Part shown: positions 1 through 64,000 of the stretch, one piece after another
How the letters are laid out: each line of letters starts with the position of its first letter
Position numbering within the stretch: position 1 is the stretch's first letter
From: Lampris incognitus
Lineage: Eukaryota
Length of the DNA: 64,000 bases
Direction of reading: 5' to 3'
Assembly (NCBI RefSeq): GCF_029633865.1
Contig: NC_079220.1
Coordinates: 16,786,216-16,850,215, forward strand
Notes under the pieces: model-generated
Told to the model about the DNA's origin: nothing
The model's database searches: none
What the model saw: only the letters and a program-made list of their open reading frames with translations
Position numbers and translations under genes: made by a program

Positions 1-454
1 CAGGTCTGTATCCCCCCCCAAAAAAGTTATTAAACTTTGAAAATCCAAAACGGTCCAAATGACCGCCTTATTAACTGGCGTCGTCATTATAATCTCTGAC
101 TTCTGCTGGTCCCACATGTCAACTTTGGCTGGGCTTGTTTTTTGTTGTGTTTTGGGTCCCCCCCCCCCCCCCTGTCAGATCAGTCATCAGACCTGAACCG
201 GTTGAGTGTAAATGTGGCTTTGATATTCTGGTATATAAGCAAATGTTTGATATGTTTGGCGACTTGGACACGTGCAGATGGCCACTTTACAAACCGTGCC
301 ATGGCGTTTTCTTGAGGCTCAATGCGGGCTCCTGTCTTGGCTGTTTGCCTCTTTATTTGTTTTGGATTCGCCACTCAAAATGACGCGTGCAGGGCACTTT
401 AAGTTAAAGGAAAGGTTTTTTTTTTTTTAACTGAGCTGTGAAATTGTGTTCTGT

Positions 455-655
455 AGCCCCCCCCTTTTTTTTCTCTCCCCAATTGTACTTGGCCAATTAC
501 CCCACCCTTCTGAGCCGTCCCGGTCACTGCTCCACCCCCTCTGCTGATCCGGGGAGGGCTGAAGACTACAACGTGTCTCCTCCGATACATGTGGAGTCAC
601 CAGCTGCTTCTTTGTTGCACATGGGCTTCTCCGCGTGGCTGCCATACAAGCTGAG
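455..655 (-). repeat. tRNA-derived SINE (family A), 3' body fragment
   Basis: Reverse complement of the conserved body/tail (ccccaattgtacttggccaattacccc...ctccgatacatgtggagtcaccagctgcttc) that recurs about 10 times in the window; no tRNA-like head here. Confidence 0.6.
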
Positions 656-1189
656 CGGAAGCAGTTTTGATTTCGATGAAGAGTGATGCCGTTGTTTGTT
701 TGTTCTTAATTTGGAGTTTAGGTTTTAGTGTGTTGTAATATTTGTTTCACACAAACAGAAAATCGCCTTTGATGGTCCCAAGGTGGCGGCACAGCTGCTC
801 CTTTACATTACCACAACCGTCTGTACATGTTCGAAACTGAACATTTCATCGAAAATGCAACAAATTATATTTGTAAAAAACAACCCCCCCATGAACTACA
901 GCTTTCATTACTTCCCACTATTCCGGTATCAAGCTATCTAGTTCTAATTTAACAAGATATTTGTGTGGTTTTAACTGAGATTGGTTTATCTTTCCTAGCG
1001 GCATAACAGTTTTGATTGAGAGCTCTGACTATACGGCCCCAAGTTGAGCCGTCTTTTACGAAAGCCCGGTCTAGCCAGCCGCGCGTCTGACTTTGATGCG
1101 CATTTACTGGCGGTGTTACGGTAGGGGTGCTTGGCGCGGACAAAAAAGGACGAGGGAAGACCCATATTTCATATTTCGGCAGATTCATT

Positions 1190-1500
1190 AAAGAATTTTC
1201 AATGGATTTATGTAATGGATTGATGTAGTGGAAGACCCTGGCTATGTTCATGGCAAATTTCACGTGTTTTTACTGTACAGTTTTTGAGAAAATGAAAGCT
1301 AAAATAAGCTTGATTTACATTATAATACATTAATAATGTCCACATAATTGAACTGAAATAATAATAATAATAAAAATGCCCTTAACAGTTGACACAGAAC
1401 TTTCAATGGATTCCTGTAGTGGAAGACCCTGGCTATGTTCATGACAAGTTTCATGTAATTTTACTGTATGGTTTTTGGGAAAATTAAAGCTAAGATAATT
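1190..1500. repeat. ~180-bp satellite, about 1.5 units, inverted relative to the main array
   Basis: Reverse complement of the unit seen at 2474-2749 and 7199-8340 (ccattgaaag/ggatgacccgggctatgtccatgacaagtttc ... ttataatacattaataatgtccacat). Confidence 0.6.
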
Positions 1501-1795
1501 TTACGAAGCATGGCTACAGGAGGAGACGAGAGCAATGTTGTAGCTAGCTTGTTGGTGTTACCCTTCTCAAGACGTGCTTTCGAGGAAAAGCAACAAGTGA
1601 TTGAAAATGGAAGGCCAACTCCTGCTCTTGTCTCGCCTATGCTTTATCATCTGTGTGGTGTTGACCATCCCTGTATCCACCTCTTCAGTTGAGAGGTCTT
1701 TCTCGGCCCTGAAGCACATCAAGACGAACGGGACAGGATTGACTTGGAGCTTTGGCACTGATGTCCACAGAAAAAGGCCTTCTGATAGAATTTAA
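1468..1795 (+). mobile_element. hAT-superfamily transposase C-terminal fragment
   Basis: ORF 1601..1795 contains VSTSSVERSFSALKHIK, the classic hAT C-terminal dimerisation-domain signature; no intact ORF or TIRs. Confidence 0.45.
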
Positions 1796-2321
1796 ATCCA
1801 AGGACAAACTGCATGATGCTGCCATTGCCCACTTCCCAAAGAAGGACCAACGGATGGACTTTATATTCAAGTAGCCTAATAAAGTCAGCTGCCTAATTTT
1901 ATTTTACTCCAAATCAAAGCTGGCGTATTAATTTTACATATCATGATGGCACATCATAGCTAGTTAATACCACACTTTGCTCATGTAACGTTAGGCCTAC
2001 TATACTCAATATTATGGTGTAAGGTTTGGCATATTTTGCATATGATTGTATTGCGACTTTGCTCATGGCATATTCTGCATGTGAAGGTTGATGTTATTGT
2101 TATTTCTATTCTTTGCTCATGAATTGCTTTGACTTGGTCTGGTCAGTTTGTAAAGAAGAGGTTTTATGATGCTGCATGCTAGCACTGTCCATGGTGATGT
2201 TGTAGGCCAGAAACGGAGGCCATGTCATGTGCATTTTCATTGTTTTCCAACTATGGAGAGAGACAAAGGCTATTTGTTATCCAGTGGATTTGATTTTGGA
2301 TCTTGAGGCACTGAGTTACTG

Positions 2322-2325
<4 letters not shown>

Positions 2326-2379
<54 letters not shown>

Positions 2380-2390
2380 TGTGTGTGTGT
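2326..2390. repeat. (GT)n microsatellite
   Basis: About 30 GT dinucleotides with one interruption. Confidence 0.9.
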
Positions 2391-2473
2391 CGGAGCTGTA
2401 CACATATTAAAAAATACCCCCAAAATTTGGCTGATTACAATATCATTGCACTGTTGAAGGCCCACTGCCAGAC

Positions 2474-2749
2474 CCCACGAAACTTGTCATGGACATAGCC
2501 CGGGTCATCCACTACACGAATCCATTGAAAGTTCCTTGTCAACTATTAAGATTTTTTTGTTATCACAATTCAAATATGTGGACATTATTAATGTATTATA
2601 ATGTAAATCAAGCTCAATTTAGCTTTAATTTTCTCAAAAAATGTACAGTAAAATTACATGAAACTTGTCATGGACATAGCCAGGGTCTTCCACTACAGGA
2701 ATCCATTGAAAGTTCTGTCAACTATTAAGGTCTGTTTTTATGACGGTTC
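2474..2749 (+). repeat. ~180-bp satellite, about 1.5 units
   Basis: Same unit as 7199-8340; truncated exactly where the LTR begins at 2750. Confidence 0.7.
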
Positions 2750-2960
2750 TGTGGAGTTAGAAAACAACGAGACACGAGACGTGAGAGTAGACGTAGTCGA
2801 GGTAGTTTACTAGCTCCAACTTTGCATGTCATACGTTCGACAACGACACTGAACTGTGAACCGGAAGCGGAAGTGCATTATCTGACCCCTCGCCTCTTCC
2901 CTTAAAGGTACACCGTCCTCTTAGGTGAATGTCTCTCGATATATAGATGTGGGTCACCAC
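2750..2960 (-). repeat. 3' LTR of the gypsy-like element (211 bp)
   Basis: Differs from the 6987-7198 copy at only about 1 position (tagCtcc versus tagTtcc); TG...CA termini. Confidence 0.85.
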
Positions 2961-3070
2961 ACAGGCCCCCCCAGAATTCACCTACACAAAACAATGCAAA
3001 ACAGCAAAAGTGCAAGTCATGAACATAAAAATAGACTCTACAACAGAACAGTCAATGACATAGTGCAAAG

Positions 3071-4765
3071 TCACGGGGAAAACAGGTGACAAGTCGGGGG
3101 GCGGACCCTGCGGCCATAACGGCTGCGCTTCACAGGAGGGGAAACAGATGGGGCCGAAACCCGGGCCATAGGCGGGGCCGAAGCAGGAACAGAGGCAGGT
3201 GCCGGGGCCGAACTAGGAGGGCGCCCCCGCCGCGGGGGTAGGGCAAATTGCATTGGCTCCCCAATGTCCAAGTGAGCGGGCTTGAGACGGTCTATAGCGA
3301 CCCGCTCCGGCCTGCCCCCGATGTCCACCACAAAGTTCTTATCCCCCGCCTCCAGGACGCGGAAGGGCCCGTCGTATGGGGGCTGCAGCGGGGACCGATG
3401 GCTGTCGTGCCTAATGAAGACGTACCTCGCCGATGGCAGATCCCTGGGGACGTAGGACCGGGGGAGGCAGTGTTGAGACATCGGAACGGGAGCGAAGGCA
3501 CCGGCAGCGCTCCGGGACACACTGAGGTGAGAGGCGGCCGACCAGGGAGCCGTAGCATCCGGAAGAAACTCCCCCAGAACCCGCAGGGGCTGGCCATACA
3601 CCAGCTCAGCGGAGGAGGTCTGGAGGTCTTCCTTCGGGGCCGAACGCAGGCCGAGCATGACCCATGGGAGCCGGTCCATCCAGTCGCAGCCAGTGAGGCT
3701 TGCCCGCAGAGCGGCTTTCATGTCCCGATGGAACCGCTCACAAAGTCCGTTGCTCTGCGGGTTGTATGCCGCAGTGCGGTGGATCTTCACCCCCAGGTGC
3801 TCAGCGACCGCCGTCCAGAGCTCCGAGGTAAACTGGGAGCCCCGGTCGCTCGTGATGTCACCAGGCGTGCTGAAACGGGCCACCCAGCAGCCGATGAACG
3901 CCCGTGCTACCTCTGCTGCCGTCGTGGAGGACAAGGGAATACCCTCTGGCCACCTGGTGGCCCTGTCCACAATAGTGAGGAGGAACGTATAACCACGGGA
4001 GGGGGGCAGGGGACCCACCAGGTCAACATTGACGTGGTCAAACCGCCTCTCTGGAACCACAAACGGCGCCAAAGGGGCCTTGGTATGGCGGTACACCTTG
4101 GCGCGTTGGCACGCCACACACGAGCCGGCCCAGGCTCTAACATCCTTACGGAGCCCAGGCCAAACGAACTTGACGCTCACCAGCTTGGTCGAGGCCTTCA
4201 CTCCCGGGTGGGAAAGGCCGTGGACGGTGTCGAAAACTCGGCGCCGCCAGGAAGTAGGCACCAGGGGGCGCGGTTGACCGGTGGAGATGTCACAGAGGAG
4301 GGTGGTGTTGGCCGCGTCGAACGTCACGTCCTCCAGCCGTAGCGCCGTAGGGGTCGACCGGTAGTCTTGAACGGTCGCGTCCTTGGCTTGGTCCGCTGCC
4401 ATAGCGGCGTAGTCGAGTCCCAAGTGAACGGCGTTAACAACCGCCCGTGAAAGGCAGTCGGCGACGAAGTTATCCTTGCCCGACACGTGTTGTATGTCCG
4501 TGGTAAACTCGGAAACCGCCGCGAGATGGCGCTGCTGACGCCCAGACCACGGTTCTGAGGTTTTGGGCATACAGAACGTCAGCGGTTTGTGGTCCACGAA
4601 AGCGGTGAACTGTCGGCCCTCCAATAGGAACCTAAAGTGTCTGGTTGCGAGGAAGAGACCCAGTAGTTCCCTATCAAAGGTGCTGTATTTGCGCTCGCTC
4701 TCACGGAGTTGTTTACTGAAGAACGCCAACGGCTGCCAGCCCCCCCCCCCCCACCCACTGCTCAC
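3071..4765 (-). CDS. pol, C-terminal part: RNase H remainder plus integrase (zinc finger and DDE core)
   Basis: 564-aa [23 protein letters not shown] is the RNase H tail. HGLSHPGV...CVACQRAK is the integrase zinc finger. [12 protein letters not shown]...[10 protein letters not shown] is the DDE region. It joins the upstream pol ORF inside a 12-nt C/G homopolymer at 4741-4752. Confidence 0.8.
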
Positions 4766-6264
4766 ACGACGTAGTCGGAGGCATCCGTTGTAAGGGCTAT
4801 GGGGGCGGCAGGCGACGGGTGAGCTAGCAGCGCAGCGTTGGCCAGCGCGGTCTTGGCGGCCACAAAAGCCTCGTCCATCCCCGAAGACCAGTCCAGCTCG
4901 TCCTTAGACTTCTTACCCCGCAGGGCCTCATACAGGGGACGCATGATGTGGGCGGCACGGGGCAGGAAACGGTTATAAAAGTTCACCATGCCCAGGAATT
5001 CCTGCAGCGACTGTACAGTGCGGGGGCGGGGGAACATGGTGACAGCCTCAACCCTGGCAGGGAGGGGAACGGCCCCCTGTGGAGTGATGTGGTGCCCGAG
5101 GAAGGTGATGGACGACTCCCCGAACTGACACTTAGCTGGGTTGATGATGAGGCCGTGTTCGCTGAGCCTGTCGAACAGCTGTCTGAGGTGCGCCATGTGT
5201 TCCTCCGCCGACGCGCTGGCCACGAGGATGTCGTCTAAGTACACAAACAAAAATGGCATGTCGCGGAGCACAGAATCCATAAGGCACTGAAATGTCTGCG
5301 CCGCCCCTTTAAGGCCGAAAGGCATACGTAAAAACTCAAAGAGCCCAAAGGGTGTGATGACAGCCGTTTTTGGGACATCCAGTGGGTGGACCGGCACTTG
5401 GTGATACCCCCGCACTAAGTCGATTTTGGAATAGATGGCAGCGCCCGCCAGGTGGGTAGAGAAATCTTGTATGTGCGGTATGGGGTACCGGTCGGGGGTC
5501 GTGGCATTGTTTAGGCGACGGTAGTCCCCGCACGGGCGCCAACCCCTGTCGGCCTTAGTAACCATGTGAAGAGGGGAAGCCCATGGGCTGTCAGAACGGC
5601 GGACAATGCCGAGGCGCTCCATAGTCGAAAACTCCTCCCTGGCTATTGCGAGCTTGGCCGAGTCGAGGCGTCGGGCCCGGGCGTAAACTGGGGGGCCCAC
5701 TGTGGTGATATGATGTTCCACGCCGTGCTTGGCCACCGCCGAGGAGAAGGTGGGTGTGGTGAGCTCGGGGAAATTTGCGAGCAGGCGTTGGTATGGATCC
5801 CCGGTGGAGAGTGTGTTAGCGAGGCACAGCGCTCCAGCCCCCCCAAGCGTGCAGGGGTATGACGCAAAAGAGACGGCATCAATCACACGACAGTTTTTAA
5901 CATCCACCAGCAGGTTGAAAGCACAGAGGAAATCCGCACCTAGGAGCGGGGTGGATACAGCAGCCATCACAAAGTACCAGCCGAAACGTCGGCCGCCAAA
6001 ACACACGTCCACATGTCTGATACCGTATGTCCGAATGGACGTGCCGTTGGCGGCGTCCATCTGGGGGCCGTGACTGTCGGTCATCGTGTCCACAGCTTGT
6101 GCTGGTAGTGTGCTGCGTTGAGCGCCAGAGTCAACCAGCAGCCGTCGGCCCGACAAGGAGTCTCTGATGAACAACAGCTTGCAGTCACGGCCGGCGCCCA
6201 TAGCCGTTAACGAGCGCCGGCCTTGGCGTTTCCCTGAACCCTGTAACTGCAGGGTTTGCGACAC
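4762..6264 (-). CDS. pol, N-terminal part: aspartic protease plus reverse transcriptase plus RNase H start
   Basis: 500-aa ORF with [13 protein letters not shown] (protease), [25 protein letters not shown] and [11 protein letters not shown] (RT), TTDASDY (RNase H). Confidence 0.85.
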
Positions 6265-6950
6265 TGTTTTGCTTTTGCCCCAAACCTGGCATGGTAATAA
6301 CAGAGCCCGTCGTCAGGTTGGCGGCGGGCTGTCACCGCAGCCGCGGTGTCCATATAGTCGTACACAGGTGGTGGTGTGGCGGTCATGTGGGGATAGCAGG
6401 GCATGCACAAACTGTTGCCGGTTGGCCAGGAAAACCCTGTCTGCTTCAGCAGCCAGAGAACGGTAGTCCTTGGAGGCGGCGAGAGGAGAACTGGCCAGTG
6501 CTGTGCGTACAGGTGCGGGGAGCTGCCTCAGAAAAATGTGTGTGAAAAGAAAGGCCGGATCAGCCGATCCCAGCACAGACAGCATTTTTTCCATTAACTC
6601 AGACGGTTTGCCGTGGCCATTCAGGGACAGTAAACGGTCTGCCTTCTCCAGCTCCACAGTTCAAATAGCTTCAGGAGGAATGTCTTTATAGCATCGTACT
6701 TGCCAGCAGCTGGCGGAGCTTCCAACAGTGTCATTGCTCGCGCCGTTGTCGATGCGTCTAACGCCGCCACTACGTGGAAGTACTGCGTTGCATCCCTCGT
6801 TATCCCTCTCAGCTGGAACTGGGCTTCCACATGTTGAAACCACGGCCTAGGATTATGCAGCCAAAAGTCGGGTAGCTTCACAGTAGCGGCGTAAATGCTA
6901 GCGTTAGCAATAGCCATGTTGTTAGCACCGGCGTCGTCGTTGTCAGACAT
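6207..6950 (-). CDS. gag (capsid-like plus CCHC-like knuckle), read in two overlapping frames
   Basis: ORFs 6621..6950 ([19 protein letters not shown]) and 6313..6657, then 6207..6410 with [18 protein letters not shown]. One apparent frameshift. Confidence 0.6.
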
Positions 6951-6963
6951 ACTCGTATTAGTA

Positions 6964-6986
6964 GTTCGATCACGTCGGGGTCACCA
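6964..6986 (-). other. Primer-binding site (PBS) of the LTR element
   Basis: Minus strand reads TGGTGACCCCGACGTGATCGAA immediately after the 5' LTR end; complementary to a tRNA 3' end (...CGATCACGTCGGGGTCACCA). Confidence 0.6.
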
Positions 6987-7198
6987 ATGTGGAGTTAGAA
7001 AACAACGAGACACGAGACGTGAGAGTAGACGTAGTCGAGGTAGTTTACTAGTTCCAACTTTGCATGTCATACGTTCGACAACGACACTGAACTGTGAACC
7101 GGAAGCGGAAGTGCATTATCTGACCCCTCGCCTCTTCCCTTAAAGGTACACCGTCCTCTTAGGTGAATGTCTCTCGATATATAGATGTGGGTCACCAC
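6987..7198 (-). repeat. 5' LTR of the gypsy-like element (212 bp)
   Basis: See the 3' LTR entry; contains tatatag. Confidence 0.85.
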
Positions 7199-8340
7199 TT
7201 CAAATATTAAGACATTATGAATGTGTTATAATGTACAGTAATTAGAGCTGATTTTGCCTTTAGTTTCCTCAAAAACTACAGTAAAAGTACATGAAACTTG
7301 TCATGGACACAGCCAGGGTCGTCCTGTATATGAATCCACTGAAAATTATTTGTCAACTATTAAGGAATTTGTTTTATTACAGTTCAGATATGTGGAAATT
7401 ATCAATGTATTATAATATAAGTCAAGCTTATTTTAGCTTTAATTTTCCCAAAACCATACAGTGAAATTACATGAAACGTATCATTAACACAGCCAGGGTC
7501 ATCCTGTACATGAATCCGTTGAAAATTCTGTGTCAATTATTAAGGAATATGTTTTATTACAGTTCAAATGTGACAAGATTATTAATGTATTATAATGTAA
7601 TTTGAGCTTAATTTAGCTAGAATATTCTCAAAAACTGTACAGTAAAATTATATGAAACCTGTCATGGACATAGCCCGGGTCATCCACTACATGAATCCAT
7701 TGAAAGTTCTGTGTCAACTATTAAGATTTTTTTAATCACAATTCAAATATGTGGATATTATGTAAATCCAGCTTTGTCTTTTCTTTTTTTAGGTTTTTCT
7801 CAAAAACTGTACAGTAAAATTACTATTAATTAATATTACTATTAATTACTATTAAGGAATTTGTTTTATTACAGTTCAAATATGTGGACATTATTAATGT
7901 ATTATAGTGTAAATCAAGCTTAATTTAGCTTTAATATTCTGAAAAACTGTCCTAAAAAATTACAAGAAACTTGTCATGGACATAGCCAGGGTCTTCTACT
8001 ACATGAATCCATTGAAAATTCTGTGTCAACTTTTAAGGTTTTTTTTTCAATGACAGTTCATATATTAGGACATTATGATGTTATAACATACAGTAATTAG
8101 AGCTGATTTTGCCTTTAATTAGCTCAAAAACTGTACAGTAAAAGTACACGAAACCTGTCATGGATACAGCCAGGGTCGTCCACTAGATAAATCCATTGAA
8201 AGTTCTGGGTCAACTATTAAGGTATTTGTTTAATTACAGTTCAAATATGTAGACATTATTAATGCATTATAATGTAAATCAAGCTTATTTTGCCTTTAAT
8301 TTTCTCAAAAACTGTATAGTACAATTACATTATGTAATAA
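7199..8340 (+). repeat. Tandem satellite array, about 6 units of ~180 bp
   Basis: Recurring unit ...aaacYtgtcatggacatagccMgggtcDtccactacatgaatccattgaaaRttctgtgtcaactattaagg... at about 7300, 7480, 7660, 7970 and 8150; units diverge 10-20%. Confidence 0.8.
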
Positions 8341-9306
8341 ATCACAGAATGTTCAGTCAAACGGAGCAGGTTAAGTGCCTACTTTATTCAGCTAACAGGT
8401 CAGCTCACATGTATGCAACACAACTTTCGCGCATATAGTCTACTGTCGTAAAAACCCCTTTCACGTACAGCCACGTCTCACAGTTTCCGTCACTGTCGTG
8501 CACATTGCCGTATTAACTGTAATACTATGACATCTCCCCCTTTTTGTTTTTCTTTCACCTCTTAAAGTAAACAAATATAACATTATGTTAAACATTATGT
8601 AAACAGTGCTTTTCTTCTGTAGCATCAATAAAACTCTTACCCCACGGAGAGCAACAATAAGGCTTCAACATTCAGTTCAACATTTCACAACCTATTAAAC
8701 TCTGGAACTCTTTTGACATTTCCAAATAACTCCTTAGTTATACAGTTTACCATCTGGAACTCTTTTTTTGTCTTTGTTCACCCTTTTCTTCCCCCCTATT
8801 TTCATAAATGTATGTCCCCCCAAAGGCCATGAGATGTGAGAACACAGTCACTCACAAGTCCAGTCAAACAACTGGTTTAATGACCCATCCAGACCTGGTC
8901 TGTGACAGTTTCTCTATACCAGCATGTATGCTGACACTGGGGGTGTGTGGACCAGTCCCGTGTCCAACTGTGTCGTAGGGCTCTTGACTGGCATTCTTGC
9001 GAACAGGTGAGACAGGCACTATGCTCCCAGCTGGCTCTGGAGCAGGCATGGCCTGGAGATGGTGACTGTTACGCCGGAATGTTCCACCCTGATGTGTCTC
9101 GATGAGGTAAGAGCATAGTGTGACACTCTCGCTGGTCACCACTGCAGGAGTTGTCCAGGATTTCTGGTGGTCCAGCTTGGTGAGAACATGACCACCTGGC
9201 TGCAGTGGATGTAGGGGATCTCAGCCCGTGACGTTGGTTATAGTAGAAGGCTTGCTTCTTCTTTTTGGCCTTGTCCTTCTGCTTGAGCCATTGCAAATTC
9301 GGCCAT

Positions 9307-10047
9307 CTAGGTTGCAGGTTTCTCTCGAGGGTAGGAAGCATCGTCTTGAAACTTGGCGCTCGAGAACTGTGGCCCATTGTTGTCACTCACGACCACATCC
9401 GGTATGCCGTACTGGGCACATGTTGCTTTTAGCTTCAGAGTGACTTGAGCACCGGTTGTTGTTGTCATGTGTAGAATCTCTATGTATCTAGAGTAGTAGT
9501 CTGAGATAACTAAATCGTTCTGTTTGTTGTACTCACACAGGTCTAGAGCTATACGCTTCCATGGCCGGCCAGGGAGCAGAGTAGAGATCAATGGCTCCTT
9601 TTGCTGTGCTTTTCTTGACTCACAGCAAAACTGACACGACAATACCTTGTGTTTTATCTGTGAGGAAATTCCCAGCCACCAGACAGAGGCATTTGCCCTC
9701 TCCTGACATTTTGTGAGGCCCTGATGTCCATCATGAATCCTATCAAGAATGTCTGTCCTCAATGTCTCAGGTATCACTATTCGGCATCCCCTAGTAACTA
9801 TTCCTTTATACTCTGGAAGTTCACTTTTCATTGGAAAATACACTCTTACGTTACCTGGGACTTTACTCACATGTTCGGGCCACCCTGACCTGATGTGTCT
9901 GATCACCGTCTGTAGCGTCTCATCTGCTGCTGTGGCTGCTCTGATGCTGGCCAGCTTCTGTGGAGTAGCAGGCATGTTCTCAATGACAGCTGTGATGTAG
10001 CACTCCACATCTGAGTGTGTGTCCCTCTCGTCCTCCGTGTGGCGCAC
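9307..10047 (-). pseudogene. integrase fragment (zinc finger plus DDE)
   Basis: HDGHQG...CQFCCESR zinc finger; RIALDLCEY...VISDYYSRYIEI...VVSDNNGPQF catalytic core. Confidence 0.75.
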
Positions 10048-10056
10048 AGGGCTCCT

Positions 10057-10629
10057 TTACAGTGTGTCTGCCACAACGAGTGTCTTTCCAGGTGCATACT
10101 CCACTACGGGTTTAAACCTCATGAGCCGCATAAGAAGTCTCTGGCACCATAGTGGAACATTGTCTAAGTCCTTGCTGTTCATTAGTGGGACCAAGGGCTT
10201 GTGGTCTGTCACTAATTTGAAACTCTCGAGGCCATAGAGGTATTTTTCAAACCGCTCGCAGGCCCAGACACATGTCAAACACTCTTTCTCGATCTGCTCG
10301 TATGTGGTTTCCGCATCAGTCAATCTCCTGGAGAAGTATGCTACTGGCTTCCAGTCTTCCCCATGGAGCTGCAGTAGCACGCCACCGATCCCATAGCTAC
10401 TTGCATCAGCTGAGACTGTGGTGGGTTTGTTGATGTCGTAGAATGTCAACACAGGTAATGTCATCAGGAGCTCTTTAAGCCTCTCAAATGCTGTCTGTTG
10501 TGCTGGCCCCCAGGTCCATGCTGTCTTGGACCTTAGCAGCTCATACAGTGGCTGGCTGACTGTGGATAGGTTTGGCATGTATTTACCAAGATAGTTCACC
10601 ATGCCAAGGACTCGTTTCAGGTCATGCAC
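10057..10629 (-). pseudogene. RT connection plus RNase H fragment
   Basis: [16 protein letters not shown]...[23 protein letters not shown]. Confidence 0.75.
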
Positions 10630-10680
10630 ATTCTCTGGTGTGGTAAGCTCTCAGATAGCCTCCACTTTGGCTGGATCTGG

Positions 10681-11121
10681 TCACATGCCAGCGGCATCAA
10701 TCACATGCCCCAGGAAGTGATGCTGTTTCTGCCTCAGCACACACTTTTCCTTGTTGAGCTTAAGTCCAGCGGACTCGACTCTCTCCAGGACTTTCTGAAG
10801 CCGAAGGTCGTGTTCTTCCATGTGCCTTCCATACACGACTATGTTGTCCATGTACACAGCTGCCCCATGTAGGCCATGTAGTGTCTCTGTCATTTTTTTT
10901 TGAAATATCTCTGGTGCGCTCGTTATTCCAAATGGTAAGCATCGGAAACAGTACCCAGCGAATGGAGTGATGAACGTCGTTAGCCTGGCACTGTCGCTGT
11001 GCAAAGGGATCTGGAAAAATCCTGAGGCTGCATTGAGGCTTGAGAACACCATTGCTCCGCTCAGCTTGGCTATGATCTCCTCCGGTGTTTGTAAGATGAA
11101 TCTCTCTCTTGACCTGTTCAT
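10681..11121 (-). pseudogene. reverse transcriptase fragment
   Basis: FQIPLHSDSARLTTFITPFAGYCFRCLPFGITSAPEIFQ ... YMDNIVVYG. Confidence 0.75.
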
Positions 11122-11326
11122 TCAGTTTCTTTAGATCAACGCATATTCACACTTTTCCAGACCTTTTCAGGACGGGCACCATAGGGGCACACCAAGCTGT
11201 CAGCTCTGTTACCTCCTCTATAATGCCGTTCTCCTCCATCCGGCGCAGCTCCTCTCTAACCTTGTGCATTAGCGGTATTGGGACCCTGTGCGCTGTGTGC
11301 ACTGCATATGGTGTGGCATTGTCCTT

Positions 11327-11899
11327 TTACTGTATTTTTACAGGCTCTGTCTTGAGAGTGCCATGCTCTCCAAATGCATTATGGACCTCCTTGACTCGTT
11401 TCACAAGGCCCATCTCTACTGCAGTGGAACAGCTGAGTAAGTTATTGACACTCTGCCCTCTGATAACATACACTGGGAATGAGTATGACTTGCCCTTGTA
11501 CATGGTGCATGCTTGAAATTGTCCTTGACAATTCAATTGACCCCCTGGACTGCATAGTGAAATGCTGGTCTGCTTTAGTTCTCTCTCTGGAATTAGCATA
11601 TTGAAAGTCTCTTCACACATAACACTAGCGTCTGCTCCAGTATCAATCTTAAACTCCACTGGTGTTGCACCAATGAGAAGCTGCACTGTCCATTTTTCAT
11701 CACTCAAGTTTGCATTCACTGATCCCAAAAAGTATATATTCTGCTCATCAGTCTTTCTAACTTCACTCACCGATTTGCTCTTACACGTTCTCTCCCAATG
11801 TCCATTTTTGTTGCACTTGTTGCATGCTGATTTGAACGCTGGGCATCTTTCCTGGTTTTTCTGTTGTATTTTCCACATCTGCTGCACTTTCCTCCGCAC
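11327..11899 (-). pseudogene. gag zinc knuckle plus aspartic protease fragment
   Basis: CNKCNKNGHWERTCKSK (CCHC) and KIDTGADASVM (protease D-T/S-G). Confidence 0.7.
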
Positions 11900-12104
11900 T
11901 CCGTGTTTCTGGAGTCTTTGCCTCCTTTCTGTTTAGCGTTACGTTGCCATTTTGGGGTTTTCTTCCATTACATTTAATGACTACATCCTATAGGATAAAG
12001 TCTACCATTGTCTTCGTTTGTGTGGGTACAACCCATTTCACATAACACAGAGTTAAAACGCCGTGAAATACAGTTGTATTTTTTTGTCAGGGTCACGTGG
12101 TGTG

Positions 12105-12290
12105 TAAAAATATATGTATATAATCCAGTGATTCAAGTAATTCTTTAATGGACAGGTTGGGAAAGTACTCAACAAATAAGGAGCAAAATAATCTTAAAGT
12201 AATTCTTTAATGGACTGTCCATTAAAGAATTACTTGAATCACTGGATTATTTAGGTCCTTGTTAGTTGAGCACTTTCCCTACCATTGAGT
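12105..12290. repeat. Foldback, MITE-like hairpin (about 90-bp arms)
   Basis: aatccagtgattcaagtaattctttaatggac...gtccattaaagaattacttgaatcactggatt, and ggaaagtactcaac versus ttgagcactttccc. A related half-copy lies at about 53600-53700. Confidence 0.55.
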
Positions 12291-13085
12291 ATGTCATCTA
12301 AAGAAGTTATATGGTCTACTGACATCAATAAGGCAACACATGTTGAGCATGCAGACTACCCGATGACTCGCATTTGAATTTGGCCAACCTATACGATCCT
12401 TTCAGTTTGCTTGTTGACATTTTATTTTACCCAGGCGGCGTCACACGGCGGGTAGGACTGCTAAATAGTTGGTGGGCTCTCTGTATTCTTCTGTTGATGA
12501 TCTCAAAGTTTTCACTGGCCAGAGCTTGATGGGGGAAAAAATTCTATAAATTCTTTGAAATAACCCAAACATCTGTGATACAAGGTAGACTTCGATGTCC
12601 TGTAAAGCATTTTCAACCACAGTTTGGGTTGACAACTCTGGGTGTAGTGACAAAGTCTGTTAGTGAGCCTAGCCAATAGTAAATTAGTCCAAAAAAGTAA
12701 GATTATATTCCAAACTTTTAACATGCTTCTCTCATCTGTGGTTTCCATGACGGTTTTTTCATCTGGGATTTTACATGCCATGCAAATAGCTCCCATATCA
12801 TATCTCACCAGTATGACCTGTCTACCTGTAGTGCAGACAGTATTGCCAGACTGGGTTGACAATTTCTTGACCAGTCATGGCTAACACCAGCCCAAATCCC
12901 GTTGTTACAACATAAACAGAATAAACATATACATTTATTCATTGTAACTCACACAAATCCACAACAAAGACAAACTACTCCATGTCCCCGAGGCTTTTGG
13001 TCCAACTCGCAGCCACAATAAAGTAGCAAATTGTCCCAAAAAGCAGAACCATTGCTCATAGCTGGCTGACTGTGAATTCTCTCTC

Positions 13086-13086
13086 G

Positions 13087-13165
<79 letters not shown>
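13086..13165. repeat. (CA)n microsatellite
   Basis: About 38 CA repeats. Confidence 0.9.
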
Positions 13166-13499
13166 ATACACTTCAACATTTCTCTTCAAGCCACCTTTAA
13201 TATTAACAAAGACATAGCCTTTAAAACCAGTGACAGCAAGCTGCTTATTGACACAGATGATCGAGTTCTTAATTTAAAGTTAATAGCAGCAACTTCTCAC
13301 AGCGGCTCTGGTTTAGGACTCCATTGACATGGTTTAAGACTCCATGTCAAATCTTTTTGTAATACACGTGTGAATAAGTTAATCGTTGTAAATCACATTT
13401 CGGTGGCCTTATTCATACGAAATAGGTAGCGATTGTACAGAAAACGGCTTGTAACAGGTGTCTGAAATTCAGATTTGACCAGAAATGTAAAGTGGCTGT

Positions 13500-13950
13500 T
13501 GCATCTAGAAAAGCGCTATATAAGATGCCTTGAGGTCCCACCACTGGGCCTGTTCTTGGAAGGCCCGTTTAGTAACCCATCTGTGGGTCAAATATGTCTC
13601 ACGAGCATACATCATCATTTCATTATTGGTTTAATTTGATCAGCATCCGCCAAGTTATTACACGACCAGCCCCCTTTTTTAAATTGTCGCGATTTTTCTA
13701 CCTCAACAGCCCAACAGGGCGGACTATCTGCCCAATCTGGCAACCCCAGAAAAAAACAAAAAACCCCTGATAGATCACGTTACTATCCTGTTTCCGGGAT
13801 CCCGACACCTACGCACGCCCAGTCATCGACTCCTGCGGACCGACGGAAGAAGTCTTATGTCAAATAAAAACCAGTCCGAATCAAAACGCGTCTGACCGCG
13901 GACGAGTCTACGACTCCACCGAGCTGCGTACTATCCCCAATAAAAGACAA
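13500..13950 (+). promoter_or_regulatory. Candidate promoter plus non-coding first exon, possibly the mvp 5' UTR (tentative)
   Basis: gctatataag TATA-like box at about 13512. Locally CpG-enriched 13680-13930 in an otherwise CpG-poor region. Consensus donor caag|gtagga at about 13949. No ORF. The first coding exon at 17058 begins directly at an acceptor. Confidence 0.2.
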
Positions 13951-16624
13951 GGTAGGAGAAATGAACGGTGTCTGGGCACAGTGCAAATACCAAGACATTT
14001 TTTTTAATTATTTTTTTTCATGAGCTGTACGCCAGTCTGCTTATAAAACCAGAAATTAAGTTTTTCAGGAAGTGCCGTGTTGTGGAAAAAACATCTGCCT
14101 ATTCTTTTTTGACCAAGTAAACATACGTGGTGTGTCACAAGGCTGGGCAGAGATGACTCACTTTGCCCTCCCTGACTTTGTTTTATTTTTTTTGGAGCAG
14201 TCTTTATTTATAGTTTAAGTAATCTTTTACATCATCAATACTTTAGTTTATACAATCGAAACAGTAGGGTTACAGCTTATGATATAATTACATATATAGA
14301 GAGGCATTAATAAGGTATAGAAATTATATTCACATTTAACAGTTTCTTCATTGTCAGTCACTCGTGGCATCACCTGTTGATAGACAGGTCGACATGTTAA
14401 CATACATCATATATGGAGCTTATCTATCTATTTCAGCAGAGGCAAGGGTGGTGGTCATACTCATGTACAGCACATATTTTCCACACAGTCTTGGGAGTTT
14501 GGATATGACAGGGGCCTATTTAACGTAAAATGTATCTGTTTTTAGTTGTAATTTTGCAGTTATGCTTCCCATAAAATATAATTATTTTACTTTCACCTGA
14601 CTATGGTTTAAACAGACACATATCATTCTCTCAACACTATATACTGTATATATTACACGCCCTGCTGACTTTTAACGCTTTAAAAAAATTTTTTTTTATC
14701 GTGCTTCTACCTGGAGTCATCTCTTCTACTTTTGTTTATCAGCTCTTTAGTTTGCTGTTGATAAACTATGGGTTCTGTCTTTCCTGGTTGAGTCAGCCTC
14801 ATTTGGATGATGCCATTCTGTTATATATATATATTTTCAGTTTTTTAGTTATTTATTCGGCCTCTTTTCTTTATGTTATCATTCCCTCTCCCTTTTTATC
14901 GTAGCATTTCCACTGAATGTAAAATGCATTGCATTGCATTTTAATGTATGAAATATGCTGTATGTAGTTTGATTGATTAATTGATACAGGTAGTCATTGC
15001 GAAATTTTTAGAGGTCTGTTTAGAGAAAGTAGTTGCACCTAAACACACAACAAGACTCCTAATGGTGCTTGGTTTACCACACCCGCTCTGCAGCCTCTTA
15101 AGTGTGATTTCAAAAGGTCCCTTATCATTTTGGATTAGGATTCCCATCTTGAACTGACTTCTGAACCATTAAATCATTAACTGATGCCATCTATGCTGCT
15201 TTATTTGGCTCATCTGAAGTTGTGAAGTCCATCACTTTTGCAAACCTTTGGCATATCATAAAGAATAAACATCTTTCATTTGCATTGAAATGTCATGACA
15301 TATATAAAGGGCAGCCATTTCATGTGCTAAATCTGTATTTTAAGGCGTGAACAAAGATAATGACTCAAGCCCCTGCCCTTCATTTTTCAAGCCTCCACCT
15401 TATCAGGAACAGTTGAGCAATTGTGCCAGAGGTTTTATTGCGCTGCATGTAGGGATTAAAAGTCCAATATGTTTTACAAATGAACTCCAATACTTTACCA
15501 ATTCATGGGTTTTAGCAACTTTATTTTATTAAAGGTCCCAACCCAGCCGTGAATAACAAAAACATATTTAAGTTCGCCCATTAGTCTTAACACCTTTATA
15601 TAAAGTACCATGATCACTAGGAATGTAAAAAATATAGATACACTTGAGTATCGTGCTACTATTTTTCACAATGTTGTATCAATTTTCAAAACCATTGTAT
15701 TGATTCCTAAGATTGTACAGGAAGAATCGTCACAGCAGTGCTACGTCATTGTATTGTTCACATCTCTGACCACGAGATGGCAGGTGTACCATTGTAACAG
15801 GGCTGGACAGAACCAAAACAGCAGGCGATGCCAGTGCCACTCTAGCTATGGCTCCGATTCCTCTGATTTTAGTGTTTGACCATTGTAGTTTCCATTAAAA
15901 TGAGCCTAGTTGACTGTCAGAGGATTTTTGGGTGTGGTAGAAGGTAAGAGAAGCCTGACAGATTGAGACTGATAGACCAGAAAATTTATCATGTAGACAT
16001 TGTACTGTGTCTGTATAATCCTCAGTTTTGTGTTGGTGTGTTTGTTTTTGTGCATGCCTGATGGGAGTGTCTAAGTTTTCCCTCAGTAAAGGAATGTTGT
16101 AAACTAAACAAAGACTTTTTTTGTGGCCAGCACCCTTTATTTGGGTGAAAACTCTACTTTAATCCTTCTGCCTTTGAAACTACAGATCATAGCATTCAAA
16201 ACTGATGGAGTGAATTCCTTGGTTAGCAAAGTGACATCCTAACCAGCGATGGGGATCTTTCACAACTGTCGTTATCTGTGGGGTTCCTCAAGGTCTGACT
16301 TTAGGGCCAGTTTGTTTTTTTCTTTAATTCTTTTCTAACAAACTTCATTTCCCGTTTACTCATTTAGCAGATGCTTTTATCCAAGGCAACTTTCAGAGAG
16401 TCTTTTTTTTTCTACTCACGTTCTTCTTTTTGGGTGGCATGATGGATCTTTTGCCTGACAATAGTAGTTGTGCCAATGCCTGCTGCAATAGCCCCCAGAT
16501 TTTGAATAAGTCAGAATCATCTTTATTGGCCATGTAGGTTTGCACATACATGGAATTTGACTCTGGTTTCGTGGCTCTCTCAATGTATTTAACATAGAGT
16601 AACAACAATACAACACAACAATCT

Positions 16625-16860
16625 TCAGATATACAGTGCATCCGCAAGTATTCACACCCCTTCACTTTCCCCACATTTTGTTATGTTACAGCCTTATTCC
16701 AAAATGGATTAAATTCCTTTTTTTTGCATCAATCTACATACAATACCCCATAATGACAACGTGAAAAAGGTTTTGTAGAAATTTTTGCAAATTTATTAAA
16801 AATAAAAAACTGAAATATTGCATGTACATAAGTATTCACACCCTTTACTCAAATATGTTT
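16625..16860. mobile_element. Tc1-like transposon terminal fragment
   Basis: cagtgcatccgcaagtattcacaccccttcactttccccacattttgttatgttacagccttattccaaaatggattaaat resembles widespread fish Tc1 TIRs. Confidence 0.45.
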
Positions 16861-17057
16861 TCCAGACATGATTTTTGACAATTTGTTTTCACCAATTCAT
16901 TTTCATCTAGGCAAATGTTCTACCACCACAAAATCGATACATATGTGCAATTTTGAGCCTTTATATGATTATCATATGTTCATATTTTTCAAGGTTTGGT
17001 AATATCATTTTTATCATTGGTAGATTAAGCTTCTCCTCTATGTGCTCTTACTTCTAG

Positions 17058-17224
17058 ATGATGTCCATGAAGGGAGGAAACAAGGGGCAGGAGATTGAGG
17101 TGCCAATGGACACATCAATCATCCGTATCCCGCCTCACCATTACATCCATGTTCTGGACCTAAACATCAACATTGCCCGTGTGGAGATTGGACCACTCAC
17201 TTACATACGCCAGGACAATGAAAG
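17058..17224 (+). CDS. mvp: major vault protein, coding exon 1 (the initiator may be the ATG at 17106)
   Basis: Acceptor cttctag|ATGATG. The ORF translates to ..[39 protein letters not shown](R), matching the vertebrate MVP N-terminus (IIRIPPYHYIHVLDQN...TYIRQDNER). Donor AG|gtcaga. Confidence 0.8.
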
Positions 17225-17355
17225 GTCAGAAGTCAGATGAAGGAAATTATGGCTCAAAAATCTTAAGTTGTAGAGTACATTAACATTCATTGCAAAGTAA
17301 AGTTCAAATGGTGTTAAGTGGCCATTTGCTGACATATTCAAATTAATATGTTTTG

Positions 17356-17795
17356 GGGCGTCCGGGTAGTGTAGCGGTCTATTCTGTTGCCTACCAACAC
17401 AGGGATTGCAAGTTCGAATCCCTGTGTTACCCCCTGCTTGGTCGGGCGCCCCTACAGACACAATTGGCCATGTCTGTGAGTGGGAGGCTGGATGTGGGTA
17501 TGTGTCCTGGTCGCAGCACTAGCGCCTCCTCTGGTCGGTTGGGGCGCCTGTTCAGGAGGGAGGGGGAACTGGGGGGAGTAGCGTGATCCTCCCACATGCT
17601 ACGTCCCCCTGGCGAAACTCCTCACTGTCAGGTGAAAAGAAGTGGCTGGCGACTCCACATGTATCGGAGGAGGCATGTGGTAGTCTGCAGCCCTCCCCTA
17701 ATCAGCAGAGGGGGTGGAGCAACGACCGGGACAGCTCGGAAGAGTGAGGTAATTGGCTGGGTACAATTGGGGAGAAAAAGGAGGGGGAAAAATGG
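17356..17795 (+). repeat. tRNA-derived SINE family A, full-length copy (mvp intron 1)
   Basis: tRNA-like head ggggcgtccgggtagtgtagcggtc...gttcgaatccc (A and B boxes), conserved body, tail gtaattggctgggtacaattggggagaaaaagg. Confidence 0.75.
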
Positions 17796-18124
17796 TAATA
17801 TGTTTTTTTACTGCAGTATGACCTGTTATAAGTGATGGGCAAAAGAAAAGGGTTGACGCCATAAGGCTAAGGTATCCTTTTATAATCTAGCTAAAGCTGC
17901 AATAAGTTTCACCTCATCAGGTTAGTCAGATTTGGTCATATTTCCTTTGTCTCAGCATGATTCTTAACAGTTATAAAGGCAGAAAGGCCCTTTATGTACT
18001 AGAAGTGTTAAGTAGTACCTCAAAGTGGCTTTAGTTGGATGTTTTTTATTTCTGTGGACATTATCGGAGACAATATGGCTGGTTTTGTGGCGTCTAGAAT
18101 CCACACTATGCAAAAACAGTTCTT

Positions 18125-18565
18125 TTTTTTCGGATTTCCCCCCCCTTTTTTTCTCCCCAATTGTATTTGGCCAACCACCCCACTCCTCCGAGCCATCCCA
18201 TTCGCTGCTCCACCCCCTCTGCCGATCTGTCAAGGGCTGCAGACTACCATATGCCTCCTCTGATACGTGTGGAGTTGCCAGTCACTTCTTTTCACCTGAC
18301 AGGGGGGAGTTTCGCCAGAGGGACGTAGCAAATGGGAGGATCATGCTATTCTCCCCAGTTCCCCGTCCGCCTTGAACGGGCGCCCCGACTGACTAGAGGA
18401 GGGACTAGCGCAGTGACCAGGACATATACCCACATCCGCTTCCCACCCGCAGACACAGCCAATTGTGTCTGTAGGGACGCCCAACCAAGCCGGAGGTAAC
18501 ACGGGGATTCACACTGCCGATCCCTGTGTTGGTACGCAATGGAATAGACCCACTGGCGTAACATA
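18125..18565 (-). repeat. SINE family A, full-length copy inverted relative to 17356-17795
   Basis: Reverse complement of the same head, body and tail; followed by a C-run and (CA) stretch. Confidence 0.75.
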
Positions 18566-19324
18566 TTTATTATGGGCCCTGGTGCAAGCAACCCTTGTAG
18601 ACCCAACCCCCCCCCCCCCCGTCTCTCTCTCACTCACTCACACACACACACCACCACCACTATAGGTGGGTTTAGTAAGTAATTTTAGTAATTTATTTGT
18701 ATAGCACCTTTCACAGATATACAATCACAAAGTGCTTCACAGCATAAAATATAACAAATAAAATAGAAATATCAAAGTCACAGACAAATTTTACACAGAT
18801 TAGTTATTGTAAAGGTCAGTACATCAAAGATTGGCTACACTTCAGAACCACGGAGAGCGGACGCACCACGAACAGAGTTCGGAAACCTAAACAGACGGTC
18901 TCTTAATCAAATCAGTCGACAAGGCAATGAAACAAGTCAGCAAAGCCACTAGGCTGTAATATAGCTAATAGCCTTGTCATTCGACAGTAACAGTGGAGCA
19001 CACATCAGACTCAAAACCTGGTAGATTGCATGGTTTGGCACGCATGCAGCACACATTGCAGCTTTCCTTTTTTTCCTTGCTCTCCTTCCTCTTTTTACAT
19101 CCACTTTTATGTGTGTAACACATGCTTGCTTGCTTGATTTTATTTTTCTAATGTTACTTAGGTAGGCTAGATAGGTAAATGATATTGCGTGCACTAAACA
19201 AGCTATCATCACATGCTCAAAACAGACACGTAACATTGGACTAGGACAATGCATGCAGAAATATTGAGGGCCCCCCCTAGCGACGGGCCCTGGTGCCACT
19301 GCACCGGCTGCACCACCTATATTT

Positions 19325-19365
19325 ACGCCAGTGAATAGACCGCTACACTACCCGGATGCCCCTGG
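19325..19365 (-). repeat. SINE family A head fragment
   Basis: cagtgaatagaccgctacactacccggatgcccc is the reverse of the tRNA-like head. Confidence 0.4.
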
Positions 19366-19857
19366 TAAAGCTAATTGTTTCCAAACTCAGCATGTCACTG
19401 GCAATTAGAATACAGACAAAAACAGATAAAAGCAGGTCAACTTGTTTTTACACCGAGATTGTGCAATAACGGCATAATGAAGACTCATCTTTTCGCCGGC
19501 GTTGTTTTTTTTAACACTGAACCAAACAAAGGTGGCATAATCGTGCCCCGGTGTGTGATTTCACATAACTTGCCAGTATTCTGGAAACAGAGGCACCATG
19601 ACGTGTAACACAACAGCGTCGGTTGTCCCGTGTCCCTTGTACACAGACGTCGATTCGGCTTTGTGACTACCTCCACTGCCAGCTCAATGCCTGAACAACA
19701 CTGACAACAATGAAATATATTATGGGATTGTAAAACATGATTTTCATTGGACTGAATCTTTGGATAGAGTTAGATAAAGCTAAATTAGACAAACATGGTC
19801 ACCACCTGATTTCTCTCGGGTGTTTTAATTTGAATCTTCGCTACTTTTAATTCCCAG

Positions 19858-20053
19858 AGTGCTTTTCCGTCCTGCACGTATGACCATGGTGCCGCCACGC
19901 CACTTCTGTGTGATCATCAACCCTGTTGCCCGTGATGACAACGGTCAGGTGCTCTTCGACCAGTCCGGTCAGGCCAAACTTCGCCATGCTGACCTGGAGA
20001 TTCGGCTGACCCAGGATCCCTTCCCCCTTTACCCCGGAGAGGAGATCCAACAG
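19858..20053 (+). CDS. mvp: major vault protein, coding exon 2
   Basis: ttcccag|AGTGCTT. (R)[65 protein letters not shown]. Donor CAG|gtctgt. Confidence 0.88.
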
Positions 20054-20460
20054 GTCTGTGGCACAGCTGTTGGCTGCGGTCATCTCAGGTTGTGTGACAG
20101 AAAGTTAAAGGATGATTCCGTTTTTTTACAATCTGACCTTATTTTCGTAGTTTTTAAATGTTGATTAAACTTGAGCCAAAATTACAGTAAAACCGGAAGG
20201 ATCCTTTAGTGTTATGGAAGGTCCTTGCCTACAATTTGGGCAAAGAAAGTTAAGAAGTGCTCACTATACCTGCTTAAGTACAACTTAAAATGTGCTCTTG
20301 AGCAAATCTTGATGACAGGATATTTTTCTGATTCTCCTCCTTTTTGTCTCTTTCTCTCTCTCTTTCTCTCTCTCTCTCCTTCTGTGTGTGTGTGTGTGTG
20401 TGTGCGCGTGTGCATTGCTTTCTGTAATGTGATCCATCGATGCCTGTCTCTGTCTCGCAG

Positions 20461-20584
20461 GATGTGACGCCTCTGCAGATAGTGTCTGCAGACACTGCAC
20501 TGCGTCTTCAAGCTTTGCTGGACTTTGAGGAGGAAAACGGGGAGAAGAGGGTGGCCGGAGATGAGTGGCTCTTCGAAGGGCCCG
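20461..20584 (+). CDS. mvp: major vault protein, coding exon 3
   Basis: tctcgcag|[47 protein letters not shown](G). Donor CCCG|gtgtgt. Confidence 0.88.
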
Positions 20585-21094
20585 GTGTGTGGCCGCTCTT
20601 TGAGGCGATTTTAATCTAGCTGCACTGAAATATTTTGTTTCAGCTGTCCTGCAAAACAAACATGGATTCAGATACACAAAACACAAAATACAATCACACA
20701 AACAAACACGCATTAGTAAGTTCACTGGTAAATGGTTTAATTTCATGTAATTCATAAACATTGATGAGAAGGTTTCTCTAAAATGTCCCCAGCCTTTTGC
20801 CACTTGGACACAATTTTTTTTTCTTTTGTTCTTTTTTCTGATTTGAAGCGTTTTGTTTGAGTTTAGTTCCTTCCTTGGTTTCGGTCACTGATTGTGAGTT
20901 CAACTTTCATGGCAACTATTTGTGAGATCATCATTCATGAATTAATCTCTTCATGGTGATGGGGGGGGGAGGCTCTGGTTATCTCCCCCCTAGATTATTA
21001 AAAAGCCTTTATTTACCATGTGGAGGCCCCACTTAGCAGTCCTCAGGGTACAGGGGACAATGCAGGTAGCTGCATACGTAGTTGCATAGAGATA

Positions 21095-21510
21095 AGGTTG
21101 TTAGGGGTGTCCGGGTGGCGTGGCACGGAGATCAACGGTTCGAATCCCCGTGTTACCTCCAGCTTGGTCAGTGGTCCCTACAGACACAATTGGCCGTGTC
21201 TGCAGGTGGGAAACCAGATGTGGGTATGTGTCCTGGTCACTGCACTAGCGCCTCCTCTGGTCGGTCAGGAGCCTGTTCGGGGAAGAGGGGGAACCGGAGG
21301 GAATAGTGTGAGCCTCCCATGCACTACGTCCCCCTGGCGAAACGCCTCACTATCAGGTGAAAAGAAGCGGCTGGTGACTCCACATATATCGGAGGAGGCA
21401 TGTGGTAGGCTGCACCCCTCCCCAGATCGACAGGGGGGGTGGAGCAGCGACCGCGACAGCTTGGAAGAGTGGGGTAATTGGCCAAGTACAATTGGGGAGA
21501 AAAGGGGAAA
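21095..21510 (+). repeat. SINE family A copy (mvp intron 3)
   Basis: ggggtgtccgggtggcgtggcacggagatcaacggttcgaatcccc... through ...gtaattggccaagtacaattggggagaaaagg. Confidence 0.75.
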
Positions 21511-21865
21511 AAATCCAAAAAAAGAAAAGAGACATGGTTGTGTTTGATTAATGGCTGCCATCTTGTCTAACCTTCTTGTCTGAATGGACATATAGAATAT
21601 CACATATGAAAATAATGCATAGAAAAAGACTAGAACAATATAATACAAATATACAAAACTTTGACGATATGAAATTTTAACCCCCTTCCGACCCCCCCCC
21701 CCCACACACACACAAAATAAATCACAAATTATTAAGCTAAAGACCCAACACATTAATGAGAGAGGACTTTTGTCTAAATCTTCATTTAGTCACCAGGAAT
21801 AAAACCAAAAAGGCTCCTTTTGTGATAGACTCTTCATGGTGACCTTTGAACTCTGACCCTGACAG

Positions 21866-21997
21866 GGACCTACATCCCTAGGAAGGAGGTGGTGGTGGTG
21901 GAGACCATTAAAGCCACAGTGATCAGAGAGAACCAAGCCATCCTCCTTAGGGCCCGCAAGGAGGGCATGGACAGAGGAGGGGTCCGCAGAGTCACAG
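21866..21997 (+). CDS. mvp: major vault protein, coding exon 4
   Basis: ccctgacag|GGACC. (G)[43 protein letters not shown]. Donor ACAG|gtgaga. Confidence 0.88.
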
Positions 21998-22089
21998 GTG
22001 AGATGGAAAAGAGTAGAATTTTACTGTCTAAACTGAGCTTAAAGAATTATTTCTTAATTATTTATCTGTCCACCTATGTGTTGTCTCAG

Positions 22090-22184
22090 GCGAAGTGTGG
22101 CAAGTGAGCAAGGTGGGGCCGTATCTGCCTGGAGCCCATGAAGAAGTTCTTGACATCGTCAACGCATTCATTCTAACTGACAAG
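22090..22184 (+). CDS. mvp: major vault protein, coding exon 5
   Basis: tgtctcag|GCGAAG. (G)[31 protein letters not shown]. Donor AAG|gtgact. Confidence 0.85.
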
Positions 22185-22299
22185 GTGACTGCAACCTTTA
22201 CACCTCCCTCTCTCTCTCTCTCTTTCTCTCTCTCTCATAGTCATTGTTCTTTATTGGCATGACAAACTTGACCTTTGTATTGCTACATACACAATTAAC

Positions 22300-24047
22300 T
22301 TATTTCCTTCAGTGGTAAAACAGAATGCTAGAGGATTTGACAGCATTTTTTAAAAGATTAATTTACTTGTTTAAAGTCAATTCAAATAGCATGTCACAAT
22401 TTGATCCCATCAACCATAAAAACTTGGGAGACATTATACAACATCTGAAATCCTCCTCCTTCTGCCTTGATATTTTGCCAACAGGCTTTTTCAAAAATGT
22501 TTCTAATTGCATGTCCTCAGATCTTCTACAAATTGTCAACACGTCTCTTCCCTCAGGTCTTTTCCCACAGGCCCTGAAAACTGTAGTCATCAAGCCACTC
22601 TTAAAAAAGAATAATCTAGAAACTTCACTAATGAACAGTTATAGGCTGATTTCGAACCTCACATTTTTAAGCAAAATCACTGAAAAGGCTGTTTTCCTGT
22701 AGCTCAACAACTTTTTGGCACTAAACAATTGTTTCTATGTCTTCTGGTCTGGATTTCCACCACACTACAGCACAGAGACTGCTCTTGTTAAGGTCTTTAA
22801 TGACATCTGCTTAAATGCAGACAGTGGCAGAATCTCAGTCCTGGTATTATTGGATCTCAGTGCTGCATTTGACACAGTTGATTACAACATATTACTAGAC
22901 CAAATTGGAAAACTGGGTGGAACTTTCTGGCACAGCACTAAACTGGTTTGAATCCTACTTAAAGGACAGGGACTACTTTGTGTCTATAGGTAATTACAAA
23001 TCTGAGTGTACAAAAATGACATGTGGAGTTCCCCAAGGCTCCATTCTGGGACCACTTCTGTTTCACTTCTATATGCTCCCACTCATCCAGATTATGGAAA
23101 ACAACAAAATCTTACCATAATTATGCAGATGACACGCAGATTTACATAACCATATCACCAGGGGACTATAATCCCATACAAGCACTGAGTAAGTGATTTG
23201 AACAAATTAATGATTGGATGTCTCAGAATGTTCTTCAATTAAACAAAGATAAAACTGAAGTATTTGTCTTTGGAGCAAGGGAAGAACGATTAAGAGTCAG
23301 CATTCATCTACAATCGGTAATTTTAAAAACCACGAACTAAGCCAGAAATCTTGGTATGGTCATGGAGTCAGACCTGCATTTAGATAACCACATGAAGACA
23401 TTTATAAAGTCAGCCTACTATCACCTGAAGAATATATCAAGAACTAAAGGATTTATGTCTCAGCAGGATTTGGAAAAATTTGTCCATGCATTTATCTTCA
23501 GTCGACTCTACTACTGTAATGGTGTCTTTGCAGGTCTTTCTAAAAAAGCGATGAAACAGCTGCAGTTGCTTCAGAATGCTGCTGTTCGAGTCCTTACTAC
23601 AGTGGTGCCCAACCCTGCTCCTGGAGAGCTACCATCCTGCCGTTTTTCACTCCAACTCTAATTTAACACACCCGATTCTACTAATTACCTACTGACCAAG
23701 ATCTTGTTTAATTGAATCAGATGTGTTAAAATCAGGGTTAAACCGGCAGGGGGTTAGCTCTCCAGGAGCAGAGTTGGGCACCACTGCCTTACTACAACCA
23801 AAAGAGTGGCTCACATCAATCCAGTCATGAGGTCGCTACACTGGCTTCCTGTCTATCAAAGAACTGATTTTCAAACTCTGCTGTTGGTTTATAAAGCACT
23901 GAGTTGTTTAGGGCCAAAATACATTTCTGATCTACAGCTACACTATGAACCTTCCAGACCGCTCAGATCGTCTAGGGACAGGTCTGTTTCTGTCCCCAGA
24001 GTCAAACCTAAACATGGAGAGGTAGCTTTCAGTTTTTATGCACCATG
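22300..24047 (+). mobile_element. L2-like LINE ORF2 (RT and C-terminal domain) fragment; its 3' tail continues at 25247-25340 after the Tc1-derived insertion
   Basis: RT motifs across frame-shifted ORFs ([57 protein letters not shown]). C-terminal SLHWLPVYQRTDFQTLLLVYKALSCLGPKYISDL...PRVKPKHGEVAFSFYAP is typical of fish L2 elements. Confidence 0.75.
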
Positions 24048-24049
24048 TA

Positions 24050-25246
24050 CACTACCGTTCAAAAGTTTGGGATCACCCAAACAATTTTGTGTTTTCCATG
24101 AAAAGTCACACTTATTCACCACCATATGTTGTGAAATGAATAGAAAATAGAGTCAAGACATTGACAAGGTTAGAAATAATGATTTGTATTTGAAATAAGA
24201 TTTTTTTTACATCAAACTTTGCTTTCGTCAAAGAATCCTCCATTTGCAGCAATTACAGCATTGCAGACCTTTGGCATTCTAGCTGTTAATTTGTTGAGGT
24301 AATCTGGAGAAATTGCACCCCACGCTTCCAGAAGCAGCTCCCACAAGTTGGATTGGTTGGATGGGCACTTCTTTGAGCAGATTGAGTTTCTGGAGCATCA
24401 CATTTGTGGGGTCAATTAAACGCTCAAAATGGCCAGAAAAAGAGAACTTTCATCTGAAACTCGACAGTCTATTCTTGTTCTTAGAAATGAAGGCTATTCC
24501 ATGCGAGAAATTGCTAAGAAATTGAAGATTTCCTACACCGGTGTGTACTACTCCCTTCAGAGGACAGCACAAACAGGCTCTAACCAGAGTAGAAAAAGAA
24601 GTGGGAGGCCGCGTTGCACAACTGAGCAAGAAGATAAGTACATTAGAGTCTCTAGTTTGAGAAACAGACGCCTCACAGGTCCCCAACTGGCATCTTCATT
24701 AAATAGTACCTGTTAGAGCCTGTTTGTGCTGTCCTCTGAAGGGAGTAGTACACACCGGTGTAGGAAATCTTCAATTTCTTAGCAATTTCTCGCATGGAAT
24801 AGCCTTCATTTCTAAGAACAAGAATAGACTGTCGAGTTTCAGATGAAAGTTCTCTTTTTCTGGCCATTTTGAGCGTTTAATTGACCCCACAAATGTGATG
24901 CTCCAGAAACTCAATCTGCTCAAAGAAGTGCCCATCCAACCAATCCAACTTGTGGGAGCTGCTTCTGGAAGCGTGGGGTGCAATTTCTCCAGATTACCTC
25001 AACAAATTAACAGCTAGAATGCCAAAGGTCTGCAATGCTGTAATTGCTGCAAATGGAGGATTCTTTGACGAAAGCAAAGTTTGATGTAAAAAAAATCTTA
25101 TTTCAAATACAAATCATTATTTCTAACCTTGTCAATGTCTTGACTCTATTTTCTATTCATTTCACAACATATGGTGGTGAATAAGTGTGACTTTTCATGG
25201 AAAACACGAAATTGTTTGGGTGAACCCAAACTTTTGAACGGTAGTG
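24050..25246. mobile_element. Palindromic Tc1-derived non-autonomous element, copy A (TA|CACTACCG...CGGTAGTG|TA)
   Basis: About 540-bp inverted arms; each carries the Tc1 TIR (cactaccgttcaaaagtttgggatcaccc) and the transposase N-terminal HTH coding part (MARKRELSSETRQSILVLRNEGYSMREIAKKLKISYTGVYYSLQRTAQTGSN). ORFs 24313..24525(+) and 24771..24983(-) are identical. About 120 nt of unique loop at the centre. TA duplicated at both flanks. Confidence 0.8.
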
Positions 25247-25727
25247 TATCTGGAACAAACTCCCAGAAAACTGCAAGTCTGCTGTAACTCAGTTTTTTAA
25301 AAATCAAGACTGAAGACTTTTCTCTTTACCGCTTCCTTTTATTAAATAAAAGTTGAAGCTTTTGATTCTCATCTTACACTTCACTGTAACTTTTACTCTT
25401 TTTATTTGTTTTAAATATCTTTTTACTGCCTTATGTTGCTTCTCTTAATGCCTTTTATGTTTTATGTAAAGCACTTTGAATTGCCTTGATGCTGAAATGT
25501 GCTATATAAATAAATTTGCCTTGCCTTGTTTATATCAAATGCTCAATTATAGGCTCAATTATTTATACAACACACACACACTCACACACATTTGTGAATT
25601 CTCTCTCTTTGTCCATCTCTCTCTTGTCTGACTGATGTGTTCACACATTGTAATAAAGATTGTACAATAGAATATATCACCATGCAACCTTTCACTGAAA
25701 ATAACTCTCTGTCTCTCTCTCTCTCAG

Positions 25728-25964
25728 AAAGCTCTACACGTGCGTGCTCTGCTACCCTTCAGGGATGCGGGTGGGCGTGATCGGCGTACAGGGGAGGAGT
25801 GGCTCGTCACTATAGCTGACAGGGAGGCGCACATCCCCTCGGTGGCAGAGGAGGTGGTGGGCGTGGTGAATGTAACCACGCTAAGCAGCCGGCAATACTG
25901 CGTGATCCTGGACCCCGTGGGGCCTGACGGGAAACCCCAGCTGGGTCAGAAGAGGGTGGTTAAG
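25728..25964 (+). CDS. mvp: major vault protein, coding exon 6
   Basis: ctctctcag|[85 protein letters not shown]. Donor AAG|gtatgg. Confidence 0.9.
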
Positions 25965-27596
25965 GTATGGGCTAACTCTCACTCTGGTTTTTCACAGACA
26001 TTCACTGAACTATTTTTTTCTCTCACTTCCTTTGTGGTGAAAAGTGCAGTCTCAACCTGTTCTTCTTGTTAAAGAAAAAGTAGGTCATTCATGTCCTTAA
26101 AACCAAAGCTGCAGTGGCTGCTACCATCAGTAAGCAGCACTCAGGGCTGTATTTTAACAATGTAAGCACACAGTCTAAAGCGCATGGTGCAAGTACATTT
26201 AGAGCATATCCAAATCCACTTTTGCTAGTTTAATGGCGGATAATCTGAGCGCAAAGTAAGGCGCATGGTTCAAAGGGGTTGTATTTAGTCTCCAAAGTTT
26301 AATCATAGGTGTGTTATTGTGTGTGACAATAGATGTTGGGAGGAAGGAATTACAAATAACCATCATACTTTGCTACTGCCTGGGCTAAAAAAAATTACAC
26401 ACCATGGGTGTGTAAGAACAAATTTGCCCATAGTAATGATTGATACATGAGGCCCCAGGTTTTTGTTGGTCCATTGTGCAATCACTTTCCGCTGCCTAGA
26501 GATAGCAATGCCCCAACAATGCACCTGACCACACCTCATTGTAAGATCAACATGCCCTTGAGGGCTCAGATGGGCGCAAGTACATTTGCTATTTAAACAA
26601 CATGGTTGCTGGACAGGAAAATGACAGCTGCGTCAGTCTGAAACTAGCAAAGACGCTTGTGTTGCGTTTGGTGCCGCTTTGCACCAGGTGTAAGATAGAG
26701 CCCTCAGCTACAGCTCTCATATGCTTAAGAGAAACTCACACCACACAGCTGTTGCACATTGACAGTTTGTTTGGTAATGGCTGCCATCAAATTTTATTCC
26801 ATTTCTACTTCTGCATGTAAATGTTGTGATACATGGTACAAAGCCACACCTTGTGGTCAGTGTGTGTGATACTCTAAAATGTTGAACTGAAACCTTTGGG
26901 AAGGTGAACTTAGCTAGACACTGTTTTTACCAAAGCATTTGTTTACATTTTGCATTTTCCATATAGACAATCCAATATGTACCTTTTAATTAAAGAGCGT
27001 GCTGACCACTTCTATTTTTCAAAAAGCTGAATATTGTGAACATATTCTAACTGGGGTTGTTCACAGGAAATGCTCATGTATTGCTAACCAGATTATGTAA
27101 CAAAGTACACTCACAATAAATACGTTGATTTATATCAGGCTGTGTAACACATAGTATATAAGTTGATATGCTAACCTTTCCAAATTTAGTGCTAAGGAAT
27201 TTTCCTAATTGCAAAAAAATATATTAAGCATGTTCAAAAAGGACTCTTCAAATATAGTAACTACATTTCTACAACAACCCTCTCTTAGCTTTATTTTAAT
27301 GCATTAATCAGTTTCGCATAAAATTGGACATCTCCATTCCCATACAATAAAACCCTAAAAAAGAACCGCTTTTAAGACAACTTTAAATGAAAAGGGACTT
27401 TTTGTTAGCTTATTAGCATATTTCCCCTTTCATATGATGCACCCATTTAACAGCTTATGCCAAAAAAAAATCACATTAACTCAGTTTTTACTTAATTTAC
27501 ATCAATGATACATAACGTGTAAACATGCTGTTTTTCAGATCTAGTTAATTGACTTTGTATTGAACTTTTTTATTTCTCTCTCTCTCTCTCTATCAG

Positions 27597-27722
27597 GGTG
27601 AGCGCTCATTCTTCCTGCAGCCGGGGGAGTCATTGGAGCAGGGCATCCAGGATGTGTACGTGCTGTCAGAGGAGGAGGGCTTGGTGCTGAGGGCTGTGGA
27701 GGCCTTCAACGACACAGAGCTG
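27597..27722 (+). CDS. mvp: major vault protein, coding exon 7
   Basis: ctctatcag|[48 protein letters not shown]. Donor CTG|gtgaga. Confidence 0.9.
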
Positions 27723-28001
27723 GTGAGAAGAAATGAACTTGCCATTTTATGCCAGAACACTACACCCACGTCAGTGTATTGTATTAATTTAATCTACATG
27801 TTTGTTGAACTCTGGGTGTCATAGCATGTGTATGCATCATTCTGTGATGTATGAGGAGAGGGGTGTGTCGGGATAAGAAATGGTTGTTGGGGCAAGTGAA
27901 AATGGCCCTTAGAAAATAATGTGTACTTTGCACTGGTTTGGACAGATAGTCTGGTGTAACCGGTTGGTGACAGGAGAAGAATTCTCCTGAAGAATTCATA
28001 T

Positions 28002-28004
<3 letters not shown>

Positions 28005-28052
<48 letters not shown>

Positions 28053-28062
28053 GCACTACATC
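28005..28062. repeat. (AC)n microsatellite
   Basis: About 28 AC repeats. Confidence 0.9.
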
Positions 28063-28329
28063 CAGTCTTGAGGACCTTCCACTGTGGTTCTGACCCTGAA
28101 ATATATCTATCCTCATCATTTCTAACCTTAACCTATCACAATCTCAACCTAACTCACATTATAATTAAGAAAAAAAAAACATAAACAAAATGTCCTCATC
28201 TCTTCTCGTCACATGTCCACCTCTGTCTGATCCCAGTCTCGGGGACAACAGCCAATATTTCGGGGCTTCTGGTGTAGCTGCTGGCTGCCCACTTCTGTTT
28301 CCTATGAGGACTTCCTCTTCCGTGTGCCC

Positions 28330-28765
28330 ATCATTGTTTACAGTCGGATTAGCATTTGGATTCCCCCCCCACCCCCCTTTTTCTCCCCAGTTGTACTTGG
28401 CCAATTACCCTGTTTTCCGAGCCATCCTGGTCACTGCTCCACCCCCTCTGCCAATCCGGGGAGGGCCCTAGACTACCACATGCCTCCTCCGATACGTGTG
28501 GAGTCACCAGCTGCTTCTTTTCACCTGACAGTGAGGAGTTTCGCCAAGGGGACATAGTGCATGGGAGTATCACGCTATTCCCCCCAGTTCCCCCTTCTCC
28601 TCGAACAGGCGCCCCGACTGACCAGAGGGGGCGCTAGTGCAGCAAACAGGACACATACCCACATCCGGCTTCCCACCCACAGACACGGCCAATTTTGTCT
28701 GTAGGAACACCTGGCCAAGCCGAAGATAACACGGGGATTCGAACCAGCGATCCCTGTGTCTCTCC
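28330..28765 (-). repeat. SINE family A copy (mvp intron 7)
   Basis: Reverse-oriented body and head (…acacggggattcgaaccagcgatccctgtg). Confidence 0.75.
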
Positions 28766-29006
28766 TTTGGTCTACTCATTCCTCCATGGTCCAATTTCTC
28801 TTAAAATCCCCCATCCCTCCATCCATCTCCCCATTCTTCCATTTCTCCTTCATTCTCCCCATTGTATTTCTCTCCTCCTCAGCTCCTCACTCAAGCCCCC
28901 TTGCCCCCGTACTCTTGACCCCCATCATCCCTCCTCGCTCCAGTGCATCGCCACACTAACCCTTATCTCCTTCCTCCTCATCTCTCTCTCCCGCTCTGTC
29001 TGCCAG

Positions 29007-29228
29007 CAGCAAACCATAGACGAGGAATCAGATGAGGAAGAGCTGGGCCAGGAGAGGGCCAAGCGTTCGCGGAGGAGCGGGATCCTCCGTCGGCCGGGAG
29101 ACCGCTGGATGCTGCGCGGCCCCATAGAGTATGTGCCCCCCACCGCTGTGGAGGTTCTGGTGAAACGCCATGCTATTCCGTTGGATGAGAATGAAGGGAT
29201 CTATGTCAGGGACATCAAGACGGGGAAG
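29007..29228 (+). CDS. mvp: major vault protein, coding exon 8 (tandem CAGCAG acceptor; alternative start at 29010)
   Basis: ctgccag|[80 protein letters not shown]. Donor AAG|gtgagc. Confidence 0.85.
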
Positions 29229-29365
29229 GTGAGCGTCTGGGCCTGGGTTGCTGTTTGTTTGTTTCTTTCTTTCTTTCTTTCTTTCTTTATTCATTCACTC
29301 ATTTGTGAGTATCTTATTTTCAGGTTTTTGATTTCACTAGACAGTACACACATGTGCGTGCATCT

Positions 29366-29399
<34 letters not shown>

Positions 29400-29404
29400 A
29401 TTCA

Positions 29405-30630
29405 CTCCCTCATATGTACAATGATGAGCCAAAACATTATGACTGCTTGCAGGTAAACCAAATAACGTTAATCATCTCCAAACAAGAGCACATGTCAAGG
29501 TCTGGGTTGATTAGATGGTAAGCAAACAATCAGTTCTTGTAGTCAATGTGCTGGATGCAGGAGAAATGGGGAGGAATAAAGACCTGAGCGACTTTGATGA
29601 GGGCCAAATTGTTATGGCCAGATGACTGGGTCAGAGCTTGTTTGAAACAACAAGGCTTGTGGGGTGCTCCCAGTCAGCAGTGGTGAGTACCTACCAGTAG
29701 TGGTCCGAGGAGGGACAAACCACACACAGGTGACAGGGTGTTTGGTGCCCAAGGCTCATCGATGTCCAAGGGTAATGACGGCTATCCCATCTGGTCCGAA
29801 CCAACAGAAGGTCTACTGTGGCACAGAAAATTTAAGTGATGGTTACGGTTGGAGTGTGTCATAACACACAGTGCATCACAGCCTGCTGCATATGGGGCTG
29901 CGTAGCTGCAGACTGGTCAGAGGGTCCATGATGACCTCTGTCCACCGTCGAAAGTGCCTACAATGTGCAAACAAGCATCAGAACTGGACCTTGGAGCAGT
30001 GAAAGAAGGTCACCTGGTTTGATGAGTCCCGTTTTCTTTTAGATCATGTGGATGGCTGTGTACATGTGCGCCATTTACCTGGGGATGTGATTGCACCAGG
30101 ATGTACTGTGGGAAGACGACAAGCTAGTGGCGGGAGTGTGATGCTCTGGACAATGTTCTGCTGGGAAACCCTGGGAAACCATGTGGACATCAATTTGACA
30201 TGTGCCACCTACCCAAACAATGTTGCAGAACAGGTATACCCCTTCATTGCCATGGTATTCCCTGATGGCAGTGGCCTCTTTCAGCAGGATAATGCACCCT
30301 GCCACACTACACACATTGTTCGGGAATGGTTTGAGGAACATGACGAAGTGTTCAAGGTGTTGTCCCGGCCTCCAAATTCTCCAGATCTCCATCCGAGCAT
30401 CTGTGGGATGTGCTGTACCTATAAGTGCGATCCATAGCGGCTCCACCTTGCAACTTACAGGAATTGAAGGATCTGCTGTTAATGTTTTGGTGCCAGATAC
30501 CACAGGACACCTTCAGGGATCTTATAGAGTCCATGCCTCAGCGGGTCAGCGCTGTTTTGGTGGCACATGGATGACCAACAGCGTACCAGGCAGGTGGTCA
30601 TAATGTTTTGGCTCATTAGTGTGCATACTT
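29405..30630 (+). mobile_element. Tc1-like transposon with transposase pseudogene (mvp intron 8)
   Basis: Terminal inverted sequences atgagccaaaacattatgac (about 29414) and ggtcataatgttttggctcat (about 30596). DDE-domain ORF 30048..30437 (WTMFCWETLG...FQQDNAPCHT...PPNSPDLHP) with upstream in-frame stops and frameshifts. Confidence 0.75.
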
Positions 30631-31504
30631 ATCTTCCGCTTCTGGTGTGGGACGGTGGCGGCGTGAACTTACATTTGCGGCAGCCTCACCCACTACTGTC
30701 CATGCAGTGTCTTTGTCCATGTCTAAGTTTGTGTCTTTGTTGGATGGCTGGGAGGGCTTGGTCTGCTGCATCCTGTGAGCGCAGGGACCACGGTTCTGCT
30801 TGGATCTGTGGTCTGACATGACATGAAAGCAGGGCAGGCTAAACTAACTGCTAGCCCATGCAGACCGGCGGTTCCAATAATACCGAGGGCGGTCTGGCGG
30901 CAGCCTTGCCTAGTGTTGACTGTGTTTTTGGTGAAATCGTGTGGAGTGTGGGGAGGTGTGTGGAAGGTGTCTGGCTGGGAGAGCTGGCGCTGGATCGGCT
31001 GGGGGAGCCTGGTCTGCTGTGTCCGGTGGGCGCAGGGACCATGGCCCTGCCTGGAGCTGTGCCCCAGGAGGAAACACCGAGGAAGGTCTGACAGGATGTG
31101 GAAGCAGAGCAGGCTAAGCTAACCGCTAGCCCATGCAAACTGCCAGTTCCGACAGTCATTCTGGCATTCACTCTCTTGGACAGTGAATTTTTTTTTTTGA
31201 TATGTTGGATATGTGTTTTTGTAGTTTTTTTGTAGTTTGGATCTATGTCTCCTTGTAGTCTGAATATGTGTTGAATATGTGTAGCTGCCAAACAATTACT
31301 ATTGCTTGTCAGGGTATTTAATAGCTAAGCACGTTGTTCAGAGCTGTAACGAATCAGTATATTTATTCATCTTTTATCCATCTTGGGGAGCATTTGGGGC
31401 AAAAAGCCGAAGGGAGGATTGGTGAGTCACACTACTGTGTAGTCATGAGCTCTGACCTCTCTGAAAACCACGTGTCATGGAAATTGTTTTTTGTTATAAA
31501 GAGA

Positions 31505-31640
31505 AATGAGGGAAGTATTTCTTTCTTTCTTTCTTTCTTTCTTTCTTTATCACTTTCTTTCTCTCTTTTTTTCTCACTTTCTTTTGTTCTTTCTTTGTCT
31601 TTTTCTTTCTTTCCATCTTTCTTCATTCTTTCTTATCACT

Positions 31641-31674
<34 letters not shown>

Positions 31675-31745
31675 TTTTCTTTTCTTTCCTTTCTTCTTTT
31701 GCATTCTTTCTTGCTTTCCGTCTTTCTTTCTTTTTATCGCTTTCT
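31505..31745. repeat. (TTTC)n/(CTTT)n compound microsatellite
   Basis: Long tetranucleotide run; it generates the low-complexity ORFs 31334..31859 and 31432..31777. Confidence 0.9.
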
Positions 31746-31789
31746 TTCTCTTTCTGTCTTTCTTTGGGACATGACACCAGTAACCCCTG

Positions 31790-32330
31790 GCTCCATCCAG
31801 GGGGTCAGTGTGGACACTGTGGAATACTACAAGTACCTGGGGGTGTATATAGACAATAAACTGGACTGAACTAAGAACACTGGTGCCCTCTACAAGAAGG
31901 GCCAGAGCCGTTTATACTTTTTGAGGAGGCTGAGGTCCTTCAAAATCTGTCAGACAATGCTCAGGATGTGGTATGAGTCTGTGGTGGCCAGTGCTCTCCT
32001 GTTTGCTGTTGTGTGTTAGGGCAATAGATTTAGGGTAGCGGATGCAAACAGGCTCAATAAACTGATCCGCAAGGCCGGTGATGTTGTGGAAGTGGATTCT
32101 CTAAGAGGAGGATGTTGTTGAAATTATGTGCCATCATAGACAGTGTCTCCCACCCACTTCATGGCATGCTGGTTGGGCACAGGAGTACTTTTAGTAATAG
32201 ACTCATTCTGCCGAAATGCACTACAGAGCACCACAGGAGGTCATTCCTGCCTGTGGCCATCAAACTTTACAACTCCTCCCTCAGAGTCAGACACTTGGCG
32301 TTAATGGTCATTGGACTGGCCCTTTGACTT
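31790..32330 (+). mobile_element. LINE (fish L2-type) 3'-terminal fragment
   Basis: Same family as 42760-43370 (minus strand). Conserved tail ...RLILPKCTTEHHRRSFLPVAIKLYNSSL resembles ...RLKNSFFPQAVAHLN. Confidence 0.5.
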
Positions 32331-33561
32331 GTTTTACCCCGTTGGGTTTTGTTTGTGCTGTTTGATTTGTGCTGCGGTAGTGCAGTATAGATAGGGTGTT
32401 ACAGAGGTGCCAACATTGAAAAGTTGAAAACCAGAACAGCAAGGGTGAAAAACCAGAATTTGCCCATAACAACCAGAACATGGTCATCGGTGGTGAAGTG
32501 AACTCGAAAAAAGTACCCCAGACCATTCTAAATGAATTGTTGTTTTTTTATTGTTATCGTTATTCATTTCACATGTGTATCTGAAAGGGTCAAACAACAG
32601 TCGGTGAATTAGCCTAAAGCTACTACATCAAGTACTGTACGTTAAATTACTGTATATTTGCGCCACTATAAGACTTTGAAAAGCACAAGACTGTTCCTTT
32701 AAATTGGATGCCATTAGACAATTTTTCAAGGTAAGAGAAAAGCTAACTTTTTTTTCTTTTTTTTTTTTGGGTGGGTTAACCATTACTTTAACATAGGGAA
32801 TTCCCCATAGACTATTAGACCAGTATTTACACAGATCAGCTACAACATTAAAAACCACCTGCTTAAACCATTTTTTTCATGATTAAAAATGCTTTAAACT
32901 GTATAAACGTGTCTATAAACACTTAATATTTTGTTATATGATATGTGTACTTATACAAGCAGATAATCATAAGTGAATTGCATTGTAAAGTTAATTTTTT
33001 AGATGAAAATGGAAATCTTGTAAGCTCATTGGGAAGTGGTGGGGGGTGCATTGTTTTGTTATTTAAATATCTTGGTACGTACTGGTGTTCATGATAATGT
33101 CTATCTTAACAGGTGCCCCAGGACCTGTAGAATTTTTCATATTTAAAAAAAAAATAAAGGCCACTTGCCGTATTTAAAAATGCATGGCATCTAATCCTAC
33201 ATCAGTTTCACCCTTCTTCCCTCCATTGGAATTACATGGTACTGCATGTGGTGAAACGTATGTAGGAATAGACCCCATGCATTTTGAAATATCCCCATTA
33301 TGTTGTGAAAAAGACATGACAGGCGAAGCTCTACTCGGCGCGTACTCCATTTAATCAACAACACAACTAACTACCTTCACTCACGTGACTCAGGTAAAAA
33401 TGTTTAACGGGATTGTTGACTGGATCTCTTCACATGCAGGTAATGCAAGAAGTTGAGTCACAACCCTACCTGCTTCTTCATTAAAATAGCGTACAACAAC
33501 TGGATATAGTTGTGTGTCTTTATCATTGCTGCCGTCAGTCGCAAGTGAGAAAAATTTGACT

Positions 33562-34035
33562 TTAACACAGCGGCCAGGTAGACGTAGCTGCCAAGGTTTC
33601 TGTAATAGCAGTTATCTTGGTTCTTGCACGCGCATACTTTGAGGTGATTTTGCTGTCCGGAAACGCAGCTTTAACGAGGTGGCCTATGTGATCTGAAACG
33701 GCAATAGGTAAACTGTGCTCCATTATAAAATTGGTAAATAACCTATCTGCGTTGATAATTCCACACTCACTTCGATCAGTGACAAATCCGTCAATTGATT
33801 TGTTATCTCTGACGACCTTCGCATATCTGCCATGTTTGATGGTTTTATTGTGCTCTTTTAAATCGTTCAACCCAACACGTTTGGGAATGTCGCATCTGCA
33901 GTACTCACAATATGCATAAAAATCAGAGTTTACTTGGCTTGATAAACAAAAATAGTTTAGAATACTCATCTCTAAACTTTTGGTGGCAGGTCCTAACTTT
34001 CTTTGGGGTAGACGCCGTCGCCATTGGCACTGCAT
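33562..34035 (-). mobile_element. hAT-like transposase N-terminal fragment (BED-like zinc finger plus DUF4371-like region)
   Basis: 157-aa ORF with CEYCRCDI...H..H and FTNFIMEHSLPIAVSDHIGHLVKAAFPDSKITSKYARARTKITAI, matching the conserved hAT-Charlie/Buster N-terminal region pattern. Confidence 0.4.
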
Positions 34036-34551
34036 TTAATTTTCTCGCTAAACTCGCGCAGTTTCTTCTTGCTACAGAGAAAAAGAGCGGTTAGCAGCTA
34101 TTGAACTCTCGTGGTCGTGATTAGTCCCGCCTATTTCGGCTTCTCATTGGATGCCCAAGTTAAACTCTGCCATCGGACTGGTAGCTAACTGGTGGTCGTG
34201 GCAGAGGGTCAAATCTGTAGCTACTACAGGTAAACCGGAACAGTTGGCACCACTGGTGTTCTGTGCACCATGCTTGTTTATATATTTTGCTCTTATTTCT
34301 ATTTATTTTATCTTTTATTTCTATTTGCTTCTGTTTTTCATGTTTCTATTTGTTTTTATGTTCTTAGGCTACAGGCTAGCAATCCCCATCTGGAATGTGA
34401 ACCCACAGGATCCATGAACACTGCAACACTATTCCCCTCCATTTTTACCCAGATGAAACACGTTCATGGGTGTTGGGCCGGGGATTATCTTGGATTTGCA
34501 TTTGAAATTCACCTGTGTCTCGGTGTCGTCCGTTGTGTCTCCGGCTCACAG

Positions 34552-34787
34552 GTGCGCGCAGTCATTGGCCAGACATACATGCTGACCCAGGATGAGGAGC
34601 TGTGGGACAAGGAGCTGCCCAAGAACGTGGAGGTCCTCCTGACCTGCGGCAATGACCCCCTTGCTGACCGCTCCCACCGGCTGGATGTCAGCGAGGGCAG
34701 GGAGAGAGATAAGACCAGGGTGGTTTCCTACAGAGTCCCCCACAATGCTGCTGTCCAAGTCTACGACTACAGGGAGAAAAAAGCCAG
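34552..34787 (+). CDS. mvp: major vault protein, coding exon 9
   Basis: ggctcacag|[84 protein letters not shown](R). Donor CCAG|gtagga. Confidence 0.9.
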
Positions 34788-35194
34788 GTAGGACGGGGAT
34801 GTATGTTTAGATGAAGGGATGGATATATGAATGAATGGATGGTTGTACCAGGGCTGTCATTAAAGACAGTGTATATGAAGGCACCAATCAAAAACTCTGC
34901 CAATGATAAACATGGACGTTGTGTTGTTGTGGGTAGCTAGTTCAGCTTCAAAATGCTTGTAGACCACACAGAATTTTCTTAATTTATTTTTAGTTGAAAA
35001 TGGTCTTGAACTTTGGACATTATCTGTGATTTGACTCCTGCGTCTTGTTTTTTTTCATCTTTGCTTTCCTCTCAACTCAAATGAATGAATAAAGAGATGA
35101 AATGGATGTTTAAGGCAGTATATTGTAATTGAGGATTTTTGTAATCAAGTTAATCGAGTCACTTTATTACTCATAACAGCCCCACTATGTATAC

Positions 35195-35640
35195 ATGTAC
35201 AGATGGGAGACAAATGAAAGGAAAAACCTGAATGCTGGACCCCTCTGTTATGCTGTGGGGGGGCATTTTCCTGGCATGGTTTGGGTCCACTTGTCCACTT
35301 AGAGGACGGGTCACTGCAAATCAATACAAAGTTATTCTGAGTGATCACCTTTATCCTATGATGAAACATGTCTATCCTGATGGGAGTGGTCTCTTTTAGG
35401 ATGACAATGCCCCCATCCTCAGGGCACGAGGGGTCACTGAATGGTTTGATGAGTATGAAAATGATGCAACTCGTATGCTATGGCCTTCACAGTCACTAGA
35501 TCTCAACCCAGTTGAACTCCTATGGGAGATTTTGGACCGATGTGTTAGATGGAGCTCTCCACCACCATCATCAGAACACCAAATTTCCTTTAATTTGTCA
35601 CCCGTCTGTATGTATCTATGTATGTATGTATGTATGTATG
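35195..35640 (+). mobile_element. Tc1-like transposase C-terminal fragment ending in a (TATG)n microsatellite
   Basis: ...RVTANQYKVILSDHLYPMMKHVYPDGSGLF.DDNAPI...[10 protein letters not shown]; terminates ...ttaatttgtcacccgtctgtatgtatctatgtatgtatg. Same family as 59800-60290. Confidence 0.65.
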
Positions 35641-36190
35641 CATGAAGGGCTGGGGAGGTGCAGCAGTTGGTGGCATCTTCAAAGTAGGAGTCAACAGCAC
35701 AGGCTATCGAAATGTTGGATTTAAACATTTGTTTCACCCCGGCTAAAAATTTTACGCAAACCTTCAAAAATGCCATAGCTGATTGAAAACTTGCAAAAAA
35801 CAGCTTTGATTATTCTTAACAGCCCCCCTATAGCAAGCTTATATGGCTGAATGTCAGCGTAAAAGAAGGTTACAAAGAGCTCAGGTCACATATGGGGCTA
35901 GGTGGCAGTCAGACAGATGGATGAATAGATAGATGGATGTGACGACAGAATATTTTTGAGTTGAGACTATTCAGTGGATACCAGGGGTGGATGGTACCTG
36001 TTGGGACAATGCCATGGAACAGATGGACAGTTGTTTTCTTTTATTCTCATTTTAATTGGATGGTACCTTTTCCAAGGCCGTTACTGAAAGGTGGAATGTA
36101 AATGAAGATGAACTTACAGATGAAAGACGACTGACCTGTTACACTATGGCAGAAACTCTCAGGGTGATTGTTTCTGTGCCCCGGGGACAG

Positions 36191-36388
36191 GGTGGTGTTT
36201 GGACCTGAGCTGGTAATGCTGGGGCCAGATGAGCAGTTCACGGTTCTTTCGCTGTCTGGAGACAAACCCAAGAGGGCCAATGTCATCAAGGCCGTGTGTC
36301 TGCTGTTGGGGCCAGACTTCTGTACTGACATCATCACTATCGAGACGGCCGACCACGCCCGCTTGCAACTGCAGCTGTCCTATAACTG
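36191..36388 (+). CDS. mvp: major vault protein, coding exon 10
   Basis: gggacag|GGTGGT. (R)[65 protein letters not shown](W). Donor CTG|gtaagg. Confidence 0.9.
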
Positions 36389-36607
36389 GTAAGGCAAGGT
36401 TGAATGAACAAGTGTGTGTGCATGCGTGCACATAGGAGGATTGAAAGTTCAAAAGCATATTAACCAGGTTCATTAATTTTATTCATCAGCAAAATTACAC
36501 AGAAACATATCGCTTCCTGCTTGCCAGTCTTTGTTTAGCCTGCGCGTGTCAAAAAATACGACCCCTTCCTTTCATTCTCCCCATCTTTAATCCCTTGCTC
36601 CTCTCAG

Positions 36608-36752
36608 GCACTTCGACATCAAGAATCGGGATGATCCTGCTGAAGCGGCGGCCCTTTTTTCTGTCCCCGACTTTGTGGGAGACGCTTGTAAGGCCATTGC
36701 CTCCCGCATCAGAGGAGCTGTCGCCTCCGTGCAGTTTGACGACTTCCATAAG
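36608..36752 (+). CDS. mvp: major vault protein, coding exon 11
   Basis: ctctcag|GCACTT. (W)[48 protein letters not shown]. Donor AAG|gtttgc. Confidence 0.9.
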
Positions 36753-37119
36753 GTTTGCCCTCCACTGTGTTTTATTGCAGGTTTAATAGCCGTGGGTTGA
36801 TGGGGGAATTTACACACAGGGTTTTTCTTTTGCATCCTTTCAAGCCCCCTGTTTCAATGTGGCTGCATCCCATCAGCTATTTGATGCTACAGAAATCATA
36901 CAAATGATGATTATTATGAGACTGAATCAAATTTGTTCACCTAGCACCTTGAGATACACACACAACCTTAGCTACGGGATTTTTGTTTCACAATTTATTT
37001 CATAGTTCAGCTTCATTGTTTTTCTTTTTATCTAACGAATAAAGCACAAAGTGAGTATCAACATTTTAAAAACAGAAATGGCTAAGGAGGTTTTCATATC
37101 TTTGCTGTTCTCTGACCAG

Positions 37120-37331
37120 AACTCCAACCGTATCATCTGTTCAGCGGTGTTTGGTTTCGATGAGAAGCTGGCAGTGAGGCCCAAACTGTGTTTCAGCCAA
37201 AACAACCTGAATGTCAGCAGTGTGGACATCCAGTCTGTGGAACCGGTGGACCAGAGGACACGTGATGCCCTGCAGAAGAGCGTCCAACTGGCCATCGAGA
37301 TCACCACCAACTCCCAGGAAGCCGCTGCACG
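37120..37331 (+). CDS. mvp: major vault protein, coding exon 12
   Basis: tctgaccag|[76 protein letters not shown](R). Donor CACG|gtttgc, followed by (CA)n. Confidence 0.88.
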
Positions 37332-37333
37332 GT

Positions 37334-37438
<105 letters not shown>

Positions 37439-37449
37439 CCCTGCTTTTG

Positions 37450-40400
37450 CTAGTTGTCCATCGTATCCGATGATGACCATCTTCTCCTATTTGTGAGTCC
37501 TTTGGTGGCTGAATAGTCTGATCCTGGATGCACAGTTGCAGTTGCAGACCGGGCATGTAAAAGTGGTGCGGGGGGGGTAGCTTTGCGAGCATGCCTCTTT
37601 GCATGCTTTGCTACACGGTGTTGTGTGTGCTGGTTTTCCATATACTTCTCTCTCTGTGAGACGTGAGAGCACCAGATGATGTGGCAGGAGGCAAGTTCCT
37701 CTAAAGAAGAGGGGTTGATCTGGCATCTTTTCAGTGTGGTCTTCATTTGGTCTTTGAACCACTTCTTCTGCCCACCAGCACTGCGTTGACCGAGGTGAAG
37801 TTGGCTGTAGAGGGCTTCACGTGAGAGTTGTTGGCTGGGCATGCGAATGACATGCCCAAGCCACCTGAGTTGATGGTGGTTTAGGGTAGACTCCACGCTG
37901 CAACTGCCTGCCCGTTTCAACACCTCTATGTGTGTCACTCTGTCCTTCCAAGTAATGCCGAGGATTCTATGGGGACATCTCACATGGAAGGCCTCCAGGC
38001 TTCTGAGATGGTGGCTGTAGATGGTCCATGCCTCACATCTATATAGTAATGTGGAGATGCATACTGCTGTGTAAACAAGCACTTTGGTGTGGAGATTGAG
38101 GTTGCTGTTCTCGAAAACCTCTCTTTATACGACCAAAAGATGTTGAGACTTGTTTGAGGCGGTGTTGGATCTCATCATACATTGTGCAGGTGTCAGATAG
38201 TATGCTTCCCAGATATTTGAAGGCAGGAACAGTGGCCAGCTGTTGCCCTTCTGCTGTCAAGGTTGTTGGGTGGCTTGGGAGGCCGGCACTCATCTGACAG
38301 ATTACCTCTGTCTTTTGGGTGTTGATGATCAGTCCCATTCTACTGTATGCAGTTACAACTGCCGACAGTGTGTTTTGTAGGGCTTCTGGTGTGTGGGCTA
38401 CCGGGGCACAATCGTCGGCATACTGTAGCTCAATGATATTCTCAGAGGTCAACTTGGTGGTTGCCTGAAACCTCCTGATGTTGAATAGGTTATCACTGAG
38501 CCTGAAGTCAATGGTGACTCCAGCCTGCTTCTCCATCCTCCTTCGTAACAGTGTTGTAACACAGACTAAGAAGATATTGAACAGGACTGGGGCTAGCACA
38601 CAGTTTGGTGTGCAGCCTGACTCCAGTCTGCAAACCAAAGGGCTCAGAACTGTGACTACCTACTACTACTCAAGCCATCATTCCTGAGTGAAACTGTCCA
38701 AGCATGGTGAGAAACTTGGGTGGACATCCAAAGTTCTTCAGGACTTGCCACAGTAGGTCCCTGTTGACTGTATCAAATGCCTTTGAGAGGTCTATGCATG
38801 CTATGAATAAGTCCTTGTGCTGTTCTTGTCATTTCTCCTGGAGCTGGGGTGTGACAAAGATCATGTCAACTGTCATTCTATCCTGTCGGAAGCCGCATTG
38901 TGACTCTGGTATGACCCGGTTGGCTATTGTTAGTGTTAGTCTGTGGAGCATGATCTTGGTTAGGACCTTTCCGGCAATGGCCAGTAATGAAATATCCCTA
39001 CTGTTGGAGCAGATGGATTTGTCTCCTTTGTTTTTATAAATGGTCACAATGTTGGCATCTTTCCACTGTTGGAGGACACACTCGTGACTCAACATCTCAA
39101 GGATGTAGAGACACAGTGTCCTCATACAGAGGTAGCCTCCTTCCTTGAGGATGTCAGCTGGAATGTTATCAGGTCCAAGGGTTTTATTGTTTTTCAGGGT
39201 CTTGACCACATGTAGGATTTCTTTGAAGGTTGATGGGAGGTCTAGATCTTGCAAGGTAGGCTGTTCAGGGAGCTCTGCCAGTACAGCTGAGTGCACTGGG
39301 GTGGGCTGGTTGAGCAGGGTGTTAAAATGCTCGGCCCACCACTCCATTAACAGGGCCTGGTCCTTAATAAGAGTTGTTCCATTAGCAGATCTAACGGGTG
39401 CCAGGGAGCAGTTTCTGGGGCTATAGATGGTCTTAACTGCATCACAGAAGCTATGAATTTCGTTCCTGTCTGCATGAGCCTGGATTTCGTTGGCTTTCAA
39501 AATCCATCACTCATTTTGCAGGTTCCGCAGAGTTGCTTGGGCCTCAGAGCGGAGGTCTTGCCATTGTTTCTTGAGAGGTTGGGATAGTGGGTTGCTGAGG
39601 GTGGCTCTGTGTGCCTTATACATGTGGTCCAGGAGGGTGGAGAACTTTCCGGCATCGTCATCAAGGCAGTCTTGATGTTTTTTGGTTTTGAAGCCAATGG
39701 ATTAGGCTGCACTGTCAAAGAGGGTGTTGCTCAGAGAGGTCCACTTCTCATCCATCCCAGACTCTGAGTTGATCAGCTGTTCAACGTCTACTAACTTGTT
39801 GGCTAGAGAATGACGGAAGGTGTTTGGGGTGTCGCTGTTGGAAAGTCTCGGGCAGTGGAGCGGTTTCTTCTTTGGCCCACATTGGCGTCTCAAAGTTCAA
39901 ACATGCACTCGACTTTTGTCAGGATCATGCAGTGGTCTGTCATCCAGCAGTCTGTTCCTCGCATAGCTCTTGTAAGGATCACGTCTTTAAAATCAGCCCA
40001 CCTCACGATAGCATAAGGTGTCAGTGTTTGATCTGGGATGCATCCAGGATGCCTTGTATTTATTCTTTTGTTGGAAAATGGTGTTTGTGATGGTGAGGTC
40101 ATGTTCTGAGCACAGACTAAGAAGTCTTACGCCATTGGAGTCAACTTTTCCAGTGCCATGGGTGCCAATCACTCCATTCCAGTTTTGCATGTTCTTCCCA
40201 ACTCATGCATTAAAATCCCCAAGCAGAATGACTTTGTCACTCCTTGGGATGTTGTTGAGTATACCATCGAGTGCCTGGTAGAAGCGAGCTTTCTCTTCAT
40301 CATGGGATGGTAAGGTTGGTGCGTAGGCACTTATCAAGGTAATGTATCGGCATTTTGTGAGGGGTATGTGGAGAGTCATCAGCCATTTGCTGATGCCCAC

Positions 40401-40910
40401 TGGTGTTTCTTCGAGACTGGGTAAGAGACTGTTCTTAATTGCAAAACCAACTCCATGAATGCGTTGACCTCCTAGGGGGTATCCTTTCCAAAAGAGTGTG
40501 TAGCCCTCTCCCATTTCATTGAGTGAGCCTTCCTCAAGGAGCCTGGTCTCACTGAGTGCCACCACATCCACACAATAGCGCTTCAGCTTGCTGTACCATG
40601 GCTGATGTCCAGGAGTGTTGTTATGTTCCACGCTGCAATTCTTAATGGTATAGTGTGTTTTCTTCGACGGCATAGTAGAATGGCCTGGCAGGTGTGGTTT
40701 CCTGCCCAGGCATAGTGTTGAGTGGGCAATTTTTGGGCCACCTTTTCTAGGCCGTTCCCCAAATGGGGTGAGCAGTGTGGTCCCTAAATAGGGCTGCTCA
40801 GACGCACAGGGGTCTGCCAGAAACAGATGCCATGCAATCCCAGGTGCTAACGACCGTTGCCCTGTGCCACTGGCGTGCAGAGTTCCAGCTAAGCGCTCCC
40901 AGCTCATTCA
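37450..40910 (-). mobile_element. LINE ORF2 (APE endonuclease plus RT plus C-terminal domain), degraded (mvp intron 12)
   Basis: Endonuclease ORF 40203..40907 (…VILLGDFNA, LISAYAPT). RT ORFs 38829..39500 and 38039..38638 (QCGFRQDRMT; ELQYADDCAPVAH). C-terminal ORF 37450..38082 (ILGITWKDRVTHIEVLKRAG...LRWLGHVIRM). Confidence 0.8.
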
Positions 40911-41924
40911 GACCTGCTCCTGTCACTGGATACTCCATCGCTCCCAGCTCATTCAGACCTGCTCCTGTCACTGGATACTCCATCGCCGTCAGACTTTGTG
41001 AGCTCGTGGACTCAGGTAGCAGGAGAAGACACCTGTGCAGAGATGGTTGTTAAAGTGGCATGGGGGGGGTGCGCTTCTCCCAATTCCACTGACTTGATTT
41101 TAGGGGAGATGGTTCCGATGGCAAGGGGGACCCCTAGACAACCGGCACCTCCTCACAACTGCAGGAGGCTGCTGGAAATCCAGTTTTTTGGAAACCACCT
41201 CGAAGCATGCTGCCACAGCTTGCTTTTCTGTTGGGGTGTGCTCCCTTAGCCTATTGTCTTCCCAGACTCACCCACAAGACAGTGGGGCAGTGGTTGATAG
41301 GTGCCAGGGCATGTCCACCAGGGTGGGCCTGCACACCGTATCTCTGTGGCCCACTGCTGCTCCGAGATCCCCTGCCAAGTTAGCCAGGGGCCGCAAGACC
41401 CCAGTTACCATGTGTGGCCGCGGGGAGGCCTGGCAGGAGTCTTGGTGAAGGGGAGGCTATGTACTGGCTAGGGAAGGCTTACACACTAGGATGCTTACCT
41501 GTTCGCCACAAGGGCTAGCCAGTGGCAGTGAGCTAAAGCAGGAGGGTTGCAAGCAGGTCGGAAGACCACATGCACCTTTCCTCCAAATATACACTGCTGC
41601 ATTAGATGCATCACAACACCCTGTGGGCAGCCACACACACACAGACACACACGCCTTTAATAGTTTGTAATCGGTTAATACAGTTGATATATAGTTCTGA
41701 TTTTTTACTCAGTGCTTAGCCCTGTTTGTAGCCTGTTGCACGCATAGAAAGGGGAAAATTTTGCACGCAAATGGGTGTTTCCACAATTGTGGGTCATATT
41801 TTTTTTGATCTTTTTTCATGTTCGTTTGCCAACCCCCTTGACTTTTAATGAGTCACTCAATCCGCATTTGCAAATTTCGTCCACATCATACCAGATCAGC
41901 ACATCATAGATTGCATCAAATTTG

Positions 41925-42345
41925 GTTATGGGGCATCCAGGTAGTGTAGCGGTCTATTCCGCTGCCTGCCCAACACAGGGATCGCTGGTTCAAATCTCCA
42001 GCTTGGCCGGTCATCCCTATAGACACAATTGGCCATGTCTGTGGGTGGGAAGCCGAATGTGGGTATGTGTCCTTGTCGCTGCACTAGCGCCTCCTCTGAT
42101 CAGTTGGGGTGCCTGTTCGGGGGGGAGGGGGAATAGTGTGATCCTCCCATGCACTGCATTCCCCTGGCGAAACTCCTCATTGTCAGGTGAAAGGAAGTGG
42201 CTGGCAACTCCACATGTTTCGCAGGAGGCATGTGGTAGTCTGCAGTCCTCCCCGGATCAGCAGAAGGGGTGGAACAGCGACCGGGATGGCTCAGAAGAGT
42301 GGGGTAATTGGCCAAGTACAATTGGGGAGAAAAAGGGGGACAAAA
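41925..42345 (+). repeat. SINE family A copy (mvp intron 12, about 110 bp upstream of exon 13)
   Basis: ggggcatccaggtagtgtagcggtctattccgctgcc...gtaattggccaagtacaattggggagaaaaaggggg. Confidence 0.75.
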
Positions 42346-42453
42346 CAAAACGTGAATTTGGTTATGGGAAGGGTAAACAGATATTTCCAGTAATAAAAAG
42401 GCATAATTAAGTTTACCTTTGTGTCATTCAGTCTTGTCTTTCCATTTGTGCAG

Positions 42454-42570
42454 CCATGAGGCAGAGCGTCTAGAGCAGGAGGCCCGGGGAAAGCTGGAAA
42501 GACAGCGGATCACCGACCAGGCAGAGGCAGAGAAAGCCAGGAAGGAACTGCTGGAGCTGGAGGCTCTCAG
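42454..42570 (+). CDS. mvp: major vault protein, coding exon 13
   Basis: ccatttgtgcag|CCATGAG. (R)[38 protein letters not shown](S). Donor TCAG|gtgaac. Confidence 0.88.
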
Positions 42571-42759
42571 GTGAACCACAGACACCCTCTTGTTTGAAGT
42601 TCAGCTTCCAGTTTTTTTTTAATTTGTTTCATACTTGGGTAGAGTCGGACACACTCATGGATATCGTTTTTATCTGTGTGCATTTTGAAGGTACGTTGAA
42701 TGGCAAGTTTATTGCTGAATGTTGTACCAGGATCGTTAGCAGCTCTTCTCAAAGAATTC

Positions 42760-43370
42760 AATTCAATTCAATTTTATTGTCATTAAAAACAATGTGCAGG
42801 CACATGTTAAAAATGAAATGAGGGCTGTGGCTTCACCAAACAGTGCAAGACAGACACAGACAAACACAGCAAACACAGTATAAGATATACACACATGAAG
42901 ACCAAAAGCTAAAAATAAGTTAAAAGAGAGCTGGAGTACAAAATATTTAAAAATATCTACAGACATTCAGTGGGTAGCCAGGTTCAGGTGGGCAACAGCT
43001 TGTGGAAAGAAGCTGTTTTTGAGCCTGGAAGTGCGGGCTCTGAGGCTCCTGTAGCGCCTCCCAGAGCGCAGGGGGGAGAACAGTCCATGGTTGGGGTGGG
43101 TGGGATCTCTGCTGATGCTCAGACCCCTTCGAAGGTAGCGTTTGTGATAAATGTCTTTTATGGCTGGGAGCTGGGTACCGGTGATATGCTGGGCCGCCTT
43201 GACGATCCGCTGCAGAGCTTTCTGGTCTACTGAGATGCAGTTGCCGTACCACACTGAGATGCAGATGGTCAGGATGCTCTCTATGGTGCAGTGGTAGAAG
43301 TTGGTGAGAATTTTGGGGGGTAGACGGGCGCTCCTCAGCCTCCTCAAGAAAGAGAAATCTCAGAAGCCAT
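42760..43370 (-). mobile_element. LINE (L2-type) 3'-terminal fragment
   Basis: ORF 42967..43347: ...QKALQRIVKAAQHITGTQLPAIKDIYHKRYLRRGLSISRDPTHPNHGLFSPLRSGRRYRSLRARTSRLKNSFFPQAVAHLN, the typical tail of fish L2 ORF2. Confidence 0.6.
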
Positions 43371-43377
43371 ATCGTTT

Positions 43378-43765
43378 TACTGGGGCGGCACGATGGCGCA
43401 GTGGTTAGCACGGTTGCCTCACAGCAAGAAGGGTCTGGGTTTGAGCCCTGGGTAGTCCAACCTTGAGGGGGGGTCATCCCAGGTTGTCCTCTGTGTGGAG
43501 TTTTCATGTTCTCCTGTGTCTGCATGGGTTTCCTCCGGGTGCTCCGGTTTCCTCCCACTCTCCAAAGACATGTAGGTCAGCTGAATCGGCCATACTAAAT
43601 TGCCCCTAGGTATGAATGTGTGTGTGTGTGTGTGTATGTCGGCCCTGTGTGATGGTCTGGCAGCCTGTCCAGGGTGTCTCCCCGCCTGCCGCCCAATGAT
43701 TGCTGGGATAGGCCTCAGCATCCCCGCGACCTTGAGAGCAGGATAAACGGTTCAGATGATGGATG
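43378..43765 (+). repeat. tRNA-derived SINE family B
   Basis: ggggcggcacgatggcgcagtggttagcac...gggtttcctccgggtgctccggtttcctcccac...ctgctgggataggc...gatggatgg, a widespread teleost SINE architecture. Confidence 0.8.
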
Positions 43766-44226
43766 GATGGATATCATTTTACTTCTTACTTGTTAGCTTA
43801 GCTTTAACAAATTTTTCTTAACCAGCATTTTCACAAGTACATGGAAAATCCTAAAAATTAGAATATAGTTTTGAACTATTTTTACTTAATATACGTAGCC
43901 GTCATCTTCCACCATAGAAGACTATGGATACACATGGTGAGTGGTCACATCAGTCATTTGAGGGAAGATAAAGGTGATTAATTGCTGCAATTCTTAGATA
44001 CCAAAGTCACTGTGATAAAGACTAACATTATTCTAAACTTGTTGAAACCATAGTTTATATGGACCATAGATGAAAATAACTAACTGAAGTACATGAACGA
44101 TTTTACACTGCATACTCTGTGGATTTTGGAGGCAAACTTAACCTCAAGTAACTGAAAATATTGTGGAGGAAGTCATTTCCAGGCCTGATTCTTAGTGTGT
44201 GTGTGTGTGTGTGTGTGTGTCCATAG

Positions 44227-44353
44227 TGCGGCAGTGGAGAGCACCGGTGCTGCCAAGGCTGAGGCCCTGTCCAGAGCTGAGGCAGCCCGCATCCAAGGGG
44301 AGGCGGCCGTCAACGAAGCCAAACTCAAGACAGAGGCCCGGAGGATTGAGGCT
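44227..44353 (+). CDS. mvp: major vault protein, coding exon 14
   Basis: gtccatag|TGCGGC, acceptor directly after (GT)n. (S)[42 protein letters not shown]. Donor GCT|gtacgt. Confidence 0.85.
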
Positions 44354-44999
44354 GTACGTACTGAGCACAGGGCCTGATTTTGTCGCTCTATTTATGGGTT
44401 GGTGTGTGTGGATGCATTTCTGTGTTTGTTTTGATGTTATTCGACTTTGAAAGCGGGGTCACTGCAGTGTTTCCAGTGTAGTCAGTCAGCTGTAAAATGT
44501 CTAAAACGTACCCCAGTGAAGAGTGCCAACTGTCGGTACAATATACAGACCTTAAAATAAAAGTGAAGTTTTGTCCAGTTTTACGTTAAACCTCAAAGAC
44601 ATTTGGGTAAATGCTGTCCTTGGCAAAGGGATAGTTTGGTTTGTGTCCTGCTTACATAGACTCAGACAAACTCACGGATGCCCTTTTTTATGCCTGTGTG
44701 TGCAGTTTGAAGGTGTGTTGAACGGTGTGTTTAGCCTAGCTTAGCTCAATTGCTGGATGTGTACCATGATCATTAGCAGCTCCTCTCAAAAGAAGGGAAA
44801 TGCACCTTATGCGAAGCCCATCGATGATACGATACGTTTTACTTGTTAGCTTAGTGTTAGCAGTTTTTCGGGAGTGTACCTATGTTCCCACGGCCCTATT
44901 TTCCCACAGCCCTATGTTCCCACATTTCTAAGATTTTTTAAAAAAAAATTAAGCCCTACGTTCCCACATTTCTACCCCTAACCCTAACCCTTAGGGCTG

Positions 45000-45440
45000 T
45001 GGGACCATTGGGTTGACCCCCAGTTTTTCATAACCAATGATTTCACGAGTACACGCGAAATCCTAAAAATCAGATTATAGTTTTGAACTATTTTTCTGTA
45101 ATACATGTATGCATCATTTTCTGGCATTGACGAAGATAGATCTCCTCCCTTTCTCACCATGGTAGAAGAGTTTGAACCCACCTCCGATGCTCCTAGCCTT
45201 CCTCCCCTTCCACCTGGTCTCTTGCACACAAAGTATGCCTACCTTTCTTCTTTCCATCATATCAGCCAGCTCGCTCCCTTTACCGGGCATAGTGCCAACA
45301 TTCAAAGTTCTCACTCTCACACTCCTACCCTTCCTCCTCTCTCGCTGCCTCTGGACATGCATTCCCCCTCTCCTTCGTCCAACAGTAGCATAGTTTCCAC
45401 CGGCACCCTGCTGGCTGACAGTACCGTTGGCAGTCATTGG
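45000..45440 (-). mobile_element. LINE endonuclease N-terminal fragment
   Basis: ORF 45114..45437 ...VRTLNVGTMPGKGSELADMMERRKVGILCVQETRWKG. Confidence 0.5.
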
Positions 45441-45779
45441 TAACCCGGGGCTCGACCAACCCGGTATGGAAATCTTATTTATGATCCGAATATTTGATTT
45501 GGCAAAGATTTTACACCGGATGCCCTTCCTGATGCAACCCTCCCCATTTATCAGGGCTTGGGACCAGCACTAAGAATGCACTGGCTTATGCATCCTCAGT
45601 GGCTGGGTTGTTGAAGAACACAGATATGCTTTATATATAAATATATTAAATCATCTAAAAGTTTTCAGCAGTACAGATCGCATTTGGACAATATTTAGAT
45701 CCTGCTTCATGAGCGTACAACAGTGACAAGTCACAGCGAAGGAGTTCATGTCGGCTCGATGTCTTGATGCATGCTCAAT

Positions 45780-47060
45780 AATCCAGGTAAGACATTCAAA
45801 GGAGGTTGAATCAGTCCATCTGGACACTTGACAGATACGTTTCATCACTCAGCTAAGTGACCTCTTCAGTCTAAACTGACTGCAGGTATCCCCACCCTTA
45901 TAAACAATACAGTTGCGTAACGACTGAAATCAATGACCAGTTTTACATGCAAATAAGGGCATGACCATTAACTAGAGTTTCAAAGGCCACGTGTACTATT
46001 CACAGTGGATTAGGGAATGTTGCAATCACAGCAATTTAAGATGGTGACGGACAGGGATGGTCATTCCTTCTTAATTTAACTGTTGATGTTTACTGTAAAC
46101 CTACACATACTGATCACTACTTAAGGTTTGACTCTCATCATCCACTGGAGCACAAACTAGGAGTCATCAGGACGCTGCACCACAGAGTTGACAACATCCC
46201 CACCCACACAGCAGGCGGGGAAGAGCAGAAATCCCACATTAAACAGGCCCTGGTTAAGTGTGGTTATCCTAACTGGGCGTTTGTCAAAGCCAGGAAGACG
46301 CCCAAACAGTGCACCAGCCAGTCGAAGAGAGGAGAAGGACAACAGCTGCCTAAGCGTAAACCAGTGGTGATTCTGTATGTGGTGGGAGTGTCGGAAAAGC
46401 TGAAATGCATATTTTACAAACACTGCGTCTCAGTTGCTTTCAAACCCCAAAACACGCTGCACCAGAAATTGGTCCGCCCCAAGGATCGGGTCCCCCGGCA
46501 CAAACAGCGCAATTTAATGCACACTGTTAAGTGCCAGGAGGATTGCCGTGACTTGTACATTGGGGAAAGAAAGCAGACGCTGGCCAAGAGGATGGCACAA
46601 CACAGGAGAGCTAACACATCAGGCCAGGACTCAGCAGTCTACACCATCTACAGGCCAGTGGCCACTCTTTCAAAGATGAGGATGTGCACATCCTTGATAG
46701 GGAGGAAGGCTGGTTTGAACAGGGAGTCAAAGAGGCCATCTATGTGAAGAGGGAACTACCATTCCTGAACTGAGGGAGGGGGGGGGGCTAAGAGTACATC
46801 TGTCACCATCTTACAATAATGTGATTGCAAACATTCCCTAATCCTCTGTGAATAGTACACATGACCATTGTAACTCTAGTTAATGGTCACGCCCATATTT
46901 GCATATGAAACTGATCGTTCGTTTCAGTCGTTCTGCAACTGTAGTGTTTATAAGGGTGGGGATTCCTGCAGTCAGTTTAGACTGAAGATGTCACTTAGTT
47001 GAGTGATGAAATGTATCTGTCAATAAACGTTTTATCCAGATGAACTGATTTAACCGTCTT
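45780..47060 (+). mobile_element. Penelope-like element fragment: GIY-YIG endonuclease coding remnant flanked by about 250-bp inverted repeats (mvp intron 14)
   Basis: ORF 46364..46747 with VVILYVVGVSEKLKCIFYKHC...CQEDCRDLYIGERKQTLAKRMAQHRR, a GIY-YIG-like pattern. 45795-46050 is the reverse complement of about 46800-47050. Confidence 0.5.
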
Positions 47061-47240
47061 TGACATGTCGGCTAGACTAATGGCTCCGTTACTTAATGTT
47101 TTTTCGTTTGTGTACGTGTGTCTGTCCGTGTATGCATGTCAAATCAACATGTGCATAAAATGTAGGTTAGACCGAAGACGTTCATCATTCTAGTGTGTGT
47201 GTATGTGTATGTGTATGTGTGTGTGTGTACCATCATGCAG

Positions 47241-47429
47241 GAGGCAGAGCTGCTACGTCTCGCCAAGGCTCGGGAACAGGAGTTGACCTATAAGAAGGAA
47301 ATGGATCGTCTGGAGATGGAGAAGCAAGAGAAACTGGCTCATATCGAGAGTAACCGCTTCATCAAGATGGTGCAGAGTCTGGGGACTGACACCCTCAAAG
47401 AGATGGCCAGAGCTGGACCGGAGATGCAG
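47241..47429 (+). CDS. mvp: major vault protein, coding exon 15
   Basis: ccatcatgcag|GAGGCA. EAELLRLAKAREQELTYKKEMDRLEMEKQEKLAHIESNRFIKMVQSLGTDTLKEMARAGPEMQ. Donor CAG|gtacag. Confidence 0.88.
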
Positions 47430-47591
47430 GTACAGTACAGGCTCCTGTTGTGTTCAGAGTCAGAATGAAAAAAGAAAAAAACTTTTGAGGTTAATTTTAC
47501 TATGGGGATTCATTCATGGTACTTTTCTCTTCCCTTTGCTCTCCCTCTGTCTTTGACAATTTCGCGCTTTGTCTGTCTGTCTGTCTCTCAG

Positions 47592-47711
47592 GTCAAATTG
47601 CTTCAGTCTTTGGGGCTGAAGTCTACGCTCATAACAGACGGCTCCTCGCCAATCAACCTCTTCACTACAGCCAACGGCCTCCTGGGGGCGCTGCCGGGCC
47701 AGGCCCAGTAA
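47592..47711 (+). CDS. mvp: major vault protein, terminal coding exon (stop TAA at 47709-47711)
   Basis: tgtctctcag|[45 protein letters not shown]. The conserved MVP C-terminus is (E)[25 protein letters not shown]. Confidence 0.9.
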
Positions 47712-49377
47712 GGGGATGAAGATAAATGTGAAACAAAGTGAAGAGTAACTGAGGTGGAACCATCCGGAAACAAACCCTATCCATTTTTTATTCACTGTTA
47801 AAATGACCGGCGTATACAGTTTACAATTGGGTAAGGCTGTGATAATGTATGGCAGGGGTCCCCAGCTTTTTTTGCACCGCAGACGGGTTTAATATTGACA
47901 ATAATCTGGCGGACCGGGGGAGGGGCAGGGGTGGGTTGATAATGACCAGAATATAGGTTAGGCTTATAAATCAATAGTATCATAACATTTAAAATAACGT
48001 TTGGATATTAAACACACAGCGCATATTTCCTCACATTAAGATAACATACATATAACAAAATTACAACTCACCAATTTCATCAATTCTCTGTGAAACCGTG
48101 GTAACTGAAAGAGGAACCTTTGCCAACTTGTTAGCTGCAGCTTCCCCTAACAGTTCACAGCACATGTCCTTGGCAGCAAGCAGAATCAATTCTTCATTGA
48201 TAGTGAAAGGCTTCTTAGCCTTAGCAATACGACTAGCCACTAAGTAGCCTCAGCATTACAACTAGCCACTAAGTACGACGCTCTCAGAGCAGCAGCGTGT
48301 GTGGAGGTGGTGGCTCTCAGCACGTGCTTCTGTCCCGCTTACTCATGTTGTTTTCGCTCATAGAACTCCACGGGTTTGTCTTTAAGTGCAGGGTGCTTGG
48401 ACTCAAAGTGCGGAAGCAGTTTTTGAGGGCTTCATTGCTTCATTAATAATAAATAAATCAAATTTATATAGCACTTTTCTAACACTCAAAGTCGCTTTAC
48501 AATAAACTTTGGTGAAACAAGACAACAGATAAACATAACACCAACATACAACGGTGGATGGGGAGCTTGTCTCCACATATCACACACAGGGGGCTCGGAG
48601 CATGCCAGTCATCGGTCACAATAAAGCCGTATTTTAGGTATGACTCGTATTTCCTATTGACGGAAGCTTTCTTTTTTTGCTGTCTCGGCCTCTGCTGTCT
48701 CTGCGTTATCATTGTCATTAGACCTTTTATCTCCCCTACCTCTTTCGAAGAAACTCTCAAGCGACGTTTATTTTTTACCGGTGCTCGTGGTAGCTAACTA
48801 GCTGCTACTAGCAAGCTGACTGAGAGTGTCTCTGAGTTATGAAGTTAGTTACCATTGGTCTGCCACATGCCACGTGAATGAGTGATAAAATTACATCATT
48901 GTACACACTTGAAGTATCCGTTTCAAATTAAAAGCCCTTTGGCATTACACCGTCCAGATGGCTGGACCAGGCTTTTACTTGAACATTGTATATCATTGTT
49001 TCCTTGCAGCCCGGTAGCAAATGCTTTGCGGCCTGTTGCCGGTCCGTGGCCTGGTGGTTGGGGACCCCTGATCTACGGGAATCATCAAGGGTCATTTGTA
49101 AGATGGGAGAATTGCCTTCAAATATGCACACTGGGTCTTTGGTGTTTGTCCAGGTGAAGGGGCCTAATGTTACCATTTCTGTCTGCTTTATAGATGTTTG
49201 TCTACATCCTGTTAAGTCGATTTGGCCAACTTTGAAAGAGGAAAGGAATTTCAGGGGTTTACTTTTGGAAAAACGCCGTTCCAACAGGAGTTTAGAATAT
49301 TGCAGAAAGAATGAACTGTCATTAAAAAAAAAAAGAAACTGTTCCTAAAAGATATTTTCCTTTTTTTTTTTAAATTT

Positions 49378-49525
49378 GCCCCTTTTTCTCCACAATTGCA
49401 TCCGGCCAATTACCCCGCCAATTACTCCACTCTTCCGAGCCGTCCCGGTCGCTGCTCCTCTGCTGATCAGGGGAGGGCTGCAGACTACCATATGCCTCCT
49501 CCGATACACGTAGAGTCGCCACGCC
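49378..49525 (-). repeat. SINE family A copy with internal deletion
   Basis: Body joined directly to head remnant (…gtagagtcgccacgccacccggacaccc). Confidence 0.6.
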
Positions 49526-49589
49526 ACCCGGACACCCTGATGTTTTCCTTTTTATTCCTGTACTGTCAGTTTTTCCTGTAAATGTTTAC

Positions 49590-49955
49590 ACTAGGGCGTC
49601 TGGGTATTGAGTCAGGGATTGCTGGTTCGAATCCCCGTGTTGCCTCTGGCTTAGTCAGGCGTCCCTACAGACACAGTTGGCCGTGTCTGTGGGTGGGAAG
49701 CCAGGTGTGGGTATGTGTCCTGGTCACTGCACTAGCGCCTGCTCTGGTTGGTCAGTGCGCCTGTTCAGGGGGAACTGGGGGGAATAGCGTGATCCTCCCA
49801 CGCACAATGTCCCCCTGGTGACTCCACATGTATCGGAGGATGCATCTGGTAGTCTGCAGCCCTCCTGGATCGGTGTAGGGGTGGTGGAGCAGTGACTGAG
49901 ACAGCTTAGAAAATAGGGTAATTGACCAAGTACAATTAGGAGAAAAAGGGAGAGT
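49590..49955 (+). repeat. SINE family A copy, head-to-head with 49378-49525
   Basis: ggcgtctgggtattgagtcagggattgctggttcgaatccccgtgttgcc...gtaattgaccaagtacaattaggagaaaaaggg. Confidence 0.75.
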
Positions 49956-50799
49956 TTCCAAAAAAAATTTTTTTTTATACTATCCAAAGAACTCTCTTGC
50001 TGCTTTGCACTCTTTATATAAATATAACTGATGGGGTACTTCAAGCTGGACCCTACGAATGTCAAATAGTTGATCTTAGAAGTTCTGTTTCTGTGCAATA
50101 CTGACACAATTAAAAAGGAGATTTCACAATTCCTGTATTTCCAAAGTGCTCCTCCCACACGTTGTGCCTCTGAAAGCGCAATAAAGTGCTTCTGCCTGGG
50201 TCTCTGGTCTTGAAAAGTTTATGAACGTGTCAACATCAAACCCTGCCAGATTTACACATCATAAACTCACTGTCATGTTTTCCCATGTTTAAGTTAGAAG
50301 CTGACTTTGAGATTTTAAATAATGAAAAGGATGCCCATTTAAGAAATGAACCATCTTAGAAACATTTTCTCGTTAATATTCATTAATCTTTCACTGATAT
50401 ATTGCCGCAAGTGCCACGTCAGTATCACCTCAAGGCACCGAGTCAAACTTTATTCGGCGTCCATTTATACATTTTCAACACGTTCGTGATGTTTAAAACA
50501 TTGACGATGAGGTGAATGTCCGCAAAGAACTGAAGTTATTGCTGGGGCTGGTTTGGTTATTAGAGTAGGCAGGAGTGTATACAGTCACGTTATCTATCAT
50601 GTAAAGGCAGGTTCTGTTCCCTCCCATCTCTACACAAACTTGTTTCACTATTTACCATACCGTCAACCAGTAGTTATAATAGTGAAAGTAGCGTGGATAG
50701 TGTAGGATTGGAGATAGGAAGCCTGCATGCACATGGTTAAATACTACACAACATTTACATTTCGGTGATCGCCGTCAGGTTTTTAGGCTGTAGTGACAT

Positions 50800-51650
50800 C
50801 TTTGTCCACTAGATGTCATTTCTCGGTCTTTGACTCGAGTGGGTTGCGGGTCGCTGAGGTTTGGCTGTGCGGTGCGCGGGCGTGTGTGTGTGTGTGTGGC
50901 AGACAGCCGGTGTGATGTGGACCTCACGTCAAGTCAGACGGTAGATGCTACGGACTTTTACCTCTCAAACATCTGTGTAATGGAAAACGCCCTCGTTTAG
51001 TCGTCGTGTTGTGAGAGGTGAGTGGATCAAAGCGGCGTCTGTGACATTTGGGGGAACGCTTGCCGGGAAAACAATGCTGGTGGGGGGGGGGCGGGGAGAG
51101 AGCCGGGTACTGGGTCCATGGCTGGCGCATTGGGATTGTGCCCTGTCAGCAGAAACTGCCTGAGAAGGGTGCTGGAGGAGTGTGTGTGTGTGTTTGGGGG
51201 GAGGGGGGAATCTACTGCGGGTGCTGCTTCCCCCAGCACGACCCCCTCCTCCTCCATCTCTTCCACCCGCCTCTATTAGTTTGACTACTTCCCTCTCAGC
51301 ATCCTTCCAACATTCACCCCCCCCCCACCCCACCGTTCTTGCAGGGCAATACAGACAGAGAGCGAGAGAGAGAGATGAGGCAGTGAGCACAGGAGTGCAG
51401 TTTTCTAGATAAGACACCAAAAACAAAAAAAGGACCATCAGAAAACTGGTTTCTCTCTTTGAATACAAAAAGGTGTCACCAAAAACAGTGTGTGTTGCTG
51501 TCAAAACAGATGGTAGTGGCAGGACATCCTCTCCCTTGTTAGGGTTGTTCCATTCCCCCCCCCCTTTTTTTAAATGGTGGACTGTATTTCTCTGGAGGAG
51601 AAATGAATATTACCGTGCCACGTTGCTGTCATTAGGACCAGGTAAGTGCA
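50800..51650 (+). promoter_or_regulatory. CpG/GC-rich candidate promoter and 5'-UTR exon(s) of an unidentified downstream gene (tentative)
   Basis: Locally high CpG (gcggtgcgcgggcgtg..., cggtgtgatg...gtcgtcgtg), G-runs, consensus donors gag|gtgagtgg (about 51017) and accag|gtaagtgc (about 51640). No convincing ORF. Confidence 0.2.
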
Positions 51651-52984
51651 AATCTATTCTTTGATTTGTATTCGTCAGTGTTCTGTCGTTCTGGTTACGG
51701 GGGGGTCGGTGATGTGCCTGCTATAAAACATGTGCTGCCTGCCAAACCAGTGGGTGTGTCATCCTCTCTATGCCCCATCTAGGTGAGATTCGGAAACTGC
51801 ATTTATCGAGAAATCCCACCCCTTGTGTTCTCTAAGATCTTGTGTTACATGTATGTGTGAGTGTGTGTCTCTGTGAGTTCATGTGCAAAAAAAAGATGTC
51901 ATCATGTCCCATTTGTTGATAACACGCATGGTTCCGCATGTGTTAATTATGCATAAAATGTAGGCTATACTGGAGACGCGCTCATGTTACATTCATGGAG
52001 TCATAACCTATATTTCTAGACTCTGCTGCAGGAGCGGCATCCTTGCGCTGTTACCTTGCCAGTGTGTTATGGCAATGTCAGTATTATTAAACGGGATGTG
52101 GAAAGGTTCCTGCCCCCCCCCCATACATTCCTTTATCTGCATTTGCCTCTTTCTCCAACAAACACCGTGTTGATGCAGCTTTGCAAAGATCCCTGCCCTT
52201 TTCTGTGATCACCCCCATCCTGCAGACTCCTCGGTGTGCCAGCTTAGAGGTTGAATTCATGTTCGTCTTACATCAAGCAGGGCATACACGGTTACATCTG
52301 CTGTCAAGGGGCATGAAAGTGTCACTTTCTGTACTGTTGGGGAAAGTAATGGGTTTCATGCGATGGTGCAAAAGTAATGAAATATGGATGCCTGGAAAAA
52401 TCCAGTGACCACTTTTTTTTTGGTTTTGGGTTAGGCCTGTGGTTTTTTTGAAGGCAAGATTGTGATATTGTGATATTCAGCTTGTGACATTATGGTCCGC
52501 AGCATGTGCGAGAAAGATTTGTTTGACCAAAGACTCAGCAGATGGTGACGGTCAAAAATGTGACTGGCAGTACTCCAACTACATTGTGAAACTCGGGCAT
52601 CGCTACACATTTTGCTTTTGATTACAAGACTGGCAGACTGGCGTTGCCATGTGTGGCCGGCTGAAGGTTTTGACAGACTGGCACTTGTGAGACTAAAACT
52701 ATCATTAATGTACAATCTGTCAGTATTCAATTGTGCAGGTGTTCAAACGGGATCGCTACCGATAGTCACGGTGAATATAAAACCAAATATATAAATGCTG
52801 TGCAGTATCTTAGCTGTTCCTCGGACCGCACTCTTCAGGACAGAGACCTCAGATTTTGTTCCTGGAATCCGCTGGAGCCACTCTCCCAGTTTGGGGGTCA
52901 CAGCCCCTAGTGCTCCTATTACCACTGGGACTACTGTGGATTTCAGCTTTCACATCCAATCTAGTTCTTCCCTCAGCCTTTGCA

Positions 52985-53175
52985 GGGATGGGCAACATGA
53001 TCCAGAAAGGGCTGGTGTGGGTGCAGGTCTTTGTTCCAACCAAGCAGTTACACACCTGAGTCTATTAGTCAACCAATAGTCTTTGCTAAGGATCTTGTTT
53101 TGTAGACTCAAGTGTGTAACTGCTTGATTGGAACAAAGACCTGCACCCACTCCGGGCCTTTCTGGACCATGTTGC
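52985..53175. repeat. Near-perfect palindrome (about 85-bp arms)
   Basis: ggatgggcaacatgatccagaaagggctggtgtgggtgcaggtctttgttccaaccaagcagttacacac ... gtgtgtaactgcttgattggaacaaagacctgcacccac...ggaccatgttgcccatgcc. Confidence 0.6.
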
Positions 53176-53560
53176 CCATGCCAGTAGCTTCTCATGCTCT
53201 TTCTTCCTGATGTTGCCGTCGCTCAGGATCGCTACATCGATCACTACTACTGTCTTCTGTTCCTTGTCGACCACCACAATGTCTGGTTGGTTAGCCAGCA
53301 CCTGCTTGTCAGTCTGGAAGTTTTAAGTCCCACAGGATCTTAGCTCTGTCATTCTCAACCACCTTTGGCGGTGTCTCCAATTTGGACTTGGGGACTTCCA
53401 GTCTGTATTCAGTACAGATATTCCTGTACACTATCCCAGCCACTTGGTTATGCCTTTCAGTGTACACTTTCCCAGCAAGCATTTTACACCCTGCAACCAA
53501 GTGCTGGACTCTCATCTTTGCACAGCCTGCATCTTGGGTTGGGTCTCGACTGGTGTGGTT
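53086..53560 (-). mobile_element. LINE ORF2 C-terminal fragment
   Basis: ORFs 53309..53515 (…LVAGCKMLAGKVYTERHNQVAGIVYRNICTEY) and 53086..53301 (NQPDIVVVDKEQKTVVVIDVAI), typical LINE C-terminal motifs. Confidence 0.5.
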
Positions 53561-53744
53561 TAAATGTATATATATAATAGACAGCTGAAGATTGCTTATG
53601 GCATGAAACAGGCTGCTTGCACTGTCTCAGAAAGAATTTACTTAACTCACTGGATTGTTTTGCTCCTGCTTTGTTGAGCACTTTCCCTACCATTGAGTGT
53701 TTCGTTTAACAAAGTTTTATGTATATACATATATATATTATCCA

Positions 53745-54060
53745 AACCACTTATCCTGCTCAGGGTCGTGGGTATGCTAGAGCCTATCCCAGCAGTCATT
53801 GGGCAACAGGCGGGGAGACACACACATACACCTAGGGACAATTTAGTATGGCTGATTCACCTGACCTACATGTCTTTGGACGGTGGGAGGAAACTGGAGC
53901 ACCCAGAGGAAACCCACGCAGACACGGGGAGAATATGCAAACTCCACACAAAGGACAACCTGGGATGACCCCCAAGGTTGGACTACACCAGGGCTCGAAC
54001 CCAGGATCTTTTGCCGTGAGGCGACCATGCTAAACACTGCGCCACCATGCCGCCCAATTA
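53745..54060 (-). repeat. SINE family B copy
   Basis: Reverse complement of the 43378-43765 consensus (…gcgccaccatgccgccc). Confidence 0.8.
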
Positions 54061-54071
54061 ATACATAAAAA

Positions 54072-54116
<45 letters not shown>

Positions 54117-55072
54117 CACCAGTGAGTCAAGTAAAACATTTTGTGAGATAGTACAAGCCTGTTTCATGCCACATGCAATCATCAGCTGTCTGTATATATG
54201 TGTGTCAATATATATATATACGTATATATATATAGTATGTCTATGTACACCTTGAGTTTGAAATGAAAGGCTGCAGATGGACTCCAGTCAGATGCTCTTG
54301 ACTGGGCGAGCTGAGTCGATGCATGTTGGAGGAATCCCCCGTTTAGCCATGTTTTAATTTCCATAAAGAAATAGAGAGAATGATTTATAAGACTTGTGGG
54401 CCGCAGAGAGGCAGGGGGGAAACCGCAGACACACTCTGGAGCTGTAAACCGTTCTATAATCTGTTTGAAACTAGACAGAGCCGGTGGGATCCCGGCTGCA
54501 AGAAACACACCAATCTCATATATCTTCCTGCAACTATCAACTGACCCGCCTCGGATCTTGTAGTTAGCTTCTCTATGCACCCATTTTGCATTTCAGCATA
54601 TTTTAAATGAGGATTCAGCTGCAATGCACAAATCTGTCATCGAGCCTGCAGAGAGAACATGGAAAACATCAGAGACGCTTTGAATCCCTCCACTTACACA
54701 ATACAAAAAAATAAATAAATAACCAAGCAAAAAACATGCAATGTATTCACCTACTATGAATTTGTGGACGAGGAGGACAAAGGCAGACGGCAGGTTAATT
54801 GCTGTGGGAGTCAGATGTTTGGACCCTGCCGTTCCCCTCCTCTTTCATGATTAAATTAAAGACTTTCATTTATTTTTGGAAACTGAATTTACTTCCCACA
54901 TCCACGTTGGGTGGTTCCGACAGTTGGCGGTGGCAAGTCGCCGAGTCATCTTTACAAGACTGATCGCCCAACACTTTCTCCTAGTTGGTTTGTATTATTT
55001 CTGGTGAACCAAGGTTAAGCACAGGACATAAATACACATTTGTGCCCTGGACTGCCATGGTCATTTGTAGAG

Positions 55073-55075
<3 letters not shown>

Positions 55076-55137
<62 letters not shown>

Positions 55138-55138
55138 T
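55076..55138. repeat. (GT)n microsatellite
   Basis: About 31 GT repeats. Confidence 0.9.
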
Positions 55139-55837
55139 GAAATATGTGTTGTATCTGTGGTGGAGGATAAATCTGCCCACCTTCACCCTGTTATCTTTCA
55201 TATGGAGAGAAACAATGCAGCAACACACACATGAAGACGCCCAGAACACTTAACAAGTCATCATTCAGCTTGGCAGATATAATGATGATAATCACAATTA
55301 TCATTATAAATGCTTTAATGGTCGTTATTTTAACAGCATACATGCAAATATTTAGTGCACAAACAGCATATAGCAGTTGCAGTAAGGTTTCATAATGCAG
55401 TCTGAGCCTGAGCGGTGTGTGTCCATGAGGACGGGTCTGCAGAGCTGGTTGGTTATTGGTAATAGGTCACAACATTTTCCAAATGCATGATTGGTGCATC
55501 ACGGCTCTTTTGCAGACATCCTATTTAAGAGGCCATCACTCGTCCCGGGTGTCAAACCCACGGAGACATACTGTCAGATTAACACCTCTGGGCGACAATG
55601 TGGACCATAACTTAAAAGCGGAGCCATGAGGCTGTAGTGGAAAGCAAACGCACCTAAACCCCCTACCCCACCCCACTGCTGTTTTAACAGCGACATGAAT
55701 CTTTACAACACTTAGATTGTAGAACTGATGGAAGCTTTAAAGCATAAATTGACGCTTCTTAGAAAATGGTTTCTTTAGTTCAATCGCGGGTTAACTTATG
55801 ACTTAAACCACTTTTCATTATACATCTACACCCCCCC

Positions 55838-56250
55838 TTTTTTTTTTCAGTTGTATCTGGCCAATTACCCCACTCTTCCAAGCCGTCCCGGTTGCTGCTT
55901 CACCTCTGCTGATCCGGGGAGGGCTGCAGGCTACCACATGCCGCCTCCGATACATGTGGAGTCCCCAGCTGCTTCTTTTCATCTGACAGTGAGTTTCACC
56001 AGGGGGACGTAGTGTGTGGGAGGATCACCCTATTCCTCCCAGTCCCCGTCCCCCCCCAAACAGGTGCCCCGACTGACCAGAGGAGGCACTAGTGCAGCGA
56101 CCAGGACACATACCCACAACTGGCTTCCCACCCGCAGACACGGCCAATTGTGTCTGTAGGGACGCCCGACCAAGCCGGCGGTAACACGGGGATTGGAACC
56201 AGCGATCCCAGTGTTGGTAGACAACGGAACAGACCACCACACCACCCGGA
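55838..56250 (-). repeat. SINE family A copy
   Basis: Reverse-oriented body and head (…acacggggattggaaccagcgatcccagtg). Confidence 0.75.
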
Positions 56251-57171
56251 CACCTGCAGCTACATCCCTGAGTGGGGTTTTGGACCATGGCAAGACTATG
56301 TTTGTCCACGTCCACGCTGCTGGAAGTCAGTAATAGTCCCATCCAACAGGAGGCCACAATGAGGATGATCTAAGGCAGCAGGATATGGCTGGATGGGAGT
56401 GCAGCGGTGAAATTAATAACACCCCATCGGCCCATTTACATTTGTATTCCTCCTATCAGTTTTTCCACATGAGACGTTCTTTCCTCACATTGTAACAGAC
56501 AGTTAATCTGATATGAAGCCAGTATTGGTTGAACACATCCTGTCGACAGCGGTAGAAAAAATGCTGAAAATGAAGTTATACTTTAAAAAGCAGGGGTTTT
56601 CCCTATCACCTTTCACTTCAACTCAAATTTAACACACCTGATTCAGTTAAACAATGTCTCGGGGAGCAGGTTTAGTAAAACTATATGTTTTTAGTTTGGG
56701 TCAGACATGGTAGCTCTCAGGAGCAGGTTGGGGACTGACAAGGGTCAACAAGCAGAGGCAATGGTGTCCTACATCGGCATTTGATATGCTGACCTTTGGC
56801 TAACCCTGACCCTAACCCTAACCTTTACCCCGTTTCCAAAATGAATCTGATTAGATGAATGATGTGACAGCTCACAACATGTCAAATGCTGATGCTAGCA
56901 CATCCCTCCAGTATGGGGGGCACTCAGCCAAAAGCCGAGTAGAGGGGTGCAAATAATGGCCATTATAGTTTTGCTACAATATTTTCCACATTTATCCATT
57001 ATATCATGACATATAGTGTGATGGGTTAGACAGCTAAATGTGTGGCATGCCCTCTGCTATCCTCCAAAGTGAGCATTTTACACAGACGCCAAAATCAAAC
57101 GACAAGCTAATGTTTTAACCCATGTTCTGACCTTATATTCAAACCAATTGCTAATTATCATTATGATATTA

Positions 57172-57535
57172 TGGGGCGGCATGGTGGCACAGCGGTTAGC
57201 AAAGTCACCTCACAGCAAGAAGGTCCTGGGTTTGAGCCCTGCGGTAGTCCAATCTTGGGGGTCATCCCGGGTCATCCTCTGAGTGGCGTTTGCATGTTCT
57301 CCCCATGTCTGCGTGGGTTTCCTCCGGGTGCTCTGCTCTCCTCCCAGTCCAAAGACATGTAGGTCAGGTGAATCAGACATACTAAATTGTCCCTAGGTGT
57401 GAATGTGTCGACCCTGTAATGGACTGGTGGCCTACCCGGGGTGTCTCCCCGCCTGCCGCCCAGTGACTGCTGGGATAGGTGCATCCCTGAGACCCGAATT
57501 CGGATAAATGGCTTCGATAATGGATGGATGCTAAT
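57172..57535 (+). repeat. SINE family B copy
   Basis: ggggcggcatggtggcacagcggttagcaaag... Confidence 0.8.
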
Positions 57536-57926
57536 TATCATAGAGGGCAACCGGGCTGCCATGCCATCATGGATCTGCTGGCCCATCACATAGACAACAT
57601 TATTTATCCGACTACAAGCTGGGTTCAACATAATCACAGGCATGTCATAAAGATCATAGCGAGGGTTGTTTCCTTCACCGATATTTCACAGAGTCATTAT
57701 AGAATTGTTTAAAGCTACAATCCTGAAGTTTTGGTATTTTAACCTACTGACACTCATGGTGATACTGGTAACTGGATTGGTGTTTGACCACTTCAGATCT
57801 CAGATAGCCATCAGAAAATGAAACGAGTCCACAGGGCTGTTGTGTGTCAGCCCATTCCCCTCCGCAGCACAATTTTTTTTTAAAAAAATGGTTGAACCTG
57901 AGATTTAGTTATTGATGTTGTAATAT

Positions 57927-59577
<1,651 letters not shown>

Positions 59578-59799
59578 AAGTTCTTCTTTGAGCTTAGTCG
59601 TCTGCATTTGCTTGTTTGCAACATCGCTTTGTCTTTAAACTTGCTGCTAGCTGTCTTATTCCTCACATTTGACTTCTACGGTTAAGACGGAAACATGATG
59701 TGTCATATAATTTTTCTAGGGAAAGTTGTACTCAGCAGTAACCAGCAAATACAGAAGTGTAATGGTGACAAATGAAAGGAAAAACCTCAATGCTTAACC

Positions 59800-60290
59800 C
59801 CTACAGTGAGGGGGTCTGGGAGCTCTGTTATGCTGTGGGGGGCATTTTCCTGGCATGGTTTGGGTCCACTTGTTCCCTTACAGGGAAGGGTCACCGCAAA
59901 TCAATACAAAATTATTCTGAGTGATTACCTTTATCCTATGATGAAATATTTCTATCCTGATGGGAGTGGTCTCTTCCAGGATGACAACTGAATGGGTTGA
60001 TGAGGATGAAAATGATGTAAATCATATGCTATGCCCTTCACAGTCACCAGATCTCAACCCAGTTGAACACCAATGGGAGATTTTGGACCGACGTGTTAGA
60101 CAGCGCTCTCCATCAGCACCATCAAAACACCAAATGAGGGAATATCATTTGGAACAATGGTGTTCCACACCTCCAGTAGAATTCAGAGACTTGTAGAATC
60201 CATGACAAGGAGCACTGAAGCTGTTCTGGAGGCTCAGGGTGGCCCATGACACTTTATGGTGGTGTTTAATTTGTCCCCCGTCTGTATGTA
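59800..60290 (+). mobile_element. Tc1-like transposase C-terminal fragment (same family as 35195-35640)
   Basis: SVMLWGAFSWHGLGPLVPLQGRVTANQYKIILSDYLYPMMKYFYPDGSGLFQDDN...[24 protein letters not shown]; ends ttaatttgtcccccgtctgtatg. Confidence 0.65.
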
Positions 60291-61487
60291 CACTACCGTT
60301 CAAAAGTTTGGGATCACCCAAACAATTTCGTGTTTTCCATGAAAAGTCACACTTATTCACCACCATATGTTGTGAAATGAATAGAAAATAGAGTCAAGAC
60401 ATTGACAAGGTTAGAAATAATGATTTGTATTTGAAATAAGATTTTTTTTACATCAAACTTTGCTTTCGTCAAAGAATCCTCCATTTGCAGCGATTACAGC
60501 ATTGCAGACCTTTGGCATTCTAGCTGTTAATTTGTTGAGGTAATCTGGAGAAATTGCACCCCACGCTTCCAGAAGCAGCTCCCACAAGTTGGATTGGTTG
60601 GATGGGCACTTCTTTGAGCAGATTGAGTTTCTGGAGCATCACATTTGTGGGGTCAATTAAACGCTCAAAATGGCCAGAAAAAGAGAACTTTCATCTGAAA
60701 CTCGACAGTCTATTCTTGTTCTTAGAAATGAAGGCTATTCCATGCGAGAAATTGCTAAGAAATTGAAGATTTCCTACACCGGTGTGTACTACTCCCTTCA
60801 GAGGACAGCACAAACAGGCTCTAACAGGTACTATTTAATGAAGATGCCAGTTGGGGACCTGTGAGGCGTCTGTTTCTCAAACTAGAGACTCTAATGTACT
60901 TATCTTCTTGCTCAGTTGTGCAACGCGGCCTCCCACTTCTTTTTCTACTCTGGTTAGAGCCTGTTTGTGCTGTCCTCTGAAGGGAGTAGTACACACCGGT
61001 GTAGGAAATCTTCAATTTCTTAGCAATTTCTCGCATGGAATAGCCTTCATTTCTAAGAACAAGAATAGACTGTCGAGTTTCAGATGAAAGTTCTCTTTTT
61101 CTGGCCATTTTGAGCGTTTAATTGACCCCACAAATGTGATGCTCCAGAAACTCAATCTGCTCAAAGAAGTGCCCATCCAACCAATCCAACTTGTGGGAGC
61201 TGCTTCTGGAAGCGTGGGGTGCAATTTCTCCAGATTACCTCAACAAATTAACAGATAGAATGCCAAAGGTCTGCAATGCTGTAATTGCTGCAAATGGAGG
61301 ATTCTTTGACGAAAGCAAAGTTTGATGTAAAAAAAATCTTATTTCAAATACAAATCATTATTTCTAACCTTGTCAATGTCTTGACTCTATTTTCTATTCA
61401 TTTCACAACATATGGTGGTGAATAAGTGTGACTTTTCATGGAAAACACGAAATTGTTTGGGTGATCCCAAACTTTTGAACGGTAGTG
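60291..61487. mobile_element. Palindromic Tc1-derived element, copy B (opposite orientation to copy A), with TA target-site duplication
   Basis: Same structure and nearly identical sequence as 24050-25246; ORFs 60554..60766 and 61012..61224 are identical. Inserted at a TA within the (TATG)n tail of the Tc1 fragment. Confidence 0.8.
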
Positions 61488-61639
61488 TATGTATTGTATA
61501 TATTGTGGAGGATGAAAGAAAGGAGAGGAGACCACTTCCCCTTTTGACCACACAGCCGTGGGGTCGTTTATTTCCTCCAACTCAAACTAAGTCAGTAGTT
61601 CATTCTGCTAAACCTCAGCCTAGTGTCTACCCACAATAC

Positions 61640-64000
61640 TGACATGCCACACAGGCGCCCGCCCAGTCCTTTACGTCCTTCCTGAGGCCATGCCACCAAC
61701 TTCGTTGACGCCTTCATGCCTGGGTGTGAAAGGCCATGGATGACATCAAAAACCCTTCACCGCCAGCTTGTAGGCACCATGGGCCGGGGCTGACCCTTGG
61801 AGACGTCACAGAGAAGCGTGGCCCCGGCGTCATTGAACACCACATCCTTCAACTGCAGCCTGGTGTCAGCAGTCCGGTAGGCCTGCACTTCTGTGTCAGC
61901 ACCCTAGTCTGCAGCCATGGCTGCATAGTCGAGTCCCAAGTGGACAGCCCCCAACATCGCCCGGGAGAGGCAGTCGGCGACAAAGTTGTCCTTGCCGGCG
62001 ATGTACCGGAATGTCAGTGGTGAACTCGGAGATGTAAGAGAGCTGGTGCTGTTGGCGCCCAGACCACAGCTCGGTGGCTTTGGCCATGGTGAATGTCAGC
62101 AGCTTGTGGTCCACAAACACAGAACAGGTGGCCTTCCAGCAGGAACCGGAAGCAGCGGATGGCGAGAAACAGGCCAAGAAGCTCCCAGTCAAAGGTACTG
62201 TATTTCCTCTCACTGCTGCACAGCTGGCGGCTGAAAAAAGCAAGCAGCTGCCAGGCTCCGCCCACCCACTGCCCCCACGGCGTAATCTGAGGCATCCGTG
62301 GTGAGTGCTACTAGGGCAGTTGGTGATGGGTGCGCCAACAAGGCGGCGTCAGCCAGCGCAGCCTTAGCGTCCTCAAACACCTGTTCTCTCTTCCGACCAG
62401 TCCACTGGGCCCTTGGGGTCCTTACCCTTCAGAGCCTCATACAGGGGGCGCATGAGATGCGCTGCCCAGGGAATGAACCGGTTGTAAAAGTTCACCATGC
62501 CCAGGAACTCCTGCAGGGACTTCACCGTGTTCGGGCGTGGGAACCTGGCGACGGCGTCCACCTTGTCGGGGAGGGGGGTTGCTCCGTCCTTTGTAACCCG
62601 GTGCCCGAGGAAATCAATAGTTGGCAGGCCCAACTGGCACTTTGCCAGGTTGACGATGAGCCCATGCTGGCTGAGCCGGAGGTGGACCAGGTGCTCCGTT
62701 GCGGACATACTGGCCACGAGAATGTCGTCCATGTAAACAAACAGGGACGGCATATCTCGCAGCACAGAGTCCATGAGCCGCTGAAAGGTCTGTGCAGCCT
62801 CCTTGAGCCCAAACGGCATCCTCAGGAACTCGAACAGGCCGAACGGCGCGATTGCTGCCGTCTTCGTCACATCCTGTGGGCGGACCGGCATCTGGTGGTA
62901 TCCGCGCATGAGGTCCACCTTGGAGAAGATGACTGCTCCCGCCGAGTGCATGGAGAAGTCCTGGATGTGCGGGACGGAGTAGCGGTCTGGCATCATGGCG
63001 TTGTTGAGGCGGCGGTAATCACCACATGGGCGCCAGCCGGCGTTAGCCTTCATGACCATATGCAGGGGGGAGGCCCATGGACTGTCGGAGCGGCGCACGA
63101 TGCCGAGGTGCTCCATGTTGGCAAACTCCTCCTTGGCGATGGCGAGCTTGGCTGGGTCGAGGTGCCGTGCACAGGCGTAGACTGGGGGGCCCATGGTGGT
63201 GTAGTGTTCCACTCCATGCTTGGCGACTGCTGATGAGAAGATGGGCATTCTGAGGTCCGGAAACTCAGCGAGCAGACGCTGAAATTCATCCCCGGTGGCA
63301 ATCATGTTAGACATGCCGATGGGACCCGCCTCCCCCAGCGTACATGGGTAGGAGCAGAAGGAGACGGTGTCAATCAAGCGGCGGTTTTTAACGTCTACCA
63401 AGGGCCTGTCTGTGAATGTTCTCATTCATCCAGGTCATGGTTATCACTACCAACAGCCCATAAGCGTGCAGGAAATTCACACCCAGGAGGGCAATGGACA
63501 CCATCGCCATTACAAAGCCCCAGCCGAACCGCCGACCTCCAAAAAACCACCTCCACATACCTCGTGCCATAGGTGCGTACGGGGGTGCCGTTAGCAGCAT
63601 CCATAGCGGGGCCGAATCCGCCGGCCATCGCGTCCACTGGTGTCACAGGCAGGATGCTCCACTGCGCGCCCGAATCAACCAGCAACCGCCGGCCGGAGAT
63701 AGTGTCCTGAATAAATAGCAGCCTTCCTTCCCAGCCAATGCTCAGGGCTACTACTGAGCGCTGGCCCTGGCTTTTCCCGCCCTGCTGAAAGTGCACGGTG
63801 CACGGCATTGCTTGGCTTTGGTTCCAAACCTAGCATGGTAGAAGCACAGTCCTCCTGAGTCCTGCTGCCAATGAGAAACTGCTGCCATGGCGACACCCGC
63901 AGCCTCAACTGGCGGTGGTGGAAGAGCATGGGCAGGCAGCAGAGCGGCCGCAAACTGCTGTCAGCTGGCGAGAAAAATCCCGTGAGCCTCCGCGGCCAAC
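61640..64000 (-). mobile_element. Diverged, 5'- and 3'-truncated relative of the 2750-7198 gypsy-like element; continues beyond the window
   Basis: RT ORF 62373..63425 ([25 protein letters not shown]; FVYMDDILVAS) at about 75% aa identity to element 1. Protease ORF 63422..63808 ([13 protein letters not shown]). Integrase region mostly deleted. Confidence 0.8.
62373..63425 (-). pseudogene. pol (RT) remnant of the second gypsy-family copy
   Basis: 350-aa ORF, with neighbouring frame-shifted RNase H pieces (61896..62295). Confidence 0.75.

Follow-up and report, generated by a model that had tools for sequence, protein, structure and literature searches.

In the 64,000-nucleotide stretch of Lampris incognitus DNA that was analysed (the window), the minus strand at positions 2750–7198 carries a recently inserted LTR retrotransposon, an ordinary Ty3/gypsy element of the fish type, whose coding regions are dead. 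Its features are collected in Table 1. The insertion point falls within one monomer of a satellite with a repeat unit of ~180 bp. The surroundings of the element in the window are made up of satellite and are rich in transposable elements.

Table 1. Features of the element and of its insertion site (positions are those of the window; strand "." where none applies)
Feature	Position	Strand	Description
Element	2750–7198	-	order gag-PR-RT-RNase H-IN
Target-site duplication, left copy	2747–2749	.	TTC; flanks when joined leave 3 extra bases relative to every other satellite monomer
3' LTR	2750–2960	-	211-bp direct repeat with one mismatch
Plus-strand primer (polypurine-like) block	2962–2979	-	GAATTCTGGGGGGGCCTG; adjoins the 3' LTR; single occurrence in the window
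pol segment 2	3071–4738	-	C-terminal RNase H, then integrase; stop codon 3071–3073; 564-aa ORF
RNase H lesion zone	4739–4770	-	net 7 nt shorter than all six relatives; contains G13 run 4740–4752 and TGA 4762–4764
pol segment 1	4765–6234	-	from the frameshift site; protease, RT, N-terminal RNase H; 500-aa ORF
Frameshift-stimulating hairpin (predicted)	6190–6221	-	12-bp stem and 8-nt loop, beginning 6 nt past the heptamer
gag	6207–6950	-	DUF7041 and CX2HX9CX3C motif (6249–6302); three frame segments, from Pfam, three-frame translation and the alignment of relatives
-1 ribosomal frameshift heptamer GGGAAAC (predicted)	6228–6234	-	gag-frame register G GGA AAC
Primer-binding site (PBS)	6969–6986	-	TGGTGACCCCGACGTGAT; 18/18 nt against the 3' end of tRNA-Trp; spacer T at 6987 before the LTR
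5' LTR	6988–7198	-	211 bp; without the terminal T predicted by the 3' LTR context and by relatives
Target-site duplication, right copy	7199–7201	.	TTC; same basis as the left copy

The sequence-only reading had described two 211-bp LTRs with about one difference between them, and our alignment gave exactly one mismatch, C at 2814 versus T at 7052. The LTRs of relatives begin with TGT(G/A)G and end with CCACA, and judging from this homology the LTR would truly begin at 2961, whose base reads T on the coding strand. The odd 5' junction may reflect either the loss of 2 bp at this point or an aberrant integration. The target duplication is 3 bp long here, with both copies identical, while two relatives have duplications of 4 bp; the relative L003, with its truncated LTRs, was left out of this comparison. 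The low LTR difference (1/211), the clean flanking duplication and the lack of any stop codon once the indels are repaired are the hallmarks of a recent insertion, and the earlier claim of a very recent insertion is borne out to this extent.

The signals for priming of reverse transcription are well preserved. A PBS of 20 nt complementary to a tRNA had been proposed next to the 5' LTR; its position and complementarity held, but its length is 18 nt when compared with the first 18 nt of the reverse complement, CCA included, of human tRNA-Trp as printed in bioRxiv 10.1101/400127. In relatives only the first 10–14 nt of the match to tRNA-Trp are kept, against 18 nt here. The G-rich polypurine stretch proposed at the 3' LTR was found there as well. 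It consists of a G7 run rather than of a long pure purine tract, and the whole block is identical in relatives L001–L005 despite an overall divergence of ~20–25%. The avian leukosis/sarcoma viruses prime with tRNA-Trp, and a string identical to the 18-nt PBS serves as a primer for the chicken endogenous proviruses ALV and EAV. Our element, unlike these retroviruses, has no env and possesses an RT far nearer to that of Ty3 than to the retroviral ones.

Along the coding strand the Pfam domains follow in the order DUF7041 (gag), aspartyl protease, RVT_1, RT_RNaseH_2/RT_RNaseH, Integrase_H2C2 and rve. All the domains had been called recognisable from the letters alone, which Pfam supports for gag, RT, RNase H and integrase, while the protease family match (gag-asp_proteas, E 0.0045) lies under the Pfam cut-off. 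In the 500-aa ORF of pol segment 1 the matches above the cut-off are RVT_1 and RT_RNaseH_2 (positions 1–41), and the motifs LLVDSGA (6121–6141), YLDDILV (5221–5241) and TTDASD (4774–4791) are readable. The 564-aa ORF matches RT_RNaseH, Integrase_H2C2 and rve and contains the HHCC motif HGLSH...CVAC, the D...D-35-E triad and, in the integrase C-terminus, YDGPFRV (GPF). The catalytic motifs are thus intact, as had been claimed (DSG, YLDD, TDASD, HX3H...CX2C and D,D35E). A literature search on DUF7041 turned up nothing.

Among solved structures the RT was ranked closest to Ty3 RT (E = 1.7e-62), ahead of those of caulimovirus (8e-36), foamy virus (~1e-26) and HIV (~1e-8), with MLV also well behind, this closeness being a ranking by similarity rather than a position in a tree. 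The best solved match of the integrase was likewise the Ty3 polyprotein. These data indicate that the element belongs to Ty3/gypsy (Metaviridae type), probably to a lineage abundant in teleost fishes. The gypsy-like character first noticed is confirmed by the Pfam domains, the LTR pair and the similarity to Ty3. The choice between Ty3/gypsy and BEL/Pao, which was said to require a phylogeny, is decided for the former by the domain and similarity evidence. BEL/Pao elements share with ours the domain order PR-RT-RNase H-IN, the LTRs and a short target duplication, but the families specific to them (Peptidase_A17, DUF1758, DUF1759, DUF5641) gave no match at E<=5 in the element, in its intact relative P0001 or in the P0001 gag. 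The strong RT_RNaseH_2, RT_RNaseH and Integrase_H2C2 matches and the top rank of Ty3 for both RT and integrase also speak against BEL/Pao, as does the GPF motif in the integrase C-terminus, the GPY/F module being characteristic of Ty3/gypsy integrases; we regard the chance of a BEL/Pao origin as negligible.

No Chromo domain was found at the integrase C-terminus at E<=5 (Pfam), so the element is not classed as a chromovirus. Nor does an env ORF follow pol ahead of the 3' LTR, as it would in an endogenous retrovirus; the pol stop codon and the plus-strand primer block, which starts at 2979, leave only ~90 nt between them and therefore no room for one. Within Ty3/gypsy the clade could be Mag, but Barthez, ReTe1 or some other clade known from teleosts is just as conceivable. 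The Jule element of Xiphophorus is a small fish element of ~4.8 kb with LTRs of ~200 bp, gag and pol, and neither env nor a chromodomain, and would thus resemble our element in size, LTRs and gag and pol content. Jule (Volff et al. 2001, cited in PMC4746887 and PMC6238403) is included in the Mag lineage of Ty3/gypsy, Mag being one of seven Gypsy clades in teleosts. Ty3 of Saccharomyces cerevisiae, the type member of Metaviridae, gives the best solved match for both RT and integrase (PDB 4OL8, 7Q5B). Ty3 and the element have the same domain order, and in both of them gag and pol lie in different frames. Ty3 uses a +1 frameshift and priming by tRNA-iMet, in contrast to the -1 heptamer with hairpin and the tRNA-Trp-type PBS of our element's family.

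More than 2000 homologues were found. Those with a name come largely from teleosts and are labelled in NCBI/UniRef as "Gypsy retrotransposon integrase-like protein 1" or "uncharacterized protein K02A2.6-like", in many fishes. The teleost-type relatives (L001 and L002, from ocean and other metagenome assemblies, and P0001–P0005) have the same architecture and a similar size (~4.2–4.5 kb) and share with the element short LTRs, a PBS beginning with TGGTGACCC, the identical plus-strand primer block, the GGGAAAC -1 signal and a DUF7041-type gag with the CX2HX9CX3C motif. They differ from it in the interiors of the LTRs and in that their gag and pol ORFs are continuous. The identity to the element reaches ~81% in DNA (L001/L002) and up to 85% in pol protein (P0001). 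With dS of 0.6–0.8 to the nearest relative, the element represents a different species or subfamily. No further copy of this family turned up in the searches made. The window contains no LTR copies beyond the element's own two, and exact-sequence look-ups of both pol ORFs drew a blank in public assemblies. When the PR-RT ORF was scanned against the JGI metagenomes, the top match reached 82% identity and no family member appeared. Two protein searches were equally without one; in the second, built around the RNase H lesion, the best match was 79% (Synaphobranchus kaupii), and no sibling either sharing or lacking the lesion was seen. Elsewhere in the window, a sister element at 61639–64000 is an old, truncated copy with several frame changes, and a Tc1-like ORF of 347 aa is intact.

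The relatives have continuous gag ORFs of 257–296 aa, each overlapping a pol ORF of ~1030–1054 aa; the -1 frame was checked in L001 and at the frameshift sites that were compared. As a -1 signal we accepted a zero-frame heptamer of the form X XXY YYZ that lies within an ORF overlap and has a stable structure 5–9 nt further on. Relatives with as little as ~45% protein identity still have the heptamer, in the form GGGAAAC or GGGAAAA and always within the gag/pol overlap. The hairpin has a minimum free energy of ~-27 to -35 kcal/mol in most relatives and is weaker in a few, and in the consensus structure of 12 relatives compensatory changes occur at 6 of the 12 pairs. This conservation argues that the change of frame from gag to pol is a natural one, made at a conserved -1 frameshift site, and is not damage.

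The genes themselves are broken in several places. No continuous gag ORF exists, the gag homology being spread over three frames. According to the alignment with six relatives, a 1-nt deletion between 6656 and 6655 (context CTGT[C]GGAG) leads to a premature stop at 6621–6623, so that Gag ends after 109 codons instead of at the natural stop TAA 6207–6209. The frame is regained 262 nt further downstream, where a T has been gained at 6393 (context CTA[T]CCCC), but this compensating 1-nt insertion comes too late. Nor does a continuous pol ORF run from protease to integrase, which the TGA and the net 7-nt loss in the RNase H zone preclude. This lesion is best read as a putative loss of 11 nt after GACTACGTC plus 4 extra G; such a parsing is preferred because under it a block of 16 nt agrees fully with the closest relatives. 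It leans on relatives only ~65–81% identical in DNA, with a loss of 7 nt plus several substitutions as the alternative. The MAFFT parsing, with one 7-nt gap and ~9 mismatches, was set aside as a matter of judgement.

The sequence-only reading had placed a single obvious lesion, a frameshift, exactly inside a C12 homopolymer at 4741–4752. The run is in fact C13 (4740–4752; G13 on the coding strand), and the upstream pol frame has already stopped at the TGA, 9 nt before it. Run lengths from 9 to 17 were tried and none of them rejoins the RT and integrase ORFs, so that stops persist in pol after correction of the homopolymer, an outcome named beforehand as one that would refute the reading. Frame-breaking indels number at least four rather than one; three of these events fall outside homopolymers and two, unflagged in the sequence-only reading, in gag, and the picture of a nearly intact element with one homopolymer frameshift is wrong. 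A slippery site at the G-run had been suggested too. Long homopolymers can cause polymerase or ribosome slippage, and a run of this kind could in principle restore pol expression. In all the relatives, however, a single frame runs on across the region, where GGGGGGCGCC or a similar sequence stands in place of the long run, which excludes the idea; since the upstream frame meets the TGA ahead of the run and no run length joins the frames, we give it hardly any credence. The actual slippery site most probably lies at the gag-pol junction.

When the four indels were repaired with the relatives as a guide, gag became open over 247 aa and pol over 1082 codons, with no other stops. The dN/dS against intact relatives is ~0.08–0.14, which means that almost the whole divergence built up while function was under selection. 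Among 353 sites that do not vary in ~26 relatives, the element has 8 private replacements (such as an R-to-C change within AAQTFQRLMD) against 0–3 in intact relatives of similar terminal branch, a modest excess, as some more divergent relatives with intact ORFs give similar counts. It points to some real evolution under relaxed constraint. All the cis signals are kept: both LTRs, the 18/18 PBS, the plus-strand primer block and the frameshift signal. With its genes broken at least four times, the element is nevertheless dead rather than close to active.

Taken together, we consider it rather probable (roughly 0.8) that a young, non-autonomous copy of a teleost-abundant Ty3/gypsy lineage lies here in a satellite monomer. 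Its life cycle can be outlined from the intact relatives and standard retroelement biology, from which the route of mobilisation in trans is drawn as well. RNA would be made from the 5' LTR and translated into Gag (~250–300 aa, DUF7041 domain and Cys/His motif), and a -1 ribosomal frameshift at GGGAAAC, helped by the GC-rich hairpin 6 nt downstream, would yield Gag-Pol (PR-RT-RNase H-IN). Minus-strand DNA would be primed by tRNA-Trp at the PBS and the plus strand from the G-rich block beside the 3' LTR, whereupon integrase would insert the DNA and generate the short target duplication. In our element pol appears to be severed between the catalytic Asp of RNase H and the remainder of RNase H with integrase, through the 11-nt loss and the 4-nt expansion of the G-run, and the element cannot make its own proteins. 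The RNA from which it was copied may already have been defective, with intact siblings supplying the proteins in trans, or the indels may have been acquired shortly after insertion. The data do not decide between these routes, and we mildly favour the former for at least some of the lesions. It is possible, though we hold this only tentatively, that the lesions as a whole predate the insertion and that the element represents a recently mobile non-autonomous sub-lineage with perfect cis signals, propagated in trans by intact siblings. The 3-bp duplication and the LTR one base short would then be a trace of imprecise end formation.

The dead state of the element could be an artefact if the frame breaks were base-calling or assembly indel errors, in which case the real genome would hold an intact and possibly active copy. 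Every coding lesion is an indel, one involves the 13-base homopolymer, four indel repairs leave no stop in gag or pol, the LTRs are almost identical, and a locus rich in satellite and transposable elements is the hardest to polish. Moreover, long-read assemblies of repeats typically err by small indels, and all four lesions are of that type, which counts against our main reading. On the other hand, three of the four events (CTGT[C]GGAG, CTA[T]CCCC and the 11-nt loss) lie outside homopolymers, and ~3.2 kb of pol in two long ORFs carry no frame error, which together with the intact Tc1-like ORF shows that indel errors are not common overall. The excess of substitution-type replacements at invariant residues is also no signature of indel errors, and we judge such an artefact to be unlikely. 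An old insertion that decayed in place, with its LTRs homogenised by gene conversion to a young appearance, would account for the excess of private replacements and for at least four indels where ~1 is roughly expected (from an LTR-based divergence of ~0.24% per lineage and an assumed indel-to-substitution ratio of ~1:10). It is difficult to reconcile with ~4 kb of repaired coding sequence without a single substitution stop, with the dN/dS of ~0.1 and with identical target duplication copies, and the truncated sister element demonstrates what an old copy looks like; this scenario appears very improbable.

Beyond annotation the importance of the young dead copy is small, although it shows recent activity of a Ty3/gypsy lineage in the Lampris incognitus genome. 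The locus should be masked as a defective LTR element without gene calls. Near-identical LTRs are no proof of an intact element. A change of frame between gag and pol should be compared with the natural -1 signal of the family before it is scored as damage. The conserved GGGAAAC with its hairpin could be diagnostic in the annotation of this large Gypsy lineage of aquatic animals.

The element at 2750–7198 is a young copy of a Ty3/gypsy LTR retrotransposon in which all the cis signals are intact and both gag and pol are broken. The sequence-only reading of a nearly intact element whose only obvious lesion is a homopolymer frameshift does not hold. Elements of this kind are very common, and this one is ordinary among them.

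Its coding strand is the minus strand. Alignment with the flanks gave two direct repeats of 211 bp (2750–2960 and 6988–7198) with a single mismatch, C at 2814 versus T at 7052, and similarity ends sharply on either side, in agreement with the initial estimate of about one difference between the LTRs. The PBS adjoins the 5′ LTR and is tRNA-complementary, as had been proposed, but measures 18 nt and not 20; it is identical to the first 18 nt of the human tRNA-Trp reverse complement, CCA included (bioRxiv 10.1101/400127). The same string serves as a primer for the ALV and EAV chicken endogenous proviruses. The U3 start TGGTGACCCACA (2948–2961, minus strand), which is kept across relatives, has 9 nt in common with the PBS TGGTGACCCCGA (6969–6986, minus strand). 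The G-rich stretch reported next to the 3′ LTR was confirmed as a plus-strand primer block that is unchanged in relatives with 19–25% divergence elsewhere.

The Pfam matches follow the order DUF7041 (gag), aspartyl protease (weak and sub-threshold, E 0.0045), RVT_1, RT_RNaseH_2 with RT_RNaseH, Integrase_H2C2 and rve. The sequence itself shows the catalytic motifs of the protease (LLVDSGA), RT (YLDDILV), RNase H (TTDASD) and integrase (HX3H...CX2C and D,D35E), so the earlier recognition of all five coding parts with their motifs was correct. In gag, a conserved CX2HX9CX3C motif (6249–6302, minus strand) replaces the canonical CX2CX4HX4C zinc knuckle.

Among solved RTs the best match is Ty3 (E=1.7e-62), followed by caulimovirus (8e-36), foamy viruses (~1e-26), MLV (~1e-19) and HIV (~1e-8); the best integrase match is the Ty3 polyprotein. 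Neither the BEL/Pao-specific Pfam families nor a chromodomain were matched at E≤5 in this copy and one intact relative. The interval between the pol stop (3071) and the plus-strand primer block (2979) is just ~90 nt, which leaves no space for env. Taken together, these data identify the element, at the level of sequence comparison, as a non-chromoviral Ty3/gypsy element; the choice between Ty3/gypsy and BEL/Pao, held to be undecidable without phylogeny, was thus made from the similarity ranking and the Pfam domains. In its small size and LTRs of ~200 bp the element resembles Jule/Mag, a possible clade for it. Reference elements listed in PMC4746887 include Mag X17219, SURL M75723, Jule AY298856, Barthez AJ621589-91, CsRn1 AY013571, Gmr1 AF104899, Osvaldo, Sushi and Skipper and, for BEL/Pao, Kobel, Zebel and Gabel.

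A protein search with the stitched polyprotein of the element as the query returned more than 2000 homologues, the best of them 80–85% identical; those with names are mostly teleost and annotated as 'Gypsy retrotransposon integrase-like protein 1' or 'uncharacterized protein K02A2.6-like'. The contigs of the best matches contain whole elements of ~4.2–4.5 kb, each with an unbroken gag ORF of 257–296 aa with DUF7041, and the pol ORF of the relatives (~1030–1054 aa) follows gag or overlaps it by ~45–60 nt. The nearest relatives, elements L001 and L002, share 81% DNA identity with the element in whole-element alignment. Close relatives of this fish-type retrotransposon are also present in marine metagenome assemblies (protein matches P0001, from the TARA ocean scaffold L001, and P0157), and one metagenome relative is labelled as a Verrucomicrobiota MAG protein, probably due to eukaryotic contamination of the bin. 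No sibling copy of the element's own family was found in the window, exact-protein look-ups, the JGI metagenome scan or the protein searches.

The gag/pol overlap of this copy, and of relatives down to ~45% protein identity, carries a heptamer that reads X XXY YYZ in the gag frame: GGGAAAC, replaced by GGGAAAA in one group. Five or six bases past it comes a GC-rich hairpin, whose MFE folds lie between about −27 and −35 kcal/mol in most relatives. The consensus fold of 12 distinct relatives contains a 12-bp stem in which six pairs are preserved via two-sided changes, and the −1 relation of the frames was confirmed for L001 and the analysed frameshift sites. The heptamer and hairpin correspond to a classical −1 programmed frameshift signal, at which frameshifting would be expected to occur, and the change of frame between gag and pol is not damage. 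GGGAAAC with the 12-bp hairpin is kept in a very large Gypsy lineage of aquatic animals (relatives L001–L025 and window 6190–6234, minus strand).

The homopolymer, described previously as C12 at 4741–4752, is a run of 13 C (4740–4752). Pol is not broken exactly inside it, as the PR–RT frame closes at a TGA (4762–4764) nine bases ahead of the C/G run; moreover, when the run length was varied from 9 to 17 in silico, RT and integrase were united in one ORF at no length, so correction of the homopolymer is not a sufficient repair. Nor is it the only obvious lesion: by three-frame translation gag is split into three frame segments (6950–6657, 6654–6397 and 6392–6210), of which the sequence-only reading made no mention, and alignment to six relatives defines three lesion sites. 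The first gag lesion brings in a stop at 6621–6623, after 109 codons. The RNase H site may be parsed as two events: 11 nt were lost, which takes out approximately the AVGA codons that follow TDASDY, and the run gained four G. Under this parsing the 16-nt block GTGTGAGCAGTGGGTG still agrees with the closest relatives (exactly so in the relative L003); the TGA is nothing but this block in the wrong frame. Of the four indel events, three lie outside any homopolymer. Relative-guided repair of all four gives gag an ORF of 247 aa and leaves pol open over 1082 codons, and no other stop remains.

Coordinates and sequences of the element's features (window positions unless a relative's contig is named)
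Feature	Position	Strand	Sequence or remark
Plus-strand primer block	2979 down to 2962	-	GAATTCTGGGGGGGCCTG, adjoins 3′ LTR
RNase H lesion	between GACTAC and TGGCAG	-	32 nt here; 39 nt in five relatives spanning the region
Lesion-junction string, example			GACTACGTCGTGTGAGCAGTGGGTG
Frameshift hairpin	6221-6190	-	consensus fold
Frameshift heptamer	6234-6228	-	GGGAAAC
Gag lesion 2	T at 6393	-	34 nt here (CTATCCCC); relatives 33 or 39 nt (L001: CTACCCC)
Gag lesion 1	between 6656 and 6655	-	CTGT-GGAG here, one base absent; all relatives CTGTCNGA
Gag lesion 1, unbroken form	6650-6660 region	-	CTGTCGGAG
PBS	6986 down to 6969	-	TGGTGACCCCGACGTGAT, one spacer T from 5′ LTR
Junctions, window	2747-2749, 7196-7201
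Junctions, L027	~4979-4997, 10575-10580
Junctions, L028	2171-2175, 8441-8445
Empty site (without element)			...GACGGTTCAAATAT...

The LTR divergence of 1/211 gives K=0.0047 (Poisson 95% range 0.0001–0.026) and, with neutral rates assumed to lie between 1e-9 and 1e-8 per site per year, an insertion age of roughly 0.2–2.4 million years with a wide error. The dN/dS against intact relatives is 0.08–0.14 for gag and both pol halves, which means that selection for function was in force while nearly all the divergence built up. Even so, the copy carries eight replacements at 353 residues invariant in ~26 relatives (e.g., R to C in AAQTFQRLMD), compared to 0–3 in intact relatives with a similar nearest-neighbour distance, and at least four indels versus ~1 expected from the LTR divergence. 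It is possible that this insertion stems from a lineage that was defective already and moved by trans-mobilisation, or that the estimate of LTR divergence is low by chance. Assembly errors may also account for part of the indels; long-read indel errors, however, do not yield substitution-type changes at invariant residues, and because of these substitutions we consider the decay of the element to be real, the excess of replacements being modest.

The element is inserted in a monomer of a ~180-bp satellite. The joined flanks contain three extra bases (TTC) relative to every other monomer, so the apparent target duplication is 3 bp, while in two relatives with usable flanks (Rhinichthys and Oryzias assemblies) it is 4 bp, with the termini TGT(G/A)G...CCACA. 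Measured against these, the 5′ junction would be two bases short, missing the C from a GAAC duplication as well as the initial T of the LTR; a microdeletion at the junction, imprecise formation of the end or aberrant integration may be the cause. The host satellite array occupies 2476–2749 and 7199–8400 (~180-bp units, 76–83% identity between copies), and inverted satellite copies lie upstream at 1214–1498.

Other mobile elements in the window, all on the minus strand, include a further, older copy, from a sister family (61639–64000; 65–75% protein identity to the relatives' pol), with its frame changed at several points, a truncation in integrase and an end cut off by the window boundary; an unrelated Ty3/gypsy fragment with protease, RNase H and integrase (9307–11899; 28–31% identical to the element's family); LINE-like ORFs with reverse transcriptase and Exo_endo_phos endonuclease domains (~37000–40907); and an unbroken 347-aa Tc1/Sleeping-Beauty-type transposase ORF (58156–59199; HTH_Tnp_Tc3_2, HTH_SB, DDE_3). 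A match of exon size to repeats of the major vault protein (~29073–29237, plus strand) suggests a host MVP gene running through this TE-rich region. A (TTTC)n microsatellite of ~61 units is located at 31518–31765.

Follow-up and report, generated by a model that had tools for sequence, protein, structure and literature searches.

Major vault protein of the opah, Lampris incognitus: a 16-exon gene read from raw genomic sequence

Among the closest described counterparts of the opah major vault protein (MVP) are the human and rat proteins, whose vault shells have been solved (for example, PDB 4V60, 4HL8, 7PKR, and 11DR) and with which it shares its domain order. The opah gene, mvp, is already known through annotation by NCBI. 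It is a conserved, ordinary housekeeping gene, and its structure holds no surprise. The main value of the present analysis is as a calibration: reading of the raw sequence alone recovered a 16-exon vertebrate gene exactly. The window that was analyzed, a stretch of 64,000 nucleotides from Lampris incognitus, is anchored by this gene to the opah genome and to a euchromatic region rich in transposable elements (TEs). Judging from the sequence, we put at about 97% the probability that positions 17058 to 47711 hold an intact, intron-containing mvp gene of L. incognitus, single in the window.

Coding exons and splice junctions

A tblastn search of the window with an MVP query returned 16 collinear + strand matches at the mvp locus, with E values down to 4e-29, and no comparable match in the window outside 17058-47711. 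Exon boundaries were set by enumerating GT/AG pairs junction by junction, after which the exons were concatenated. The coding exons are listed below with what identifies or distinguishes each of them (a slash within a sequence marks a splice site).

Coding exon 1, 17058..17224, + strand: ATG at 17058 right after an AG acceptor; amino acids 1-56; holds the N-terminal motif IIRIPP.HYIHVLD
Coding exon 2, 19858..20053, + strand: tblastn, GT/AG junctions, ORF
Coding exon 3, 20461..20584, + strand: tblastn, GT/AG junctions, ORF
Coding exon 4, 21866..21997, + strand: tblastn, GT/AG junctions, ORF
Coding exon 5, 22090..22184, + strand: tblastn, GT/AG junctions, ORF
Coding exon 6, 25728..25964, + strand: tblastn, GT/AG junctions, ORF
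Coding exon 7, 27597..27722, + strand: donor CTG/GTGAGA at 27722
Coding exon 8, 29007..29228, + strand: tandem acceptor cag/CAG/CAA; encodes an acidic/basic insert conserved in teleosts
Coding exon 9, 34552..34787, + strand: tblastn, GT/AG junctions, ORF
Coding exon 10, 36191..36388, + strand: tblastn, GT/AG junctions, ORF
Coding exon 11, 36608..36752, + strand: the shoulder domain begins here
Coding exon 12, 37120..37331, + strand: tblastn, GT/AG junctions, ORF
Coding exon 13, 42454..42570, + strand: cap-helix
Coding exon 14, 44227..44353, + strand: cap-helix
Coding exon 15, 47241..47429, + strand: cap-helix
Coding exon 16, 47592..47711, + strand: cap-ring; stop codon TAA at 47709-47711

Joined together, the 16 exons form an ORF of 2643 nt that encodes 880 amino acids, contains no internal stop, and terminates with the TAA of exon 16. 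All introns are of the GT-AG type (15 of 15, with 30 of 30 splice dinucleotides canonical), and the reading frame is kept at every junction. Coding sequence makes up 8.6% of the 30,654-bp span. The initial annotation had described a 16-exon mvp gene, and its start, end, exon count, 2643-nt ORF, TAA, and coding fraction all agree with this reconstruction, as does the absence of in-frame stops from the single concatenated ORF.

The hand-built product was identical at 880 of 880 residues to XP_056143417.1 (major vault protein isoform X1 of L. incognitus, an NCBI prediction), and comparison with this protein did not displace any exon boundary. The splice junctions, and the transcription that they presuppose, are predicted from sequence logic and from agreement with the XP_ model of NCBI, which is itself computational. 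A second NCBI prediction, isoform X2 (XP_056143418.1), matched the model at 879 of 879 residues and has one Gln fewer at exon 8, owing to the tandem CAG/CAG acceptor at this position. The acceptor at 29007 gives X1 (880 aa), and a switch to the acceptor at 29010 would yield X2 (879 aa).

One other donor was considered for exon 7. The site at 27695 (GCT/GTGGAG), with an ORF of 2616 nt, was preferred when human MVP served for scoring. It was rejected because the human protein, the scoring reference, lacks the teleost insert. The donor at 27722 is stronger and agrees with teleost homologs as well as with the NCBI protein.

Domains, conservation, and intactness of the product

All four vault-repeat families of Pfam were matched in opah MVP far above their gathering scores, with E values from 1e-21 to 1e-57: Vault (PF01505), Vault_2 (PF17794), Vault_3 (PF17795), and Vault_4 (PF17796). 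The repeats are followed by MVP_shoulder (PF11978) at residues 552-670, which correspond to profile positions 1-118 of 118 (E 4.8e-52). In the alignment to the human MVP PDB chain, residues 19-876 of the query were paired with chain residues 5-853 at 1263 bits, and the score for rat was similar. The cap-helix/cap-ring region (query 680-876) was collinear with solved human MVP up to residue 853 of the chain, at high posterior probability. These end-to-end alignments to human and rat MVP, at about 1260 bits, bear out the earlier description of the product as colinear with vertebrate MVP. From homology with the vault shells solved for rat and human, we infer that 78 copies of opah MVP would assemble into a barrel-shaped vault particle. 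Its wall would consist of the stacked N-terminal repeat domains, with the shoulder domain as the turn; the long cap-helix coiled coil would drive oligomerization, and the C-terminal cap-ring would close the cap.

Among the best 120 database matches of opah MVP, identity ranged from 84 to 100% and coverage from 97 to 100%, and nearly all of the named entries are called major vault protein. One of the 120 goes by an unrelated name, although it is 87% identical and has vault domains by Pfam; it looks mislabeled.

At columns that are invariant in 119 other fish MVPs, the opah protein has three private substitutions (Q35L, T37I, and Q750L). Other fish species have between 0 and 4 such changes, so the conservation of opah MVP is normal. 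Q35L and T37I sit in the N-terminal motif, which otherwise does not vary between fish and human; where the first repeat domain of the others has the loop HVLDQN(T/S)N, that of opah reads HVLDLNIN. The first MVP repeat domain forms the waist where the half-vaults meet, and the opah is, to our knowledge, the only whole-body endothermic fish. That the two changes are adaptive for half-vault association or thermal stability, rather than neutral noise, is nonetheless very doubtful.

The presence of two private substitutions in an invariant motif also bears on whether the locus is a duplicated, non-functional mvp (an unprocessed pseudogene) whose frame is still open. Teleosts underwent an additional genome duplication, and salmonids have retained a pair of mvp-like genes, as seen from "major vault protein-like" entries among the matches listed. 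We regard such a pseudogene as extremely improbable here, given the complete 880-codon ORF, the fully canonical splice dinucleotides, the strong scores in all domains, and the normal count of private substitutions. Moreover, the best 120 matches include only a single cluster of Lampris MVPs, all from one contig, and a paralog of at least 84% identity would show among them; additional MVP-like fragments were absent from the window. A processed copy is ruled out by the introns. The concern over a pseudocopy that was raised in the initial annotation therefore found no sign in its favor, and the locus is best read as an intact gene.

Transcript ends, transposable elements, and neighbors

The coding model is right but somewhat likely to be incomplete, in that the gene would comprise at least 17 exons, with a non-coding exon about 3.2 kb upstream and a 3' end several hundred bases past the stop codon. 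The ATG at 17058 immediately follows a polypyrimidine tract and an AG acceptor; in human MVP, translation starts in the second exon. A CpG-enriched patch at 13250-14250 terminates in a good donor (13951). With this donor joined to 17058, the ATG is preceded by an in-frame stop, and no other ATG lies between the two. The patch and its donor could, however, be a coincidence. Judging from these signals, transcription of mvp may begin at the following candidate feature.

13790..13951, + strand: candidate non-coding first exon and promoter of mvp, suggested by a CpG observed/expected ratio of about 1.0 and the donor AAG/GTAGGA at 13951

Poly(A)-like hexamers after the mvp stop first occur at 48007 (ATTAAA) and 48448 (AATAAA), either of which may mark the poly(A) site. 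A longer transcription unit complements the coding model and does not contradict it.

The 30.6-kb extent of mvp would be due only to introns filled by SINEs, LINEs, Tc1-like, and other TEs. Such filling is expected, since about half of the opah genome consists of repeats (reported as approximately 50% TEs, with the largest LTR share of any teleost; PMC8693259). The following elements were recognized.

17350..17790, + strand: tRNA-derived SINE of about 430 bp, with an A-box and B-box-like head
457-613, 18135-18550, 21137-21523, 28367-28759, 41925-42350, 49406-49966, and 55831-56251: further copies of this SINE
22319..24147, + strand: frameshifted LINE reverse-transcriptase remnant in intron 5 (RVT_1, below the Pfam gathering score)
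24045..25249: 1.2-kb Tc1-like non-autonomous element in intron 5, with inverted arms of about 540 bp
30003..30434, + strand: Tc1/mariner DDE transposase fragment in intron 8
35232-35642: similar Tc1/mariner fragment in intron 9, matching 59823-60135
37453..40907, - strand: LINE in intron 12, opposite in strand to mvp, with an AP-endonuclease domain (40206-40907) and a reverse transcriptase (38042-39506)
42970..43769, - strand: LINE-tail-like ORF in intron 13, with a Pfam ALKBH8_N match
45828..47023, + strand: repeat element in intron 14, with 225-bp inverted repeats that are 88% identical

Copies of the 430-bp SINE supply TE content of introns 1, 3, 7, and 12. The Tc1-like element of intron 5 has a second copy at 60286-61490 (99.7% identical), and the dispersed repeat at 43370-43769 in intron 13 recurs at 53745-54068 and 57161-57530. 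The intron 14 element is tentatively called Penelope-like; its 235-aa ORF (46040-46744) matches GIY-YIG weakly. Labels are likewise tentative for the hAT-like ORFs at 33565-34035 and 48500-48793, the LINE tails, and the ORF at 45117-45569, which had no credible Pfam match and were named from motifs recognized by eye. According to the initial annotation, every intron above 1 kb carries a TE. This holds for nine of the ten, but in intron 6 (25965-27596) no TE signal came from Pfam on its ORFs, from a search for inverted and direct repeats, or from a sensitive blastn comparison with the window. In intron 12, 9 nt past the exon 12 donor, begins a perfect (CA)49 microsatellite (37340-37437).

The view that mvp is the sole host gene in the window is unproven, although no other protein matches were obtained and the flanks are rich in retroelements and transposons. 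A second host gene is unlikely, whether transcribed from the + strand starting at a patch rich in CpG (50450-51200) or built of short exons in the flanks. The portion from 50700 to 51200 has a GC content of 0.54 and a CpG observed/expected ratio of about 0.8, and a first-exon-like stretch at the patch ends with GAG/GTGAGT at 51018. However, 3595 aa of stop-free segments of at least 45 aa from 47712-57160 had no match at E <= 0.001 among 5.8 billion proteins, a database that includes the annotated opah MVP, and the other flank ORFs carry retroelement or transposase domains. This search covered protein-coding segments of that length, and inspection of 12000-17057 covered ORFs and CpG content. 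When the whole window was scanned against Rfam and for tRNAs, no tRNA was called, and no gene for a vault RNA, snoRNA, or miRNA reached its gathering threshold; the SINE heads in the window are too degenerate for tRNA calls.

The human 16p11.2 neighborhood of the gene is PAGR1-MVP-CDIPT. Human sequences of CDIPT, PAGR1, and KCTD13 gave no tblastn match in the window. The human order, with CDIPT and PAGR1 not found beside opah mvp in the window, does not define the MVP family as such. Their lack agrees with what has been reported for zebrafish, in which the order of the 16p11.2 genes is not conserved (PMC3484866).

Comparison with other major vault proteins

The initial annotation had pointed to an N-terminal IIRIPP.HYIHVLD motif and a conserved C-terminal motif; both are present in the product, and this N-terminal motif and the C-terminal cap-ring motifs of human and rat MVP are conserved in opah. 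Compared with mammalian MVP, the opah protein has an extra N-terminal extension of about 14 aa and an acidic/basic insert of about 22 aa between mammalian residues ~336 and ~355, whereas it lacks the Pro/Gly-rich C-terminal tail, a mammalian feature. The extension and the insert are common to opah and other teleost MVPs, and the exon 7/8 junction of opah mvp falls inside this insert conserved across teleosts. Acanthomorph MVPs, including those of Lates, Polymixia, Trachinotus, Thunnus, Xiphias, and others, are 874 to 885 aa long and share 85 to 89% full-length identity with the opah protein. Xiphias, Amphiprion, Archocentrus, Oreochromis, and Stegastes also have a pair of MVP isoforms that differ by one residue, at the same site as in opah.

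Structure of the opah mvp gene

When human MVP, used only as a probe, was searched against the window by tblastn, 16 collinear plus-strand matches were found between positions 17118 and 47696, with E values down to 4e-29. Across the whole 64 kb, no comparable match to the probe was obtained outside the mvp (major vault protein) locus. For each junction, all frame-keeping pairs of a GT (or GC) donor and an AG acceptor were enumerated, and the joined peptide was scored against the probe. A single clear best pair was obtained at 14 junctions. For exon 7, a weak donor at 27695 (2,616 nt) ranked first by the human-based score, and the strong donor CTG/GTGAGA at 27722 was chosen. It yields 2,643 nt, exactly the length predicted by the initial annotation. 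In a 23-sequence alignment, the region of the exon 7/8 junction was conserved across teleosts, opah included, whereas it was absent in human MVP, which is why human-based scoring misplaced this donor.

Exons of mvp (window positions)
17058-17224, +, exon 1
19858-20053, +, exon 2
20461-20584, +, exon 3
21866-21997, +, exon 4
22090-22184, +, exon 5
25728-25964, +, exon 6
27597-27722, +, exon 7
29007-29228, +, exon 8
34552-34787, +, exon 9
36191-36388, +, exon 10
36608-36752, +, exon 11
37120-37331, +, exon 12
42454-42570, +, exon 13
44227-44353, +, exon 14
47241-47429, +, exon 15
47592-47711, +, exon 16

GT-AG boundaries were present at all 15 introns. The concatenated exons, whose continuity the initial annotation had proposed as a check, form one open reading frame (ORF) encoding 880 aa, with TAA at 47709-47711 as the sole stop. 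All of its numbers (17058-47711, 16 exons, 2,643 nt, about 880 aa, and about 9% coding, here 8.6%) were reproduced. At position 17058, ATGATGTCC is immediately preceded by a polypyrimidine tract and AG and encodes the MVP N-terminal motif; the sequence up to 47711 codes for the MVP C terminus followed by TAA. An N-terminal extension of ~14 aa is common to opah and other teleost MVPs and thus supports the ATG at 17058. Upstream, a CpG-enriched patch (13250-14250) that terminates with the donor at 13951 may plausibly be a noncoding first exon and promoter of mvp.

Identity and integrity of the product

The 880-aa model matched the Pfam families Vault, Vault_2, Vault_3, Vault_4, and MVP_shoulder (E values of 1e-21 to 1e-57). 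In a PDB search, its residues 19 to 876 aligned to residues 5 to 853 of human MVP with 1,263 bits, bearing out the proposed colinearity with vertebrate MVP; rat MVP scored similarly. The best match in a collection of 5.8 billion proteins was the entry "major vault protein isoform X2 [Lampris incognitus]" (100% identity); MVPs of other acanthomorph fishes came next, at 85 to 89%. Isoform X1 (XP_056143417.1), from the same cluster, is identical to the model at 880 of 880 residues, and X2 (XP_056143418.1) is one Gln shorter, a difference at position 360 that maps to a tandem acceptor (ctgccag/CAG/CAA, 29007/29010). These identities place the window in the opah genome and show that its mvp is already annotated. 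One-residue isoform pairs occur at the same site in five percomorphs, Xiphias, Amphiprion, Archocentrus, Oreochromis, and Stegastes, and so the NAGNAG acceptor of exon 8 (CAG/CAG, 29004-29012, plus or minus one Gln) seems to be conserved in other fishes.

The initial annotation had named a processed or duplicated pseudocopy as an alternative. A processed copy is excluded by introns at 15 positions. When the model was searched against the 64-kb window by tblastn, all 16 matches fell on mvp exons, and no stray MVP fragments were found outside them. Among the top 120 matches in the protein collection, Lampris was represented by one cluster only, from a single contig. When 120 fish MVPs were aligned, opah showed three private substitutions (Q35L, T37I, and Q750L) at columns invariant in the other 119; since other species carry up to four, relaxed constraint is not indicated. 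Taken together, the introns, the absence of stray fragments in the window, and the normal constraint lend no support to a pseudocopy. Q35L and T37I (codons 35 and 37, 17160-17168) lie in the HVLDQN(T/S)N motif, invariant in the 119 other fish MVPs, and codon 750 lies within exon 14. Human MVP likewise has Gln at the residue corresponding to codon 35, in contrast to the Leu of opah. The initial finding on mvp holds up, the gene itself being an ordinary one.

Repeats in the introns and flanks

Ten mvp introns exceed 1 kb (1, 3, 5, 6, 7, 8, 9, 12, 13, and 14). The claim that each carries a transposable element (TE) held for nine of them in a search made without a repeat library. Intron 6 (25965-27596, 1,632 bp) was the only one without a detectable TE or repeat; it gave no Pfam match, inverted repeats, or ORF homology, and no other part of the window resembled it.

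Repeats and TEs (window positions; SINEs, ~430 bp and tRNA derived, from self-BLAST)
17350-17790 and 18135-18550, SINE, intron 1
21137-21523, SINE, intron 3
28367-28759, SINE, intron 7
41925-42350, SINE, intron 12
457-613, 49406-49966, and 55831-56251, SINE, flanks
Intron 5, frameshifted LINE reverse transcriptase (RT) remnant
24045-25249, intron 5, 1.2-kb nonautonomous Tc1-like element whose two ~540-bp inverted arms carry a transposase HTH-coding remnant
Introns 8 and 9, Tc1-type DDE fragments
Intron 12, minus, LINE with AP-endonuclease and RT domains
Intron 13, ORF resembling a LINE tail, and a dispersed repeat that occurs twice more in the window
Intron 14, element bounded by 225-bp inverted repeats, with a 235-aa ORF inside
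1214-2749 and 7196-8330, ~180-bp satellite array on both sides of the following element
2750-7198, minus, LTR retrotransposon; its protease, RT, RNase H, and integrase lie at 3074-6980 (ORFs of 516 and 610 aa)
8867-11932, second LTR element, frameshifted, upstream flank
58159-59226, minus, intact 356-aa Tc1/Sleeping-Beauty-type transposase ORF (HTH_SB, HTH_Tnp_Tc3_2, and DDE_3 all match)
60286-61490, second palindromic Tc1-like copy, downstream flank
61694-63829, LTR-element fragment, downstream flank

The SINE family has at least eight copies in the window, in both orientations and with 79 to 88% pairwise identity; their heads were not called as tRNAs by ARAGORN. The Tc1-like copies at 24045-25249 and 60286-61490 are 99.7% identical and oppositely oriented, and each consists of two such inverted arms and is flanked by TA. 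This near identity suggests that the element was mobilized very recently, one insertion being that in mvp intron 5. The transposase at 58159-59226 could represent an autonomous element still capable of moving the nonautonomous copies. The LTR retrotransposon located within the satellite array is apparently young, with 211-bp LTRs (2750-2960 and 6988-7198) of 99.5% identity; no target site duplication was recognizable by eye.

The minus-strand ORF of intron 13 (42970-43359) matches Pfam ALKBH8_N (E = 9e-9), a name that is probably misleading, as its surroundings resemble a fish LINE's C-terminal tail, to which a tail at 31870-32301 is related. The sole Pfam signal of the 235-aa ORF in intron 14 was a subthreshold match to GIY-YIG (E = 0.015). 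It falls on a YIGE...R...H motif, which we take to be Penelope-like, and the element is tentatively placed there. The endonuclease ORF of the intron 12 LINE has, at its N-terminal (upstream) end, a perfect tandem duplication of 45 bp (40894-40986, 2.1 copies). Simple repeats also lie close to splice sites: a perfect (CA)49 microsatellite (37340-37437) begins 9 nt past the exon 12 donor, and GT/TC-rich repeats directly abut the acceptors of exons 6, 7, 14, and 15. CA repeats in introns near splice sites can affect splicing.

Genomic setting and comparison with known systems

Searches with sequences of CDIPT, PAGR1, and KCTD13 did not find these human-type neighbors in the window, in agreement with the report that 16p11.2 gene order is not conserved in zebrafish (PMC3484866). 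Stop-free segments of at least 45 aa from the unexplained stretches of 47712-57160 (3,595 aa joined) gave no match at E ≤ 0.001 in the protein collection that includes opah's annotated MVP. Rfam and tRNA scans were both empty. A second CpG-enriched patch (50450-51200; GC of 0.54, CpG observed/expected of about 0.8 to 0.9) lies ~3 kb beyond the stop codon of mvp and contains a plus-strand first-exon-like stretch ending in GAG/GTGAGT at 51018. We could link no coding gene to this patch, which may be the promoter of a noncoding or distant gene, or nothing. That mvp is the one host gene in the window is consistent with this evidence, not proven by it.

Given its homology to the MVP of the solved rat and human vaults and the established architecture of vaults, opah MVP would assemble into the 78-subunit vault shell. 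Its repeat domains would form the barrel wall, and the shoulder, cap-helix coiled coil, and cap-ring would come next in that order. TE insertion into its introns accounts for the large size of the locus and its low coding share. Such expansion fits the opah genome, which is reported to consist of TEs for ~50% and to have the highest LTR content among teleosts (PMC8693259).

Follow-up and report, generated by a model that had tools for sequence, protein, structure and literature searches.

A 1197-bp palindromic element, present twice in the window (the whole 64-kb stretch of DNA that was analysed), was found to carry the 3' end of its parent transposon at both termini, with no 5' TIR present. 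Judged from nucleotide identity, its parent belongs to Intruder (IT, DD38E), which has been published as a sister family of Tc1. The best reading is that of a non-autonomous foldback derivative of IT that arose through a template switch (junction J1) and a snap-back (junction J2) and was later mobilised in trans, an origin that we consider probable. The coordinates of both copies and of their parts are collected in Table 1.

Table 1. Features of the palindromic Intruder derivative in the window.
Feature	Position	Strand	Details
Copy A, palindromic non-autonomous Intruder (IT/DD38E) derivative	24050..25246	+	1197 bp; strand set by the direction of the loop and the 95-aa ORF
Copy A left TA target-site duplication	24048..24049	.	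sequence read
Copy A right TA target-site duplication	25247..25248	.	sequence read
Copy A terminal inverted repeat	24050..24076	+	27 bp; 26/27 identical to IT terminus CACTACCGTTCAAAAGTTTGGGGTCAC
Left-arm outer segment	24050..24373	-	reverse complement of parent 3' end (C. variegatus IT 1295-1616); 98.8% identical to published reference, 97.8% to L001; tblastn (aa 290-347) and translation
Junction J1, left arm	24371..24373	.	3-bp microhomology CTT, parent 1295 (inverted) to parent 355
Left-arm inner segment	24371..24584	+	58 bp of parental 5'UTR and transposase codons 1-52; ATG at 24429
Loop	24585..24711	+	127 nt; transposase codons 53-94, parent 569-694
95-aa ORF	24429..24716	+	DNA-binding N-terminus of IT transposase; codons 1-94, Cys, stop made at J2
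64-aa ORF	24673..24867	-	right-arm codons 1-52, then 12 loop-antisense codons (RYYLMKMPVGDL)
Right arm	24712..25246	-	inverted copy of left arm, 2 mismatches
Junction J1, second copy (right arm)	24923..24925		
Terminal repeat, right arm	25220..25246		
Copy B, same 1197-bp element, flipped	60291..61487	-	4 differences from copy A
Copy B arms	60291-60825 and 60953-61487		
Copy B loop	60826-60952		
Copy B 95-aa ORF	60821-61108	-	
Copy B left TA target-site duplication	60289..60290	.	sequence read
Copy B right TA target-site duplication	61488..61489	.	sequence read

Alignment of the two arms of copy A (24050-24584 and 24712-25246) gave 535 bp each with 2 mismatches, in agreement with an earlier note on this DNA that had described two inverted arms of roughly 540 bp around a middle of about 120 nt. 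Folded as single-stranded DNA, copy A was predicted to form a single continuous hairpin (-691 kcal/mol), and direct-repeat families were absent from 23800-25500. Set against the 1616-bp published parent, the layout reads rc(1295-1616), 355-694, 1 nt, rc(355-568), 1295-1616, where rc denotes the reverse complement; the parental 5' end (1-354) and the entire catalytic core (695-1294) are missing. The same order was obtained at the protein level by tblastn, as aa 290-347 antisense, 1-94 sense, 1-53 antisense and 290-347 sense. The outer segment of the left arm holds the right TIR, the 3'UTR and the last ~54 transposase codons in antisense (ending in LWELLLEAWGAISPDYLNKLTARMPKVCNAVIAANGGFFDESKV and the stop). 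The inner segment (24371..24584) is 99.7% identical to positions 355-568 of the published reference and corresponds to the first HTH/PAI-like subdomain, with matches to Pfam HTH_38 and HTH_29, while the loop carries the GRPR motif along with part of the second HTH. At the turn-around junction J2 a single untemplated nucleotide, T at 24711, was found. The two junctions are represented by the probe sequences GGGCACTTCTTTGAGCAGATTGAG (J1) and AATAGTACCTGTTAGAGCCTGTTTG (J2).

All four retained segments showed 98.5-99.7% nucleotide identity to the published IT of Cyprinodon variegatus (PMC7731502, supplement 9) and 97-98.6% to L001 and L005, the latter a complete 1618-bp IT on a metagenome contig with TA flanks and matching termini. 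The terminus CACTACCGTTCAAAAGTTTGGGGTCAC is found in L005, in L004 and in the published cluster-4 ITs. Cluster 4 comprises elements from Cyprinodon variegatus, Merluccius polli, Astyanax mexicanus and Ageneiosus marmoratus (Gao et al. 2020, Mob DNA 11:32; PMC7731502), which are near-identical across these distant fishes. IT transposes in HeLa cells and is a recent invader of fish, and the main text of the paper that described it mentions no palindromic, hairpin, MITE or non-autonomous forms (PMC7731502). In the parent the perfect TIR extends over only about 27 bp. A full-length IT with long TIRs was considered as the source of J1, the Seriola lalandi entry opening with arm sequence, and was rejected because that entry is listed reverse-complemented and runs on through the whole antisense transposase. 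J1 was missing from the full-length ITs, the Seriola entry included, and from L001 and L005-L010. The catfish 'Tipnon', a non-autonomous Tc1, is a candidate match.

In the earlier note each arm had been taken for the 5' end of a Tc1 transposon, that is its TIR and the first 64 codons of transposase, and the element for a head-to-head fusion of two such ends. Foldbacks of this 5'-5' kind are known in the IT lineage from other contigs, among which L002 ends in the reverse complement of its left end and L003/L004 run from the left TIR through the 5'UTR and N-terminus into an inverted N-terminus; the arms of the present element do hold the ATG and 52 codons. However, the other 12 of the 64 codons are read from the loop in antisense, and the outer 324 bp of each arm are the reverse complement of the parent 3' end, complete with antisense C-terminal coding sequence and its stop codon. 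Each arm also contains an internal inversion junction, J1, and positions 1-354 of the 1616-bp reference are wholly lacking. Because the arm ends map to the parent 3' end, the 5'-5' fusion is refuted for this element, and hardly any weight can be left on it.

The same junctions bear on a nested origin of the double-Ds type, in which a truncated element would have inserted in inverted orientation into another with neither template switch nor snap-back. Tc1-like nesting is frequent in the window, where copy B adjoins a Tc1 remnant and copy A lies in a LINE. Against this, neither J1 nor J2 has the terminal repeat or TA duplication that would mark such a composite: J1 joins internal position 1295 to 355 via CTT, J2 joins 694 to 568 with 1 filler nucleotide, and the two occurrences of J1 mirror each other perfectly, as independent insertions would not do. 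Nested insertion is accordingly very improbable.

Copy B differs from copy A at 4 positions when reverse-complemented (99.67% identity) and at 73 in direct orientation, and it is therefore flipped, as had been noted before. Both copies have the same edges, TA-CACTACCG...CGGTAGTG-TA, and their termini coincide exactly with those of full-length IT. Each of the 4 differing sites is private to one arm, at element positions 39 and 1175 in A and 202 and 965 in B, giving 2 private substitutions per copy; the common ancestor was thus a perfect palindrome. The fifth coding intron of mvp contains copy A; the exons around it end at 22184 and resume at 25695, and mvp exons gave Vault-domain matches in a homology search, as short fragments only. 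The host sequence of copy A is a degenerate LINE, whose ORF fragments in 22325-23196 match RVT_1 at E=6e-20, and removal of the element with one TA (the empty site) restored an ORF that reads through the LINE tail; the earlier placement inside a LINE in mvp intron 5 was therefore upheld. Copy B lies 12.6 kb downstream of mvp, directly 3' of a Tc1-like remnant (59785-60193). Nested Tc1-like insertions are common in the window.

With copies just 36 kb apart, and with palindromes being a known class of artefact in assemblies, a segmental duplication or an assembly artefact such as a chimeric long-read palindrome had to be weighed as the source of the pair. Comparison of the flanks, 1 kb to either side and on both strands, showed no similarity between A and B, and the copies are thus not a segmental duplication, which the earlier note had named as an outcome that would overturn its reading. 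The exact coincidence of the edges with IT termini and the TA on either side, seen at both loci, likewise speak against duplication or artefact, as do the 2 private, arm-specific substitutions in each copy and the continuous LINE ORF at empty site A; this explanation is effectively refuted. Two independent TA-flanked insertions, and hence movement of the derivative as a unit, are supported by these sequence comparisons; the proposal of a foldback, non-autonomous Tc1-superfamily derivative that had moved as a unit held up, with unrelated flanks and precise termini.

The 95-aa and 64-aa ORFs are the same in both copies, and in tblastn the former showed 97% identity to aa 1-94 of the L005 transposase. 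Transposase remnants in the element are limited to aa 1-94 and 290-347, and the DDE_3 region is absent, in keeping with the earlier remark that two copies with the same short ORFs encode no catalytic domain. The element thus has no functional transposase of its own, and with the core (695-1294) deleted it lacks the DD38E triad of an autonomous Intruder. None of the four substitutions in all that separate A and B falls in the 439-bp N-terminal region, where ~1.5 would be expected (P about 0.16), too small a difference to speak for selection on the ORFs.

Mobilisation in trans by IT transposase is most likely on these data, and an intact copy of the partner type is known from L005. The 347-aa transposase ORF of L005 is intact, scores above the Pfam cut-offs for HTH_Tnp_Tc3_2 and DDE_3, and has the DD38E triad D154/D244/E283. 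A candidate for the autonomous partner with matching TIRs that the earlier note had called for was thus found, on a metagenome contig; full-length IT is absent from the window. The window's intact Tc1 (57928-59567; given before as 57927-59577 and already said to have different termini) was considered as partner and rejected: its termini are unrelated, it has no nucleotide similarity to the element, and its transposase is only 36% identical to that of IT and has DD34E spacing.

Copy number was approached through the junctions and ORFs. Six ORFs of the element, three of them junction-spanning, were looked up as exact sequences in a collection of 15 billion proteins and none was present. Viral contigs were searched with both the J1 24-mer and the J2 25-mer, and prokaryote genomes and JGI metagenome contigs with the J1 24-mer; there were 0 matches in any of these collections, which contain almost no fish DNA. 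A homology search with the 70-aa J1-spanning ORF returned two matches only, which lacked J1 and were preceded by the normal 5'UTR. Two copies at a distance of 36 kb do not show that the element has amplified as a family. Elements of the Tc1 type frequently reinsert close by, and the pair could represent a single local hop, with the donor restored by homologous repair, of a form that may be rare or unique to this locus. The near-identity and proximity of the two copies seen, and the absence of J1 and J2 from the searched collections, would agree with this; yet those collections hold almost no host DNA, and absence from them means little. An element of very low copy number would also hardly be expected twice in one 64-kb window unless it hops locally, and the analogous 5'-5' form (653->738 junction) is clearly multi-copy elsewhere, being represented by 2 contigs of different samples and by 10 distinct proteins. 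A single local hop is possible, if somewhat unlikely.

The formation pathway was reconstructed from the end product alone and probably comprised two steps, possibly within one repair event. In the first, repair synthesis following excision of a full-length IT would have copied inward from the right end to 1295, where the nascent strand would have switched at the 3-bp CTT microhomology to the opposite strand at 355 and copied 355-694, generating J1. In the second, the 3' end would have snapped back onto the nascent strand at 568, joining bluntly with 1 filler nucleotide to give J2, and copying outward through J1 to the terminus would have produced a perfect palindrome with two identical functional right-end repeats. 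Since J1 is identical in both arms, it must by sequence logic predate or accompany formation of the palindrome. The 1197-bp unit was later cut and pasted, by transposase most likely supplied in trans, into at least two TA sites, the LINE in the mvp intron and the site downstream of mvp, and each copy has gained its 2 private substitutions since.

Comparison at base level revealed no microhomology at J2. Snap-back priming does not usually give such a junction, and end-joining of a hairpin intermediate would account for it as well. A break in a J1-bearing half element, or in an excised linear intermediate, could have been followed by intrastrand foldback, and replication of the hairpin-capped end would then yield the palindrome. 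J2 is a short-range turn-around (126 nt, 568 to 694) with 1 filler nucleotide, and it resembles the yeast foldback-inversion junctions outlined in PMC7467729. However, J1 would still call for a separate earlier event, and we found no direct evidence that tells a hairpin-capped break from snap-back SDSA. The hairpin-capped break seems an unlikely route overall. Neither a J1-only precursor nor another copy bearing J1 or J2 was seen in the searched collections, which do not include fish genomes and so provide a weak negative. Template switch and snap-back repair, followed by mobilisation in trans, is the reading kept here.

Copy A lies in sense orientation within the mvp intron, and its arms cover the 5'UTR with codons 1-52 and the last ~54 codons with the 3'UTR of IT. 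As mvp is widely expressed, every pre-mRNA would carry the predicted, near-perfect 535-bp RNA hairpin. This hairpin might act as a constitutive dsRNA trigger against IT, a recent invader that is still active, as a source of siRNA or piRNA or as an ADAR substrate, although we regard such a role as a speculative and rather improbable one. Were it true, it would provide a vertebrate analogue of Tc1 silencing in C. elegans, where fold-back read-through transcripts are involved (reviewed in PMC3878927). The 95-aa DNA-binding ORF could in addition titrate the sites to which transposase binds. Within IT, the N-terminal coding region would be a recurrent hot spot for foldback formation, seeding such triggers repeatedly. 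For annotation, repeat maskers would split the element into Tc1 fragments facing in opposite directions, and gene callers would list short HTH 'transposase' ORFs from it.

The element resembles full-length Intruder (PMC7731502) in its termini, its TA duplication and the 98.5-99.7% identity of each retained segment; it differs in lacking 1-354 and 695-1294, in its two inversion junctions, in having two 3' ends, and in arms of 535 bp as against a ~27-bp perfect TIR in the parent. The 5'-5' foldback derivatives L002 and L003/L004, together with about 10 related protein fragments, belong to the same lineage and likewise turn around in the N-terminal coding region (parent ~643-738), and the L003/L004 form is multi-copy; unlike the present element, they retain the genuine left end and lack J1. 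Since they turn around at different points (643->370 in L002, 653->738 in L003/L004), they are independent events. Recurrent foldback formation is suggested for the Intruder family, and the present element widens the description of that family by a rearranged non-autonomous form.

Drosophila FB-type Foldback elements and Galileo have arms of tandem subrepeats and belong to other superfamilies. The element shares with them long inverted arms and hairpin potential, but its arms are unique transposon sequence with no internal direct repeats, and it is not of the FB type. The label 'MITE-like', used in the earlier note, proved loose: MITEs typically lie below ~600-800 bp and contain no coding remnants, whereas the element has 1197 bp, a 95-aa HTH ORF and C-terminal fragments. 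MITEs are also numerous and homogeneous, and of the present element the window shows 2 copies.

Among Tc1/mariner elements, engineered pseudo-Mos1 transposons with two 3' ITRs (3Tet3) are described as functional donors in PMC2642840, citing Augé-Gouillou et al. 2001, and show that an element of this superfamily with two 3' ends is a competent substrate for transposition. Those are artificial constructs of another family, mariner, assayed in bacteria and in vitro. In Aedes aegypti, the MITE Goblin (Yang et al. 2013) carries right-end sequence of its autonomous Tc1/mariner parent, Ozma, in both subterminal regions, an origin explained by template switching during SDSA gap repair, with a microhomology junction in inverted orientation (PMC3814204). 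The present element is likewise one-end-derived, with both subterminal regions from the same parent end and a microhomology junction in inverted orientation. Goblin is a short MITE with no coding remnants (PMC3814204), whereas the arms described here also hold 5'UTR and the coding sequence for the N-terminus, both inverted, and snap-back at a second junction turns the whole element into a palindrome.

Foldback MITEs that span a whole element are known from C. elegans and others (PALTA1/2/4_CE, CeleTc2, CeleTc5 and Hairpin; PMC3814204), and are like the present element in being essentially one hairpin with the TA duplication of the Tc1 superfamily. No general principle is changed, as elements of this kind and the mechanism proposed for them have been described before. 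How long-armed or hairpin non-autonomous DNA transposons arose is usually hard to tell once their parent has been lost, and by description the parents and junctions of the C. elegans elements are mostly unknown; here, in contrast, the parent is ~99% identical and both junctions can be placed at base resolution. The element would thus be a natural record of how abortive repair synthesis, by template switch and snap-back, can provide a half-element that has only one terminus with a second, identical one and so make a mobile unit of it.

An ungapped inverted-repeat search of copy A of the element returned a single pair of arms, 98% complementary and 127 nt apart, and position-by-position comparison set these at exactly 535 bp each, with 2 mismatches, around a 127-nt loop, where the earlier note on this DNA had estimated roughly 540 bp and about 120 nt. 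As single-stranded DNA, the element was predicted to fold into one unbroken hairpin (-691 kcal/mol). Copy A reads CACTACCG… at one end and …CGGTAGTG at the other, with a TA directly outside each. Since copy B differs from copy A at 4 positions when reverse complemented (99.67% identity) but at 73, every one in the loop, in direct alignment, it is flipped, as had been proposed, and the 95-aa and 64-aa ORFs do not differ between the copies, in agreement with the identical short ORFs described previously. The core claim of the earlier note, a foldback Tc1-type derivative that has transposed as a unit, held, as did its location.

Shared flanks, which that note had named as evidence against its reading, were looked for, and no similarity was found between 1 kb on each side of copy A and either flank of copy B on both strands. 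These unrelated flanks rule out duplication as the source of the two copies, which are independent TA-flanked insertions. When the empty site A was rebuilt by taking out the element and one TA, a continuous ORF was obtained (…AFSFYAPCIWNKLPENCKSA…), which is the tail of a degenerate LINE whose upstream frameshifted ORF fragments (22325-23196) contain a reverse-transcriptase domain (RVT_1, E=6e-20). The mvp coding exons, located by tblastn with human MVP as query, run from 17118 to 47687 on the + strand, with copy A between the exon ending at 22184 and that starting at 25695, and together these data bear out a position inside a LINE in mvp intron 5, if coding exons are counted. Copy B, 12.6 kb downstream from where the mvp coding exons end, is inserted immediately 3' to a further Tc1-like remnant, and its rebuilt empty site is spanned by a weak paralogue at 35589-35627.

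Features of the window, and segments of the element with their counterparts in the parent (published 1616-bp Intruder sequence)
Feature	Position	Strand or orientation	Remarks
Copy A	24050-25246		1197 bp
Copy B	60291-61487	flipped relative to A	1197 bp; arm and loop lengths as in A; 2 arm mismatches; TA on both sides
Element segment	element 1-324	reverse complement of parent 1295-1616	98.8% to published reference
Element segment	element 322-661	parent 355-694	99.7% to published reference
Element segment	element 662		1 extra nucleotide
Element segment	element 663-876	reverse complement of parent 355-568	99.5% to published reference
Element segment	element 874-1197	parent 1295-1616	98.5% to published reference
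Degenerate frameshifted LINE	22325-25310	+	RVT_1; same mvp intron as copy A, which is inserted in its conserved C-terminal tail ORF
Different Tc1 family element	57928-59567	ORF 58156-59199, minus	uninterrupted 347-aa transposase ORF
Degenerate Tc1-like transposase remnant	59785-60193	+	copy B just 3', in (TGTA)n-like tract
Degenerate Tc1-like transposase remnant	29856-30571	+	
Degenerate Tc1-like transposase remnant	35244-35573	+	
Long LINE-like element	37450-40907	minus, antisense to mvp	ORF fragments of 199-234 aa
Large retrotransposon pol ORFs	3071-6264, 9307-11899, 62373-63425	all minus	reverse transcriptase and integrase-like, LTR-element type

Related DNA was obtained via a protein search followed by contig look-ups, and included a relative of near-full length (L001) and a complete, TA-flanked element (L005) running from TIR to TIR at 99-1716 (1618 bp). 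The element was mapped onto both and onto the published 1616-bp Intruder (IT) sequence of Cyprinodon variegatus, while tblastn of the L005 transposase against the window gave aa 290-347 antisense, 1-94 sense, 1-53 antisense and 290-347 sense. Nucleotide mapping and tblastn give one layout, and the arms are therefore chimeric. Each consists of the parental 3' end (terminal repeat, 3'UTR and last ~54 codons) inverted onto 58 bp of 5'UTR and codons 1-52; the loop holds codons 53-94, and the parental 5' end (1-354) and catalytic core (695-1294) are absent. The reverse-complement strand of element positions ~155-340 translates to …LWELLLEAWGAISPDYLNKLTARMPKVCNAVIAANGGFFDESKV and a stop, a transposase C-terminus. 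The earlier anatomy, in which each arm was a Tc1 5' end made up of the TIR and 64 codons, is wrong: the outer part is the parental 3' end with its antisense C-terminus, both ends of the element are 3' ends, and one arm holds only 52 transposase codons, the 64-aa ORF being composed of these and 12 codons that read the loop antisense. The perfect terminal repeat of the parent itself measures no more than about 27 bp, so arms of 535 bp are derived.

The ORF of L005 is intact (347 aa), and its transposase scored above the Pfam cut-offs for HTH_Tnp_Tc3_2 and DDE_3, with catalytic residues D154, D244 and E283. As the spacing is 38, and DD38E defines IT, the parent family is Intruder. IT elements are 1.5-1.7 kb in length with transposases of 341-379 aa, have recently spread horizontally among ray-finned fishes and frogs, and are active in HeLa cells (Gao et al. 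2020; PMC7731502). Cluster 4 of the supplementary alignment of that paper holds the element's termini together with near-identical full-length sequences; its ITs from C. variegatus, Merluccius polli, Astyanax mexicanus and Ageneiosus marmoratus are almost identical despite very distant hosts (PMC7731502, supplement 9), and the IT fragments of the window are almost identical to these four too, so that IT sequence gives no clue to the host species. The words palindrome, foldback, hairpin, MITE and non-autonomous are absent from the main text of the paper. The search for an autonomous partner with matching TIRs, proposed in the earlier note, thus ended in the published Intruder family, with L005 as an intact example in public data. 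Both L005 (JGI Ga0208618_1013911) and L004, a related contig from a 'human skin metagenome', place fish-type Intruder in metagenomes expected to be without fish DNA, which is either contamination or a further sign of horizontal mobility; 'cat' genome contigs pose a similar puzzle in the IT paper (PMC7731502).

Each of the 4 differences between A and B sets one arm copy apart from the other three, so that A and B had a perfect 535-bp palindrome as their last common ancestor. The private changes of A are at element positions 39 and 1175, and those of B, in the numbering of B itself, at 202 and 965, giving 2 substitutions per copy in 1197 bp (0.17%) since the ancestor; all 4 lie outside the N-terminal ORF region, which with n=4 is not significant (P about 0.16). 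The vertebrate neutral rate is commonly assumed to be 1e-9 to 1e-8 per site per year, and under such assumed rates the copies diverged roughly 0.2-2 million years ago. An age in this range fits the recent activity described for IT (PMC7731502).

The first inversion junction (J1) lies at element positions 322-324, mirrored at 874-876, and joins parent 1295 to 355 via a 3-bp microhomology, CTT. In the second (J2), parent 694 is followed by 568 of the opposite strand, with no microhomology and one untemplated T. A nested insertion is a highly improbable source of these inner junctions, neither of which has a terminal repeat or TA. J1 is present twice in exact mirror symmetry, and thus predates, or was copied during, the palindrome-making event. 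None of the full-length elements examined, L005 among them, contains J1, and neither does the near-full-length L001. The Seriola lalandi IT entry, which starts with arm sequence, was considered as a full-length element with J1 and rejected, as it is merely listed reverse-complemented: it reads …gatgggcacttctt then gcgtaccatacgg…, followed by the whole antisense transposase and on to the normal 5' end.

Protein matches with tails that are an antisense translation of the transposase N-terminus led to three contigs (ENA metagenome) with other foldback forms. Two of these (L003 and L004), although from different samples, have an identical junction (…GGCAGAGT joined to TCCTCTGTC…; parent 653 to the reverse complement of 738); since its diagnostic antisense tail is carried by about ten proteins, the form is multi-copy, a palindromic family that has amplified in a different host. 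The third, L002, turns around elsewhere, with 643 joined to the reverse complement of 370, and at its end has the left terminus reverse-complemented. All three are true 5'-5' foldbacks, the structure imagined in the earlier note, and are independent of the window's element. A further protein match (P0089) suggests another short-range turn-around near codon 75, and two others (P0243 and P0245) are ordinary internal-deletion derivatives. From the independent foldback forms, foldback formation at parent positions ~570-740 seems to be recurrent in IT.

Among the other repeats of the window, the different Tc1 element has termini TA then CAGTGCTGCTTGAAAGT… and a transposase with HTH_SB, HTH_Tnp_Tc3_2 and DDE_3, of DD34E type, the usual spacing of 34 having been counted directly on the sequence; it looks potentially autonomous, and its right end, previously put at 59577, was read at 59567. 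The three degenerate remnants, two of them within mvp introns, are 27-49% identical to the IT transposase in amino-acid sequence. The long LINE-like element sits in the mvp intron flanked by an exon that ends at 37341 and one that starts at 42455, and pol ORFs are found on both sides of the mvp locus, the copy at 62373-63425 being similar to the ORF at 4762-6264. A long (CA/TG)n microsatellite at ~37130-37250, translated as VCVCVC…/HTHTHT… in ORFs, lies within the 37099-37341 tblastn match to MVP, and the real coding exon is therefore probably shorter than this match.

The structure, junctions and parentage of the product are demonstrated, as are its independent insertions at TA and an intact element of the partner type in public data. 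In the most likely route to this product, a full-length IT would have excised, and repair synthesis primed at the right flank would have copied the right end inward to 1295; a template switch at CTT to the opposite strand, at position 355, may have let synthesis run on to 694, whereupon the nascent 3' end would have folded back on itself at 568, its own strand then serving as template outward through J1 to the terminus. This would turn an immobile one-ended fragment into a unit bounded on both sides by identical copies of the right-end terminus. A variant origin from a hairpin-capped break, by which yeast foldback inversions reportedly arise, seems rather unlikely. The catalytic domain is absent from the element, as the earlier note had stated, and mobilisation must therefore be in trans. 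Junction searches for further copies, in collections without fish genomes, gave no match. The element's read-through hairpin may be a candidate for a silencing role, for which the silencing of C. elegans Tc1 through a read-through hairpin is a precedent (PMC3878927). The element is a hairpin-type, rearranged non-autonomous Tc1/mariner derivative, most likely made by template switching in repair, and its kind is already known: in the Goblin MITE of Aedes aegypti, both subterminal regions derive from the right end of Ozma, for which template switching during SDSA was the explanation given (PMC3814204), and Mos1 elements engineered to have two 3' ITRs serve as standard functional donors (PMC2642840).
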